The notes beneath the pieces are model-generated. The model was not told the origin of the DNA. It saw only the letters and a program-made list of their open reading frames with translations, and searched no databases. A stretch of DNA of 64,000 bases from Octopus sinensis (taxonomy: Eukaryota): NCBI RefSeq assembly GCF_006345805.1, contig NC_043010.1, positions 43,710,001 through 43,774,000 of the forward strand. Reading direction: 5' to 3'. Both the position numbers and the translations under genes were made by a program. Below are positions 1 through 64,000 of the stretch, one piece after another (position 1 is the first letter of the stretch; every line of letters starts with the position of its first letter).

Positions 1-612
1 TGTAGGTCTGCATAAATATGTTTGAAATAGTTTATAGAATAGTCATCAAAAATAAATTTGATTGTATGTAGACATATTTAAACCTATTTTAATCTTGTAA
101 TAAAAAAGGAAAAAGCTTGCTTACAATTTTAGTGCATTGTAAGCAAGGATGGTTTTGATCATTATTATAGTTTCATCATGCATGATATAGTTGAGATCTT
201 GATATGACTCTTACTATGGTTGTTAGTAAAAATAGCGTGTCTAGCCATAGTGAATGGCATCTACTAGAGAAAATGATGCACAAGTAATTTTACAATACAT
301 CTCCAAATTGTATCAATCAATGTAGGAAAAGAAATGATTTTGTGTGAATAATGACTTTTCACATTGGCATAAAGCATTAAACATACTATGTAAAAATATA
401 ATCTTTTAAACCATCATATTATATGTGTGGGGGGGGGGTTCTGGGTTGGATCAATGAAAGAAAGTCACACTGTGATGAGCTTTAAATTTAAGGGTTAGAG
501 GACAGAACTAAATACTGAGAAGCATTTAGGTTGCATTTGTCTGTTTCTACATTTTAATGATAATGATATCAATTTCTTTTGAAGAGGCATGCTGCCAATT
601 TTTGTAGAGATA

Positions 613-1893
613 CGAGGGGCGTTCAATAAGTAATGCCCCTGACCCACTTCCCATAGCAGTAGAGCAACGAAACTTGGCACAGTTATTAGTCTTTTTCTAC
701 ATAGGAACCACCCAGGGTTACGTATTTCTCCCATTGTTTGATGCAGCTCTGAAGACCGTTTTTGTAGAAGACCCCAGCTTGGTCCTCCAACCACGACATG
801 ACTTCAGAAATCAAGGCTGCATCATCTGGGAAACGCCTTCCTTTCAAAAACAACTTCATGGCTGGGAAGAGGTGAAAATCAGAGGGTGCAGGTCAGGAGA
901 GTAGGGGGGATGAGTTCATAGCCGCACACCTGTGCTTCTGATCTGGCGACACGCGAGTTGTTGATCGGAGCGTTGTCCTGCAGGAGAATGCCTTTGCTGA
1001 TCTTGCCCCGCCTCTTGATTTTGATAGCTTCTCTTAATTTCCTCAAAAGTGAAGCATAATAGACTCCTGTAATTGTGACACCCTTTGCCAGGAAATCTGT
1101 CATCACTACTCCGTCCTGGTCCCAGAAGACTGTGAGCATGACCTTGCCAGCGGAGGGCTGCACCCTTGCCTTCTTTGGAGGGGGTGAGTCACGGTGCTTC
1201 CACTGCATTGACTGGGCTTTGGTCTCTGGATCATAGTGATGGACCCAGGTTTCATCCTGTGTAATCAGTCTTTTGAAAAATTTTGACTCATCTTCTTGGC
1301 ACATCTTCAAATTCATCCTCGCTCAATCGACACGTTCTTGCTTCTGGAAAGGTGTGAGCAACCTGGGAATCCATCTGGCAGACACCTTTTGCATATGCAA
1401 ATGGTCATGAATGATAGTTTCCACAGATCCGGTACTAATCTTGACCTCATGGGCTATTTGGCGAATAGTTATGCGTCAATCTTCCAAAATGGCAGCCTCA
1501 ACTTGACGAACAGATGCCTCATCAATGGCAGAAGGGGGCGACCAGATTTGGGAGCTGTTTCCACAAAGTTCCGACCATGTTTGAATTTACGATGCCAGCG
1601 TTTTACAAGGTCATATGATGGGGCATCATCACCATAAGTTACTTTTATTTCATCAAAAGTCTCCCGTGGTGTGCGTCCTTTCAAATACAAAAACCGCATC
1701 ACTGCTCGACACTCAACAGGCTCCGTTTCACACTTGACTCAGTTCAAACACCTGTAAATCAGAAACCACAATTAGTTCAGAGCTGTAATTTGCCACTTAA
1801 TCTATAGCGATATAAATAATTGCACATGCAAAATTTCAGCTAGATCAAACAACTGCAAGTGGGTCAGAGGCATTACTTATTGAACGCCCCTCG
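613..1893 (-). mobile_element. Full-length (1281 bp) mariner (DD34D-type) DNA transposon, transposase disrupted
   Basis: 37-bp TIRs CGAGGGGCGTTCAATAAGTAATGCC(C/T)CTGACCCACTT (1 mismatch) at 613-649 and 1857-1893, flanked by TA on both sides (611-612, 1894-1895). The minus-strand frames contain mariner transposase motifs (HTH region ...GRP, ITQDETWVHHYDPE, SAGKVMLTVFWD, QDNAP, YSPDL/SDFHLF, ...YVEKD*). Confidence 0.95.
686..1726 (-). pseudogene. Mariner transposase pseudogene (frameshifts; start ATG apparently mutated to ACG)
   Basis: The ORF-track pieces 1469-1702 and 879-1316 are consecutive transposase segments in different frames. The C-terminal stop lies at ~686-688. Confidence 0.9.
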
Positions 1894-2332
1894 TAATATA
1901 AAGTTAACTAAATTGACATCTAAGTATAATTATTACTGGTATTTATTTTACCAATCCCAAGAAAATGAAAGACAAAATCAATAGTGCAGGGTTTGAACTC
2001 AGCAAGTTATTGAACTGAATATTGTAAAGTACCCTGTCCAGCATTTGGGTATGTTTTAATTCTATATGGTTAATTCATAGATTAACCATATGGTTAATTT
2101 TTGTAGAAGAAGCAATATACTCAACTGAATGAAGTCCACTGTTATAGGTACATACCTTGGTGGAATAAAAGTTAAACTCTGACAGGATCTTAACTTAGAA
2201 TACTATAAGTTTGATGTTTTACCCATCATGTTATCCTTTAAATTTTATGCTGTATGTGTGGTAATACCAATTTATTTGTATATTTCTTACCAAAATGTTA
2301 GTCTACAGTTTATTTGTTTCTTTCTTTTGCAG

Positions 2333-2614
2333 GGCTGCTGTCTTAGACTGATGATGGAGTAGCTATTTTGGTTACGGCGCTGTGAGGGCTGCCCCCCCTA
2401 ACCATGGCTAGAAATGGTGTGGTGCAACAATGGCTTGAATGTGTTCCTGCATTGAACAGTAGTGCTGGCTGCTACAAAAGTGAAGATAATTCCTCACTTC
2501 TAGTGGTTGCCAAAACCAGCAAGAATCTCTTTGGTGGTTGTAGAAGCTTTGTATCCCTTATATTTGTTAGTTGCTCCTTTCCTTCCTACACACACACTAT
2601 AACTTTGCTTCTTG
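2333..2614 (+). other. Putative upstream (5' UTR or N-terminal) exon of the KIAA0232-like gene
   Basis: Strong acceptor ttgtttctttcttttgcAG at 2331-2332, ACCATGG at 2401-2407 and a candidate donor CTTG|GTGAGA at 2615. No transcript evidence is available. Confidence 0.4.
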
Positions 2615-3564
2615 GTGAGAGCACTGGGGCTTGCAAGCTGGTTGATTTACTTTACTCTTTTATACAGTTTTTAGCCGTCTTGTTAGTCATTCTTATTAAC
2701 AGACTTGTTGTAAAACATTTTTCTTTCGTTAATATTTTTTTCACCGAAATTCCTCTTCTCTTCTAAATTCTTTCTGCCTTTATTTTAATTATTTCTATTT
2801 AAATAATTTTTTTAAAAAGTAGCTTTGCAAAAAAATTTTTAAAAACTCAAGAAAACCAAGAACATATTTCTCTTCATAATTATAATTTATTCTAAATATA
2901 TATTTAAAGAAGTAGATTTAAAACAAAAAGGTTATTAATAATTAAAGACTTTAGTCCCAAACCACTCCAGCTGGATTGCTCACTTGTTTCGTTATGGCCA
3001 GCTTAACTACTATGAGAAAATGTGGTTTGTATGATAACTGTATTGAAACACTGTCGCTTAAATTGAATTCCAGTTGCTTTACCACTTTAGTCGCCCCAAC
3101 TTTATTGTTCTTTTTAATTCAAAGTAAATCATTTACTTCTTGCAATTATAGCTCAGGCCTCACCTTCAAGTCCCTGATAACATTCAAATCCCTTGACTCT
3201 ATTAAGACCAACAGCCGTCCTTTGCTCACTTATGCCCATATTGTTCATCTGTTTGGCTCAAGCTTTAACTCTTTCAGTTCCATACTTTCTCTGTTACTTG
3301 CTCTTTTTGTTTTTGCAAACTACACTCCTTTTGTGTTTAGCCTCTACTGCAGTCAATGCTCTAACACATCATTTCTTTCCCATTTTCACCACCAAACTGA
3401 AATGGCACTTGAAAACACTTACTATTATTTTTTCTCTGTTCTGCCATCAACTCTTTCTTCTCTCTCTGCTGCAACTGACCAGACATTCGTTTATTTTGAT
3501 CACTTTTTCACTCCTCTTCTTTCTAGTACTACTGCTGCAACCACATGCTGTTTTTCCTGCCCCA

Positions 3565-4668
3565 ATGCTTCATCCACCCTTTGTCCTTTGGCCCCACAAC
3601 AGCAGCAATGCTAAGGGCCAGGACTGTTCCTGGCTTCAATATCAGCAGTGCTGCAACTGCCAAGAAGCAGCAGACTCAGGAGCAGGTGGGGTGGAAACAA
3701 CTGCAGTGGTAGCAGGAGAAGCAGCAGGTGTGTGTACAATTCTAATGAGAGATCCAGAATTACGGATGTATGCAGGTGTGGCTGAAGTGGAATTAAAAAG
3801 TTCTGCTGTGGAACCACCGCCAGCAACAACAGAAGCAGTGGTGGCAGGTGCTGACTCACTGATGTTAAATACTATCACCACCAGCACCTCATCCACAATG
3901 ATAAGCGTGCGAATTCCTCAATCTTCTCCTCTTTCGCGCACCTCACCTCCTCCCCTTCTTTCTCCTCCATTCTCAGTTTCCTCTTCCACCATGTCATTAT
4001 CTTCAAGCCTAGTCTCTTCATCAGAGACTACCAAGGATTTGCCAGCACCCACTGCTGTCACCATGACAATAACATCAGCAGCTGCAACTAATGCTAGTAC
4101 TGTGGCTGTTTCAAATCTCCATCATTCTTCTTCAAAGTCTGTGTCAACGCAGAATCCGGTGTCTTCTTCATCAGTAGCTCCTCTACTGACAACTACTATG
4201 ATGATGATGATGTCTTCACCACTGTCATCTACATCCTCCTTGCGAAGGTCCACAAGTTCAGTGCACAACTGGTTTCAGTCAGAACTGGACATGCGAGGTA
4301 TTGAGTCAGTCTACTCTCGTTATATTATTAGTTTGCTCCTGCAACGGGACAAAGACAGTCATGAAGATAGTGGCAGCTGTGGACCTATTGAAGGGATCAC
4401 TACTGGCTTGTCCCACCTTCGTCGAGAACCCATGGTTACTACGAGCAATCAGAGTACCACTAAAGTTATGCCAGATGAATCAAAGGGAGTCAGTTGTGTC
4501 AGCAATACTAAAGTTTCCCTCTCCACTAGTGCAGGGCTCTCTGTGGCAGGGACTACTACTCAAGGGCGCCGGCAGAAAGGAGTAAACAAGAGGGAGAAGT
4601 TGCCTTTATCTGAAGAGGAGAGCAAAAAGAGAGAAGCAGTTCAGTGCCTTCTGGAGGTTTGTGATGAA
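3565..4668 (+). CDS. KIAA0232: KIAA0232-like (DUF4603) protein, coding exon 1 (start uncertain: in-frame ATGs at 3232, 3565, 3745)
   Basis: Long open frame. VHNWFQSELDMRGIESVYSRYIISLLL and LSEEESKKREAVQCL match the recalled human KIAA0232 N-terminus (VQTWLGQELEKCGIDAMIYTRYVLSLLL ... LTLEEMKKQAAVQCL). Donor GAA|GTAAGT at 4669, phase 0. A strong polypyrimidine acceptor is present at 3525-3526. Confidence 0.85.
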
Positions 4669-6487
4669 GTAAGTATTATTCTGAATCTGATTTAAAGCCT
4701 CTATATGTGTGTGTTTGTCATAATTTTTGTGGTGTATGGATGTAAATGTCCCTATCTGATGTGTTTCCAATTGAAGATATATATATCTTTAACTTACCAT
4801 TATTTTACATTTACTTACACGCTGGCATAAGTTGGATAAGTTGTCATGATCTGAGTCACTTCTTATTCAGAGTTATGACCCTTGACTATGTCTCACTTGC
4901 TTGGCTGTTCTGTTTTTTGATATGTCTTCTATAGCTAGATGCTCTTCCGAATACCTACCACTTTACAGATTTACTGGGTACACCCATTAGGGTGGTTGTA
5001 GTGCCTTCAATGAGACAAAAACGTCCTCTTGACACTACATTGTCTGTTCTTTTACCAACCACCTACACACTACATTGGTGTATTTTATTGTAGCACCAGC
5101 ATTTTGAGATCGCCTTCTACTCCGTGGAACCAGTCTTCATTACTCTATGTTGCCTCCATTCAATGTGACTATGAGAGTGGCGGAGAAAGAGCAATGATAG
5201 AATATGCACTAGGGTGCGAAGGTGAAAGAAATAAGAGTATGATGGGAGAAACTGATTGGAGAAGAGGGAGTAATGGAAGAGACAATACTGGAGGAAGTAA
5301 GGGTGCGAGCAGTAATCACAGTTACATGTTTGTTGGGAAGAGAGAGAGAGGGATGGATAATCATAGAGATAGGCTATGGTAAAAGAGAAAGTGATGGTTG
5401 TCACATAATGAGTGACCTGAAGGAAAGAAGTGGTACAGAAGGATGAAATTAGGAGGTGGCATGTGTCAGATACAAACAGATTTAATGCTATCTCTTGTTA
5501 CTCATGATGGAAGGGGAAAAGGTAGAATGATAAGAATAATAGTAGTAGAGAATTGAATATAGACAGATTCAGTGCCATTTCTTGTAACACAAGCACAGTG
5601 TGGTATAGTGAACAGGAGAGAGGGCAAGTGATAGTATTGAACATAATTAGTGACTGACCCAGATATAAATGTATACATCACTGTCACTATTTTCTGATTT
5701 ATTAAAAATATAATAAATTTGAATTTGGTACTATGTCTGTGAATAAATACTCATACTGGAATTAAATTTATAAATATTTTTAAAGCTCTTAGCCATTGTA
5801 GTACAGACATCTGGCTTGAGCACAAGAATATATACAGAGTACCTAAAGGCAAATAGATGCTAAATGATTTAATACAGTCACAGCTGATTGAGTCATTAGG
5901 GCTGCCAACCAGAGAGTCAATGGTTCACAAGCTGTTACAAGTGTAGTACTGTTTTTATTACCAAGACACTTAACTCTCCTGTCCACCTAACTGTAAGTAT
6001 GACAGGTAGTTATAGCTTGCAGTTGTCAGCATTGTAAACAACAATCATCTCCATAGTTAGCAAAGACGAATTCAAGTAGTTTTATATACCTGAGCCACCA
6101 ACATAGAATCATTAGTCCACTAGCTTATTTTAACCTTTGTCTAGCTGTTTCTAATCAGTACATTCCCTCTGTGTCTCAATTTATTGTCAATATTGTCAGA
6201 ATTTTGGAGGTTACAGTTTAGTATCTGTACCAGTGGTGGTTGCTAAGTCATGTTATCCACAATCATGCCATCCCATCCTTTTCTGAGACTTTCCAATGTA
6301 TCCTTTTGGGTGTGATTAGAGAGAGATTTAACTGTAATTCCAGCAGGTCAAATTATCATGCAGAAACTCCCTTGTTGGCTTGTTTATATACAGGTATTTA
6401 ATACCTATGTTGACCAAACAAAATCTCATGTCATTTCAGAACTAGATCTGTCTTTTTTTGTTCTTAAAGATTTGTTTCAATTCACAG

Positions 6488-6560
6488 GTGCAAGCAGGAG
6501 GAATTGAGAAATTAATAGAAGAATTAATGCTCAAATTGAAAGAATTGGAGAAGAAAGAAT
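6488..6560 (+). CDS. KIAA0232: KIAA0232-like coding exon 2 (VQAGGIEKLIEELMLKLKELEKKE)
   Basis: Acceptor ttcacAG|G and donor T|GTAAGT; 73 nt, phase 0 to 1. Matches recalled human SGIETLVEELCSRLKDLQSKQ. Confidence 0.9.
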
Positions 6561-7365
6561 GTAAGTATCCCTTATTGTCTGAGATACAAATATGTAAGGA
6601 ACTCTTTGATAAAACCTTAGAGGAATGAACATTGGAAATATTTGCCAAGAGCATTATTAATCTAAAGTGAAATAGCTTCATTCAAGAATGAAGACCAAGA
6701 TTCAGTTTACCAGGAACTTAATTTGATTTCCATAAATAGAAAAGCAAAATACTTATCTATTGTAATGCATTTTCTGTGTATGTGTGTCAATGTTTCGTGA
6801 TTGTTTTATTTTAATTTTGTATCTGAAGTACAAGTAGCATTTTTTTCTAACATATGGGTCTCTTTTTAATCATAAGTGATGTAGCCAAGATTTCTATGAT
6901 TAACATGATACTTAAAAGGTTGAAATCTTTTTATATTATAAAAATCTGTGAGTTGAGTTCTGTGGGTCAGTGGTCTTTGAGAGGCCTGTCAGACTTTTTA
7001 TCGGTTTTAATGAAGAAAAACAGGAAGTTGGATTTAGTGGATACATATAATATTGTGAAGAGCAGAGTTTGTTAGTCTATTTAATAGCAGTGTCAGAAAA
7101 AGGACACAGTTCGATGTTCCAGAGATTGAAGATCTCTAATAAAGGAGGTTTGCTGTAAGTTGATTACTCTAGCTCTCTATTATAAACTCATTTCAGTTAC
7201 CCTAAATAGATATTAGTGTAGACTACTTCATATATTGAATAAGTTGAATTTTTAAAAACTTTTACTTAGTATTCACATACTTGCATGTAAAAGTAAAGAG
7301 AAATGCATGTACACACACACACACTCTCTGATTTTTTTAAATTATTCATACCATCTCTGTTGTAG

Positions 7366-7444
7366 CAACTCAGAGAGAAGCAGTACCTGTCTCAGTAGTT
7401 ACAACTGACAGTTCAAAGTATGTAAAACAAGATCCAGCTGAAAG
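7366..7444 (+). CDS. KIAA0232: KIAA0232-like coding exon 3 (STQREAVPVSVVTTDSSKYVKQDPAE)
   Basis: Acceptor ctctgttgtAG|C and donor AAG|GTAAGT; 79 nt, phase 1 to 2. It bridges exons 2 and 4 exactly in frame. Confidence 0.85.
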
Positions 7445-8242
7445 GTAAGTCATATTTGCTTTCACCATCAACTAAAGCCAAATGGCTCTGAACAAGTATA
7501 TATTTCCTCTTGACAATTTGGTCGTAGTTGCCTCATCTTATGCTGTTTTATAGAGATAGTTTGTCATAAAAGATGTGCACATTGTATATCAATAACAACT
7601 CAGTGCTGAGCAATCAGATGCAAAGTAAGGTTAAGAGGTCCCTTAGTTCTTCTCACTGAAGACTTGGCAACCTACATAGTGCTAGTTCCAAAGTGAACAG
7701 TAAATGAGCAGAGAAAGCATGGTGTTTTGAGGTCTTACCAAAGACTTATCAACCTGTCTAGTGCTGGTGTTACAAGAAAATGCACCTGCTACACACTGTA
7801 AAATGGTTAGTGATAGGGAGGGCTTCCAGCCAGACAAACCAAGTCAAATGACATATACACCAGTCTATAAGAGCCATAACTCCCAGTAAAAATAACTTGA
7901 CTCATCCAAATGACTCATCCAACTCATGCAAGCTTGTAAATCAGACATAATACTCTCCCTCTGTCTATCATTCTCCTTTCATAATCGCATGAACTTGCCC
8001 ACCCACTCCTCTCCAATTCCAGGTCCACTTACCCTCTCACCCCATGACTCTTCTGGAGCAGTCTCAGGCACATTGATATCAAAAGGGTTAATGGTATTCA
8101 ATATGTTAACTCTTCTGATATCAATTTTTCATTGAAATACATTGCTTTTATTTCAAATAATTTGGGAAAATAACTAAAAATTTAATAAAATAACCTTTGT
8201 CCTTTTGTCTCCTGCAAAGGCTTTAAAGAAATGAAGCCAGCA

Positions 8243-8470
8243 TGTTCAGCTGGATATGCAATGTTAGTGTGCATGTGCAACAGAGTATGTTTAAGAGAAA
8301 AACTGGGTATAAGGGGTATCAGATGTAGTATGCAAGAGAGAAGACAGCTGTGTAGAGAAGAGCTGAACTGTGATTGTGGAAGGAACTGATGGAAGGGGTA
8401 GACCCAGAAAGACATGGGACGAAATAGTGAAATATAATCTTTGGTTACCGAGTCTCGTGCAGGTGATTAC
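8243..8470 (+). mobile_element. Degenerate RTE LINE C-terminal fragment
   Basis: Encodes VEGTDGRGRPRKTWDEIVK, the same C-terminal motif as the better-preserved RTE copies at 34855-35610 and 60616-61014. Confidence 0.75.
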
Positions 8471-8492
8471 AAGTGATCAAAATTTGGTTGGT

Positions 8493-8531
<39 letters not shown>

Positions 8532-8534
<3 letters not shown>

Positions 8535-9600
8535 GTAGTGATAGCTAATGGAACCACCTCTAGGGAAACACAAACAATTAGTGGTGTCCCACAGGGCACT
8601 GTCTTAGGGTCACTAATGTTCACAGTGGCCCTCTCAGATATACCCTCATCCACACACGGAACCACCCTCACAAGCTATGCAGATGGCATAAAAGTCTCAC
8701 AGGTACAAAACCTTGAAGATGGCATATACTTACAGCAAAAGTTAGGTGCAATATACAAGTAGGCTGGTGACAATAATATGCAGTTTATTGTTGGAAAGTT
8801 CCAAGGCTTATGCTATCCACAATGCAGACAAAATACACTCAACCTGGAGGTATCACAGTTCCAGAATCACAATTAGTAATTGACATGAGTCGTGATGCAT
8901 CCTTCCATGTGCATATTACTATGTTGGCAATGGAATACAGGTGGCTGACTAGCTGAATTCTTAGTACTTTCATAATAAGAGAGCAGGAAACTATGATGGT
9001 CCTCTGGAAAGCTTTTGTCCAAAACCATTTTGACTATTGCTCCCAAATAGGGTCATGATAGAGTGTGAAATTAATAGCAAAATTCGAAATAGTTCAGCAA
9101 AGCTGAAGAAGATAGCCTCAATGCAGCAAGTTAGTTACTGGAGAAGACTTTACTCCCTGGAATGAAGGTGGGAAAAATATACTACAATATACATATAGAA
9201 GATCCTGGAAGGACTTGTCCCAAACTTTGGCATTGGAAGTTATACAAATATCAGAACAGTGCACCATTCCACAGTGCCTAAAATCCTTCCATTACCATCA
9301 AAATATAGGACCAGATACTACCTTAGCTTGGGATTCAAGGTCTCAGCCTCTTCAGTATTCTCCCAAAGAAGCTAAGAGACCTACATGGTGTAGATGTAGA
9401 TGTCTTCAAAAGTGGATCTCCTGTTAAGAGTCCTGAATGAGCCAACTTCATAACAGGAAGTGGGAACGAGGGCAGCAGCCTTAAACTCCTTCATTCACCC
9501 AGTGCAAACTATTAAAGTAGGATTAAGGAAAGTGTGGCAACACCAGTTGACAGTGCCCTAGCATGGCCACAACCCTTGAGCTGACACTAATAAAAATAAA
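8532..9600 (+). mobile_element. Degenerate CR1/L2-clade LINE, reverse-transcriptase 3' part
   Basis: SGVPQGTVLGSLMF...SYAD(G) RT motifs, then LWKAFVQNHFDYCS and KILEGLVPNFGI, which are typical CR1-like C-terminal blocks. Many stops and frameshifts. Confidence 0.8.
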
Positions 9601-9863
9601 AGAGAAATATGTCTAAATGTGTGTGCTTGTATCGTTTTTAATCTATACAAGCAGTAGTATAGAAAAAGAGAGTTCAAAATGCTGTGAGAGTATATATGAA
9701 GATTTATTTAAATTAAAATTAATACAGTTAACTGGTTTCCCATTTGTATAATTTACAACTGTGTAAATTTTGAGAAACATGGAGCTGTGTCACAAATGTC
9801 ACAAACTATATTATATGTACGTTTGTGTGTGTGTGCATGTATAAATATATATATACACACACA

Positions 9864-9920
<57 letters not shown>

Positions 9921-9942
9921 TATGTATGTGTATGTATATATA

Positions 9943-10115
9943 TCATCATCCTCATCATTTAATGTCCATGTTCGATGCTGCTATATGTTGGATGGTTTGA
10001 CAAGATCCAACTAGCCTGCTTTGGTAATGTTTCTGTGGTTGGATGCCCGTCCTAACCCCAACCACTTTACAAAGTGTACTGGGTGCTTTTTTTTCATGGC
10101 ACCAGCACTGTGGTG
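9943..10115 (-). mobile_element. RTE 3'-end fragment ((CAT)n tail, GGATGCC..CCTAAC..CAACC block)
   Basis: Diverged match to the RTE 3' UTR seen at 34245-34450 and 59849-60020. Confidence 0.65.
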
Positions 10116-10779
10116 TCATGAAGTAACATATAAGGCAAAACTCTTTCACAGACAGGGAGTGCAGTATTAAAGAAGATATCGTTGTACCAGGTGTAGAGAA
10201 GCTAAAGTAGGAGAACAGGACAGAAATAGGTGCTGTAGAAGAGATACAAGGGTACCCCCAACTGAAAATGGAGAAAGGATGGTGGAGGTGAGGTATCAAA
10301 GCATGCCTTGAAAGTACAAGAAATGGAATAAAGAGAGAATAGGAGTGGGTGGGCAGAGAATTGAGCTTGGCTGGGTGGATAGGCAGGGGGATGAGATGAA
10401 GTATAGGGGAGGCAGAGGTAAGGCACACATCAGATGAATATGAGTTATACGAATATGCAAAAGAGATACCAGGGATAAAGATGAGAGAGTGTTCAGGAGA
10501 AATGGATGTTCACCGGATATATTGTGGTATGGGATGAAGTTGGGAGTGTGGAATGAGTGGCAAGTGGTTCCAAGAAAAGGAATTACTTCTGGTACAAAAA
10601 TGGAAAGGAATATGTTTTGCTCTCGTTGCAATTGAGCAGTAGTACTGTAGAAGAGGATGAGGGTTGGGTGGGTATTACAAAGATGAGTCAAGGAAAGGTT
10701 TGACAGATGTAAATGGGTGGGGAGGAAGCATAAATATTGATGATGTGCCTTTAGAATCTTATTTTTACTGAGACAGACA

Positions 10780-11490
10780 GGTTTTCTTCAATCATCTCAG
10801 TCCTTTGTCATCTCCTCTTCAACAACTTGAGGTCAGATTTCACTACTTCATCTCATTTTCTAGATCCCCTTCTTCCATGTGTACCATCCGCATTTAGCAA
10901 TCACCACATCTTGCTACAACTGTCTTCATCCATATGCACGGCATGACCATAGTAATGCAGTTATCTCTCTTGAAACAATGCATCTGATGCCTCTTATGTC
11001 CAGGTTTTCTCTCAGTACATTTGCGCTTTGTCATATGCACACACTGAGATTTCACATCTACCAAAGCATGTTAGTTTCATTCATTTATAATCTTCACATG
11101 TCCTCTGCATTCACAGCCCAAGTTTTACAACCATATAGCATTGCTGTTCATACACAAGCATCACACAATGTTCTTTTTGCTCTGAGAGAGGTTTTTTGTT
11201 ACCAACGGGGGTAATAGTTCTCTGAACTTTCTCTAGCCATTATAGCATCTATACTTTCAGTACATCCCCCTCCACTGCTAATTAGGTCTCCTATGGAACA
11301 AAAACTATCTACTAGCTCTTGTGTGCCTGTCACATTCATTGGTGATCAAGTGACTGGTAGGTTTCCTGAAGTTAGCATTACAGGTCAACAAGTCATCTGC
11401 AGAAGGAACTCATAGAAATGGTCCTTCTGTTCATCTGCCAGTCCACCTTGTGGAACATATGGTGAGATAAATGTTACTGTTGTATGATCT
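10780..11490 (-). mobile_element. Internally deleted, degenerate RTE LINE (APE fragment joined to RT C-terminus)
   Basis: The minus strand reads ISPYVPQGGLADEQKDHFYE (APE-like), GDLISSGGGCTESI, DACV.TAMLYGCKTWAV, homologous to the copy at 34855-35610. Confidence 0.75.
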
Positions 11491-11505
11491 AATACTTATC
11501 TTAAT

Positions 11506-11691
11506 TTGGATGTGGTAGCTGTTCCGCATGCTCCCTCTCCAGAATTGAACCCTGATTCCCCATTACCCATTGCCTCTATGCTCGGTACTTACTGGGCTGT
11601 TGTCAGTAGATAGGGCAAACTTGCAGGGAACCCATTGTATGAAGACTAGTTGATACTAGCTCATGCAATCATACTGACAGTTATTCAGAGT
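11506..11691 (-). pseudogene. Orphan, diverged 18S rRNA gene fragment (~185 bp, 5' third of 18S)
   Basis: The reverse complement reads GCCCTATC...GGGTAATGGGGAATCAGGGTTCAATTCTGGAGAGGGAGCATGCGGAACAGCTACCACATCCAA. This closely follows the conserved 18S block GCCCTATCAA...GGGTAACGGGGAATCAGGGTTCGATTCCGGAGAGGGAGC...GCTACCACATCCAA. Confidence 0.85.
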
Positions 11692-11696
11692 ACGTG

Positions 11697-12035
11697 TGAA
11701 GGCACATGATTCAGTGGTTAGTGTTTCAGGTTCACAACCATGAGGTAGTGAGTTCCATTCCCGGACTGAGATATGTGTTGTGTTCTTGAGCAAGACACTT
11801 TATTTCATGTTGCTCCAGTTCACTCAGCTGTAGAAATGAGCTGCAACGTCACTGGTGCCAAGCTGTATCAGACTTTGCCTTTCCCTTGGATAACATCAGT
11901 GGTGGGGAGACAGGAGGCAGGTATGCATGGGCAACTGCTGGTTTTCCATAAACAACCTTGCCCAGGCTTGTGCCTTGGAGGGGAACCTTCTAGTTGCAAT
12001 CCCATGGTCATTTATGATTGAAGGGGTTCTTTTAC
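11697..12035 (+). mobile_element. tRNA-derived SINE with CORE-like TGTGTTCTTGAGCAAGACACTT block
   Basis: A-box-like (TCAGTGGTTAG) and B-box-like (GAGTTCCATTCC) head. Related heads occur at ~22330-22410 (-) and ~63470-63620 (+). Confidence 0.65.
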
Positions 12036-12177
12036 ACAGAGACTACCAAGAATTAATTTCTTATGTTTACATATTGAAGCTAGATAATTGTTTAAATGTT
12101 TTACTTGTATTTTGTATGTTGAAAGTTCATCAGTAAGATGTAAAACTTAAAACTATCTTCTTTTCATTCTCTTTAAG

Positions 12178-15100
12178 GTACTATGCTGCATTTCCTGCCC
12201 TGTCAACAGATTCCTCGCAGACCACACCTACTATAGGATCTCCTTCCACTGTAATTCCAGGCTCTGATAATTCAAATGTCTGGAAGAAAAAGCTTCAGCA
12301 GCAACAAGAACAGCAGCAGCAGCAACTGCAACAGCAGAAACAACAACAGCTGATGCAGCGTAAACGACAGTTTCACCAAGTAAAAGCTGATAAGAAATCA
12401 CATTACCAATCTGTCAGTGGTAATAATTGCAGTGGCACCTCTACATCAGTTAATTCCTGCACTAAAGAGAACAAATTTCAAACTAAGAGCAGACGGAATG
12501 GCAACATTCGTCGTAGGAATGACTCCACTATCCGGCTTGGTACTCGCAGCTCTCACACACACCATGGAAACAAAGAAAATGTCCATAAAAAAACAGAAAG
12601 CAGTAGTTTAACTACTCACTACAGTTCTGCTCGGAACAGGCACCATAATTCAGGTTTTTATCCACTACACATGGTTTCAATGAAGCAACCTCAGCAGCGA
12701 ACTGGATCAGGCAAGAGTAAGCTCTGCCGTGCTCTAACCTGTGATATGTCTGCGGAGATACAGCCTTTAACAAGTCACACTGTCACCCAACAACAGCAAC
12801 AGTTAGTTGGTGGCAGCGAGAACTTGAAACAAGGCCAATACTACCATAGAAAAATGGATAACTACAATAATTCAGATTATAAAAGCAGTATATGTTCTGA
12901 TAGAGAGGGTCAGAAATATTGTATAATTGTGGAGAATATTCTCAAAGATATTCTCCTCTCCTCCAATGAGAAACGTCCAGCTTTGGCAGCAGATAGAGAT
13001 CCATATTCCACCTCGCATACTTCGCACTGGCGAATGCAGGATCGACAATTTCAGCATGCATCGGGTGTCTTGAGTCAACAAGACATTCTGAGAAACCAAC
13101 TGGCTGTGAGATCAGTTGCACTGAATCAAACAGCTCCACAATCTATTTCGATTTTGGATCCTCCTTCACCCACAGGCTCATCCCCACTGTTTCTTCTCGA
13201 TGAAATCAACTACAGTTACTATGACCAAAGTTTTCGAGATATGAAATGGAGCAACGAGGAGATAAACCCAGTACCTAATATGGTTTGTGAAGCATTTCGT
13301 GAGGATGCCTCCTGGTATGAGAGCAACTTTGAAGACCCATTTGACACTGTGCGTTGCTCTCCTGTTGCATGCACTACAGTTGCTGAAGTACCTTCTATTA
13401 GTAGTATGGATTCTAGCAGTAAATTGCGTGCCCGACTTTATAAGAGGCACAGCTACCCACTTCCTTCACCATCATCATTAGATGATATTCAGTCTTTCAC
13501 TGAAAATAAGATTGATAATTTCTCTATGTTACTTGGCCCTTTTGTTGAAACCCAGCCGCCTATTTACCCAAGTGAAAAGGTTGACTCCTGCATGCTTTCA
13601 ACATCAAGCATGAGCAATGAGCCTGTTGGCAGTTTTTGCCATAGTAAACAAGTTGGTTCTCCAGTTGCTGAAAGTAATCAATGTGATAAAAATTTGACAG
13701 CTGTTACCAGTGAGAAATCAGGAAACAGTCCAATTAGTAATATGGTAACTTCAGGTCTGAATTGTACTAATGATGCTCTGTTAACTACAATGACCGATAC
13801 TAACCTGTGGTCAGCTGTAACACCCACTACTAGCAGCAGTTCTCAAACAGTTAGCTACACTTCACACATTGGTGAAAACCTTCCAAAGAGTCACCATAGT
13901 GCAAGTTGTTTGACCACTGAACCAAACATTGAAAGTGTATGGTCATTTCCGGGACATTTGCTTGTCGACATCCAACCACCTCAGCCAGCTACTGCAGTTA
14001 CAAGCATTGTACTCACACCCCAGTTACTTCTCACTGACTCTGAGCAGGGTTCTGTCCCAAAATCCTCAACAGCTGATGCCACTTTTACTACCACTTCAGC
14101 AACACCTTCACTGCTTTCCACTTTTACTTGTGCCACTAGCCACTCATATCTCAGCCCTAGACATCCATCGATCATCAGTGCGGAGAGTGGTAAAGTCAAT
14201 ACTTCTTCTGTCTGTTCTTCTACTGTCAACACTCCCTCATCAACTTCTCCTTGTTCTACATCATCACTGTCTCTAGTTGACCTCTCATATCTGACCCATA
14301 TTGCAGAATGTGACTCTAAAGATCCATCAAGTCTCAGTGAAAATATTTCAGTGTCCAATGATCAGAAGCCACTGAACGTTAACCGTCAAAATACTGAAGA
14401 AGACAGTGAAATATTAGACACTCTTTCTACATGTGCTGAATCACTACCAGGAAACACTTGGAAAGACACTGATATGCCAGCACCAATTCGTAGCCCTATA
14501 CTCACCCCTGGTCACTATCCTGATTTCTCGAGAGATAGTCAAACAACTGAAACTCCTGAAAACTATATGACTGCTATATACAACAAGTTAGATTCAAGTT
14601 TCTCAGCTGAACTTTTTGCCCAAGGAAGCCAGAAATGGCCTGAGCAATTAGTGTTTGATATGAGATTACTTTGGCAAGATCATCAACTGCAGTATAAGAA
14701 GGAAAGCTTTAGTAAACCTGACTCTATGCTATCAACTGTTGTTGATCCTGTAGATGGTAAGTCAATCAGTCTACCAGACTTCAGTATAATCAATCAGCTA
14801 TGGTGTAAAAATTGCAATGACAACAATATTGAGGAAGGCCTTGCAAATCCTGATGAATTTTTTACTAAAGGTAACTCTTTTTCTCAGTTGTGGAACATAA
14901 ACTGTCAAAAGCGGTTAACCATGTCCAGCCAGCCAATTCCTCAACACCGCCCATATTCCAATATTTGCTCTTACTCACCGCAACAGCTGAAGCATAACCC
15001 TTTTACGTTATTTCTACCAACTGTTGGTTCTGTAGCTGCCACATCTTCACTTAGTTCAAACTCGCCACCTAAGGTTGCCAGCTTGCCACCAATCTCTTCT

Positions 15101-18100
15101 TTTCTCCACGACAACACGTCTTTGTTCTCTCCTGTTTCCATCTTTCCTTCAGCTGCAGTAATTACCAACAGCAGCGGCAACAACAACAACAGCAGCAGTA
15201 GTAAACAGTTTAGTAACTGGGATTATTTCTGTTGTAACTATTATAGTTTCTACAGTTCTTCACCAACTGGCCCTTTCTACCATCAGCAAAGTTGGCCAGC
15301 CTCTTCCTCGTCTTTCTTCTCATCGCCTCTCCTTTCTCCTCCATTGAGCAATTCTAGTTTTATGTTTCCATTAGCATCTTGCGCCAGAGACTTTTACCCA
15401 GAAAAGCCTGTTATATCACTTCCTATCAAGGTTTTACCTACCACATTTGTTCCACATGCCATAGAGAGTGCCAAACATGAATATTCAGCTTTAGTTGATG
15501 TAAAAGATGATAATTTACCACCTCTACCTGGATGTGATAAAATGCAGGACACTTCAGAATTACCTGAATCTGATGCAACCACTAATCTTGAAAATAGAAG
15601 AAAATTCTCTGAAGTTCAAACTTCAACATTACCTTCCCCTCCTTCATCTGTTGTTTCCATTGTAACTTCTCCAGTGTCATCTTCAACTGTTTCATCAACT
15701 TCTCCATGTTTATTGTCTTCATCTCCATCTTCCTTGTTACAGACCTCTGTTATGGGTCCTTTTCAAGCTTCTGAATTGATTCCTTCTAAATGCTCTGCCT
15801 TTAAAGATGTAATTCCACGTAAACACACAGTAATGGCTGAGCTTTCTGAAACACTGGAAGACAACAAAAGTAAGTCTTTGGAAGAGGAGGAAGAATTGGT
15901 ACAACAATCCAGTCCAGTTATATCGCCTCATGAGATGTTATATTTTTCTCCCAGGACTCATTTTCGACCAATTAAGACCCCACCTGGTGTGGGTATTGGA
16001 CACAAAATTAGCCTGGATACTCTCAATGCAGTTGCTGCTGCAGATCTCTTGGTGACTGTTGGTTCAAATCATGCTAAATCACAAAGATTCATTCCTGAAA
16101 ATATTTCAGCAATGGCACCAATTCTTTATCAGCCTCCAGATCTGTTTGGAGGCCATCCCGAATGCCGATCACCTTATCAAGATTTCCACCAAGCAGAAAC
16201 TATTGAGAACAAAACAGAAAGTGTTCATCCCAAAATAGGATTTGTGCCAAAATTTCGCCTGCACAGGAATACAGATAAATACATTCAGACTGGAATGTCT
16301 CACAGCTCGCCACAAGAAGAGTCAAGATCAACACAATTTCACCTTACTTGTCAACAGCCTAATGAAAGTTTTGTAGATTATGATCTTGTAAAACTTGCTG
16401 AAGAGGTGTGTTCAGAAGATAACATTAGAGATTGCACTACTGCATCTGATGTTAGGCCATTGCCATCTGGTTTCGAGTCTGATTGCTACATGAGTCTTTG
16501 TACTCCACAGTATGGGGTTTCTGATGTAGGAGGTGCATTCAGTAGTTGTGAGAGAAATAAAATAAACACTGCAGCTAGTATCTGGAGTTATGACAATCAG
16601 TCAGAGTCTGCTGGCACCTCTTCAACACCTTCACCATGGGGCAGAGATAATATTGATAGTAGTACAACCAGTATATTGGGTTTAATGGCATCTGATGCTA
16701 AAAATCACTATCCAAAGACATGGAGTCGTGGGTCAGATGAAATACCAAATTGGACACCTGTAGCTGTAACTGAAGCAATAAACTGGACGCCAATTGCTCC
16801 ACATGATTCATGGCCAGTTGCTGTTTCATCTTCTACATCATCTTGTAGTTCTGCTGCATTGGATCCTGGCAACTGTATTCATGTATTTTCCCAGCCCTCA
16901 TCAATTGCAGATGATACACATAGGAACCCTGCTCTGAATATCAGTGGTCATGTGATTAAAGAGGAACAGTGGCCAAACAATCAAGGGAGTTCTAAATCAG
17001 TTTCAATGATGTCGAGTCACAATAGTCCTCTCAGTGGTATAGTGCCACCATTTAGTACAATCAGCAGTACAAATCACCTTTCAAAGATTCCCATATCAGA
17101 GGTAGTCTGTGCTAAGTCTGATTTATGGCAACAACAGCAGCAAAACACTTGGATAAATTCACAAAAAACACATACCTGGCAACCAGCATTACCTTTAAGT
17201 TCTGAAGCAGTTAACCCTACAATGTGGGACAGTAACGATGGGTGTGGAGATACAGGAGCTGACCACTGGATGCTGGAAAGTCCAGGTACAGAAGACTCAG
17301 ACTGGACATCAGAGACACTTGTACACAAGACATCTGGTAAACAAATGTGGCCTAAGCCAGAAGGTGTTATAAAGTCACAAAGTAGGGTAAATAAAGATTC
17401 ATCATCAACAAGCCTTCTGGGCAAGTCTTGGTCAGTGGATGACATCCAGACTGATGAACTGGACTGGTATTTCAGTGCAACATCTGCCATGAAAATAAAG
17501 GAAACAAACAAAGCTTTGATGGATGCAGCTAATAGCCAACAAGTCTGGGAAGGCAATTTATTGCAGTGCCCTGTTTCATGTGAGGACAACATCAATCGTG
17601 ATGTCTGGTTCAATAAACCACTCATCTGTACTCCAAAGCTTTCAACAGAGCAAAATGATTGGCCAAGAAGCAAAGACTGCACGCCTGAAACCTCTCTCTC
17701 TGCTTCGTCTTATTTAACTACTGACCCACTTCTAACACCATTGTCTCTTAGGAAATCAAATACATGGTTTGCTACCTCAGAGAAACCATGTTATTGGCCT
17801 GGGAAATATGGAAACGAGAACATGAATGAGGAAAACATGGCTAAAAAGTGGCTCTCTGTGCGGCCACATGAGATGTCTTATGACAAAATTACTAATCAAG
17901 GTTACCATGAAAATACAAATTGCAAGCCTGAAAATATTGGGGATGTTAAAGATATTGATATTTATAAAAAAAATGAAAATGATGTTAATAATGATAATAA
18001 AAATAAAGAATGTTGTAAAGATGTTGAAACTGATAATTTGGCTGAAGAATTATCAGCTCTAAATTGTGAAAGGATATTGAAAAAGACAGGAACTGAGTGG

Positions 18101-18439
18101 TTGTCTGAAAAATCCGATCATATAGACTGGACTTCTGTCAGAGACATGTCTGTGGCATTAAGCTGGCCAGCAGTTCCATCACAAGCATCAATCAGTTGTT
18201 CTGGTGACCATTGTCAGGAACCTCTCTTAAGGGGTTGGCTTAATAACTACACTTTAACTTCTAATAATGCAAATTTTAAGACAACCACAGTAGTTACTAC
18301 TGGAACTGAGAAGGTTGGACCATTAAACTGGGCTGAACCATGTTGTATGCAAAAGTCCACAGAGAAGTCCGCAAACAGTTTGACTTTGGATCAAACTGAT
18401 AAAACTTTAGCAGTCTCATCTAAAAAAGTTATGTCTTCG
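12178..18439 (+). CDS. KIAA0232: KIAA0232-like coding exon 4: giant 6262-nt exon, mostly low-complexity/disordered
   Basis: Acceptor ttttcattctctttaAG|G and donor TCG|GTAAGT (18440); phase 2 to 0. Contains the 2059-aa ORF. Motifs YYAAFPALS, FSPRTHFRPI and FVPKFRLHRNTDKYIQT match recalled human YYEAFPPLS, ISPRTHFRPI and FLPRLKKSGMEKSAQT. Confidence 0.92.
12291..12352 (+). repeat. Coding CAG/CAA poly-glutamine tract (KLQQQQEQQQQQLQQQKQQQL)
   Basis: Read directly in frame at the start of the giant exon. Confidence 0.85.
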
Positions 18440-19270
18440 GTAAGTAAAGTTCTTAAATGCTTTCAAAAGCTAGGTAGAAAGGAACTTCTTTGCTTTTCTA
18501 TTTGTTACTTTCTTAACATACATGTACATTAATATACATGTAACCATGCAAGCATGGAAAAGTAGGTGTTTAATGATAATGATGATATGTTTGATTTATA
18601 ACAAAATTACTAACCAAGGGTTACTATAGAAATAGAAATTACCATATGTTAATATGTATCTGTTCGAACGTGTATGGTAAGTTGAATGATCTTTATTGTT
18701 TTGTTATCTGTATATTTGCATTCACTATGAGGTTAACATTGTTGTTATATGTAGGATTATCATTTTAGTTTCTCCATTGCCTAACTCATCCTTTGGATTA
18801 ATGGTAATATTTATGTCCATTTATCCCAGCCCTTCCCAGCATTCATATATTGTTTTATTAATTTTAAATACTTCTGTTAAGTCATTTATGATCATACAAA
18901 GCATGCATATGCACATGCACTTATATTTTTATTCTCTTACTAATTTCAGCCTTTGCATTTGGCCATCCTGGCCTTCAAGGGTTTGGTTGATTATATGAAA
19001 TCTACACTGATTTCATTGTGATATCGTTTTATCTATCTCTGTTTATCAAACGGCTGAGTTAACTTTTGATGTAAAAGGGTGCAATTTGAAACTCTTTCAT
19101 TGGGAAACACATACACACACATTCATGATAGGCTTCAACATAGTTTACATCTACCAAATTCTGTTCAAGGTATTGGCCAACTTGAAGTTACAGTTGGAGA
19201 TACTTCTTCATTGTGTTACCAGAATCATGTGGTTTTGAAACAAACTTCTTGACCACAGTCCCCCTCCCCG

Positions 19271-19310
<40 letters not shown>

Positions 19311-19313
19311 TCT

Positions 19314-19350
<37 letters not shown>
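19271..19350. repeat. (CT)n microsatellite
   Basis: Seen directly. Confidence 0.9.
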
Positions 19351-19353
<3 letters not shown>

Positions 19354-19482
19354 ATAGATTTGTTGTAGGTTTGTGTTTAAGCAAAAGGAGTCATTATTAT
19401 TAATTTTATTGTTGTTATAACTATGGCAATAAAATTGTAGTGAGTTTAGTCTGTGCCCCAGTTTTTCTGCTAACACTTCAGC

Positions 19483-19690
19483 ATCATCGTTGTTTTATGT
19501 CCATCTTCCATGCTGGCATAGGTTGGACAGTTTGACAGGAGCTAGCCAGACAGGAGCCTGCACCAGACTTCTGTGTCTATCTTTGCAGGGTTTTTACGAC
19601 TGGATGCCCTTCCTAACACAAACCACTCAGCAGAGTTGACTGAGTGCTTTTTATGTGGCACAAGCACAAGCGAGGTCAGTTTTGGCAAAG
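19483..19690 (-). mobile_element. RTE 3'-end fragment
   Basis: CCATGCTGGCATAGGTTGGAC...CTGGATGCCCTTCCTAAC..AACCACTC block shared with the RTE 3' UTR. Confidence 0.7.
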
Positions 19691-20469
19691 TTTTTATAGC
19701 TAGATGCCCTTCCAAACACCAACCACTTTACAGTGTGGACTGGGTGGCATCAGCTCTGGCAGGGTCACCAAGTAACTTTAAAGATCCTTTGAGAGGGGAG
19801 GGGGCATTGGAGGAGGTGATCTTTTGTCAGATGATGAAAGGTTATAGTGAGACAGAGAGTCAGAAACAGGTGTCTTACTTAGAGTAGGTACATGGTTACC
19901 TGGCGAGAGAGAGAGAGAGATCAGGAATGAGGACAAAAACAGGTGTGCCATTGTAAAGGATACATGGTTGCTCAGTCTGAGGGAAGAGCAGGAGAAAGAG
20001 AGAGAGAATAGGAGACAGCAAGAGTGCAGGAAAGAGATGGTGGCAGAGTGTCGGGCATGCTCACAAGGGATGGGGGTCAGAATATAAATGGGATGGTTGA
20101 GTAAAGGAAGAGAGAGATATAGATGGTGGCAAATGCCAAGTCATACCCTTGAGGTGAATAGGGCCATGAGGACAGGATTGGAGAGTGAGAGGTAAGCATA
20201 GTGCATGAAAGAAGAGATGTAGTTTGACTTGTTTGGGTAGGGTATGTGAAAAGTTTTCTTGTTACATGTGGGTGGAACACAAGCGCTTCTAGAACTCAGT
20301 TTCACTGATATGGGCGGGTCTTCTCAAGGACTTCATATTGTCAGACATCTTGGTCCATTGTCGTTTCCTCTATGAGGTCCAACATCCTGAGATCGGAGAC
20401 ATGGGCTGAAGTGGTAAGGACCGATCTCAGGATGTTAGACCTTTCAAGGATCAGCTCTTCTTTATGCAG

Positions 20470-20735
20470 TTGTCTTCGTGGCCGTTGCCAGCGCCACCCC
20501 GACTGGCCTCATGCCAGTGGCACGTAAAAAGCACCATCCATTCGTGGCCGTTGCCAGCCTCGTCTGGCCCCCGTGCCGGTGGCATGTAAAAAGCACCCAC
20601 TACACTCACGGAGAAACAGCCCTAGAAACATTGCCAGATCAGACTGGGCCTGGTGCAACCTTCTGGCTTCCCAGACCCCAGTTGAACCGTCCAACCCATG
20701 CTAGCATGGAAAGTGGACGCTAAACGATGAATGAT
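20470..20735 (+). mobile_element. RTE 3' UTR/tail copy with ~2 units of the 61-bp repeat
   Basis: GCCAG..CTGGC/GTGCCGGTGGCA units, then AAGCACCCACTACACTC...ACCCATGCTAGCATGGAAAGTGGACGCTAAACGATG. Confidence 0.85.
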
Positions 20736-20739
20736 GATC

Positions 20740-21130
20740 ACATATCCAAACCATCAAAGTCTTCTCTCTTGCATGCTACATTTGATTCCTCTTATGCCCA
20801 ACTTTTCTCTCAATACATTTGCACTTTGTCATACATGCACACTGATGTTGCACATCCAACGGAGTATACTGCCTTCGTTTCTCTCCAGTCTACGCATGTC
20901 TTCGTTCAGAGCCCATGTCTCACATCCATGGAGTATAGCCATTTGTACACAAGCATTTTACAATCTACCCTTCATTCTGAGAGAGTCCTTTTGTTGGCAA
21001 CAGAGGTAATAGCTCTCTGAACTTCCTCTCTCCTATTCTTATTCTAGAAACAATACTTTCAGAGCATCCTCTACCATTGCTAATTTGGCCACCTAGATAA
21101 CAGAAACTATCTACAACCTCAAGAGAGGTT
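20740..21130 (-). mobile_element. Degenerate RTE RT C-terminal fragment
   Basis: Homologous to 35050-35450 (..GAAGTTCAGAGAGCTATTACCTCTGTTG.., ACATGGGCTCTGAAC..). Confidence 0.7.
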
Positions 21131-22089
21131 CCTGGGCATTTGAGAGAGACTAAATCTCATGTGCTCTTAGTGTTTATTGTTCCTGCACATCTGCCTCATA
21201 CGAAGACGACTTTATCTGTTAATCTACCTGCAATTCCACTGCATCTCTTACATGTTCATAGCTTACACTGGGCACTGTGAATGGAAATACTTCCAACTCC
21301 TTTCCTACATATTGAGCAGGGCCATTTACCTGACAGAAAGAGAGTCTTCTTTCTTGCTAACAACTTCTTCATAGTTAATGCTCTTAAAAGGCAAGTACAA
21401 TGTAGAAGTTTCCAATCACATGCTAAAGAAATGTTCTACTTTTCTTTCAATAATCTACTCTAAGAATTTCCACTATCTCTCAATTTTAAGTTCTCATCCT
21501 TTCAAACATGTAGACATATGGTTTGAAGTTGGAATGAACATAGACCAAGAACATTTAGGATAAACTAAATTACAAATATGAGCAAGTTAAGACTGCCAAT
21601 ATACAGTTAGTGGGACATAGAGACCAAGGAAGTCTTAACTGGGGTAGGTAAGAACAGTTAGACTTTGCAGCAAAAATGAGGAGAGAAAGGAAATACACTT
21701 AAATTTGTGCATACCTATCCAATTCATGCCAAATGTTAATAAAAAGATGGTGAAATATAATATGGGCTTGAATTAAAAGCAGTAAAGTTTTCATCTGTAT
21801 GGAATGTATTGACTGATCTTCCATTATCATTCTTTGTTTCTGTTTGCGCAATTTCAGTTAGATTCACCTATTATTTTCAGATGTTACGTAAAAAAAATAT
21901 GCACATACAAGTAAAGCATACAAACACTAACTTGTTTGTATTGAATCCTTTCAGTATGTTAGCAAGGTGTGTTTCAGATTTAATGTTCTTCTGATATATA
22001 TCAACCTCATTTTTTAAATGGTAGGTTGCCTTTGATACGAAAACTTTTAATTAAGAGAGCATGTCACAAGAGTAAGAAATTTTATCAGT

Positions 22090-22412
22090 AACAAATATAA
22101 CTGGTCCTCCATCTGTTACAATGATGAGGGTTCCAGTTGATCTGATCAATGGAACAGCCTGCTCATGGAATTAACATACAAGTGGCTTTGCACTCCACAA
22201 ACACGTGTACCCTTAACATAGCTTTTGGGGAGATTCAACATGATACAGAATGTGACAAAGCTGGCCCTTTGAAATACAGCCATTACTTATTTTTGCCCGT
22301 TGAGTGAACTGGAGCAGCATGCTCAAGGACACAATGTGCTGCCAGGAATTGAACTTATGATCTTGTGATCATGAGCCAATAACCTAACCACTGAGCCACC
22401 TGCTTTCACTTT
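22090..22412 (-). mobile_element. tRNA-derived SINE
   Basis: The minus strand reads GGTGGCTCAGTGGTTAGG (A box)...AGTTCAATTCC (B box)...TTGTGTCCTTGAGCA. Confidence 0.65.
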
Positions 22413-23049
22413 GACAAATAGGCCAACTAAAAATATGTTTATATAGAAACATTAAAAATTAAAAAGATGGTGTTAAATAGTCAAATAAGTGCACTGGATC
22501 TGTGTTCTTCAATTTTTTCTCTTAATCCTGTTTTTAATGGTACTAAGCTGCCAAACAGGTTGGTGAGGATTACATCAAATATGAAAGGCATACTATGAAA
22601 GTTTGTTTTAGGACAAATCAAGAGTCCCCACTACCAAACAACCAAAGCAAGTGCCCACAACCTACATGCTATGCTTACCACTCTCACATTTCAGGACATT
22701 TCCTCTCTCTCCTTCCTTCTTTCAAGTATTAATTGAAAAAATTGATGGAACCTTAACCAGAGAGGAAAAGCCCTAATGTCACTCCTTTCAATTCTTTCCA
22801 TCACACTGCCTCTTTTACTATAACTACCAGACAGGCAGAACAATCTTCCCAATAGACTAGGTTGGCAGACAGATCCATTCTAGTCATGAAGCAGTTATTT
22901 GATGTTAGTCAGCAATGAACAGACATTGAAGAATGATTTTATCACTCCCTGTGCATCTCACATGGGTCTGGCTGATGGCAGTACTCTGGTGGCCACTGCC
23001 AGGTCAGAGATTTTTGGAAGTTGTTAGTTTTGTGCTGAAAGTTATTCAA

Positions 23050-23420
23050 AAAAGACTTTTTGGTTGATTTTCATGGATAGTCTGATTCAGAACATTGCTA
23101 CTCATACTTAGCACTAACTCTCTATAGAATACGAGTGTTGACTTTCTGCTGTAAGCACCAGATGCCTGGTAGCAATGTTCAAAACTGTCAAAAGATTTAG
23201 CTTGATCAGAATATTGGAAATAATGATTAGTGGACACAGTGTGAGTACTCCTAGGAGCAGAAGTCTGTCACTGCAATTGAATAAGCAGAGGGTTTGAAAG
23301 TAGAACATCTGGGGAACAGTGGTTGAAGAGTATTGGCAAGAAACTTATTGCTAATCGGTTAAGTGGCCTTTTCTGTGGATGAGTTTAGGGAGAGTGCCTG
23401 TTAGTGAGTTACCCAAGTCT
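23050..23420 (-). mobile_element. Possible very degenerate CR1-like RT fragment
   Basis: PILFNHC...STNHY..S..AKSFDS...RKST loosely resemble CR1 RT motifs (LFN.CL, PSNYRPIS, K.FES, RST). Weak. Confidence 0.35.
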
Positions 23421-23789
23421 CCGGTAGAACCGGGTTTACTGAAACTATACTGGTGGTCTAAGATAGGGAGAGATAAATGGTGTTTGAGAATGTGAGTGTT
23501 CAAAGTGAGAGCAATAAATCATTAGTTGGTGGGTCAGTGATTTGGATTCCTATAAAGAGAAACTGAAGAGTTGGACTAGGATAAGGGCTTGATCTGAGGA
23601 ATATTGTTTCGGGTTTGGAAGGGACAAATGTGAGGTGCCCCAAACTCCTTTCACACTTATTTTGTATGTACATATAGTGATTAGCCTGATAGAAAATACC
23701 TGATATAAAGGTATTTTACCTAACTTGTGCATTTGGAAGTTAAGTGGGCAGTAACTGCAAAGGCTTTCTTCCCATAAGCACATTTTACC

Positions 23790-24990
23790 ATAAATTTATC
23801 AGAAGTTACATATTCAGTTTTTTTAATTCTTCCATCTTTTGAAAAGGCTTAACTCTAGGAAAATAACTGAAAGGTGTAGAATTGCTCTTGAACACTGTTC
23901 TTATATTAGCTAGACCTATGCTATAAAGGATAGAGAATTTGAGTGGACTCAGGTGGGTATTTCTTTTACAAATGATATACTGCTTGTATAAACATTATTT
24001 TCAGAGCAGATGATGGTTTAACCAGATGTTAATGGCCTCTGATGATACTTTATTTTGACATTTTAAGGATGATTGGACTTTAGATAGAAACCAGATGTTG
24101 ATTTTCTGTTTACAGATGTTTTGATACTTGCACACAAGCATCTTGGAATGATATTTAATTATTATTTTATTTCTTCATAATAAATTGTATAGATTCATAT
24201 AGAAGTCTATATATCGGCCCATAAGCTTTAGTCAATTTCCTGTTGTTGTCATTATCAGTGGTGGCTTGGGTATATCATCTATGCTATACACTTCACTTAT
24301 TCATAATGTATGTTCATGTCTATCTTTAAAAATATCAGCTATTACTGATGATAATGGAGAACCCATGTCATGTCTTCCAATTCTTGACATATTTCATATT
24401 CTAGTTGAAAATTAGCTGTTCTTGTCTACAATATCAATATTTCTATTACATTATCTTGCAAGAGTTCTTTTCATCAGTTACTATTTGTTTGGAGTGACAT
24501 ACTGAGGTTCTACATCTAACACTTGACATAAATGGTGTTCCTGTTTTGTGTTGTTGCATAAACTGTCAGTATTGCTTTTCAGAAAGATGGTTTTTGTACT
24601 GTTTCAGTAACCCTGATAATTGCAACTATGTAGTTAATATATGATCTTCTTTAGCCACTTATAGTTACTGTCTCTTATCACAACGGTTAGTTTGTTAGAG
24701 TAAGCCTTGATCATAACTAGGATCATTTCTCTTATCAGCTAGACGTATTATGGTACTACTGTTATCTTGTAGGGTTTAAGAGGGATGGCCTTCTTCAAAA
24801 CAAACTTTCCATTGTAGATTATCATTGTAACTCATTTTCATGGTTGCCTTCTTGATGGAAGCAGTGATGTTTAGATGAGAAATTCATTTGTGTTAACAAA
24901 ATTTACCTGTTTGTTTAACATGGATCTTCAATTTCTATTGGTTGTCTTTTGTTGATCATAATTCATGGTTTCAGATGACAAGTATTCTTA
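23790..24990 (-). mobile_element. Highly degenerate Penelope-like element (RT region)
   Basis: The minus strand carries, in the expected order, IIRLADK..ILVMIKAY, VLDVEPQY, MGSPLSSVIADIF (24328-24366), RYIDF and NIRTVFKSNS, all PLE-type RT motifs. Many stops and frameshifts. Confidence 0.65.
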
Positions 24991-27420
24991 ACACTTCAAA
25001 GTATGTGTTTTACTGATAATAGAAAAAAAAACTGATTATTTTTTCATCTACTGAACATCTAGTTCTCAAAGAAAAATAGCACTGTCAAAACTACAATAAT
25101 TTACACCCTACAGATGCAAAAAATCTAAATAGTATAATCTAAAAAAAAAAAAGGTTTTGAGAGAAATAACTCAGAGTGGTCAGTGGCATGTATTTGAACA
25201 ACAAGGACAAATACAGGTATATCAAACACCATACAACATAGATTCTTGATTTATTAAAATTATCTTTGCCTTTAGAGGATGTGTCACAATTACCATAAGG
25301 CAATTTGAGCTAGCTCCTTATGACAGGGGAAGGTAATGTCAAGAATCAAGAATTCTCCAAAGTTGACATGTCATTAAAGAAAAGACATGCTTATTGTCTG
25401 GAGATAAGAGGACAGTCATGAACAGTAGGACAATGTAAAAATAGCTGTTTACAGTCTGTTTTTTTTTTCTTTCTTTCTTTCCTTTAGTGAAAGAAATTTT
25501 TTGCTATCAGCAGTGATAATAGCTTCCTGAATATGCTCTACTTTTCCTTATTCTATTTTGCTACAGATAACTCCAGCCCTGATTAGATCACCTTGGTAAA
25601 TAGAAGCTATTGTCCATATCATAAGGGACATCATCATCATCATTATCATGTTTTAATTTCAATTTTAACTTGCTGACAAGGAAAATGGATGGGTCTGCTG
25701 TTCAGTAAATAGCCACTGATCTTATTCTTTAGTGGTCTCTACTGTAAAGGTCAGCACCCCAAATTTTCATTGGTCTTTCTCTTCCTTGGCTACTTAAGAC
25801 TAACTTTTTTTCTCCTGTTATTCATTGTCCATTCACAATCAGTGCTCATAGTAATGCAGACTTTTCTTCTGTGCAGTTTGGCTGATACCTGTAATTGCCA
25901 GCAATTCCTCTCCAGCTCCACGTCTTTCAGTTCCCATATCACTATTACACATAACACTATTTGTGCGAGCTTCATACAAATGGCTCTTTGCATGAAGAGA
26001 GAAATCTTTAATTGCTGTTTAGCCCAGAACACTCTTAAATAAGTGAATGATCAAGGTTGTGCCAACCATGACCATTCCAGATTTTTTTTTTCTTGCCAAT
26101 GTATTTAGGACTACATTTTCCAAAAGTGTTTGTTTCTTGAAGATGGTAGATGTGATTTGAGGGGAATTTAACTGCTGTTTCTGGCAATCTGGGCAAATGC
26201 ATAAGGCTTGTTTTTTTTGCCAATAAAAAATACCCATAAGAACCAGCTCTTTAAATATCTTCCATACCTTCCATTCTTTGGCCATAGATACTCTACATGC
26301 AGTGGATAGTAATTGTCAGCCAACAGTTTAGCAATAAACTTCTATACTCTTTGTATTTCAGTTTCTGCACCACTTATATTTTACAAACCAAAATTCAAGT
26401 TTACTCCTTTTCTGAATTTCAGCATCAGCATGCATTCTTGTACCCATGATACTAAATTATACCAATTTTTTTTCATGAGAAGTTGTTTAGAGACTACTTT
26501 ACTTAGTTTAATAAATCTTAGTATAGCATGTATGTCAATTGAATTGCATTTAAAGTTTATTTATTGTTTTTGTTCTGGAAATGTATTCTCTATCTCAACT
26601 CACACAGTATGTAGCTGACATTTATTTTATCAAGCATCTAAGTATTGTATACAGTAAGTTCTTTATTATATTTATATAAGTTTGAAGCCATTTAAAACAA
26701 AGTTTGAACTCAGAGTGAAAAAACTTAAGATTTGAATTCAGAATGAAGAGCAAAGAAACTAAATAATGAAAGTCCTGTATTCATTTCCCTTCAACCATTC
26801 CACTCTTTTTCAGTGCTAAAAATTAAAACAATTATATTAGTTGGTTTTAGGTTTCAAAAGCCACAAATTAAGTGGTTATGTGTACTGAGTAATTGACCAT
26901 TGAGTAGGTCATAACTCAGTGCATTGCAACAACTTCTAGTCTGCTTTCCCAACAATTACCATCTTTATTAATAAGGACCAAATAGTCAACAGTTAAAGAT
27001 AATTTCTTGAACAAATATCATCCCACTCACGCTGGTAATGGAAAATTGATGTATGATAGTGAAAAATATAATGAATTAGGCTTTGATTTGGCTGACTAGT
27101 TGAGATCTTTGATTACTAACTTAACGTTTGTGTATTTTGTCTCTTAATATTTTTCCTTCAAACAATGTGATCATAATATAGTCATTTCTAAACATTTATT
27201 GTCACTCCTTTCCTTTATTAATATAAAAGGAATGGGAGGCACTTAAGATAAGGGAAATAACCATGTAATATCACAGCTATTTTCAATATTTAGTCTGAAA
27301 CTGACATAATTATTCATCAATTTAAAAACCAAGAGTGTATTTTAGTTAATTGAATTTACCCTGCCTCTGTTTGTTTATGTTAATATGGATCAGATATTTC
27401 TTTAAGTTAAATCAAAACAA

Positions 27421-27900
27421 ATCAAAATAGATGAACATCAATGGAATTTGTATCTTTGTGGTACCAGTGCCGGTGGCACACAAGAAAACCATCCGAACGT
27501 GGCCGTAGCCAGTACCACATCAACTGGCCTCCGTGCTGTGGGCACGTAACAAACACCATCCGATCGTGGCCGTTCGCCTGTGTCGGTGGCACATAAAAAC
27601 ACCATCCGAGCGTGGCCGTCTGCCAGCCTCGTCTGGCACCTGTGTCGGTGGCACATAAAAAACACCATCCGAGCGTGGCCGTTCGCCAGCCTCGTCTGGC
27701 ACCTGTGTCGGTGGCACATAAAATCACCCACTACACTCTCGGAGTGGTTGGCGTTAGGAAGGGCATCGAGCTGTAGAAACACTGCCAGATCTGACTGGCC
27801 TGGTGCAGCCTTCGGGCTCCCCAGACCCCGATTGAACCGTCCAACCCATGCTAGCATGGAAAGCGGACGTTAAATGATGATGATGATGATGATGATGATG
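27421..27900 (+). mobile_element. RTE 3' UTR/tail copy with ~4 units of the 61-bp repeat and (GAT)n tail
   Basis: Repeat units, then CCCACTACACTCTCGGAGTGGTTGGCGTTAGGAAGGGCATC...CCCATGCTAGCATGGAAAGCGGACGTTAAA(TGA)n. Confidence 0.9.
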
Positions 27901-29095
27901 TATACAAAATGGGAGGTATACAGCATACATTTATCATATTAATAATACTTAATAAAATAGCATTCTTATTTTGGTATTCTGAGTATATATTTATGTATAT
28001 AAGAAAAGAGGTGACAAAGTAATAACTGATTATCTTATGAACTTCATTAGCTTACAGCTGTTTCCTGGTTATTCCTTTGTCATCTCTTTTCTTATTACCA
28101 TTCTGTACCTGACTAACACTTCATCCAGAAGTATATGTATATCGAGTTCTATGCCAGGTTATTTCCAAATTTTTGTACTGAGACAGTGTCTGCTATTTGT
28201 TTAGAGATATCTTGCTATTTGCTTAGATTGAGATGTCTATCAGGAATTTTTTTTTAACAATATTATTTTTTTATTGTTTGTCTGCAAGAACCAGAACCTT
28301 CTAGAATGTTGTTGCTCTCATTTCAGAGACTTGTTGTGGTTTATGTCTATGCCATCTTTCTCCACTTGTGATTTTGTAATATTCTCAGAGTACCTAGTTC
28401 AAGTATTCTCTAATTTTGCTATGGCTGCATACACACATATACATATGTATGAGTACATGTTTGTGAAGAAATTTCTTCATCATTCTTGCTTTTTCTTTTA
28501 TTTTGTGTGTGTGTGTGTTACTGCATCATGTTGCTGTACTAAGTCTTAGGTTTTGGCTCTGTTCCCACAGCTTTTAACTATGTAACTTTGTATTTCTAGA
28601 GGTGTATGCTGATAAATGGGTAGCTGTATTAATGTGTTGTTTATTTTAATCTTATTATAAGGAAGGGCCTATAGTTTTTTTCAAGGTTTCCTGAGTGTTT
28701 TGGCAAAGTGTCTGTTTTGTAATTCTTTTTTTTTTATTACTTATAGACTGATTTTGGTTCACACATTGTTGTGTCCATGCCTAACATTCTTGCTACATCT
28801 GTCTCTCTAAATCTTTGTACTTTAAATGCTTTTTTTTCTCCCATTTCTTTGATTGATATGTGTCTAGCCATAGAGCAAAACAGATCAATCAGTTCACATT
28901 TCATTTTTGTGGCCTTTTATGACTCAGCTCATTTAATCAATTAATTGTCAGTATGCACAGCCATGTCATACAGTATTATTACTCCATCTTTTACTATGGT
29001 TTGGTGATTATGTTGGTTCTAGTCTTTGTCTTAAAGTGAACACCTTGTGAGTGTTTTATCAAATACTCCAGTTACTAAATATATATCACTCACAT

Positions 29096-29277
29096 TATCA
29101 TCATCATCATCATCATTTAACGTCCGTTTTTCATGCTAGCATGGGTTGGACGGTTTTGACTGAGGGCTGGCAACCGGATGACTGCACCAGGCTCCAGTCT
29201 TGATCTGGCAGAGTCTCTACAGCTGGATGCCCTTCCTAATGCCAACCACTCCGAGAATGTAGTGGATGCTTTTTACG
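29096..29277 (-). mobile_element. 5'-truncated RTE tail
   Basis: (CAT)n TTTAACGTCCG...CTGGATGCCCTTCCTAATGCCAACCACTCC. Confidence 0.85.
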
Positions 29278-29304
29278 TTAATTCTTTTTGCTATAATAGG
29301 CATA

Positions 29305-29735
29305 GAAATGACTGTGTGGTTAAGAAGTTCTCTTTGCAACTAAATGGTTTCAGATTTGGCCTCATTGCACAGCATCTTGGGCAAGTGTCTTCTACTATAG
29401 CACCAGACTAATCAAAAGTTTGTGAGTGGATTTAGTAAACAGAAACTGAAAGAAACTTGTTACATATATGTATACATGTATGTGTACCCTTGTCTTGACA
29501 ATGCACATTAAATGTAGATAAATGTCACCAGCATACAAGCAGTGTCATCTGTTTGGAATCTTCAGTGAAAACATACCTAGCCATCATGTTGTATATGTTT
29601 GAAGAATTAGAGGGAAATATTCTCTTGCTTGGAAACAGGTGAGGGTTGATAACAGGAAGAGTGTCTAGCTACAGGAAAATCTGCCTTGACAAATTTCATC
29701 TAACTTGTGCAAGCATCGAAAAGTGTACATTAAAA
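29305..29735 (+). mobile_element. tRNA-derived SINE with RTE-like 3' tail
   Basis: Head GTGTGGTTAAGAAG...CTTGGGCAAGTGTCTTCTACTATAGC. Tail GGTTGATAACAGGAAGAG...TGCAAGCATCGAAAAGTGTACATTAAAATGATGAT. Confidence 0.7.
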
Positions 29736-30371
29736 TGATGATAATTTGTAAATATAGGTGTGGAGGTATTAATTCAAAGCTATAACTATAAACCCTTCCA
29801 GTGTACTTTTCAGCTTCTTGCTACTTTATGTATTGGTGTATTCTTTGTATGTATATTACGATATATTTCAGTCTTAAATCTTTTTACTTCATCATTATAG
29901 AATATACTCTTTTTCTTATGGTTATTGTTGTTTTTTTTTTTCACTTGTTGAGTCTGGAAGAAGGGACAGTCCCCTAAAAGAGGCTGCTGAGCTTTGTGTA
30001 AACTGTTCAATTCAATACCTGCAGGGAGAAGATTCCAGAAGGCTGATGTTCTAGGGATGTAAGACTGAGTATAGTGGTTAGTATAGGGTGGAGAATACAA
30101 TAAGAATGATGAGAAGTGGAAGGACAAGTGAGCCAGGAGTGCTTGAGTGACAGAGCTACAACAGCAGCCATCTCTGATGAACAGAGGCTTTTATTGTAGC
30201 AATAGGTAAGACAGAGAGGAAACAGCATACCTATGGGCTAGAGACTGGAGTATGTCTGTGAGTGCTGCTTCCAAATGTTTTTCTTCAATGTATATATTGT
30301 AAGGTACCTTTCACACTGAAGTTGTCTCTGGTTAGAATCAAATCAACATAAATCCTGCTGTAGTTATTTTA

Positions 30372-30722
30372 CTATCATCATCATTCGCTTTCCATGCTGG
30401 CATGGGTTGGATGGTTTGACTGGGGACTGGTGAGCCAGATGGCTGCACCAGGCTCCAATCTGATCTGGCAGAGTTTCTACAGCCGGATGCCCTTCCTAGC
30501 GCCAACCACTCTGAGAGTGTAGTGGGTGCTTTTACGTGCCACTGGCACAAGGGCCAGTCAGGCGGTACTGGCAATGGCCATGTTCAAATGGTGTTTTTAA
30601 GTGGCACTGGCAATGCTCTCACTCAAATGTTGTTTTTCACGTACCACCGGCACAAGTGCCAATAAGGCGACACTGGTTATGATCACGCTCGAATGGTGCT
30701 TTTTACGTGCCACCGGCACAGA
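30372..30722 (-). mobile_element. RTE 3' UTR/tail copy with degenerate repeat units
   Basis: Same blocks as 34245-34600. Confidence 0.85.
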
Positions 30723-31011
30723 GGAATGTGGTCAGAAATTTCCTTTTAGCAGCTAAAGGTTATTCATAGTCTTAGTGAGTTTTATTTTCTGCCGTTAACA
30801 ATGTTGTGTCATTCATTCATCTGCTCTCCCTCTCTTCCTTCTGATAGTTGGTGTGTTATCATCCTCTTTTTTCCCTATCTTTCTTCAAAAGTAGAGTTAA
30901 TTAGTTCTTCAATGATAAGCAAGCAAGCAAAAACTAAAAGCATTCTATAGTGTGTATATTTAGAAGGGTTCCTTCTGTCATTAGCAAATCTGTTTTAATA
31001 TTTATTAACAC

Positions 31012-31232
31012 TAAGGTGGCAAGCTAGTAGAATCATTAGCATGCTAGGCAAAAATGTTTAGCAGCATTTCGTCCATCTTTGTGTTCTGAGTTCAAATTCC
31101 ACTGAGGCTGGCTTTGCCTTTCATCCTTTCAGAGTTGATAAATAAGTGCCAGTTGAACACTGGGATCAATGTAATGACTTACCCCCTCCCCTGATGTTGC
31201 TGGCCATGTGCTAAAATTTGAAATCAGTATTA
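31012..31232 (+). mobile_element. tRNA-derived SINE (GGTGGCAAGCTGGCAGAATC..TTAGCA family)
   Basis: The family recurs at 37363-37583 (-), 59572-59762, 61380-61592, 63760-63875 and 63901-64000 (+). It has a B-box-like GAGTTCAAATTCC. Confidence 0.8.
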
Positions 31233-32817
31233 ATGCTTTATGGTCAATTATATCCAAACCATGTCAACAATAAACAAGTTTAAAGAACTTAGGTTCTTCA
31301 AAGTTTTTTTACTGTTGACATCAGATATAAGGTTATTTGATAAAATAAAATGGAATAGACAAGTGAATAAATGTGTTTATTTCTTACCAGACTAAAATTT
31401 AAATGCTAATTTACCAGTGAAGTTTGACCTGGTTTGGACCAAATCAATATCTTTCATACAATATTAGTCAATGTCTGTTGCATTTCATTTTATCTTTTAA
31501 CTTTATATCTAGTGCTAAGTAGATATAACTTTGAAGAACTTTGATTTAAATTTGCTAATGATATAGGTGTAATTGTACATAAAGCTTTACTTGTTTGTAT
31601 ATGACAGAAACAATCATACAGTATAGAATGTTTAATTTTATGCTTAAGATTGAAACCTCAATTACTTAACTTCTAATAAAGAAAGGAAGGTCCTGACATC
31701 TCGTCACCATTATTTTATGTCACTTTCCTGCTCTGCTATAATGTGAGTAGCCATGTAGTTCCTCAACAGCAAGAAGTCTGTTCTATTTTGGACCCTTCTT
31801 GTATACGTTAACCTTTCATTTCCTAGTATAAAACTGTATACCAACCATATAGTGTGGATGTCACAAAGAAAAAATGCACCCAGTAAACTCTGTAAAGTGG
31901 ATGGTGTTAGGAAGGGCACCAGACTACAAGAACCATACCAAAACAACTGAAGTACAATGCAGTCCTCAGATCCTTCAGATCTTGCCAAAATATCCAACTC
32001 CTGCCTAAATCAAAAATGGACAATAACAGATGATAACAATACTTAAATTGTTCTATAATTGCATATCTGACTCCTAATTCTTTCACCATGTAAAAATTGG
32101 TAAAAATTTGATTTCAAGATGTGTCTCTATTTATGGTGAGGTGTTTCTTTGCATTGGTATCTAATCATAAAATTTGATTCATTTTAAAATTCATGATGTT
32201 AAAGTTATATAATATAAGCCCTCTGAGAGAGATTGTTGCTTGCATTTTATTCTTGGCATTTAGTGAGACCTGATATTTAGAGAAGCTATGAAAGCTTTAC
32301 GTGAATGTTGTTCATGTTCAAGGGTAATGTGAGGCAATGATGTTTTCTTGATGTGAGTCATATTTGTGGTGGGGGTTCAGTGTTTAAAAGATAAGATGGG
32401 TATGGCCTCCACAGGATGCTTTTATGGTCTCTATGGAATCAGTACAAATTTGGTGTTTGGTACCTAAGCTGGATGTGGATGATACACAACTGGAGAAGAT
32501 TAGGAATAGCGAATCATACCATCTAGGTTAGAATGGATATTGTTGGATGTGATGACGAGCAGGTCATTGATGTATAAGATGTTTTTGAGATCTCAACTCA
32601 AGGACATACAATTATTTCTGGTAGTAACTCATAAGACAGTGATCTACCTCTACCATTATGCTTTGTAAAGTGATCTCTAGGAGGTGGAATTTTACATTGT
32701 CTGCTAGTAAACTGTATTGTGATACTCATTTAGTGAGGGCTTTCACATGGACACATATAACAGGGCTACCTTGGATTTATATGTACTAACTGCATGTTGA
32801 CCCTCTTCTCATTCCAG

Positions 32818-32980
32818 AATGTCAAAAAGTCATATGAGAACCTTGAGACATTAGTGCCGTTGCCGTGGGAAGCTGTTTACTCCAGTGAACTTGAGAAAGA
32901 GTGGCTAAACAGTGAAACCTCTTTAAACAGCAGCAGCACTGTACAATTACCAGAAGGCAAGGAACTACATTTAAAATCAC
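32818..32980 (+). CDS. KIAA0232: KIAA0232-like coding exon 5 (NVKKSYENLETLVPLPWEAVYSSELEKEWL...HLKS)
   Basis: Perfect TACTAAC branch point (32784-32790), pyrimidine tract, ccAG|A acceptor and C|GTGAGT donor. 163 nt, phase 0 to 1, which supplies the phase needed between exons 4 and 6. Confidence 0.85.
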
Positions 32981-33360
32981 GTGAGTCATCTTTGAAGTAA
33001 CATGTATTTATGCATGGTGGCTGTATAATTCTGCTTGTTTTATTTTTATCTCATTGCTGTCTTATTCTATACCTATTATATGAAAAATATCTCTAGTATA
33101 TGAATATGTGTGTCTATCAACTTGGTCCACCCATATGGTACATTGGTGTAGAAGTTTGTCATGGATGAGGATTGCCTAGATGTATAAATATTTTCTTGAT
33201 CTTAAAGTACTACATATATTTCCAACAAGAAAAAAATCTTTGAGAAATATTCAATGATTATGTGTTGAATGAAAACTAAATAAATTTCCTATGTAAATAT
33301 GTATATATAAGAAAAATAACAAGAAAGGGTTGAAAATGCATAAACATTTTTATACATGCA

Positions 33361-33517
33361 AGAGTGGCTGTATTGGTGCAAAAGCGGCTGTGTGGTAAGA
33401 AGCTTGCTTTCCATCCACATGGTTCCAGGTTCAGTCCCACTGCATGGTACCCTGGGCAAGTGTCTTCTATAGCCTCAGGCCAACCAAAGCCTTGTGAGTG
33501 GATTTGGTAGACGGAAA
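33361..33517 (+). mobile_element. tRNA-derived SINE head (GGCTGTGTGGTAAGAAGCTTGC..GGTTCAGTCCCACTGC..CCTGGGCAAGTGTCTTC)
   Basis: The same family occurs at 29305, 33895-34045 (-), 41340-41665 (-) and 19140-19260 (-). Confidence 0.8.
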
Positions 33518-33855
33518 CCTCATGTCTCCTTACAGACCAAGCAGAAATTGGTACAGCTAAGTTGGGATGTTTTACCATACCTATTGCACTCATATGACCT
33601 TGCATCTTTGGATTACCATTTATTTCAATCCCTACAAAATTCTCTTAATGAGAAGAACTTCAATTCTTTGAAAGACTGTAAAAATCCATTTAAACCGCAA
33701 GTTCTGGGAGGATGGGATCATGAAGTTGCCTCAAAGATGGCAAAAGGTAGTGGGACAAAATGGGATATATGTGGTTGAATAAAGGGATGTAGAAATATCT
33801 AAAGAATGTTTTTGAGTTTTATGTAAAATACATTACAAACTTTTTTCCATCCCAA
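33518..33855 (+). mobile_element. 3' fragment of a second mariner family (transposase C-terminus plus degenerate right TIR)
   Basis: PHVSLQTKQKLVQLSWDVLPYLLHSYDLASLDYHLFQSLQNSLN...KFWEDGIMKLPQRWQKVVGQNGIYVVE* matches the mariner YSPDLAPSDYHLF region. It ends ...CCATCCCAA followed by TA. Confidence 0.85.
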
Positions 33856-34204
33856 TATATGTATATATATGTGTGTGTCTATATATTATTGGGCTCTTTC
33901 ATTTTCCAACTACCAAATCCACTGACATGGCTTTGGTCAGGCAGAGGCTATAATACAAGACAACCATCCAAGGCGTCATGCAGTGGGACTGAACCAAGAA
34001 TCATGTGATTGAGAAATAGATTTCTTAACCACATAGCCATTCCTGCATATGCACACATATATAAAGTAAACTGAAGCTATAGTGCTAGTATTGAGGCCAC
34101 ATATATAGTTGAAGAATATCTGCAAGTTTTAATCTATTGAAGTGCTACAAGTGTTAAGATTCTGTGAGGATCATCCAACCCATGTCAGTGAAATGATGAT
34201 GATG

Positions 34205-34244
<40 letters not shown>

Positions 34245-34250
<6 letters not shown>

Positions 34251-35610
34251 CATCATCATCATCATTTAGCGTCCGTTTTCCATGCTAGCATGGGTTGGAC
34301 GGTTCTACTGGGGTCTGTGAAGCCAGAAGGCTTCATCAGGCCCAGTCAAATCTGGCAGTGTTTCTACGGCTGGATGCCCTTCCTAACGCCAACCACTCCG
34401 TGAGTGTAGTGGGTGCTTTTTACGTGCCACCCGCACTGGTGCCAGACAGAGCTGGCAAACGGCCACGAACGGATGGTGCTTTTTATGTGCCACCGGCACG
34501 AGGGCCAGGCGAGGCTGGCAACGGACACGAAACGGGGCGGTGCTGGCAACGGTCGCGAAACGGAAAGTTCTCTTACATGCCACCGGCACTGGTAACACAT
34601 CTGCAATTTCCATTGATCGATTTCCATTGATCGATTTCGATTCTGATCCTCACTTGCCTCAATGGGTCTTCACAAGCAGAGTTTCGACATGCCACCGGCA
34701 CTGGTAGCACATCCGCAATTTCCATTGATCGATTTCGATTCTGATCCTCACTTGCCTCAACACGTCTTCACAAGTAGAGTTTTGTGTCCCAAGAAGGGAA
34801 GGTATGCATACGTAGGCTGGCTCCATCCCATGTAGAAGGCCATGGGTTGTGGACTCACTTGTGCTGCCGGGTCTTCTCGCGCACAGCACACTTCCAGAGG
34901 TCTCGGTCTCTAGTCATTTCCTCAGTGAGACCTAAAGTTCGAAGGTCGTGCTTCACCACCTCGTCCCAGGTTTTTCTGGGTTTGCCTCTTCCACAGGTTC
35001 CCTCAACCGCTAGGGTGTGGCACTTTTTCACACAACTATCTTCATCCATTCTCGCCACATGACCATACCAGCGCAAACGTCTCTCTTGCACACCACAACT
35101 GATGCTTCTTAGGTCCAGCTTTTCTCTCAAGGTACTTACACTCTGCCGAGTGTGAGTACCGGCATTACACATCCATCGGAGCATACTGGCTTCATTTCTA
35201 GCGAGCTTACGCATATCCTCAGCAGTCACGGCCCATGTTTCACTGCCATGTAGCATGGCTGTTCGTACACACGCATCATACAGTCTGCCTTTCACTCTGT
35301 GCGAGAGGCCTTTTGTCACCAGCAGAGGTAAGAGCTCTCTGAACTTTGCCCAAGCTATTCTTACTCTAGCAGTTACACTTTCAGCACACCCGCCCCCGCT
35401 GCTGACTTGGTCACCTAGGTAACGGAAACTATCAACTATTTCTAGTTTTTCTCCCTGGAAAGTGACGGAAGTTGGTCTCAGAGCATTTTCAGTGTTTATT
35501 GTTCCTGAGCATCTGCCACATACAAAAACCATCTTCCTAGTTAGCCTTCCTTTGACATTGCTGCATCTCTTATGTGTCCATAGCTTACACTTGGTGCATC
35601 TTATAGAGTT
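34245..35610 (-). mobile_element. 5'-truncated RTE LINE: RT C-terminal ORF (34855-35610), 3' UTR with tandem units, (GAT)n tail
   Basis: Uninterrupted ~250-aa frame with FRYLGDQVSSGGGC, RLYDACVRTAMLHGSETW, RLRWYGHV, GRGKPRKTW (RTE-type). The 3' UTR and tail are contiguous on the minus strand. Confidence 0.93.
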
Positions 35611-35843
35611 AACATACACTTTTATTAAAGCTGAAAAATTCTTCACAGACTGTTAGTCATTTTCATGCTACCATTCATCAGACAGTTGTGATCAGATGGT
35701 ATGATCACAACATGAAACTCTTGAGTAACATTTTGTGAAGAATTTTCCAGCTTAAATAAAATCATATTACTCTACCTTCAATATCCAAGTACTATTGTTT
35801 TTCCGCCTTGTTTTGCATGTATGTGCTTACTCATGTATGTATG

Positions 35844-35875
<32 letters not shown>

Positions 35876-35939
35876 ATATATATATTCATATTTGTATGTT
35901 GGTATTTTTATATTTTGTTTGCCTTCCCTTTATTTTTAG

Positions 35940-36096
35940 GGTCCATAAAGAAACCTTGCAGCTTTTTCCTGGAGGGAAACTGCCGGCGCACTGAATGCAA
36001 GTTCTCCCATGATATTTCTACCATCACCTGCAGGTTTTGGGAGGATGGTGAATGTTTTAAAGGGGACACTTGTCCATTTCTACATGGCTATTATGC
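35940..36096 (+). CDS. KIAA0232: KIAA0232-like coding exon 6: tandem CCCH zinc fingers (C-x7-C-x4-C-x3-H, C-x7-C-x5-C-x3-H)
   Basis: KKPCSFFLEGNCRRTECKFSHDISTITCRFWEDGECFKGDTCPFLHGYY. Acceptor tatttttAG|G and donor GC|GTGAGT; 157 nt, phase 1 to 2. Confidence 0.9.
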
Positions 36097-36617
36097 GTGA
36101 GTTATTCTTATGAGTTCCATCTATGTTATCAATGTGGTACTTGGTGTGATGTGATACCCTGAACATAACCGAAAATCGTTATCGCCTGCAACTTATGTCT
36201 CAACACAAAACTAATGAGGAAGTTTCTACATAATTGCTTGACATACTAGATGTAGCAGCTACATTTTCTCAAATAATACTCTACTGAAAGACACATGAGA
36301 TAATATTGTCTTTGATGCTGTGTCTGAAAAAAAAGAAAAGACTGTCAGTTGGAGCTAACCAGTATCAAACCATAAGCACAAATTTCTCTCACAAGTTAAG
36401 CTGATGAGCTTATAAAGAAATTAAAGGACTTTCTTTCAAGAGTGACTTGAAAACATTTGACTTGGTTAGCAGTGAATTATAAAAACAAAAAATTGTAAAT
36501 TAATTGAAAATTTTAAACTTCATTTTTTGTGATGTATTATGAAATGTTGAACTGCATTTTATTGAAATAATCACTAAATTCTCCTTCATTTGCTCTCAAA
36601 TCGTTTATCCATTGCAG

Positions 36618-36744
36618 TACTGCTACTGTAACAGCTTCAGCCACTACTGCAGTAGACAAGTATGAAAGCGCAGCAGTTGGTAGTAGTTCTGAAATTGCTT
36701 CTTCTAGTACCATAAAGGAACTCTCTTTCCTACCTCAGTCTAAA
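36618..36744 (+). CDS. KIAA0232: KIAA0232-like coding exon 7 (Ala/Ser/Thr-rich)
   Basis: Acceptor ccattgcAG|T and donor AAA|GTAAGT; 127 nt, phase 2 to 0, open in the required frame. Confidence 0.75.
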
Positions 36745-37362
36745 GTAAGTAGTCTTGTAGTTTTTTTCTACTTGTTTCCTTTCAGAGACTGAACCAGCTG
36801 CCTTCCTCCTTCAGCAGCAACTCTACATACATAGCTTACATATCACGGTCCAATGTAATTTGATAAAAATATTCTCTATGGCCCAAGGAAATTTATGGAC
36901 TAGTATCTGATACTGACTTCTTGGTGTTGCACAGATGAGAGATAAATCTCCTCTAGATAAGTTGCTAGTCTATTTTAGCTAACATTGCCTGAGAATCTGA
37001 TCTATAGCCAAAATAGATAAATGTTGGAAAACATTTTTGGTTATCCAATGTTAAGCTCACATGAACTTATGCTGTTGGCCTTAAGATTTCTTTAGTAAAT
37101 TATAAGAGGTACTCTAGCAAAGATGAAATAAGCTAAATCAAGCCAGCGAGGAAGCTTCTTGTTAGCACTTGGGCTGGTAAAAATAGCTTCTAAATCTGAA
37201 ATTAACATATTGGCCAATGTAATCTTAGAAACAACATGTATGAAAGAAAAAGAAGATGGTCCCAGCAAGAATGTTTTTAAACTGTTTTAAATATACAACT
37301 GAAATACACAACAAAACTTATCAGTGTATGTGTGTGTGTGTGTCTGTTTCTAGTTTAGTTTA

Positions 37363-37583
37363 ATATTGGTTTCAAATTTTGGCTCATGGCCTACAATTTC
37401 ATGGGAATAGGTAAATTGATTACATTGACCTCCAGTGTTCAACTAGTACTTATTTTGTCAACCATGAAAAGATGAAAGACAAAGTCAGCCGTGGTGGAAT
37501 TTCAACTCAGAATGTAAAGACAGACAAAATGCTGCTAAGAATTTTGCCTAGCATGCTAACAATTCTGCCAGCTTACCACCTTC
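37363..37583 (-). mobile_element. tRNA-derived SINE, same family as 31012-31232, inverted
   Basis: The reverse complement aligns along its length with 31012-31232 (roughly 80% by eye). Confidence 0.8.
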
Positions 37584-37756
37584 AGTTGAATTTAAAGTAG
37601 AAGGTTAAATGACCCAGCAATCAAATCACCAATAGTATATTTCAAATTGAGGGCTTTTTAACTATTCTTTTCCTTTCAGTATGCAAACTTTTACATGAAG
37701 TTAAATATATTTCATTATTAAATCTCTGAACGAGATGTAAACAGTAACCGCTTGAC

Positions 37757-38046
37757 AATGTAAAGTATAATAGCCATCTCAATATGGTTAACCACAAAGG
37801 GTGGGTGTTACTGTAGCTTTTAGCCCCAGGAGAGCATCGTTGCCAGCTGGCTTTAGGCACACTATCTGTGCACTTATGGTATTTGCAAAGGGAGGAGAAA
37901 GGGATGGCCTCCCTTTGCAAATACCATAAGGGCACAGATAGTGTGCCTAAAGCCAGCTGGAGACGATGATCTCCTGGGGCTAAAAGCTACAGTAACACCC
38001 ACCCTTTGTGGTTAGCCATATTGAGATGGCTATTATACTTTACATT
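37757..38046. repeat. Long inverted repeat: 139-bp arms (5 mismatches) with a 12-nt spacer
   Basis: The left arm 37757-37895 is the reverse complement of the right arm 37908-38046. Confidence 0.97.
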
Positions 38047-38292
38047 AAATATATTTCACTTAACATCATTGTATTCACCGTTCAAATCCCAATGATGTCC
38101 ACTTTGTGATAAACTCTACACAATAACTAATTGGACTGATTGATCTGAATATATTACTGTCCTACTCTTACTCTGGTTAAACAAAAAAAAAGTCATTGTT
38201 GGTGTTTTGTTCTTAACTGCTATGTCATTTAGAGAAATATCTATGTATGTCAGGGAATGAATAAAGCAAGTGCTGTTTCTGTTCTGTTACAG

Positions 38293-38331
38293 GTGACCGA
38301 CAACCCAGCCAGCAGTCAGACATGTGTCTGA
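38293..38331 (+). CDS. KIAA0232: KIAA0232-like terminal coding exon 8 (VTDNPASSQTCV*)
   Basis: Acceptor tttctgttctgttacAG|G, phase 0, TGA at 38329-38331, followed by AATAAA at 38510. Confidence 0.65.
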   Translation: MTDNPASSQTCV

Positions 38332-38509
38332 GTCATGAAGTGTTTAGGAACTGTGATGCTAATGTAACCATAGACACTGTTGCTATGGCTGGATGTAAGA
38401 AGATGAGATGCAAAGTTGAAGGATACCCAAATGTCCCCAATTCCTTTTCCTCATTCTTCTGTAACTTCTTCACCCATCTGTTGGGTGAATCCCAATAGAT
38501 TGTCTTTCA

Positions 38510-38515
38510 AATAAA
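38510..38515 (+). terminator. Candidate polyadenylation signal AATAAA
   Basis: First AATAAA noticed ~180 nt after the predicted stop. Weak evidence in AT-rich DNA. Confidence 0.35.
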
Positions 38516-38549
38516 TTATATTTATTTAACTAAATATAAACATACACAT

Positions 38550-38564
38550 GAACAAATATTATGT

Positions 38565-38624
<60 letters not shown>

Positions 38625-39100
38625 CATATGCACATATATATATGTATGTGTGTGTATATATATATATATATTATATATATATATATTATATACATATGCA
38701 CATATATATATGTATGTGTGTGTATATATATATATACATACATATACATATGTGTGTATAAATGTATCTGTATTTGCATATATGTATATGCATATATATT
38801 GTGTGTATGTATATATATGTATATATATATATATACACACACATAAACACACACATAAATGTTTATATGAATGTGTGTGTTTTATATGTATATATATAAT
38901 CTCATTGTATATTTGTATGTGTGTGTGTGTATATATATATATACATATATAAACAGATATGATGTATATATGTATGTTTATAGATATGTGTAAAACTGTA
39001 AATATAATGTTATGTATATATACATGTGTGTGTGTGTGTGTATATATTATATACATATGCACATATATATATGTATGTGTGTGTATATATATGATGTATA
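38550..39100. repeat. Compound (TA)n/(TG)n microsatellite block
   Basis: Seen directly. It is the source of the spurious YI-rich ORFs. Confidence 0.9.
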
Positions 39101-40038
39101 TACAAATTTTATATAAATTTCAATCTTACTAGCATATGATTTTTCTGGCCTTTCTGTGAGCTGTTCACTATATATTAAAATATGTATGTTATGTATATCA
39201 GTAAGTATCAATGTCTGTGTGCATAAATATGTGTATGTATGAGCTTGTGCATGTATATCTGTATTTGTTCATGAATTTCTGTTTATTATATGTTTATGTA
39301 TATAAATGAATGTTTACATGTGTGTTGTTTGTGTGTTATACACACATACACTCATGTATGTGTACCTATACACATACACATACACCTGTGTGTGTTAAGT
39401 CGTGGAACTATGTTTGAGTAACATCATTGACATATATACACATACTGTAATTCTTGGATTGTAATATATACAAAGTTCCAATTAATCATTACAAGTGTAT
39501 GTGTGTGTGAGCATAATTATACGTATGTGTTTATATATATATATGTGTGTGTGTATGTATACATATCTAAATGCTATATATATGTGCATATCTATATGCT
39601 ATATATGTGTGTATGTGTATAAGCTTGAGTATATGTTCGTGTGGTTGGGGTTGTGTGAATGTGTATTTCTGTCCTGTACATGAATGGATACTCAGCCACA
39701 GGCAATGTGTCTTGATGCTCTCTCTCTAAACCTATTGTCCTCAAGCTCTGAAATGTTTTTGTTTTTTTCATTTCTGAGAAATTCTTTCTTTGTTGAAATA
39801 CATGTATTTCCCACAGCAGAGGCACCCATTTGTAGCACTATACCTTCATAATTGGTAATTACCTAACCCCTGCTACCATGTGTCTGAGTGTGTGTGTTTA
39901 TATGTATATATTGGTATGTATATATATATATATGTATGTGTGTATGTGTGTGTTAGTATGTATATGTGTGTGTGTGTGTGTTAGTTTGTATATGCATATA
40001 CATGTAAATGTTTATATTTACCTGTATATATATTTTTA

Positions 40039-40070
<32 letters not shown>

Positions 40071-40237
40071 ATGTATGTGTGTGAAGGCTGTTTGTCAAAT
40101 TGTAATGTTTGGCTTATGTTTGTAAGGTTGTTTTGATTCCTGCAATGTGCAGCATGTTGTATCCCTGAGCAGGACATGTCACTTCATGTTGCTTCAGTCT
40201 ATTTAGTTGCAAAATTGTACCAGCTGAATGCAGGCCC

Positions 40238-40239
<2 letters not shown>

Positions 40240-40326
<87 letters not shown>
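40240..40326. repeat. (CT)n microsatellite
   Basis: Seen directly. Confidence 0.95.
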
Positions 40327-40330
<4 letters not shown>

Positions 40331-41339
40331 CCCTCCCCAGTTGTCATAACCTTCATATTCCACTGAGCCATGGTTGGGAGTGCTGAGATAGATGATGTCT
40401 GTGTCTACTTGTGCCTACATTGGTACCAAATACGATTAACAGGAGCATCATACATGCTAATATGTGTTACTTGCTTTCCTGTGACAATTAAATTTGTGTA
40501 TGTATGTGTATATCTATCTACATATAATAGGTGAGAAGTTGCTAGTATAAGTATAGAACTAGTGCTCAGAATTGTCAGATTCTTAAATTCCAACATTCTA
40601 ATCAGGGCGAAATAGTCCAACAAAACAAAAGTTGGCTGTAAGAAATACATAATCCAAGCAAGTAATAAAGAGACATAGTATGGATAAATAATTATAGATT
40701 GCAAGTATTCGTTTATGTGATGTTACATATACATATTCCTTTTACAAAAAGATAAATCTTTACAGCTGTTTCAAAGATTCAGCAACTGGTTGATGCTATA
40801 ATGCATATTGCACAAAGAGACATAATAATATTAGAGTTAAATCTAATCACTGTTGAATTTCTTTTAAGTATTGTTAAGAGCATCTTCTTTAGAATTTCCT
40901 ACTTTTCCACAAATCATGATATCTTTAATAATCATATCCGAAACTATAATCAAGTCCTGCATACTAGTGATTTCCCTGATAAAATATCTTACACCCAGAA
41001 CACTAGGCACAAAATCATGCTTAAAGAACTAATTCTGCACAACGATTGTACTACAACTAATCTTAATTAGACCACTAATTATAATAAGGTTTTAATTAGG
41101 ATAGTAATTATGCTGCCAATTTCATAGAGTCTTTCGTACAAAACACCCCTCCCTTCCTAAGTATAATACTAACAGTTCACCCCCAGTTATGCCATGACTA
41201 CCCTTCTGGATGATGGGTTTGGAGAACTCAAGATTCATCTATCCCAGGATAATAGCCCCCTAAAATATCCAGGAAAGTATAAGAAGTATAGGAGGCATGA
41301 GGTTTTTATGGTTTGCACCACTATTTTGTTTGCAAGTAA

Positions 41340-41665
41340 GTCTCATTTAAACTGATCTTCATTATTTCAATGTCCAGTTTTCCATGCTTGCATGTACTGG
41401 ACAGAATGTGTTGAAGCAGATTTTCAATAGAGTGGCTACCCTTCCTGTCACCAACTCCCACCTGTTTCCAAGTAAGGCCAAATATGCTTGCATGGAAGGA
41501 AGGAAATGAAAGACACCACTTGTATGTCAGCCACACTCATTCAAATCCACTCAGAATACTTAGGTCAATTTGGAGCTGTAGCAGAAGACGATTTACCAAG
41601 GTGCTATGCATTGGGACAGAACCCAAGACCATGTGGTTGAGAAACAAGCTTCTTAACTACACAAC
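41340..41665 (-). mobile_element. tRNA-derived SINE with RTE-like tail
   Basis: The minus strand reads GTGGTTGTGTAGTTAAGAAGCTTG head ... GTTGGTGACAGGAAGGGTAGCC ... CATGCAAGCATGGAAAACTGGACATTGAAAT. Confidence 0.7.
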
Positions 41666-44600
41666 CACACCTGTACCTACATGTCTTTCAATATTCGAAG
41701 ACCACCTTGACGTAAATACCACTCCAAATCTTTCATGTCCACAATCAAACTTTCTTATTCCACCACACTTAATCTTGGATCCATAGTCATAGCAGCAAGT
41801 AAATGGAAACTCAGCCTTATATAGACTTGTAAATTTTGTAATGATATTTAGTGTTACCATAAATACAAATAATTGTAGTGGTAGCAATAATATTAATAAT
41901 GATATGAATGTGATCCACTATCTTCATAATAATAATAATATATTCTTGAACAACAACAATTGTGATAAGTATAATAACCATAATAATAGTAATAATGATA
42001 TTAATAGCAAAACCAACATAATTCACATCAGACCTGGAAATAACACCCTTACTGGAGATATAAATAAAGATATGAATAAGAAATGCTCTAATATCAGCAA
42101 CAGCATTAAGAGGAATCCCAGTAGTAATAATTTTATTTACAGTAATTGTAATCTTATATTATAAAAGAGAAGCCAATCTTCATCTGGCTGTCCATAACAA
42201 CATCTATGTAGAGGGATGGAAGAAGGGGAGAAATCAACTGGGGAGGTAACCCTTGTCACAGCATATATTTAGGAGGGGAGGAGAAAAGTGGTTGAGAGAG
42301 AGATAGTGTGTGAAAGATAGATAGATAAGTAGACAGGTAGAGTTACCATAATAACTAACAAGTTTTTATTAAAAACGCAGGAATTTTAAGTGAAAGTCTG
42401 TCAACACAATGCAAACTTCGAAATAACTATATGTATAATATATAGTTATTATTTTGGTTGTATGTTTCTGTGTGTCTTTCAACATATAAACAATGCAATA
42501 CGGGCTTTAAAAAAATACTTTCACTATAATGTGAAATGGTTATTGCTGAGAGATAGAGAGAGAGAGAATGTGTGTATGTGTGAAAGATAGAATCAAAATT
42601 TATTTCAAGAAAAAAAAAGAAACAGTTTGTTGTTGAGCATACCATTGTGACCATTGTAGTAGGCTTTTGCTGAAGAATCTATTTCATCTGACAGCAAAGC
42701 GAAAGGAATAGCAATAGTATTAATGCTAAAAGTAACTTAATCCATAATATGAAAAAAAGTAATTTCAGGATACCCAGTAGATACCATTTCTGTATAATTT
42801 TATAAGTGCGCTGTCTGTAGTAATCACCAAAATATACATAGGCTCTTTGGCTGATTTTAAGAGATGCTGTTTGGCACATATTAGTTTGTTCTCTAATATT
42901 AAGCATAAATCTTCTACTTTGCTAGTAAATTATATTCATCATCTCAAAGCTAATAGTGTTTCCTTTAACATCTGGTTAAATTAGGGCTGGAAGACTTTAC
43001 ATGGATGGTTGTACTGCATACGATTTGTGCAGCCAAGGATCCCTTAAGATTTTACATGAGAATAAGGATCTCTTTAATAAGCAATATTATATAACATCCT
43101 GCAGGCATAGATTTTTAAACATTTTTTTCCTTTTACCATAGATTAACATGTTCCAGTTGGCATTTATAATTATACATTTTGTATTCAGATCTAGCCTTCT
43201 AATTCTTGCTTTTATCTATTTAGCCTAAATAGAATGACGACCTACCTTAATTCAAATGAAGCTTTTCAATTATTGTACGTTTTCCATTTGCGTAATATTG
43301 TTGGTTGTTATAGTTCATCCTCATAACATTTACATCTTTTTATTTCTTTATATTTTTCTAGTGGCTTTATTCTTATCTGCACACTCAGACACTTAAATCA
43401 GCTTGTCAATGCCTCTTTTACACAGAAGAGGCCATTTCATTTACCATTTCTGTTTTTCTTAATAGATTCCCTTTCATCTCCCTTTATTCCTTATTCTTCA
43501 AACTTAGATCTACAACCTGTTCTTAATAGTCAATTTTTCAAAACCAGTCTTTCATTCTTTACTCTCTTCTTTCTCATCCTTTTTCTATATCCCACCTCCC
43601 TCACACATATTTTTGCTCTTAATTTTACATCCTTTCTCTCCCTTTTCCTTTATTCACGTCACTAGTTCTAATTACCCTCTTCTTCCTCCATCTTTTTATC
43701 GATACTTATGGATTTTCCTAAATATGTGGCCTGCTACTATTGCATTCACATTTGCTACTCATCCTTCTGATGAAAATATTCAGCATTTCCAGCATAAAGA
43801 TATGAACGTATCATGCTTGATATTTTTGCTTATTTACTGTATATGATTATTGCTTCACTATGTACATTTATTTGCATAATATGCACTGTAGCATCAACTT
43901 TGGAAACAGCTGTAAAGATAACATCTCATATAATTGCATTAATGCCATCAATAGTTATTTGTCCATCTTTTATTTCATGTGTGTGTGTATATAAATATAT
44001 GTATACACACACACAGTGTTATGCATTTGAAGGCAGTTGCATATGTTTGTGTGTGTTTGTCATCACTTCACAGCCAGTGGTGATTTTTTTTTGTTTTAAC
44101 TTTTCATAACTTAGTATTGCATCAAGCAGTTACTGAAGCTCAGTACCAAATTTAAAATATGTATTCATTTGATCTGGTGAAGTAATCGCTTCAAGGTGAT
44201 AGTTACTGAAACCAGTGAAGTAATGCATATACACATACACATGTGTCTGTTTGTGTGTGCTAGTAGGCATATATACATATATAAGGCAAGGTATGCATTT
44301 GTGATTAGGAGGACCACTTATCCTTGTGGTTTGGGTTTTCTCCTATGCAGCAGCACCTAAAGCTACTGTCTACTGCTGTGAAGCCAGGTTAGCCAATGTT
44401 TTGCAAATGAATTTGGTAGACAGCTGTTATGTGTGTGGTGAGGGGAGGAGTAGCTTAGTGAATGTTTATACCTTCCATGCTTCACATTAAAATGTGCAGA
44501 GCTCCAAGCAGTTAAAGTTTGTTGTCATTTTTCATGTCAGCAACGTTGTCCATCGGCTCTGCACTTTTGACAGTATGTTTGAGTAAGAGATTCCTTGCTT

Positions 44601-44719
44601 ATATAACAGATAAGGTTTGGTGACTGGAAGAGCAACTGGCTGTAAAATGATGCCTTAATCATAAATATTTGTCTAATACATTCTAGAATAGTGAGAAGTG
44701 CATGGACAAGCAAACAGTA

Positions 44720-44730
44720 TGTATGTGTGC

Positions 44731-44770
<40 letters not shown>

Positions 44771-45043
44771 GGCAGGATTGATTGAATAGATTGAATTGTT
44801 TGTATGTGAATTTATAGATATTCATCATAACTGGTTTTAACGAGTATGTTTACTTGTATGTGTATATGTTGGTCATGTATGTTTGTGTATAGGTTTTATG
44901 TATATGTAATGTCTATATTTGGATGTATGTATACATTTTTTTTTAATTTATGTACACGTCTGTATATATGCGTAAAAGTATTTTTGTATATATAACTATA
45001 TAAATGAATATATGTAATAGAAATACATGTATATATCATATAC

Positions 45044-45082
<39 letters not shown>

Positions 45083-45395
45083 TGTATGTATGTATACATA
45101 TGTGTGTGTATATTCATTTATATATGCCTATATACACATATATATATATCCTTGTTAAGTTTGAAGTACTTATATTCTGCTATTGATTTGTCAAATTAAT
45201 GGCAGGGTATTCATTGAACTTCAAAATCTGGTTAAATTAATGGGAATTGTCCTCCAAAAATTAACGCAATTCTATTAAAAGAAATATTTATCCACTCATC
45301 CGGTGTTTAGTACTCATTCTTTCAGTTCATTACTAACATATCCATATGTATCTGTGTATGTGTGTATTTATGTGTATATGTATGTATGTATGTAT

Positions 45396-45453
<58 letters not shown>

Positions 45454-47041
45454 GCGATTGACATGTATATGTATCCATGTGTGCGTGTGTATATATATAT
45501 ATATATACACGTGTATGTGTATACATAATTTGATGTATATTACATGTGTGTGTTTATGTGTTCCTGTTAACCATCCTATCCATGCATGCAAGGAAGACAG
45601 ACATTAAATGATGGTGATGATGATGATGATATATATATATAACAAAGTGAAGTTGTAAGGTACCGCATGAGTACAATTATATATGAAAGAAGGTTTGAAA
45701 ATGCAGTTTTAAAAGATGTTTATCTTTTAAAACTTCATTTTTAAACCTTCTTTCATATATATATATGCATGTGTGTGTTATACACAGACACTCATACATA
45801 CATATAGCTCTGCATATACGTGTGCAGGTAATTGTGTTGGAATGTGTGATCCTAAGAGAGAGTGCATGCATGTATCTGGTTCATACAGGAGAAAACTCAA
45901 CACATGAAACTGTGCATGTGCAGCTATATCTGTGACTAAGACTGAAATGTTTGTGGAGTAAACACTGTCCCCTTCAGTCAGTGATGCAGCTCCACAAATT
46001 ACACTATGTATACAGATATAGCACAAGGTACATAGACACACACACACACATACACACTCATATATGTATATATATATATACTGTTATGTCTGCATATAAC
46101 TAAGTGTACTTTAAAATATATATTCTCCAACCCATGCCTGCATGGAAGACATGTTAAATGATGATGGTGGTGATATAAGTATATGCATATATGCATTTAT
46201 GTATTTACATTTTTCGCATATAATATCTTTTTGTGGAGAATGGTTTTAGTGTTTGGCTACAGCCTAATGTAAATGTATACATGCATGCATGCACACACAC
46301 CCATGTGCATATATGCTGTAAAATGTGAATTTAATTTTCCCTAAATATACACACTATTTCATTCACATGTATATCAGTACACATACACACATTCATGTAT
46401 GTATGTATGTATGTATGTACATATATATACATCTAATTCTTTTCATGCACATGCATCCAAATTGGTTTTTTTATTTATTTATTTATAAACATATTTATTT
46501 TTAAGTTTTATTTTTTACTTTCTGTTTCTTACAGAACCATAGAATTCACTCCTGTTACTTGTGACTAAATCCACTCTCATATACCCTTTACTTATCTACA
46601 CAAATGATTATATGCATATATATACATCAGTGTTTGTGTTTTTATTTTAATGTACATTCACACAACCAAAGCTGTATGTCTAAACTAAAATTAGCATATG
46701 CACACAAACATACATTTTTATATGTTTTTGCATGTGTATATACAAACATATACACGCTCATGCTCACTTCTTTATAGTTACACAAATATCAACCTGTCAA
46801 AAATTCCTGACTCCACACATGATAACATGGTGAGACAGCTGAGCAAAAGTAATACACATGCATATAAAATAGTTACTACTAATGCAAACTTTCATTTTCC
46901 TTAATCCCACACACAGACATATCTGTCCTGAGATATATATACACACACACACACGTTATGTGTGTCTGTGTGTGTATATATATATATGTGTGTATGTATA
47001 TGTATACCCACAGATGAACATATATGTATGTGTGTACATGT

Positions 47042-47092
<51 letters not shown>

Positions 47093-47514
47093 ACACACAC
47101 ACATGTATATGTGTATATATGTACTTCATAATACTCATATATATATATATATATATATATATACATTATATATATATAAATACATACGTGGTGTGTGTAT
47201 GTACATATATGTATGAATATGTGTATGTGTGTACATTATGTATGTAATTATATATATATGTATATAATTATATACATATATAGGTGTATACATAGGTCTG
47301 GTGGTGGAAACAGGAGAAATAGAAATCAATATACATGTATGTATATTTTTTTAATCGATGAAATATTTATCAAAGCATTGCAAGACCCAAGTGTTTCGTG
47401 CATAGCACTTACCAGACTTAAATGTATATATGCATCTGTGTGTGTATGTGTTTATATATATATATATAAACTTGGGTTGAGTTCTTCACTGGAAATACCC
47501 TACCAGGACCTAAG

Positions 47515-47545
<31 letters not shown>

Positions 47546-47713
47546 TGCCTATGTAAATTTATATATTCATAAACGTTTGTATATTCAATATGCATATTGA
47601 TAAATATATGTGTTGTATAAGTGTATATATTGTTTATATGCATATAGGTGTGTATATATACATATGTATGCATATACCTGTGTGTATAAATATGTATGTT
47701 ATATATATATGCG

Positions 47714-47740
<27 letters not shown>
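44720..47740. repeat. Dense clusters of (TA)n/(TG)n/(TATG)n microsatellites
   Basis: Several blocks (44720-45140, 45340-45550, 46920-47740) seen directly. Confidence 0.85.
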
Positions 47741-47744
<4 letters not shown>

Positions 47745-48147
47745 GCCAAAACTCTTACACTCTTATTATCTGTTGACTTCATGTTTTTTCCTCTTCATTA
47801 TGTTTGTAATCAATTTCAAAAGTTTTGTTGATTTTTTACCTATGTTACTTCAAAATTGATATATTGTTCAATCTAAAACAGATATTAATAAAATTAAGGC
47901 TGTATAAATCTGTTATTGAAAGTAAAATCGTGATTTCTGTACTTCCTGTTCATTAGCCAATCAACATTGTAACAGGATCATTCCTCTTTAAGTAACTAAT
48001 TATTGTTGAAGCCCAATCATACTAGTTTCAGAGGTTGCCTATCATTGATCAACGCTCTCATTATTTCTCGTAACTACTCAATCATTGATAGTAAAGTATT
48101 GAATTTGCCTTCTTCACATGTTCAGAATAATTGGACACCATCTAAGC

Positions 48148-48395
48148 TAGTGGTTGTCAACTGGAGTCTACATGACCCTGGGGGTGGGGAGGCATGAAAA
48201 AATTTGTCTTTAGATGTTTTTACAGCAAGAAAAATCTATTTCTTTCTCTAATGTTTGTAAAACAAAATAGGAATTTTGAAAGAAGTATCTGTATAAATAG
48301 TTTTTAAACATTGAGTAGATATGGGGGTTCACCAGTGTAAAGTAGTGATGAAAGGAGTCCATAGGTAAAAAAAAAAAACTGGTTGAGAACCACTG
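48148..48395. mobile_element. hAT (Charlie-like) MITE, 248 bp, with intact 8-bp TSD
   Basis: TIRs TAGTGGTTGTCAACTGG / CTGGTTGAGAACCACTG. Identical TSD ATCTAAGC at 48140-48147 and 48396-48403. Confidence 0.88.
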
Positions 48396-49326
48396 ATCTA
48401 AGCAATGAATAGATCCTTTGAGAATAAGTTTACACCTTTCAACAAATAACTAGAAACATTGTAGAACATGGAACAAAATGTGGCATAAAAAAGTTTGTAA
48501 ACACTTATAAAAAAGTTGAAACTGTGGAAACTGCCAAACACAGCGAGTAGCCTAACCAACAGATGCCATCTCTTACTGATCATTGGAAGACATCAGAAAA
48601 AATCTTGCAAACATTATCAGCTTGAGGTCAGACCAAGCAATAGAAGTATGAGGTACAAACTCTTTAATTTAAAACAAGACTGTCAAGAAATGTAATAGTG
48701 TGGTTTTATATCTAGTAGAAATTGTAGCCATATTGAAATTATAAATAGAAATTTAAATTTAAAGAAACTATTTTTTGAATGAAGTTGACATACTTTCTCA
48801 TAATTCAAATGAAGCAATTTTTCAGGTTGACAGCATCCCCATATCATTGAGCGAAATCCAGTATGAAATGGTTGAAGACCATTAAATAAACGTTTTTACA
48901 ATGGATTGTAAAGAACCTCAACCTTAACCTGATAAAACATTCATAATCAAGAATGTAGACCAATATCAGTTTTCAGTTTGGAAAACTCAGTTGATAGAAG
49001 CTAACATAATATTGTTCTGAACACTAATACTTATTGTTATACAGTACACTAAACTATTTTGCTTTATATGGTGCTTCAGGTACTTGACATTAATGCATTT
49101 TGCAATATTTAAATGTCAATGTTGCTTTATTCAGTTGAAGAACAATATCCATTTTAAAGTAACTTAGGTTACAGAACCATAAAGTATTCTTAGAAGACAG
49201 GAAGGAAAATTATTATAAATAGGAAATGGGCACAAAGTCAACAAGCAACAACTATGTAAGAAAATGTTCAGAATTTTGGCTACTGTGTGTGTGTGAGTGT
49301 AAAATATATATAGTGTATTAATATGC

Positions 49327-49352
49327 ATGTTATATATGTGTGTGTGTGTGTG

Positions 49353-49429
<77 letters not shown>

Positions 49430-49567
49430 GTATATATATATTATATATATGTAAATATATATGTGTGTATTTATATATATGTATATATATATGTGTGTAT
49501 TTATATATATATATATATATATGTGTGTATTTATATGTATATATATATATATGTGTGTATTTATATG

Positions 49568-49626
<59 letters not shown>

Positions 49627-49655
49627 TATTATATATATATATTATATATATATAG
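49327..49655. repeat. Compound (TA)n satellite with recurring ATATATGTGTGTATTTATAT units
   Basis: Seen directly. Confidence 0.9.
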
Positions 49656-50281
49656 TGCATACTGCTAACAGCATATGCAGATTGCAATCAACTGAAGGGT
49701 TCTGGAGTGAAAAAAAAACAAAAATATTTCCTCCAGTGATGGGCAGACTGTTAGTCTGATATTTGTAAGGGCAATTATGTATTTTCTCAGAAACCGTGTT
49801 ATGCTGTATTCCTTCATCCTGAAAGATGGTTTTTCTACCTATCAAAGAATCTAAGCATGTTCTGAGGAAAACTTGTCTTTTTTTTTTTTTTTCTCTCCTC
49901 TTGTTGTTTTACACTCTATTATTGCCATTGATTAACTTTTTTTTGTTGTTTTTGTCAGCAGCTATGTTGATGGTGGTTGTTTTTGCGGTAGGATCGCAAG
50001 TGACATTCACTACTCTTGTTATTGTTATTGAGACTGTTGTTGATGATGATGATGATGATGTTTGTTTTTCCTTTATCAAATGTGACAGTTTTGTTTTAGC
50101 AGAATTGAAAAAAACCTCAACTCCACCCATTCCCTACCACCACATCTACCTTCTTCACGTGTATTCTTTTTCTTCTTCACTTGATTTATAGAATAATTTC
50201 TTGTTCAGTTTGAGTATGTAGCCATATCTTGGTTTGTTGCCAATGATATTTTCAATATACTCCGTAGTCTTTTCCTGTTCT

Positions 50282-50424
<143 letters not shown>

Positions 50425-53400
50425 TGTGTGTGTTTTTTGTTTTGTAAACTTATGAAACAGAACTAAATTCACATATGTGTTTACACACACATTGTCAATG
50501 GAGATAAAACTAATTGATAAAAATAAAATAAATCTTGAAATAATCAAAAAAGCAAAGTAACATTGGAAGTGTGGTGGTTTGGGGGATACTAATTTATTCA
50601 TTTTTTTTTCATGTTATTATTCAACATTTGAAGTGACAGAGCATAAAACAGAGGCCAACATATCCACCCTCCAACTCATGTATGTTCTTTTTTTTCATAT
50701 GTGTATACTGTATGTATGTATTTGTATGCACTGTCTCCCCTCAAGATAATATTGCCAAACATCCACCTGATAAGCAAGGGTTGATTTAAGATTTTTAGGA
50801 TCTTCTGCACACAAGACATGATTCTCACATGTCACTGGTTATAATTTGGTCACCTTGGTTCTATCATGTATACTCAATGTCTCTCAAAGAATGTGAAATG
50901 GAGAGTGCAGATAATCAAATGAATGGGATGCAACTCTAACAGCTAAGTTAAGCAAACTCTAAACTGGTGTTAGTGATTGGTGTCGTTCACAGATGTAATC
51001 TATTGTAGTATTTCTAAAAGTGGTGAGTTTTTATTAGCTTTGAGTTTACATCCACCTGTCAATGTGGCAAAGGCAATGAAAAAAGCACTTCACTTTGTTC
51101 TTTCTTGGAATCAATATATTATCACTTGCAAGACTAAAAGAAAGTATTGATGGATGATTAACTCAAAGGTGTAGCATGTTTGTGTAATCTTGCTGAGCAA
51201 AGTATCAATTAATTGTGAACCAAGTCTGAGAATCTGGATTTGAAGGATGGAGTTCTGTTTGGAAAGAAAACCTTCAATTAATATTTCTCCATTAATAAAA
51301 CCTCTCTCTTTACATATTCACACACACGTCAATTATAAATTTCAATTTCCCAAGATAGAATTAGGGAAGATTTTGGTTACTTGCCAGTGTGAGAAACCAT
51401 TATTTTATTATAGTAACTAGTACTTTAGTGAGTTCAGTGCAGTTTCAGTTCCTGGTTGAAGCCATTTCATACTGTTACACTGCTAATACCTTTCAAATTA
51501 GTACGAGCATCATGTTCCCTATTTCCTTCCTCTTTAAATCTTCAGCTTTGTAACTCATCAAAAGGTATTTTGATTTTGTATTTAATGTTTCTTTCCCTGT
51601 TATCAAGAACTGGGTAATTTTCATGATCAAGATATGTGGCACTTTATTGTAGATCTATCCAAATCATACCAACATGCAAAAATGGACTCTAAAACATTGG
51701 TTGTATATGAAGCTATGTCCCTACATTACTATCCATATGATCATGACTCCAAACCTTACTTTATCTTTCATGTTATGTCTCTCGACAGACTGCATAACTC
51801 TGCCTGCGACAGTCTGTCTACTTGACAATCACAGTCTGTTATTACATTAGTCTTATTTTCAAAGATGATGATGGTGATGATGATGATTAAAACTGCAGCA
51901 TCACAAGAATGGTAGTGATAGACAAAATGAGTTGTGGTAAAGGAGATTGATTCAAATTGATTTTGCCTTTCATTATTAATAAAACTGGTTAACAAAAAAA
52001 AAAACCATAAGGCCTGTGTTAATTTAAAATTCATCATCATTATTATTGTTGATGATGTTATATTTATATACAATATCTAGAAAGATAAGATTTCACATTC
52101 TGGGTTCTTACATGTTGCCAGCATTCTAATGTTATCCCTGAGCAACACTTTACTTGCACCTAATCAAGACTCAGTTGGTGTGTTTAGTTAGTTATTTAAG
52201 ACATATCCTGGAAGGGGTGCATTGTTAAATTGTGTTTTTGATGCTCTAATGTCAGTGTTTGTTTAGTTACTGGATTTTATTAGATGCTAGAATTGCAGTG
52301 TAGCTTTCTAAGAATTTAGTTTTATTTTCAATTAAAAATTATAGCAGCCAGTGTGAGACACATTTGAAAATTTTGATGTGCTTATGTGTCTATAATAATA
52401 TTGAAATTGCATAGAATGTTTAGATTTCCAGCTTCTGGTGACCAAGTGCACTTGTGCTCCATTTATTTACTGTTCCAAAACAAAGTTACTCATTGATTTT
52501 CTTGAAAAAGTTAAAAACTTACAGAGAAAAATAAAAGCATTAGGTCGGTGTCTCTTTTAGTGTTGTATATTATTAATGGAATGAAACTATGTCAGTATAT
52601 TTATGTCTCCTGTATTTAAGCACTTGAAGTTCATGATCAGGGTTCAAGTATTCAGGGTCTTCAGCCCTCTCAGATGTGTGGAGCCTAGTTCTGTAGATGA
52701 TTTTTGAGTTTGTGATAGCTAATATGTAGGTCAGATGATGCTTTGATTCTGTGTAATAGTGTGATATATTACAAGTTAGGGTGTTGCATTACTACTACTA
52801 CTTCATGATAAGGAAGCATGATATAGAACTCTATTGTCATTGGCAAGAGTTTTGATTGGATTTGAACTTGTTGACCAGAATTAATGTTCACAATGAAAGT
52901 ACAGTCTTAGCTCACATGGCTTTACCTACATGTAATCCATGCAAGGATCATTGCTGCACTTTTGAAAACATGAAGTGCCTTTAGGAATTCCACTTGTCAT
53001 AAAGAGTTAACCACCAGAAACTGCCTGATGGAGACCGAGTTCCAGACTATGCCAGTTGAAGAGAACTGGTCGTATAATGTCTCTGATGATTAGTGGGATA
53101 ACTGACATAAAAGTGAATATACACCTATTTATCGCCAAGACACTGCCAAGTAAAAGTCAGCTTTAGTCAGAATACCAACCCTATCAAGTTTTGAACTTGT
53201 GATTCCTCTTTCTTTTTCAGTCGACCAAAGAACTGTATTGTATTCTAAAGCTTTGCTTGGACAGGGCTGAGTGGTTGAGAGAGGTGGGGGACTAATGTAG
53301 TTGTTCTGTAAAATTTTCAAATGTTTTGTAAACATTATTGTTGTTATGAAAGAAATTTATTATTTATGAAATAAATCATTATTGTTATTACATCAATGTG

Positions 53401-56044
53401 TAATAGCTGAATGCTGCTCTGTCATGAATTAGTACGCTCTTAAAAGCATTTTGTTATATCTAGACATGATTCTTGGCTCTATTTGCCTTACAAAATTATT
53501 ACTACAACTACTATTCACAGTGACATTGGACTACTGTATCACATTTAACAATAAAATGTCCTCAATTTGCTCACGTTAGTGATATTGAACTCTGCTCTTA
53601 GCAAGTTTGTGTCAGCTGTTGTTTCTATGTCCATATGTATAAACCAATTCTTATTCAGGTCCTGATAAATTTATGAAAACATAAGCAATCTCAGAGTTTT
53701 TCCAGTCTCAGTTTTTCTTCAGTAAAATAGTTAGAAATGAGTGATTGGGAAATTACAATTAGATCTTGATTATTTCACTTGTAGAAAATAAAGGATTTGC
53801 TGAGATAATGATACTAAATTATATATCATTAGTCCTTTATTTTCTACATTCCAAAAGAAGAAAGATTGTGTTCTGTCTTATTGATAGAATAATTCAATAG
53901 GAACTAGACTGCACATTGTTTCTAAAATGCAGGATTGAAATAGTTACAGTAATTCAAGCACACAATGTAACAGGTTTCAATTTACAGCCCAATCAAAGTT
54001 TACATAAATCATAATGTATTACAGATTTTTTTTTATTACAAATTGTCATTTGTGTTGTAGAAAAAGCATTATTAATATAATTGGCTTGAAGGCAATTCAT
54101 TTAAACAGGACATGTCTTGTACCATGACTAGCTAAATGAAAGGTTCTGTATTGTAAAAAGTAATGTTATGTTATTGACTTTTATATGAGTGCCACATGTA
54201 TGCAAGCAGATCATGAGAAAAGGAAAAGAAGTGAACATATGTGTATTATTAATAGAAATCACTAAATGGTTGGTTGTTCTGCTCTGTATTGCTTTTTTAC
54301 TGTGGAAAGAGAAATCAGCTCAATCTGCTCCATTGAAGTGAAAACCAAAAAAGAGTAAACTGTCACACTCCTATTTAAAATAGTTAAAATGGTGAAAATA
54401 AAATGTGATAAAACAGTAAAACCAAAATACTACTTGTTGCTTGAAGAGAATGAAATTGTTACATTAGCCTCCTAGATTGATGGAGAAGCAGTGATCGATA
54501 ACAACTAACAAAATGATTAATACAAATATTTTAATAGAAGTGAATTGACTGTAGAACCAACAGCGATATAGCATGTATGTATGTGCAAATTGGACAGGTG
54601 GCTGCATGATATGTATACAAGATACAAGTGAGTGTGTGATGTGCACACAAGTATGGTTTTGCATGTGCACATAGCAAGTGAGTCTTCAGAAAATGCTTTC
54701 ATATATGAGAATCTGCAGAAAGGTGAAATGGTATAGTTTTCCTAACATAAATATGGTTTACTTTGATATCACCATGTGCTCTAAAGGAATATCTTGTTGT
54801 AGGGGAAAGGTGAAAACTGCAGACTACAACAAGTCTTGCTCTTCAGCTGCATAATTAATTGATTAATGTGTATTGTTCTTGTATTTATGTTAGTTGTGTG
54901 TATGAAACAAACGAAAACTGAGTTAATGATAAAGCCACCCAAGTAAAAGGAAATATTTGTTACTGGGTGGTAGATTAGGCCAATACTTGTTGAAAACAGT
55001 TAAAAGGTTGAAATGATTAATTATTATTTAAAGATATTAACTGTTTCATTGCTTGAACAATTAACAAGATATAAAAGAAACTTTCCCAAGACATCCTGTT
55101 TACATAGGTAACCAGTAATTAAAACCATATTTCTACTGATTTTGTTTGTTTGTTTTTTCTTGAGTTTTGGTAGAGAGATGGTGATTAAATATTTGCCACA
55201 GTTAATGTTGATCTGTTTCATGTAAGAGATGATGGTAGTGATGTGCCACTGTTGAGCTGGTCGGTGTTCCATGTAATTGACAATTGTTCTATCAGAGTTG
55301 GATTACCAGTTATTTCTGTCTAAACAGCATCAATAACGAAGGCGAAAACTGTACTCACTATTTTGTCATGTCAGAGAATGGGGTTTAAATTGTGGAAAAC
55401 AAGATGGGTTGTTGGGTCAGCTGCATGCATACAACTGACCCCAAAAACTGGGAGTAATAGCAGCAAGAATACAGACAAACCTAGTTATTGTAAACAAAAC
55501 TATTGAGCAATGTTGGGAATTGTAAACAAATGTATTGTCCTCTCCTATCAGAAATGCTGTCTGTTCAATCAGAAGAATGTCTATATAATCAAAAACATTG
55601 CTGTTTGTTTGAAAGTCAAGAGTCAAGAATTGTATAAAATTAAGGGTTCATTACAATAGCAATGATAGTACGTATACTACTTATATGCCAACAGAAGATA
55701 ATGTTCTTCCAGTCTAATTGGTAAAATAATTCAATACATGATTTGGAAGTGCAAATTTGAAACAGGAGAGTTATACAGATATAGAATATAACCAATTTCA
55801 GTCAAAGCAAAGTTTACATAAAATGTATGTTTTACAAAGCCAATAGAGTTGTAGAAATAATGCTATTAATTTGCCAGGTGGAAGAAATGAAGCAATTTTA
55901 TCTTACATTCAACCCAGCTATTAAGAACAGTGAAGTAAAGGTGGGTCAATATTACAGAAAATAATGTTAAATGAATACCTGAGTTAATGTTTCCTTTGAG
56001 TGCTATGCATATGCTAGCAAATATTGACACACGAAATTCATTTA

Positions 56045-56720
56045 CAGGGTGTTTGAGCAAAATCTGATGGGATTCTTTTTTGTCTCCTTTTTTCAGGAAT
56101 AGCTTGATATATTGGTGAACAGCCAACAGCATTGGAAAGCATAAAAGTTAGCTAATATGGAGGACTGGATGCCATCTGAATACTGGAAAAAAGTTACCAT
56201 GATGAGCCAGGCCAGGTGTCAAGATGCTAATATGATGTTCATGCTCTATAAACATTGTAAAGGCTGCAACAGAGATTATAAAGCTATAGCCAGCAGAAGG
56301 GGAGACAAGACGTTCTGACTGCATCTGCACACAGGAATTCATCTCCACTGACTCAATTGAGTCAGCTATGTGGAGACTAGTAAATCCTGGGCTGAAAGGC
56401 CAGACGTGTAGCAACAGGATTTGGCTCCTTACTATGCCTCCAGAAAGAGTCAGAAGTGGTTGTTGGAGAATTTCTATGACTTTACCAGCCACAATTCCTG
56501 GCCTCCTAATTCCCCCAATTGTAGTCCCATAAATTACTGTGTACAGAATGCAGTTAGTAAAAAAAACACCAACTGCTCTACCTGTAACACCTAGGCCAAG
56601 ATCAAGGTGTTCATAGATCTTACTAGAGACACAGGAATGCATATGCCAGGTTCCAGAGCTCTCTGGAGGCTGTGGTGGAAGCTGAGGGTGGCTACTTTGA
56701 GTAAGTTATCTTCAAGACAT
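56045..56720 (+). mobile_element. Internally deleted DD37D (maT-type) Tc1/mariner element
   Basis: TA|CAGGGTGTTTGAGCAAAATCTGATGG left end and N-terminal MEDWMPSEYWKK. The catalytic region QQD-LAPYYASRKSQKWLLENF...WPPNSPNCSPI-NY has exactly 37 residues between the second D and the degenerate third D. C-terminus RFQSSLEAVVEAEGGYFE* (stop 56702-56704). Confidence 0.85.
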
Positions 56721-56726
56721 AATCTA

Positions 56727-57010
56727 CAGGATATTTGGGCTAAATTTGATGATTTTTTTATTTTTATATATGTATTTCCTTTTTTTCAGGTACAGCTTCA
56801 TATATTGGTGAATGGTCAACAGCATTGTTGAACAAAAAAATTAAAGCTGTAGTTGAGAAATAGTTAGCTAGCATAGAGGACTGGAAGCCATCTGAGTATT
56901 GGAAAAGAGTTACCTATATCATGATGATTCATGCCAACTATCAAAATGTCAACATCATGACTGCTGCTCAATTTTCTGTGAACACTGTAAAGGCTGCAAT
57001 GGAGACTACA
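56727..57010 (+). mobile_element. Second, 3'-truncated copy of the same maT element's left end, head-to-tail
   Basis: TA|CAGGATATTTGGGCTAAATTTGATG...TTTTTTCAGG..AGCTT.ATATATTGGTGAA...GAGGACTGGAAGCCATCTGAGTATTGGAAAAG parallels 56045-56280. Confidence 0.8.
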
Positions 57011-58814
57011 ATGCTGATTTATGTATTTTTTAGAAGTTATTGATTCTGAAATAGATTCAAATTTATTTGGAATGAATCGGTCAAAAGCATTTATCACCAA
57101 TATCAATGTTCAATGATACTACTGACATTTTTAATTAAGGTTCACAATTCAATTCTGCAGGACGTTCTTAAGATTTAAAGGATGATGAACAAAAGATAAC
57201 TTTCCTTCAAAACTTTGCAACCAAGGAGATGGCCAGTCAAAACTAACTAAATTAAAAACAGAAAAAAAGAATAACATACATACATGTTTGTGTGGAGGGT
57301 ACATACAGACACACATATGTGGGGGGGGGGGTACATACATAATTTAGGCTGGTCCAGTGCCCTATTCTGGAGTTTCCACTATGTGAGACAAATCTAAATT
57401 AAAGTGCAACAAACCAATGGAGCGGTCTGGATAAACTATTGCACTCTAAATTTATATTGAGTATGTCTTCTGATCGTTACATAACAACGGTGTGTGTATT
57501 CGCGTACATAAGTAAATTTATGTATACTCGTGTAATCATAAGCTTTGACTTCTCAACACTGAAGCAAGTGAATGAGAGTTACTTCCCTTGAATTTTTGCC
57601 TGCGTATTGTCGAGCTGATATTAAACTTCGTAAAAGTAACGGAATTTGTGGCGTCCAGAGAACCACATATGTTATTTTTGTTTTAATCAGAACTCGCAAC
57701 CTGAACAACTGCAATATAGTTTTTGTGTGAACATGACGCTTAGATGTGCAATGCTGATTCTGGCATTAATGTTAATATGTAGTAGGATGGTGTACCAAAA
57801 GATGTTGAGGTAGAAGATGAAATAGGTATGTGAATGACATCAAAGTATAACAATGGGAAATTATCGAATTGTGGATTAAATAATTTATTTAATCGACGCT
57901 TGCATTTACGTGTTGTAGACACCAGAAAATTCACTACATGACATTACCAACTTGCTTCGAGTTGGCGAAGAAGAAAATAAACAGGGGTAATAGTGTTGAT
58001 GTGATGAGTTTGAACTGGGCATGTTTTGTGTCTGTGTGTGCGTTGGTCATTCGGTGGTGTCTGTTTATGTTCTGCGACTGCTATTGTGTTAGGTCGTTCA
58101 TGCTGAAATTGTGGTTCTATGTTGGCTGCTTGACTGGCGCAAGTTACTTGCTGGCTGTCTGCTTGTCTCTTGACAGTTCGCCTGGTGATGGCTATCTGCA
58201 GTCCCTTGAGGGATTGCCACTTGATGGCTGTCTGACTGTATTTATAATGGTCATAACAGCTAGGACAGATTATACCACAGGAGTAATTTCTACTTATGTA
58301 GGTCGCCTCCTGTCCACTTGAACTTTAATTGATACAGCTAAGGTCGTAGGTCGAAGAGAAATCAATCCATCACTTTTTCACAGGACAAAGAAATTTCTCT
58401 CACACCTTAGACTCGGTTTCAAATTTACAGGTGCTTCATACAAGGGGTTTGCTTTCAGTAACCATCTTCACAGCAGTGCGTAGCTAGCCTTCTCTCCCAT
58501 ACACATGAGGCTCAATAACCTCTGGAGACAATGCATGCGGTACCACAGTGGGACAAAATCTGCTGTGAGCTCCTGGCTTCGAAGTCTTGCTCGGTGGTCA
58601 GCATGAGAAGAATGAGATATTTTTTTATTACCCACAAGGGGCCAACGAAGAAGGAACAATACAAACATGTGGGGACATATAAAACGAAAAAATTAAAATT
58701 AAAATATACGATATACATGAATGATACAATGAAAATTAGCTACTTGCTCCACCTCAAGCAGTATCACTTGCTTCCTTTTATCTTTTAAATTCCATATTCC
58801 TCGGTCAGCTCCTC

Positions 58815-59120
58815 ATACTTTATGTTGTATCATCTTTAAATCACAAATCACCCTCCAACACTTATAACCACCCTTGTATTTCAATATTTCACCTTTTTGA
58901 CTTTCGGACACTAGAACACATGAATGCCATCCTTCAATGTTTGTCCGGCCTTTGACATGAACAAATCTTGCAGTCTCCCATTTTGTTATCTCATTGAGCA
59001 GTTCCTTGTCCACACCTTCAACCATCATACAAGCGTAACAATTTTCAGTGGAACCTTCAGTTGCACCCTCATACTTTCACACGATTGGTTGCCCATTTGG
59101 TCCAATTACTGTTACCTCTG
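58815..59120 (-). mobile_element. Possible degenerate RTE RT N-terminal fragment
   Basis: EGWHSCVLVSESQKGEILKY...WRVI loosely resembles RTE EWR.SVLVP..K.KGD...NY...WERVI. Confidence 0.4.
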
Positions 59121-59571
59121 CCCCATACATGACAGTTTCTGTATTACAGTGGTCTACCTACTTAAATGCTCCAAAGAATTTAACCAAAGCTTTAACAAAA
59201 AACACACACAGAAGCTTATGCAGTCTCTGGGCACCCACTCCACTGAAAAAGATACACATATAGTATCACTGCATATATTCCAATTCTACATGAACACCAA
59301 CCCCAAGACATACATTAATTTCCCATACATACTTTCCAGTAAACTCTTATCACCTAACATCCCCAGAGGCGGGGTTTTATATGCCAAGGGGCATAACTCT
59401 TAACCCTTAATTTGTTTCATCATCTTTTTCACAACCACAATCCCGATGGTCTTTTCACCTTCAACAATAGAGAAATGTCGTCATATTTCATTCCATAGCT
59501 GTCATCTCTGACGAGCACAGGGTTATATAATTGGACTGCTATCCTAACACTGTTGAAGCCCTAGTGGAGTA

Positions 59572-59762
59572 AGGTAGCAAGCTGGCAGAATCATTGGCAC
59601 ACTGGGCAAAAATACTTCGCAGCTTTTCATCCATCATGTTGAGATCAAATTCCATCGAGGTCAACTTTGCCTCTCATCCTTTCAGGGTCAATAAATAAAC
59701 GTTGGACACTGTGGGCTGATATAATTGGCTTGCCCTACTCCAAAATTGGAAACCAATATTGG
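59572..59762 (+). mobile_element. tRNA-derived SINE (family of 31012-31232)
   Basis: AAGGTAGCAAGCTGGCAGAATCATTGGCAC...GAGATCAAATTCCATCGAGGTCAACTTTGCC. Confidence 0.75.
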
Positions 59763-59848
59763 GAGTGAGGATTTTACAAAAATAAGATCGTTGTTACAAG
59801 AAACCTTAAAACTGTGTACCATTTCATTCCTGCAACGATATTGTAGCA

Positions 59849-61018
59849 ATCATCATCATCATCATCATCGTTTAGCGTCCGCTTTCCATGCTAGCATGGG
59901 TTGGACGGGTCAACTGGGGTCTGTGAAGCTGGAAGGCTTCGTCAGGCCCAGTCAGATCTGGCAGTGTTTCTACGGCTGGATGCCCTTCCTAACGCCAACC
60001 ACTCCGCGAGTGTAGTGGGTGTTTTTTACGTGCCACCTGCACAGGTGCCAGACAGAGCTGGCGAACGGCCACGAACGGATGGTGCTTTTACGTGTCACCA
60101 GCACGGGGCCAGGCGATGCTGGCAACGGACACGAACAGATGGTGCTTTTACGTGGCACCGACACGGGGCCAGACAGAGCTGGCAAACGGCCACGAGCGGA
60201 CGGTGCTTTTACGTGTCACCGGCACGGGGGCCAGCCGAGGCTGGCAACGGACACGGACGGATGGTGCTTTTACGTGCCACCGACACGGGGCCAGACAGAG
60301 CTGGCAAACGGCCACGAACGGATGGTGCTTTTACGTGCCACCGACACGGGACCAGACAGAGCTGGCCAATGGCCACGAACGGACGGTGCTTTTACGTGTC
60401 ACCGGCACGGGGCCAGGCGAGGCTGGCAACGAACACGAACGGATGGTGCTTTTACGTGCCACCGACACGGGGCCAGGCAGAGCTGGCAAATGGCCATGAG
60501 CGAATGGTGCTTTTACGTATCACCGGCACGGGTGCCAGACGAGGCTGACAGCGGACACGAACAGATGGGTCACTTAACCCCTGCTTTCTGATATATGATT
60601 TGATTTTGATTGTTCTCACTGGTCTTGCCAGGTCTTCTCACGCACAGCATACTTCCATAGGTCTCGGTCTCTGGTCATTTCCTTGGTGAGACCTAGAGTT
60701 CGAAGGTCGTGCTTCACCACCTCGACCCAGGTTTTCCTGGGTCTACCTCTTCCACAGGTCCCCTCAACTGCCAGGGTGTGGCACTTTTTCACACACCTAT
60801 CTTCATCCATTCTCACATGACCATACCAGCGCAATCGTCTCTCTTGCACACAACATCTGATTCCTCTTAGGTCCAACTTTTCTCTCAAGGTACTTACACT
60901 CTGTCGACTATGAACACTGACATTACACATCCAACGGAGCATACTAGCTTCATTTCTCGCGAGCTTACGCATGTCCTCAGCAGTCACGGCCCATGTTTCA
61001 CTGCCATGTAGCATGGCT
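59849..61018 (-). mobile_element. 5'-truncated RTE LINE with a 9-unit tandem array in its 3' UTR
   Basis: RT C-terminal ORF 60616-61014 (MLHGSETWAVT...RLRWYGHV...GRGRPRKTW), then the array, then the conserved tail and (GAT)n. Confidence 0.93.
60018..60566. repeat. Tandem array of nine 60-63 bp units of two sequence types (A-B-A-B-A-A-B-A-B)
   Basis: Units start at 60018, 60081, 60141, 60202, 60263, 60324, 60385, 60445 and 60506 (GGTGCTTTTACGT...). Confidence 0.95.
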
Positions 61019-61379
61019 TACTATTAAGTTTAATTAGCATCAGAGGATTGCTTACAGAAGCCCTGAAGTGAATGTTAGCAACAAATAGGATTCCATCACT
61101 TACGGGTTGAGTTCATGAAGAAAATTTTTATTTTTATTTTTGTATTACTATTCTAATAAGAGTTGAACAATTAGCTGACTGAAATGAGGTTTGGTATTAT
61201 CTCCACTGAGGGATTTCTCCTAATTAAAAACAAATACTGTATAAAGGCAAGTATAGTTCTATAAACATAAAAGGGATGACAGGTCTTTGTTTATTTTGCA
61301 CTACAGAGCTACTGAAGAAATGACACCACTTGTAGTAACACTTAAAATGCATTAGATTGGTATTCCTATTATTAGTGAT

Positions 61380-61592
61380 TAAGGTGGCAAGTTGGCAGAA
61401 TCGTAAGTACGTTGGACAAAATGCTTAGTGGTATCTTTGTTTCAAGTTTGAATCCTACCGAAGACAACTTTGCCTCTCCTCCTTTTGAGGTCAATAAAAT
61501 GAAGAACCTATCAAATACTGGATGCAATGTAATTGACTAGTCCATCTCTCCTAAAATATTACTGATCTAGTGCTAAAATTTGAAACAATTCT
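61380..61592 (+). mobile_element. tRNA-derived SINE (family of 31012-31232)
   Basis: AAGGTGGCAAGTTGGCAGAATCG...TTTGCCTCTCC...AAAATTTGAAAC. Confidence 0.75.
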
Positions 61593-63759
61593 TTCAAAGT
61601 ATAAAGGTGTGATTTTTTTTCTTCTCTCTCTCTGAATACAACTTCGTTTCAAGTATTGGAGTACTTACCAATAAGAATTTTAGTTACCTGTGGACAGTCT
61701 ACCATTGATGCCCTGAGGTAGACTAAAATAGGTTTCTACAGACTTAAATGTATTTACTTTCAAAACTTGATGACATTTCCTGTCAAAGTCTCTAACAGAT
61801 TTGCCTGCTGCACAAGGCAAAATATTTGAGCAGTACACAAAATGAAGAAAAAAAAAACAAAAAAAGACAGCTGTAAAATAAGTTGCACCTCAGTAAGAAC
61901 ACTTACAGCAAGAAGAAAATAAAGAACATTTTAATGAATAATTAACAGAATAAAATCATTCCTAACAGTTTAGCAAATAATTTTAACAAAGGCGATAACA
62001 ACACCACTCATGCACAGAGAAATATACATATAGTAGTTTTGCCTCTGTGGTTTTTTAGATTTAACACAGTTCCCTGAAAAAAGAATTGGGAGAATCTTAC
62101 AAAACCAACTGGTATCCCTTTCCTGCATAATCTAATGCAGGAGATCAAAGAGGAAAATGAGGTATTTGTTCTTCAAAAAGAAAGCAGTTTCTAATTGCAT
62201 TCAAAACAGTGGTCAGAAGAAATTCTCTCGGTCAAGAGGAAGAAGGTTTATGACGTGGTTTGCTGCATTTTCAAGAATAGAGACTCAGCCAAAACCTAGA
62301 CTGAAATAGGTATAACTCTGACCATGCAAGGTGACAATGAGGGACATTGGAAACAATATGAATCTGTGTCTGGTCATTTTTGTATCCCAGTATGGGCAGG
62401 TGATTAAAATAGGAGTGACAAGAGGCAGTGTGGTCATTGAGAAGGTCAAAATGGATGAGTTCTAATGCCCTCCAAAGACCACAGAGCTGTGGACAGTTGA
62501 GACAAATGGCATGGCACTGTAGGACAAAAGAACTAGTTGCTACATATATGGTAGTAAGAACTAAATAGAGGCTTTTTACCCCAAAGAATTGAAAAATAAG
62601 AAAGGAAAGCAATGGAGACCAGCTGAAGCAGCAACAATAAGCCTCAGTCTCCAAAGTACCGTCAGTCACAGCTCTGAGAATGATGGCTATTGTCTTGTAT
62701 CCAGTTTTGGAAACAAATGAGCAGACACTCCATTATTGTATGAAAGAGAGATAATGGTTGTGGAGCAAACTTTCCAAACTGCAAAACATAAAAGAAAGAC
62801 ATCACAAAAAAAAAAAAAAAGATGACTAGCAATAGCAAACGTGAAACATGAAAGCTCCTCGTGGCAAGAAGGCAAACAATGATGAAAAACAGGATGGATT
62901 GAAATTCACCATCCTTCAAAGGTTGAACAAAAACCTAATAGACACAACCACACATTTACAGTGTAGTAGATATATTGATTCATGAAACTCAAGGTTGGAT
63001 TTAAGGAAATGGTCAAAAGACAAGATGTTGGTAAAAATAACTGAATATAAACTGAAAGAAATGTATTCTGATGACATGAGTTTTTACTTACCCCAACTCA
63101 CTAAAAAATGATAACAGGCCCCTATGGGTGCAAACCAGACTTAAACGTAAGCAATAGCAGGTGGGTAGAGATCTGGAGTGTTATAACTCGATTAGTTAAT
63201 AGATTACTCATCGGCGAGAACCTTGTTTTTCCTGTTTTCTGTTTAATGTATATTTTATCTTAATGACACACTTTTAATTATTCCATTTTTATGCATTTTA
63301 ACTTGTCCCTTTATATATATATAGATAGATAGCAACCATCACTCTTCACCTTGTCTTTGTTATAACTTTTGTCCTACCTCACACATTTTGCAATCCCCCG
63401 TTTAGCATTCATCATCTCTTCAAAACCTTGTGGCTAATAAAGAAACTATTATCGCCATGTGTAGGTGTATGACCTAGTGATGAAGAGTGTTCAGTTCATA
63501 TGATAATCAGTTTAATTCCTAGACCAGGCAGCATGTTTGTCCTTGAGCAAGTCACTTTATTTCATGTTGCTGCAGTCTACTTAGCTGTAATACTCTCATA
63601 GCCATCTTTGTCTACGATGACCACATTCTGAATGTTCAAGGATGAAGGGGCCAAGAAAAGGTCTATGACTGTGGCTTCAAAGGCACTTAAAGCAATTAGT
63701 GAAAGCATAGTATACTTGACCAAGCTATGTTCACAACTGATTGTTTTATCATTATCATT

Positions 63760-64000
63760 TAGCACACCTTTACATTCTGAGTTCAAATTCTGCTGAAGCT
63801 GACTTTGCCTTTCATCTTTTTGGGGTTGATAAAATGTTGCTGACCACTCATCCTATGCCAAAATGTCAGGTCTATAGCAGAAAGTATTATTATTATCATT
63901 TAAAGTGGTGAGCTATCAGAATGATTAGTACAGGGCAAAAATGCTTAGCAGTATTTTGTCCATCTTTATGTTCTTAATTCAAATTCTACCAAGATCGACT
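63760..64000 (+). mobile_element. Two SINE pieces of the 31012 family, the second running off the window
   Basis: TTCTGAGTTCAAATTCTGCTGAAGCTGACTTTGCC (63775-63810) and AAAGTGGTGAGCTATCAGAATGATTAG... (63902-64000). Confidence 0.7.

What the first reader, a model, noticed from the sequence alone, without database searches (positions are those of the whole stretch)
3565..38331. KIAA0232/DUF4603 homolog carrying a C-terminal tandem CCCH zinc finger: a functional clue for an uncharacterised human gene
Seen in sequence: eight exons join with consistent phases (0,1,2,0,1,2,0) into one ~2,600+ aa ORF. It runs from an N-terminal helical block to two CCCH fingers (CSFFLEGNCRRTECKFSH, CRFWEDGECFKGDTCPFLH). 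Knowledge (recalled, not searched): the N-terminal block and three internal motifs match human KIAA0232, which has no assigned function and, as I recall it, no zinc finger. x7/x5/x3 CCCH fingers are the ssRNA-binding type found in CPSF30/Yth1, makorins and ZC3H proteins. Inference: the ancestral protein is an RNA-binding scaffold, and vertebrates lost or split off the finger module. I have a vague recollection of similar fingers in other invertebrate proteins, so the fusion may be pan-invertebrate rather than octopus-specific.
Basis: partly seen in the sequence, partly recalled or inferred. Interest (0 to 1): 0.8.

Follow-up and report, generated by a model that had tools for sequence, protein, structure and literature searches.

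The report
Octopus KIAA0232 gene with RNA-type fingers
The window holds the octopus version of KIAA0232, a human autism-risk gene of unknown function, and like most invertebrate versions it ends in two CCCH zinc fingers that chordates have lost, which suggests the family began as an RNA-binding adaptor.

Summary
Eight GT-AG exons on the + strand (3565-38331, phases 0,1,2,0,1,2,0) join into one 2,667-aa reading frame. The N-terminus passes Pfam's threshold for DUF4603. Exon 6 encodes two C-x7-C-x5-C-x3-H fingers.

Three full-length mollusc relatives each match both the N-terminal exons and the finger exon, in order. One of them is a cephalopod RNA-seq contig with an unbroken 1,857-aa frame. The fingers therefore belong to this gene.

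The architecture is not special to octopus. A HMMER search of the whole library with the N-terminal block found 33 proteins of 600 aa or more that also carry the same C-terminal finger pair. They include molluscs, an annelid, a brachiopod, a nemertean, a flatworm, arthropods, a hemichordate and a sea urchin. Amphioxus, a tunicate, lampreys, a mammal and ants lack the fingers. The fingers are therefore ancestral to bilaterians and were lost in chordates as a whole, not only in vertebrates.

The closest solved relative of the fingers is CPSF30 ZF1-ZF2. A supplementary table of a published interactome lists six CCR4-NOT subunits as preys of human KIAA0232, and of no other bait in the held text.

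My best reading is an RNA-binding adaptor that recruits the CCR4-NOT deadenylase. The gene is a new member of a family already present in databases. The functional link is not in the literature I could search.

The parts
3565..4668 (+). Exon 1 (phase 0 donor). The first ATG of the open frame is at 3565. An alternative start is the MMMMM cluster at 4198.
   Evidence: A sister-octopus ORF is 93% identical and Argonauta is 66% identical. P0062 starts at the position of 4198.
4261..4356 (+). N-terminal block, helices 1-2 (VHNWFQSELDMRGIESVYSRYIISLLLQRDKD).
   Evidence: Aligns to amphioxus, hemichordate and echidna KIAA0232 homologues. It is the core of the profile that retrieved 187 family members. 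pLDDT is above 90 in the cockroach orthologue model.
4615..4668 (+). N-terminal block, helix 3 (EESKKREAVQCLLEVCDE). It continues into exon 2.
   Evidence: Pfam DUF4603 hit over residues 338-391. Alignment.
6488..6560 (+). Exon 2 (VQAGGIEKLIEELMLKLKELEKKE), helix 4 of the N-terminal bundle. Donor phase 1.
   Evidence: The Argonauta protein reads straight across the E1/E2 junction.
7366..7444 (+). Exon 3 (STQREAVPVSVVTTDSSKYVKQDPAER), phase 1 to phase 2.
   Evidence: It is the only candidate with a perfect GTAAGT donor whose product ends in '...QDPAER' before YYAAFPAL. Argonauta continues '...EKESTPR'. P0062 has 'QDPAEQYYAAFPAL'.
12178..18439 (+). Exon 4, the giant exon (2,087 codons). It is mostly serine/threonine-rich, low-complexity sequence with three short conserved motifs.
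   Evidence: tblastn with P0062, Mactra and Patella proteins hits it collinearly.
12179..12202 (+). YYAAFPAL motif.
   Evidence: Y, A, F, P and L are invariant or nearly so across 50 family members. Coordinates checked.
15947..15973 (+). SPRTHFRPI motif, the family hallmark.
   Evidence: Present in ants, cockroach, molluscs, Priapulus, amphioxus, lamprey and echidna. Coordinates checked.
16241..16291 (+). FVPKFRLHRNTDKYIQT motif (family consensus FxPKFxxxxxxKxxQT).
16583..18331 (+). Tryptophan-rich disordered segment: 27 of the protein's 46 W residues.
   Evidence: The THFRP-to-finger stretch has 3.3% W against 0.95% upstream (P=1.7e-8). The enrichment is shared with the cephalopod transcript P0062, but not with the other family members tested.
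32818..32980 (+). Exon 5. It carries the AVYSSELEKEW motif (32872-32904) that precedes the fingers throughout the family. Donor phase 1.
   Evidence: The Mactra tblastn hit starts exactly at 32818.
35940..36096 (+). Exon 6, the finger exon. ZF1 is at 35957-36010 and ZF2 at 36029-36085, both C-x7-C-x5-C-x3-H.
   Evidence: Pfam. 78-80% identical to Mactra, Patella and P0062. The exon boundaries sit at the same position and phase in Priapulus and Lingula, 17 nt before the first Cys and 8 nt after HG. The best PDB relative is CPSF30 ZF1-ZF2.
36618..36744 (+). Exon 7 (tentative). It ends '...IKELSFLPQSK', a possible degenerate form of the (D/E)FP(S/E)L motif found after the fingers in relatives.
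   Evidence: Splice signals. The ORF is conserved in a sister octopus (P0007). P0062 aligns up to '...LTQSK'.
38293..38331 (+). Exon 8 (tentative): 12 codons and TGA.
   Evidence: Splice signal and phase only. No homology support.

Best explanation
This is the octopod orthologue of KIAA0232 (DUF4603 family). It is a long, mostly disordered scaffold protein. Its parts are a small N-terminal four-helix domain, three short conserved linear motifs (YYAAFPAL, SPRTHFRPI, FxPKF...K..QT), and a C-terminal module made of an AVYSSELEKEW segment plus two CCCH fingers. Shown here: this full architecture is the ancestral bilaterian form, and the finger cassette was lost in chordates and, separately, in ants. 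Inferred: the two fingers bind single-stranded RNA in the manner of CPSF30-type CCCH fingers. Also inferred: the scaffold brings in the CCR4-NOT deadenylase, which co-purifies specifically with human KIAA0232. On this reading the protein marks bound mRNAs for poly(A) shortening and repression, by the same logic as TTP, Roquin or Nanos. The fingerless chordate protein would keep the effector-binding scaffold and reach RNA, if at all, through partners. My confidence is about 0.9 for the gene model and the ancestral architecture, about 0.6 for RNA binding by the fingers, and about 0.4 for CCR4-NOT recruitment as the effector step.
For: Gene model. DUF4603 and zf-CCCH are above Pfam thresholds. 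Single proteins from Mactra, Patella and a cephalopod RNA-seq contig (P0062) hit E1, E4, E5 and E6 collinearly. P0062 is an unbroken 1,857-aa ORF on a 6.9-kb contig. A profile search of 1.84 billion proteins with the N-block gave 187 hits. Of the 79 hits of 600 aa or more, 33 carry the same tandem fingers at the C-terminus. Named examples come from seven phyla, including the hemichordate Glandiceps and the sea urchin Diadema. Fingerless forms are echidna, lampreys, amphioxus, the tunicate Clavelina and ants. Cockroach reads '...DRKRRHSASQRA[fingers]GSAQTLRPVTL' and ant reads '...DRKRRHSSSFGCQPLTTLRPLTL', which looks like a clean excision of the cassette. Intron positions around the finger exon are identical in octopus, Priapulus and Lingula. 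In Priapulus the THFRPI exon, the SSDLEEEW exon and the finger exon are collinear. The finger profile's best PDB hits are CPSF30 ZF1-ZF2, E about 1e-6. Both fingers keep the aromatic residues (CSFF/CKFSH, CRFW/CPFLH) typical of base-stacking CCCH fingers; this last point is from the sequence and my general knowledge. Human KIAA0232 AP-MS preys include CNOT1 (the strongest prey, 28/23/29 spectra), CNOT2, 3, 9, 10 and 11. Each of these names occurs only once in the held table, always with KIAA0232 as bait.
Against: No RNA-binding or deadenylation experiment exists for any family member. No octopus transcript data were available here, so exon linkage in this species rests on homology. CPSF30 ZF1 is a protein-contact finger, so CCCH similarity does not prove RNA binding. 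The CCR4-NOT link comes from one over-expression AP-MS data set in HEK293T, for the fingerless human protein. The same data set also shows DCAF7, DYRK1A and CDC73, and the authors stress spindle localisation. At least one RefSeq isoform in cockroach lacks the fingers, so they may be optional. The tryptophan-rich stretch, which would suit CNOT9 binding, was enriched only in the two cephalopod proteins among those tested.
Confidence: 0.55

Rival explanations
1. Exons 5-8 are a separate small downstream gene encoding a stand-alone CCCH protein of about 160 aa, and the eight-exon model is a chimera of two neighbours.
For: The word-indexed searches with the finger module returned only short proteins of 310 aa or less. 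These include RefSeq models from Lingula (182 aa) and Priapulus (212 aa, 'ZC3H7-like'). A truly stand-alone 258-aa relative sits between unrelated genes in a compact, unidentified eukaryotic contig. An in-frame ATG lies just upstream of E5.
Against: 33 long predicted proteins and an RNA-seq contig carry both ends in one frame. The Lingula short model lies on a 5.2-kb scaffold, starts 119 nt from its end, and duplicates the C-terminus of the 1,598-aa Lingula protein. The Priapulus short model lies directly downstream of an unannotated giant ORF of at least 1,692 codons that contains THFRPI. In contig L001 the THFRPI frame runs straight into the finger frame. E5 begins at a phase-0 acceptor that matches the phase-0 donor of E4.
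Confidence: 0.04
2. The gene model is right, but the fingers do not bind RNA. They serve as a protein-contact module (as CPSF30 ZF1 does against CPSF160/WDR33) or bind another ligand such as poly(ADP-ribose).
For: The best PDB alignment covers CPSF30 ZF1 as well as ZF2. Weak, below-threshold Pfam matches to PARP12-like and ZAP-like CCCH models. Chordates kept the rest of the protein after losing the fingers, so the fingers are dispensable for at least part of the function.
Against: Most characterised C-x7/8-C-x5-C-x3-H tandems bind single-stranded RNA (general knowledge). The aromatic positions used for base stacking are invariant across phyla. The human orthologue associates with an mRNA-decay machine.
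Confidence: 0.22
3. The family acts mainly in the nucleus or at the spindle as a DYRK1A-DCAF7 / PAF1-complex scaffold. If the fingers bind RNA, it is nascent RNA. CCR4-NOT is a secondary or over-expression-driven contact.
For: DCAF7 and DYRK1A were confirmed by sequential AP-MS. The three proteins co-localise at the mitotic spindle. PAF1-complex contacts, including CDC73, are listed.
Against: CNOT1 has the highest score and spectral count among KIAA0232 preys. Six subunits spanning three CCR4-NOT modules are recovered, and they appear with no other bait in the held table.
Confidence: 0.2

Closest known systems
Human KIAA0232 / mouse D5Ertd579e (Pfam DUF4603), a high-confidence autism-risk gene of unknown function
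   Same: The N-terminal helical block is shared; the profile built around the octopus block hits the echidna orthologue at E about 1e-19. The YY(E/A)AFPxL, SPRTHFRPI and ...K..QT motifs are shared and occur in the same order, in a long disordered body.
   Different: The chordate proteins end without any CCCH finger. The octopus protein is about twice as long, has a cephalopod-type tryptophan-rich expansion, and carries the AVYSSELEKEW-plus-two-finger module.
Predicted invertebrate orthologues, e.g. Lingula XP_013387382.1, Patella XP_050397839.1, Owenia CAH1782956.1, Periplaneta XP_069704966.1, Glandiceps XP_077992217.1 (listed as 'uncharacterized' or 'C3H1-type domain-containing protein')
   Same: The whole architecture is the same: N-block, YYxAFPxL, THFRPI, FxPKF motif, (L/V)YSS(D/E)LE(E/K)xW, CSF(F/Y)LEGxCRRxDCKFxH, CRFWEEGxCFKGxxCPFLHGY.
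   Different: Length, and the tail after the fingers. Most relatives have an acidic stretch with (D/E)FP(S/E)L and a lysine-rich end. The octopus model has only a short tail with 'ELSFLPQSK'.
CPSF30 / CPSF4 (yeast Yth1) zinc fingers 1-2
   Same: Two closely spaced CCCH fingers with similar spacing and aromatic positions. This is the best match among all PDB sequences, E about 1e-6.
   Different: CPSF30 has five fingers and is a subunit of the cleavage and polyadenylation complex. Nothing outside the fingers is alike, so this is fold-level resemblance and not orthology.
TTP/ZFP36-type adaptors (tandem CCCH plus a CCR4-NOT-binding region)
   Same: The proposed logic is the same: a tandem CCCH module selects RNA and a disordered region recruits CCR4-NOT. 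Human KIAA0232 co-purifies with CNOT1/2/3/9/10/11.
   Different: TTP fingers are C-x8-C-x5-C-x3-H with an 18-residue linker and a (R/K)YKTEL lead-in, which are absent here. There is no sequence relation. CCR4-NOT binding by the octopus protein is untested.

Membership tests
KIAA0232 / DUF4603 (PF15376) | N-terminal block scores above Pfam's gathering threshold | tested here: met
   40.1 bits against a threshold of 27, E=1.1e-10, residues 338-391 to model positions 71-122.
KIAA0232 / DUF4603 (PF15376) | Ordered set of family motifs: W..EL...GI..vY.RYi.SLL, AAV.CL, GIE.LV.EL..KLK, YYxAFPxL, SPRTHFRPI, FxPKF...K..QT | tested here: met
   All are present in this order.
KIAA0232 / DUF4603 (PF15376) | Named KIAA0232 homologues are retrieved by a profile built around the octopus sequence | tested here: met
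   Echidna, lamprey and amphioxus 'KIAA0232' proteins are among the 187 hits.
CCCH (C3H1) zinc finger, PF00642 / PF14608 | C-x7/8-C-x4/5-C-x3-H ligand spacing, scoring above threshold | tested here: met
   Two fingers with C-x7-C-x5-C-x3-H. zf-CCCH_2 scores 40.4 bits (threshold 25.8) and zf-CCCH 35.4 bits (threshold 20.5).
CCCH (C3H1) zinc finger, PF00642 / PF14608 | Zinc coordination and single-stranded RNA binding | not testable with these tools
   Only indirect support. The AlphaFold model of the cockroach orthologue gives block-mean pLDDT of 81-94 over the finger region, and there is sequence similarity to CPSF30.
CPSF30 / Yth1 | Five CCCH fingers in a protein of about 30 kDa that recognises the polyadenylation signal | tested here: not met
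   There are only two fingers, at the end of a 2,667-aa protein, and no similarity outside them.
TTP / TIS11 tandem zinc-finger family | C-x8-C-x5-C-x3-H fingers, an 18-residue linker and a (R/K)YKTEL lead-in | tested here: not met
   The spacing is x7, only six residues separate the His of ZF1 from the first Cys of ZF2, and there is no YKTEL lead-in. The family definition is from general knowledge.
CCR4-NOT adaptor proteins (a functional class, not a sequence family) | Physical association with CCR4-NOT subunits | not tested
   This is known only for the human orthologue, from a supplementary AP-MS table. Nothing is known for the octopus protein.

The most novel reading that the evidence does not exclude
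KIAA0232 is the fingerless chordate remnant of an ancient bilaterian RNA-binding adaptor that recruits the CCR4-NOT deadenylase. In invertebrates the C-terminal tandem CCCH fingers choose the mRNAs directly. In chordates the scaffold still binds CCR4-NOT and acts on mRNA turnover through partners. This would make post-transcriptional control the disease-relevant function of this autism-risk gene.
Probability: 0.35. Interest if true: 0.75.

Novelty: new member of a known kind. Interest (0 to 1): 0.55.

Why it matters
KIAA0232 is a high-confidence autism-risk gene. Papers dated 2024 and 2026 still describe it as having unknown function or no recognisable functional domain.

Two facts together give a concrete hypothesis that can be tested at the bench, namely mRNA deadenylation control. 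First, the ancestral form of the protein carried a conserved CCCH finger pair. Second, the human protein specifically pulls down six CCR4-NOT subunits.

The result also gives tractable invertebrate orthologues that still have the fingers. It dates the loss of the fingers to the chordate stem. It also shows that several RefSeq models (Priapulus 'ZC3H7-like', Lingula LOC106172177) are fragments of this gene.

Tried and rejected
1. Word-indexed homologue searches with the finger module returned only proteins of 310 aa or less and no DUF4603 co-occurrence. This briefly suggested a separate small gene. The exhaustive profile search showed that the long proteins had simply been missed.
2. Pfam on the giant exon alone gave no hit. 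Pfam DUF4603 on the THFRPI part of contig L001 and on the N-terminal exon of contig L003 also gave no hit. The Pfam model is vertebrate-centred and sees only the N-block.
3. Foldseek against the PDB gave nothing below E=0.9, both with the whole cockroach model and with the N-terminal domain alone (pLDDT above 90 in four helices). The N-domain has no recognisable solved relative.
4. I tested the idea that a GW182-like tryptophan-rich region is a family feature. The enrichment is strong in the two cephalopod proteins, and W-containing repeats are seen by eye in Priapulus, but it is absent from the other members tested. I dropped it as general evidence.
5. I looked for a downstream exon encoding the (D/E)FPxL plus lysine-rich tail seen in relatives. 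Neither a regular-expression scan nor tblastn with mollusc tails found one.
6. I tried to identify the organism of assembly GCA_014845345.1 (L001) through the paper library and found nothing.
7. An alignment of 57 mixed full-length sequences failed inside the tool. I replaced it with trimmed sequences.
I replaced it with contiguous exon translations.

Full report
**What is in the sequence**

On the + strand, eight open segments with canonical GT-AG borders and good polypyrimidine tracts join in frame:

| Exon | Coordinates |
|---|---|
| E1 | 3565-4668 |
| E2 | 6488-6560 |
| E3 | 7366-7444 |
| E4 | 12178-18439 |
| E5 | 32818-32980 |
| E6 | 35940-36096 |
| E7 | 36618-36744 |
| E8 | 38293-38331 |

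- The phases are 0,1,2,0,1,2,0. The product is 2,667 aa, 16% serine, with a single terminal stop.
- E3 was not obvious. It is the only candidate with a perfect donor whose product ends '...QDPAER' in front of YYAAFPAL. An Argonauta protein and a cephalopod transcript confirm it.
- Pfam places residues 338-391 in DUF4603 above threshold.
- Pfam places the E6 product in the CCCH finger families above threshold.
- The fingers are CSFFLEGNCRRTECKFSH and CRFWEDGECFKGDTCPFLH, both C-x7-C-x5-C-x3-H.

**Do the fingers belong to the same gene?**

The first searches said no. The word-indexed protein search with the finger region returned only proteins of 310 aa or less. These included RefSeq models from Lingula (182 aa) and Priapulus (212 aa, named 'ZC3H7-like'), and none carried DUF4603. 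The genomic context of these hits changed the picture.

- **Contig L001.** In this 1.6-kb NCBI contig, a frame containing '...LISPKTHFRPI...' runs directly into the finger frame. The two frames are joined by either a 38-nt GT-AG intron or a 1-nt indel.
- **Priapulus.** An unannotated open frame of at least 1,692 codons contains 'EDLLTSPMTHFRPI' and 'FAPKFKKVHPDKYAQT'. About 5.8 kb downstream of its end, on the same strand, lie the SSDLEEEW exon and then the finger exon.
- **Contig L003.** This ENA contig has a candidate N-terminal helical exon (similarity judged by eye only; no Pfam support), an 851-codon exon starting 'YASAFPAL', and the finger exon, all collinear.

The decisive test was a HMMER search of 1.84 billion representative proteins. 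The query was a profile of the N-terminal block only, with no fingers in it.

- It gave 187 hits. Of the 148 new proteins listed, 79 are 600 aa or longer. Thirty-three of those end in the same finger pair (CSF[FY]LEGxCRRxDCKFxH ... CRFWEEGxCFKGxxCPFLHGY).
- The closest hit to the octopus protein is P0062, an unbroken 1,857-aa frame on a 6.9-kb contig assembled from a sequencing run (SRR24189503).
- P0062 is collinear with the octopus model from the N-block to the fingers. It reads straight through the E1/E2, E2/E3, E3/E4 and E5/E6 junction positions, so it is a spliced transcript of a cephalopod relative.
- tblastn of P0062 and of the Mactra and Patella proteins against the window hits E1, E4, E5 and E6 in order on the + strand. 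The Mactra hit starts exactly at 32818.
- The finger exon has the same boundaries, 17 nt before the first Cys and 8 nt after His-Gly, in octopus, Priapulus and Lingula.

I consider the linkage established by homology. Octopus transcript data are still the direct proof.

**Distribution**

Names recovered for representative hits:

| Fingers | Group | Species |
|---|---|---|
| Present | Molluscs | Mactra, Patella |
| Present | Annelid | Owenia |
| Present | Brachiopod | Lingula |
| Present | Nemertean | Tubulanus |
| Present | Flatworm | Macrostomum |
| Present | Arthropods | Periplaneta, Darwinula, Panulirus, Tachypleus, Araneus, Tropilaelaps |
| Present | Hemichordate | Glandiceps |
| Present, divergent | Sea urchin | Diadema |
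| Absent | Cephalochordate | amphioxus, three species and hybrids, all isoforms |
| Absent | Tunicate | Clavelina |
| Absent | Lampreys | four species |
| Absent | Mammal | echidna |
| Absent | Insects | ants |

- Many further unnamed proteins that cluster nearest the insect sequences also lack the fingers.
- The simplest history is a finger-bearing protein in the bilaterian ancestor, one loss on the chordate stem, and separate loss within insects.
- The insect loss is visibly clean. Cockroach reads '...DRKRRHSASQRA[two fingers]GSAQTLRPVTL' and ant reads '...DRKRRHSSSFGCQPLTTLRPLTL'.
- One cockroach RefSeq isoform also lacks the fingers, so the cassette may be alternatively used where it exists.
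- Relatives of the finger module also occur as small stand-alone proteins. These carry a following ESEADFPSL motif and a lysine-rich tail. One sits between unrelated genes in a compact, unidentified eukaryotic contig. I could not identify the source organisms. The module may have existed on its own before it was joined to the DUF4603 body.

**What the parts look like**

- An AlphaFold model of the 800-aa cockroach orthologue, built with 50 family sequences, is confident in only a few places. These are four N-terminal helices (block-mean pLDDT 91-97), a short helix at the YYAAFPPL motif, one long helix before the fingers, and the fingers themselves (block-mean pLDDT 81-94). The rest is predicted to be disordered.
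- The N-domain modelled alone gives the same helices.
- Neither model has a significant match in the PDB.
- By sequence, the finger profile is closest to CPSF30 ZF1-ZF2, E about 1e-6, followed by ZGPAT and RBM22.

**How it most likely works**

- The fingers have the spacing and conserved aromatic positions of CCCH fingers that bind single-stranded RNA. That is inference from family knowledge.
- For the effector side I looked at what is known of the human protein. It is an autism-risk gene 'lacking known functional domains'.
- It binds DCAF7 and DYRK1A and localises to the spindle. Its loss alters neurogenesis, and the mouse knockout has behavioural deficits.
- The supplementary AP-MS table of the interactome preprint lists its high-confidence preys. 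CNOT1 is the strongest (28/23/29 spectra, score 0.998). CNOT2, CNOT3, CNOT9, CNOT10 and CNOT11 are also listed.
- Each of these six names occurs only once in the held text of that table, always with KIAA0232 as bait.
- No paper in the searchable library discusses KIAA0232 together with CCR4-NOT, CNOT1, CCCH or DUF4603.

A tandem CCCH module attached to a disordered scaffold that recruits CCR4-NOT is the design of TTP and, with other RNA-binding domains, of Roquin and Nanos. I therefore propose that the ancestral protein, and the octopus protein, select mRNAs through the fingers and deliver them to the deadenylase.

This is a hypothesis. The CCR4-NOT data come from one over-expression experiment on the fingerless human protein. 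CPSF30 ZF1 shows that a CCCH finger can be a protein contact.

**Comparison with what is known, and novelty**

- The octopus gene is a member of the DUF4603/KIAA0232 family; every defining feature I could test is met.
- It is not a member of the CPSF30 or TTP families. Finger number, spacing and lead-in differ.
- The domain combination is already present in public predictions. UniProt lists several members as 'C3H1-type domain-containing protein'. As a sequence feature this is therefore a new member of a known kind.
- What I could not find in the literature is the step from that architecture to KIAA0232 function, or any link to CCR4-NOT.

**Remaining uncertainties**

- The start codon is either 3565 or 4198.
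- E7 and E8 are tentative.
- It is not known whether the finger-bearing form is the main octopus isoform.
- It is not known whether chordates retain the module elsewhere. No chordate protein appeared among the finger hits, but that search also missed all the long proteins, so its silence is weak evidence.

Noticed in passing
L007 1-12200 (Priapulus caudatus KQ715835.1): The RefSeq model 'zinc finger CCCH domain-containing protein 7-like' (212 aa) appears to be only the 3' end of the Priapulus KIAA0232-type gene. An unannotated open frame of at least 1,692 codons, containing THFRPI and FAPKFKK...DKYAQT, lies upstream on the same strand. That frame also holds many tandem copies of a unit like 'REPVWKxPTEExNxTEASExAMRDGWKGSQ'.
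   Followed up: partly
L008 (Lingula anatina LFEI02002111.1, 5.2 kb): Lingula LOC106172177 (182 aa) has the same finger sequence as the C-terminus of the 1,598-aa Lingula protein XP_013387382.1. It starts 119 nt from a scaffold end. It is probably a haplotig or an assembly fragment of the same gene, not a second gene.
   Followed up: partly
L001 436-473: A 38-nt GT...AG segment joins the THFRPI frame and the finger frame exactly. It is either a very short intron or the trace of a 1-nt assembly error. The organism of assembly GCA_014845345.1 could not be identified.
   Followed up: partly
P0040: A 154-aa flatworm protein (Cichlidogyrus casuarinus) with this finger pair is named 'CCR4-NOT transcription complex subunit 1' by its source. 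The sequence is not CNOT1-like, and the name may come from a fused or mislabelled model. It is a curious coincidence given the human CCR4-NOT data, and I did not check it further.
   Followed up: no
L012 9001-9777 and proteins P0022, P0024-P0026: Small proteins (258-309 aa) carry the same finger pair, an ESEADFPSL motif and a KKRK tail. One of them (P0024) sits between a calpain gene and an aminoacyl-tRNA synthetase gene in a gene-dense eukaryotic contig with long unbroken ORFs. The source organism is unidentified. The module may therefore also exist as an independent gene.
   Followed up: partly
window 16583-18331: A tryptophan-rich stretch of the giant exon holds 27 W residues, mostly flanked by S, T, D, N or P. 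It is shared with the cephalopod transcript P0062 but not with the other family members tested. It may be a lineage-specific expansion of short W motifs.
   Followed up: yes
window 34855-35646 (-), 60616-61014 (-), 8367-8759 (+): Three related ORF fragments share '...GRG(K/R)PRKTWDE(V/I)VK...'. The fragment at 8367-8759 has a sub-threshold reverse-transcriptase hit (22.8 bits, threshold 29.6). These are probably decayed retrotransposon copies, two of them inside introns of the gene.
   Followed up: partly
window about 4935-5090, 19546-19884, 27435-27870, 29160-29408, 30420-30662, 34289-34630, 59901-60590: A dispersed repeat translates in one frame as '...LDALPNANHSE...' and is followed by internal tandem units ('...RHGARQSWQTATNGRCFYV...'). 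It looks like a SINE-type element and is scattered through the introns and flanks.
   Followed up: no
window 38500-39130, 46880-47570, 49280-49760: Long AT/GT-rich microsatellite tracts (translating as YIYIYI or CVCV) lie downstream of the gene. No further protein-coding gene was evident in 39000-64000, and ARAGORN found no tRNA gene anywhere in the window.
   Followed up: partly
window 3181-3564: The exon-1 reading frame stays open for 128 codons upstream of the proposed ATG. Substitutions against the sister octopus show a mild third-position excess there too (10/8/15), so the true 5' limit of the coding region is unclear.
   Followed up: partly
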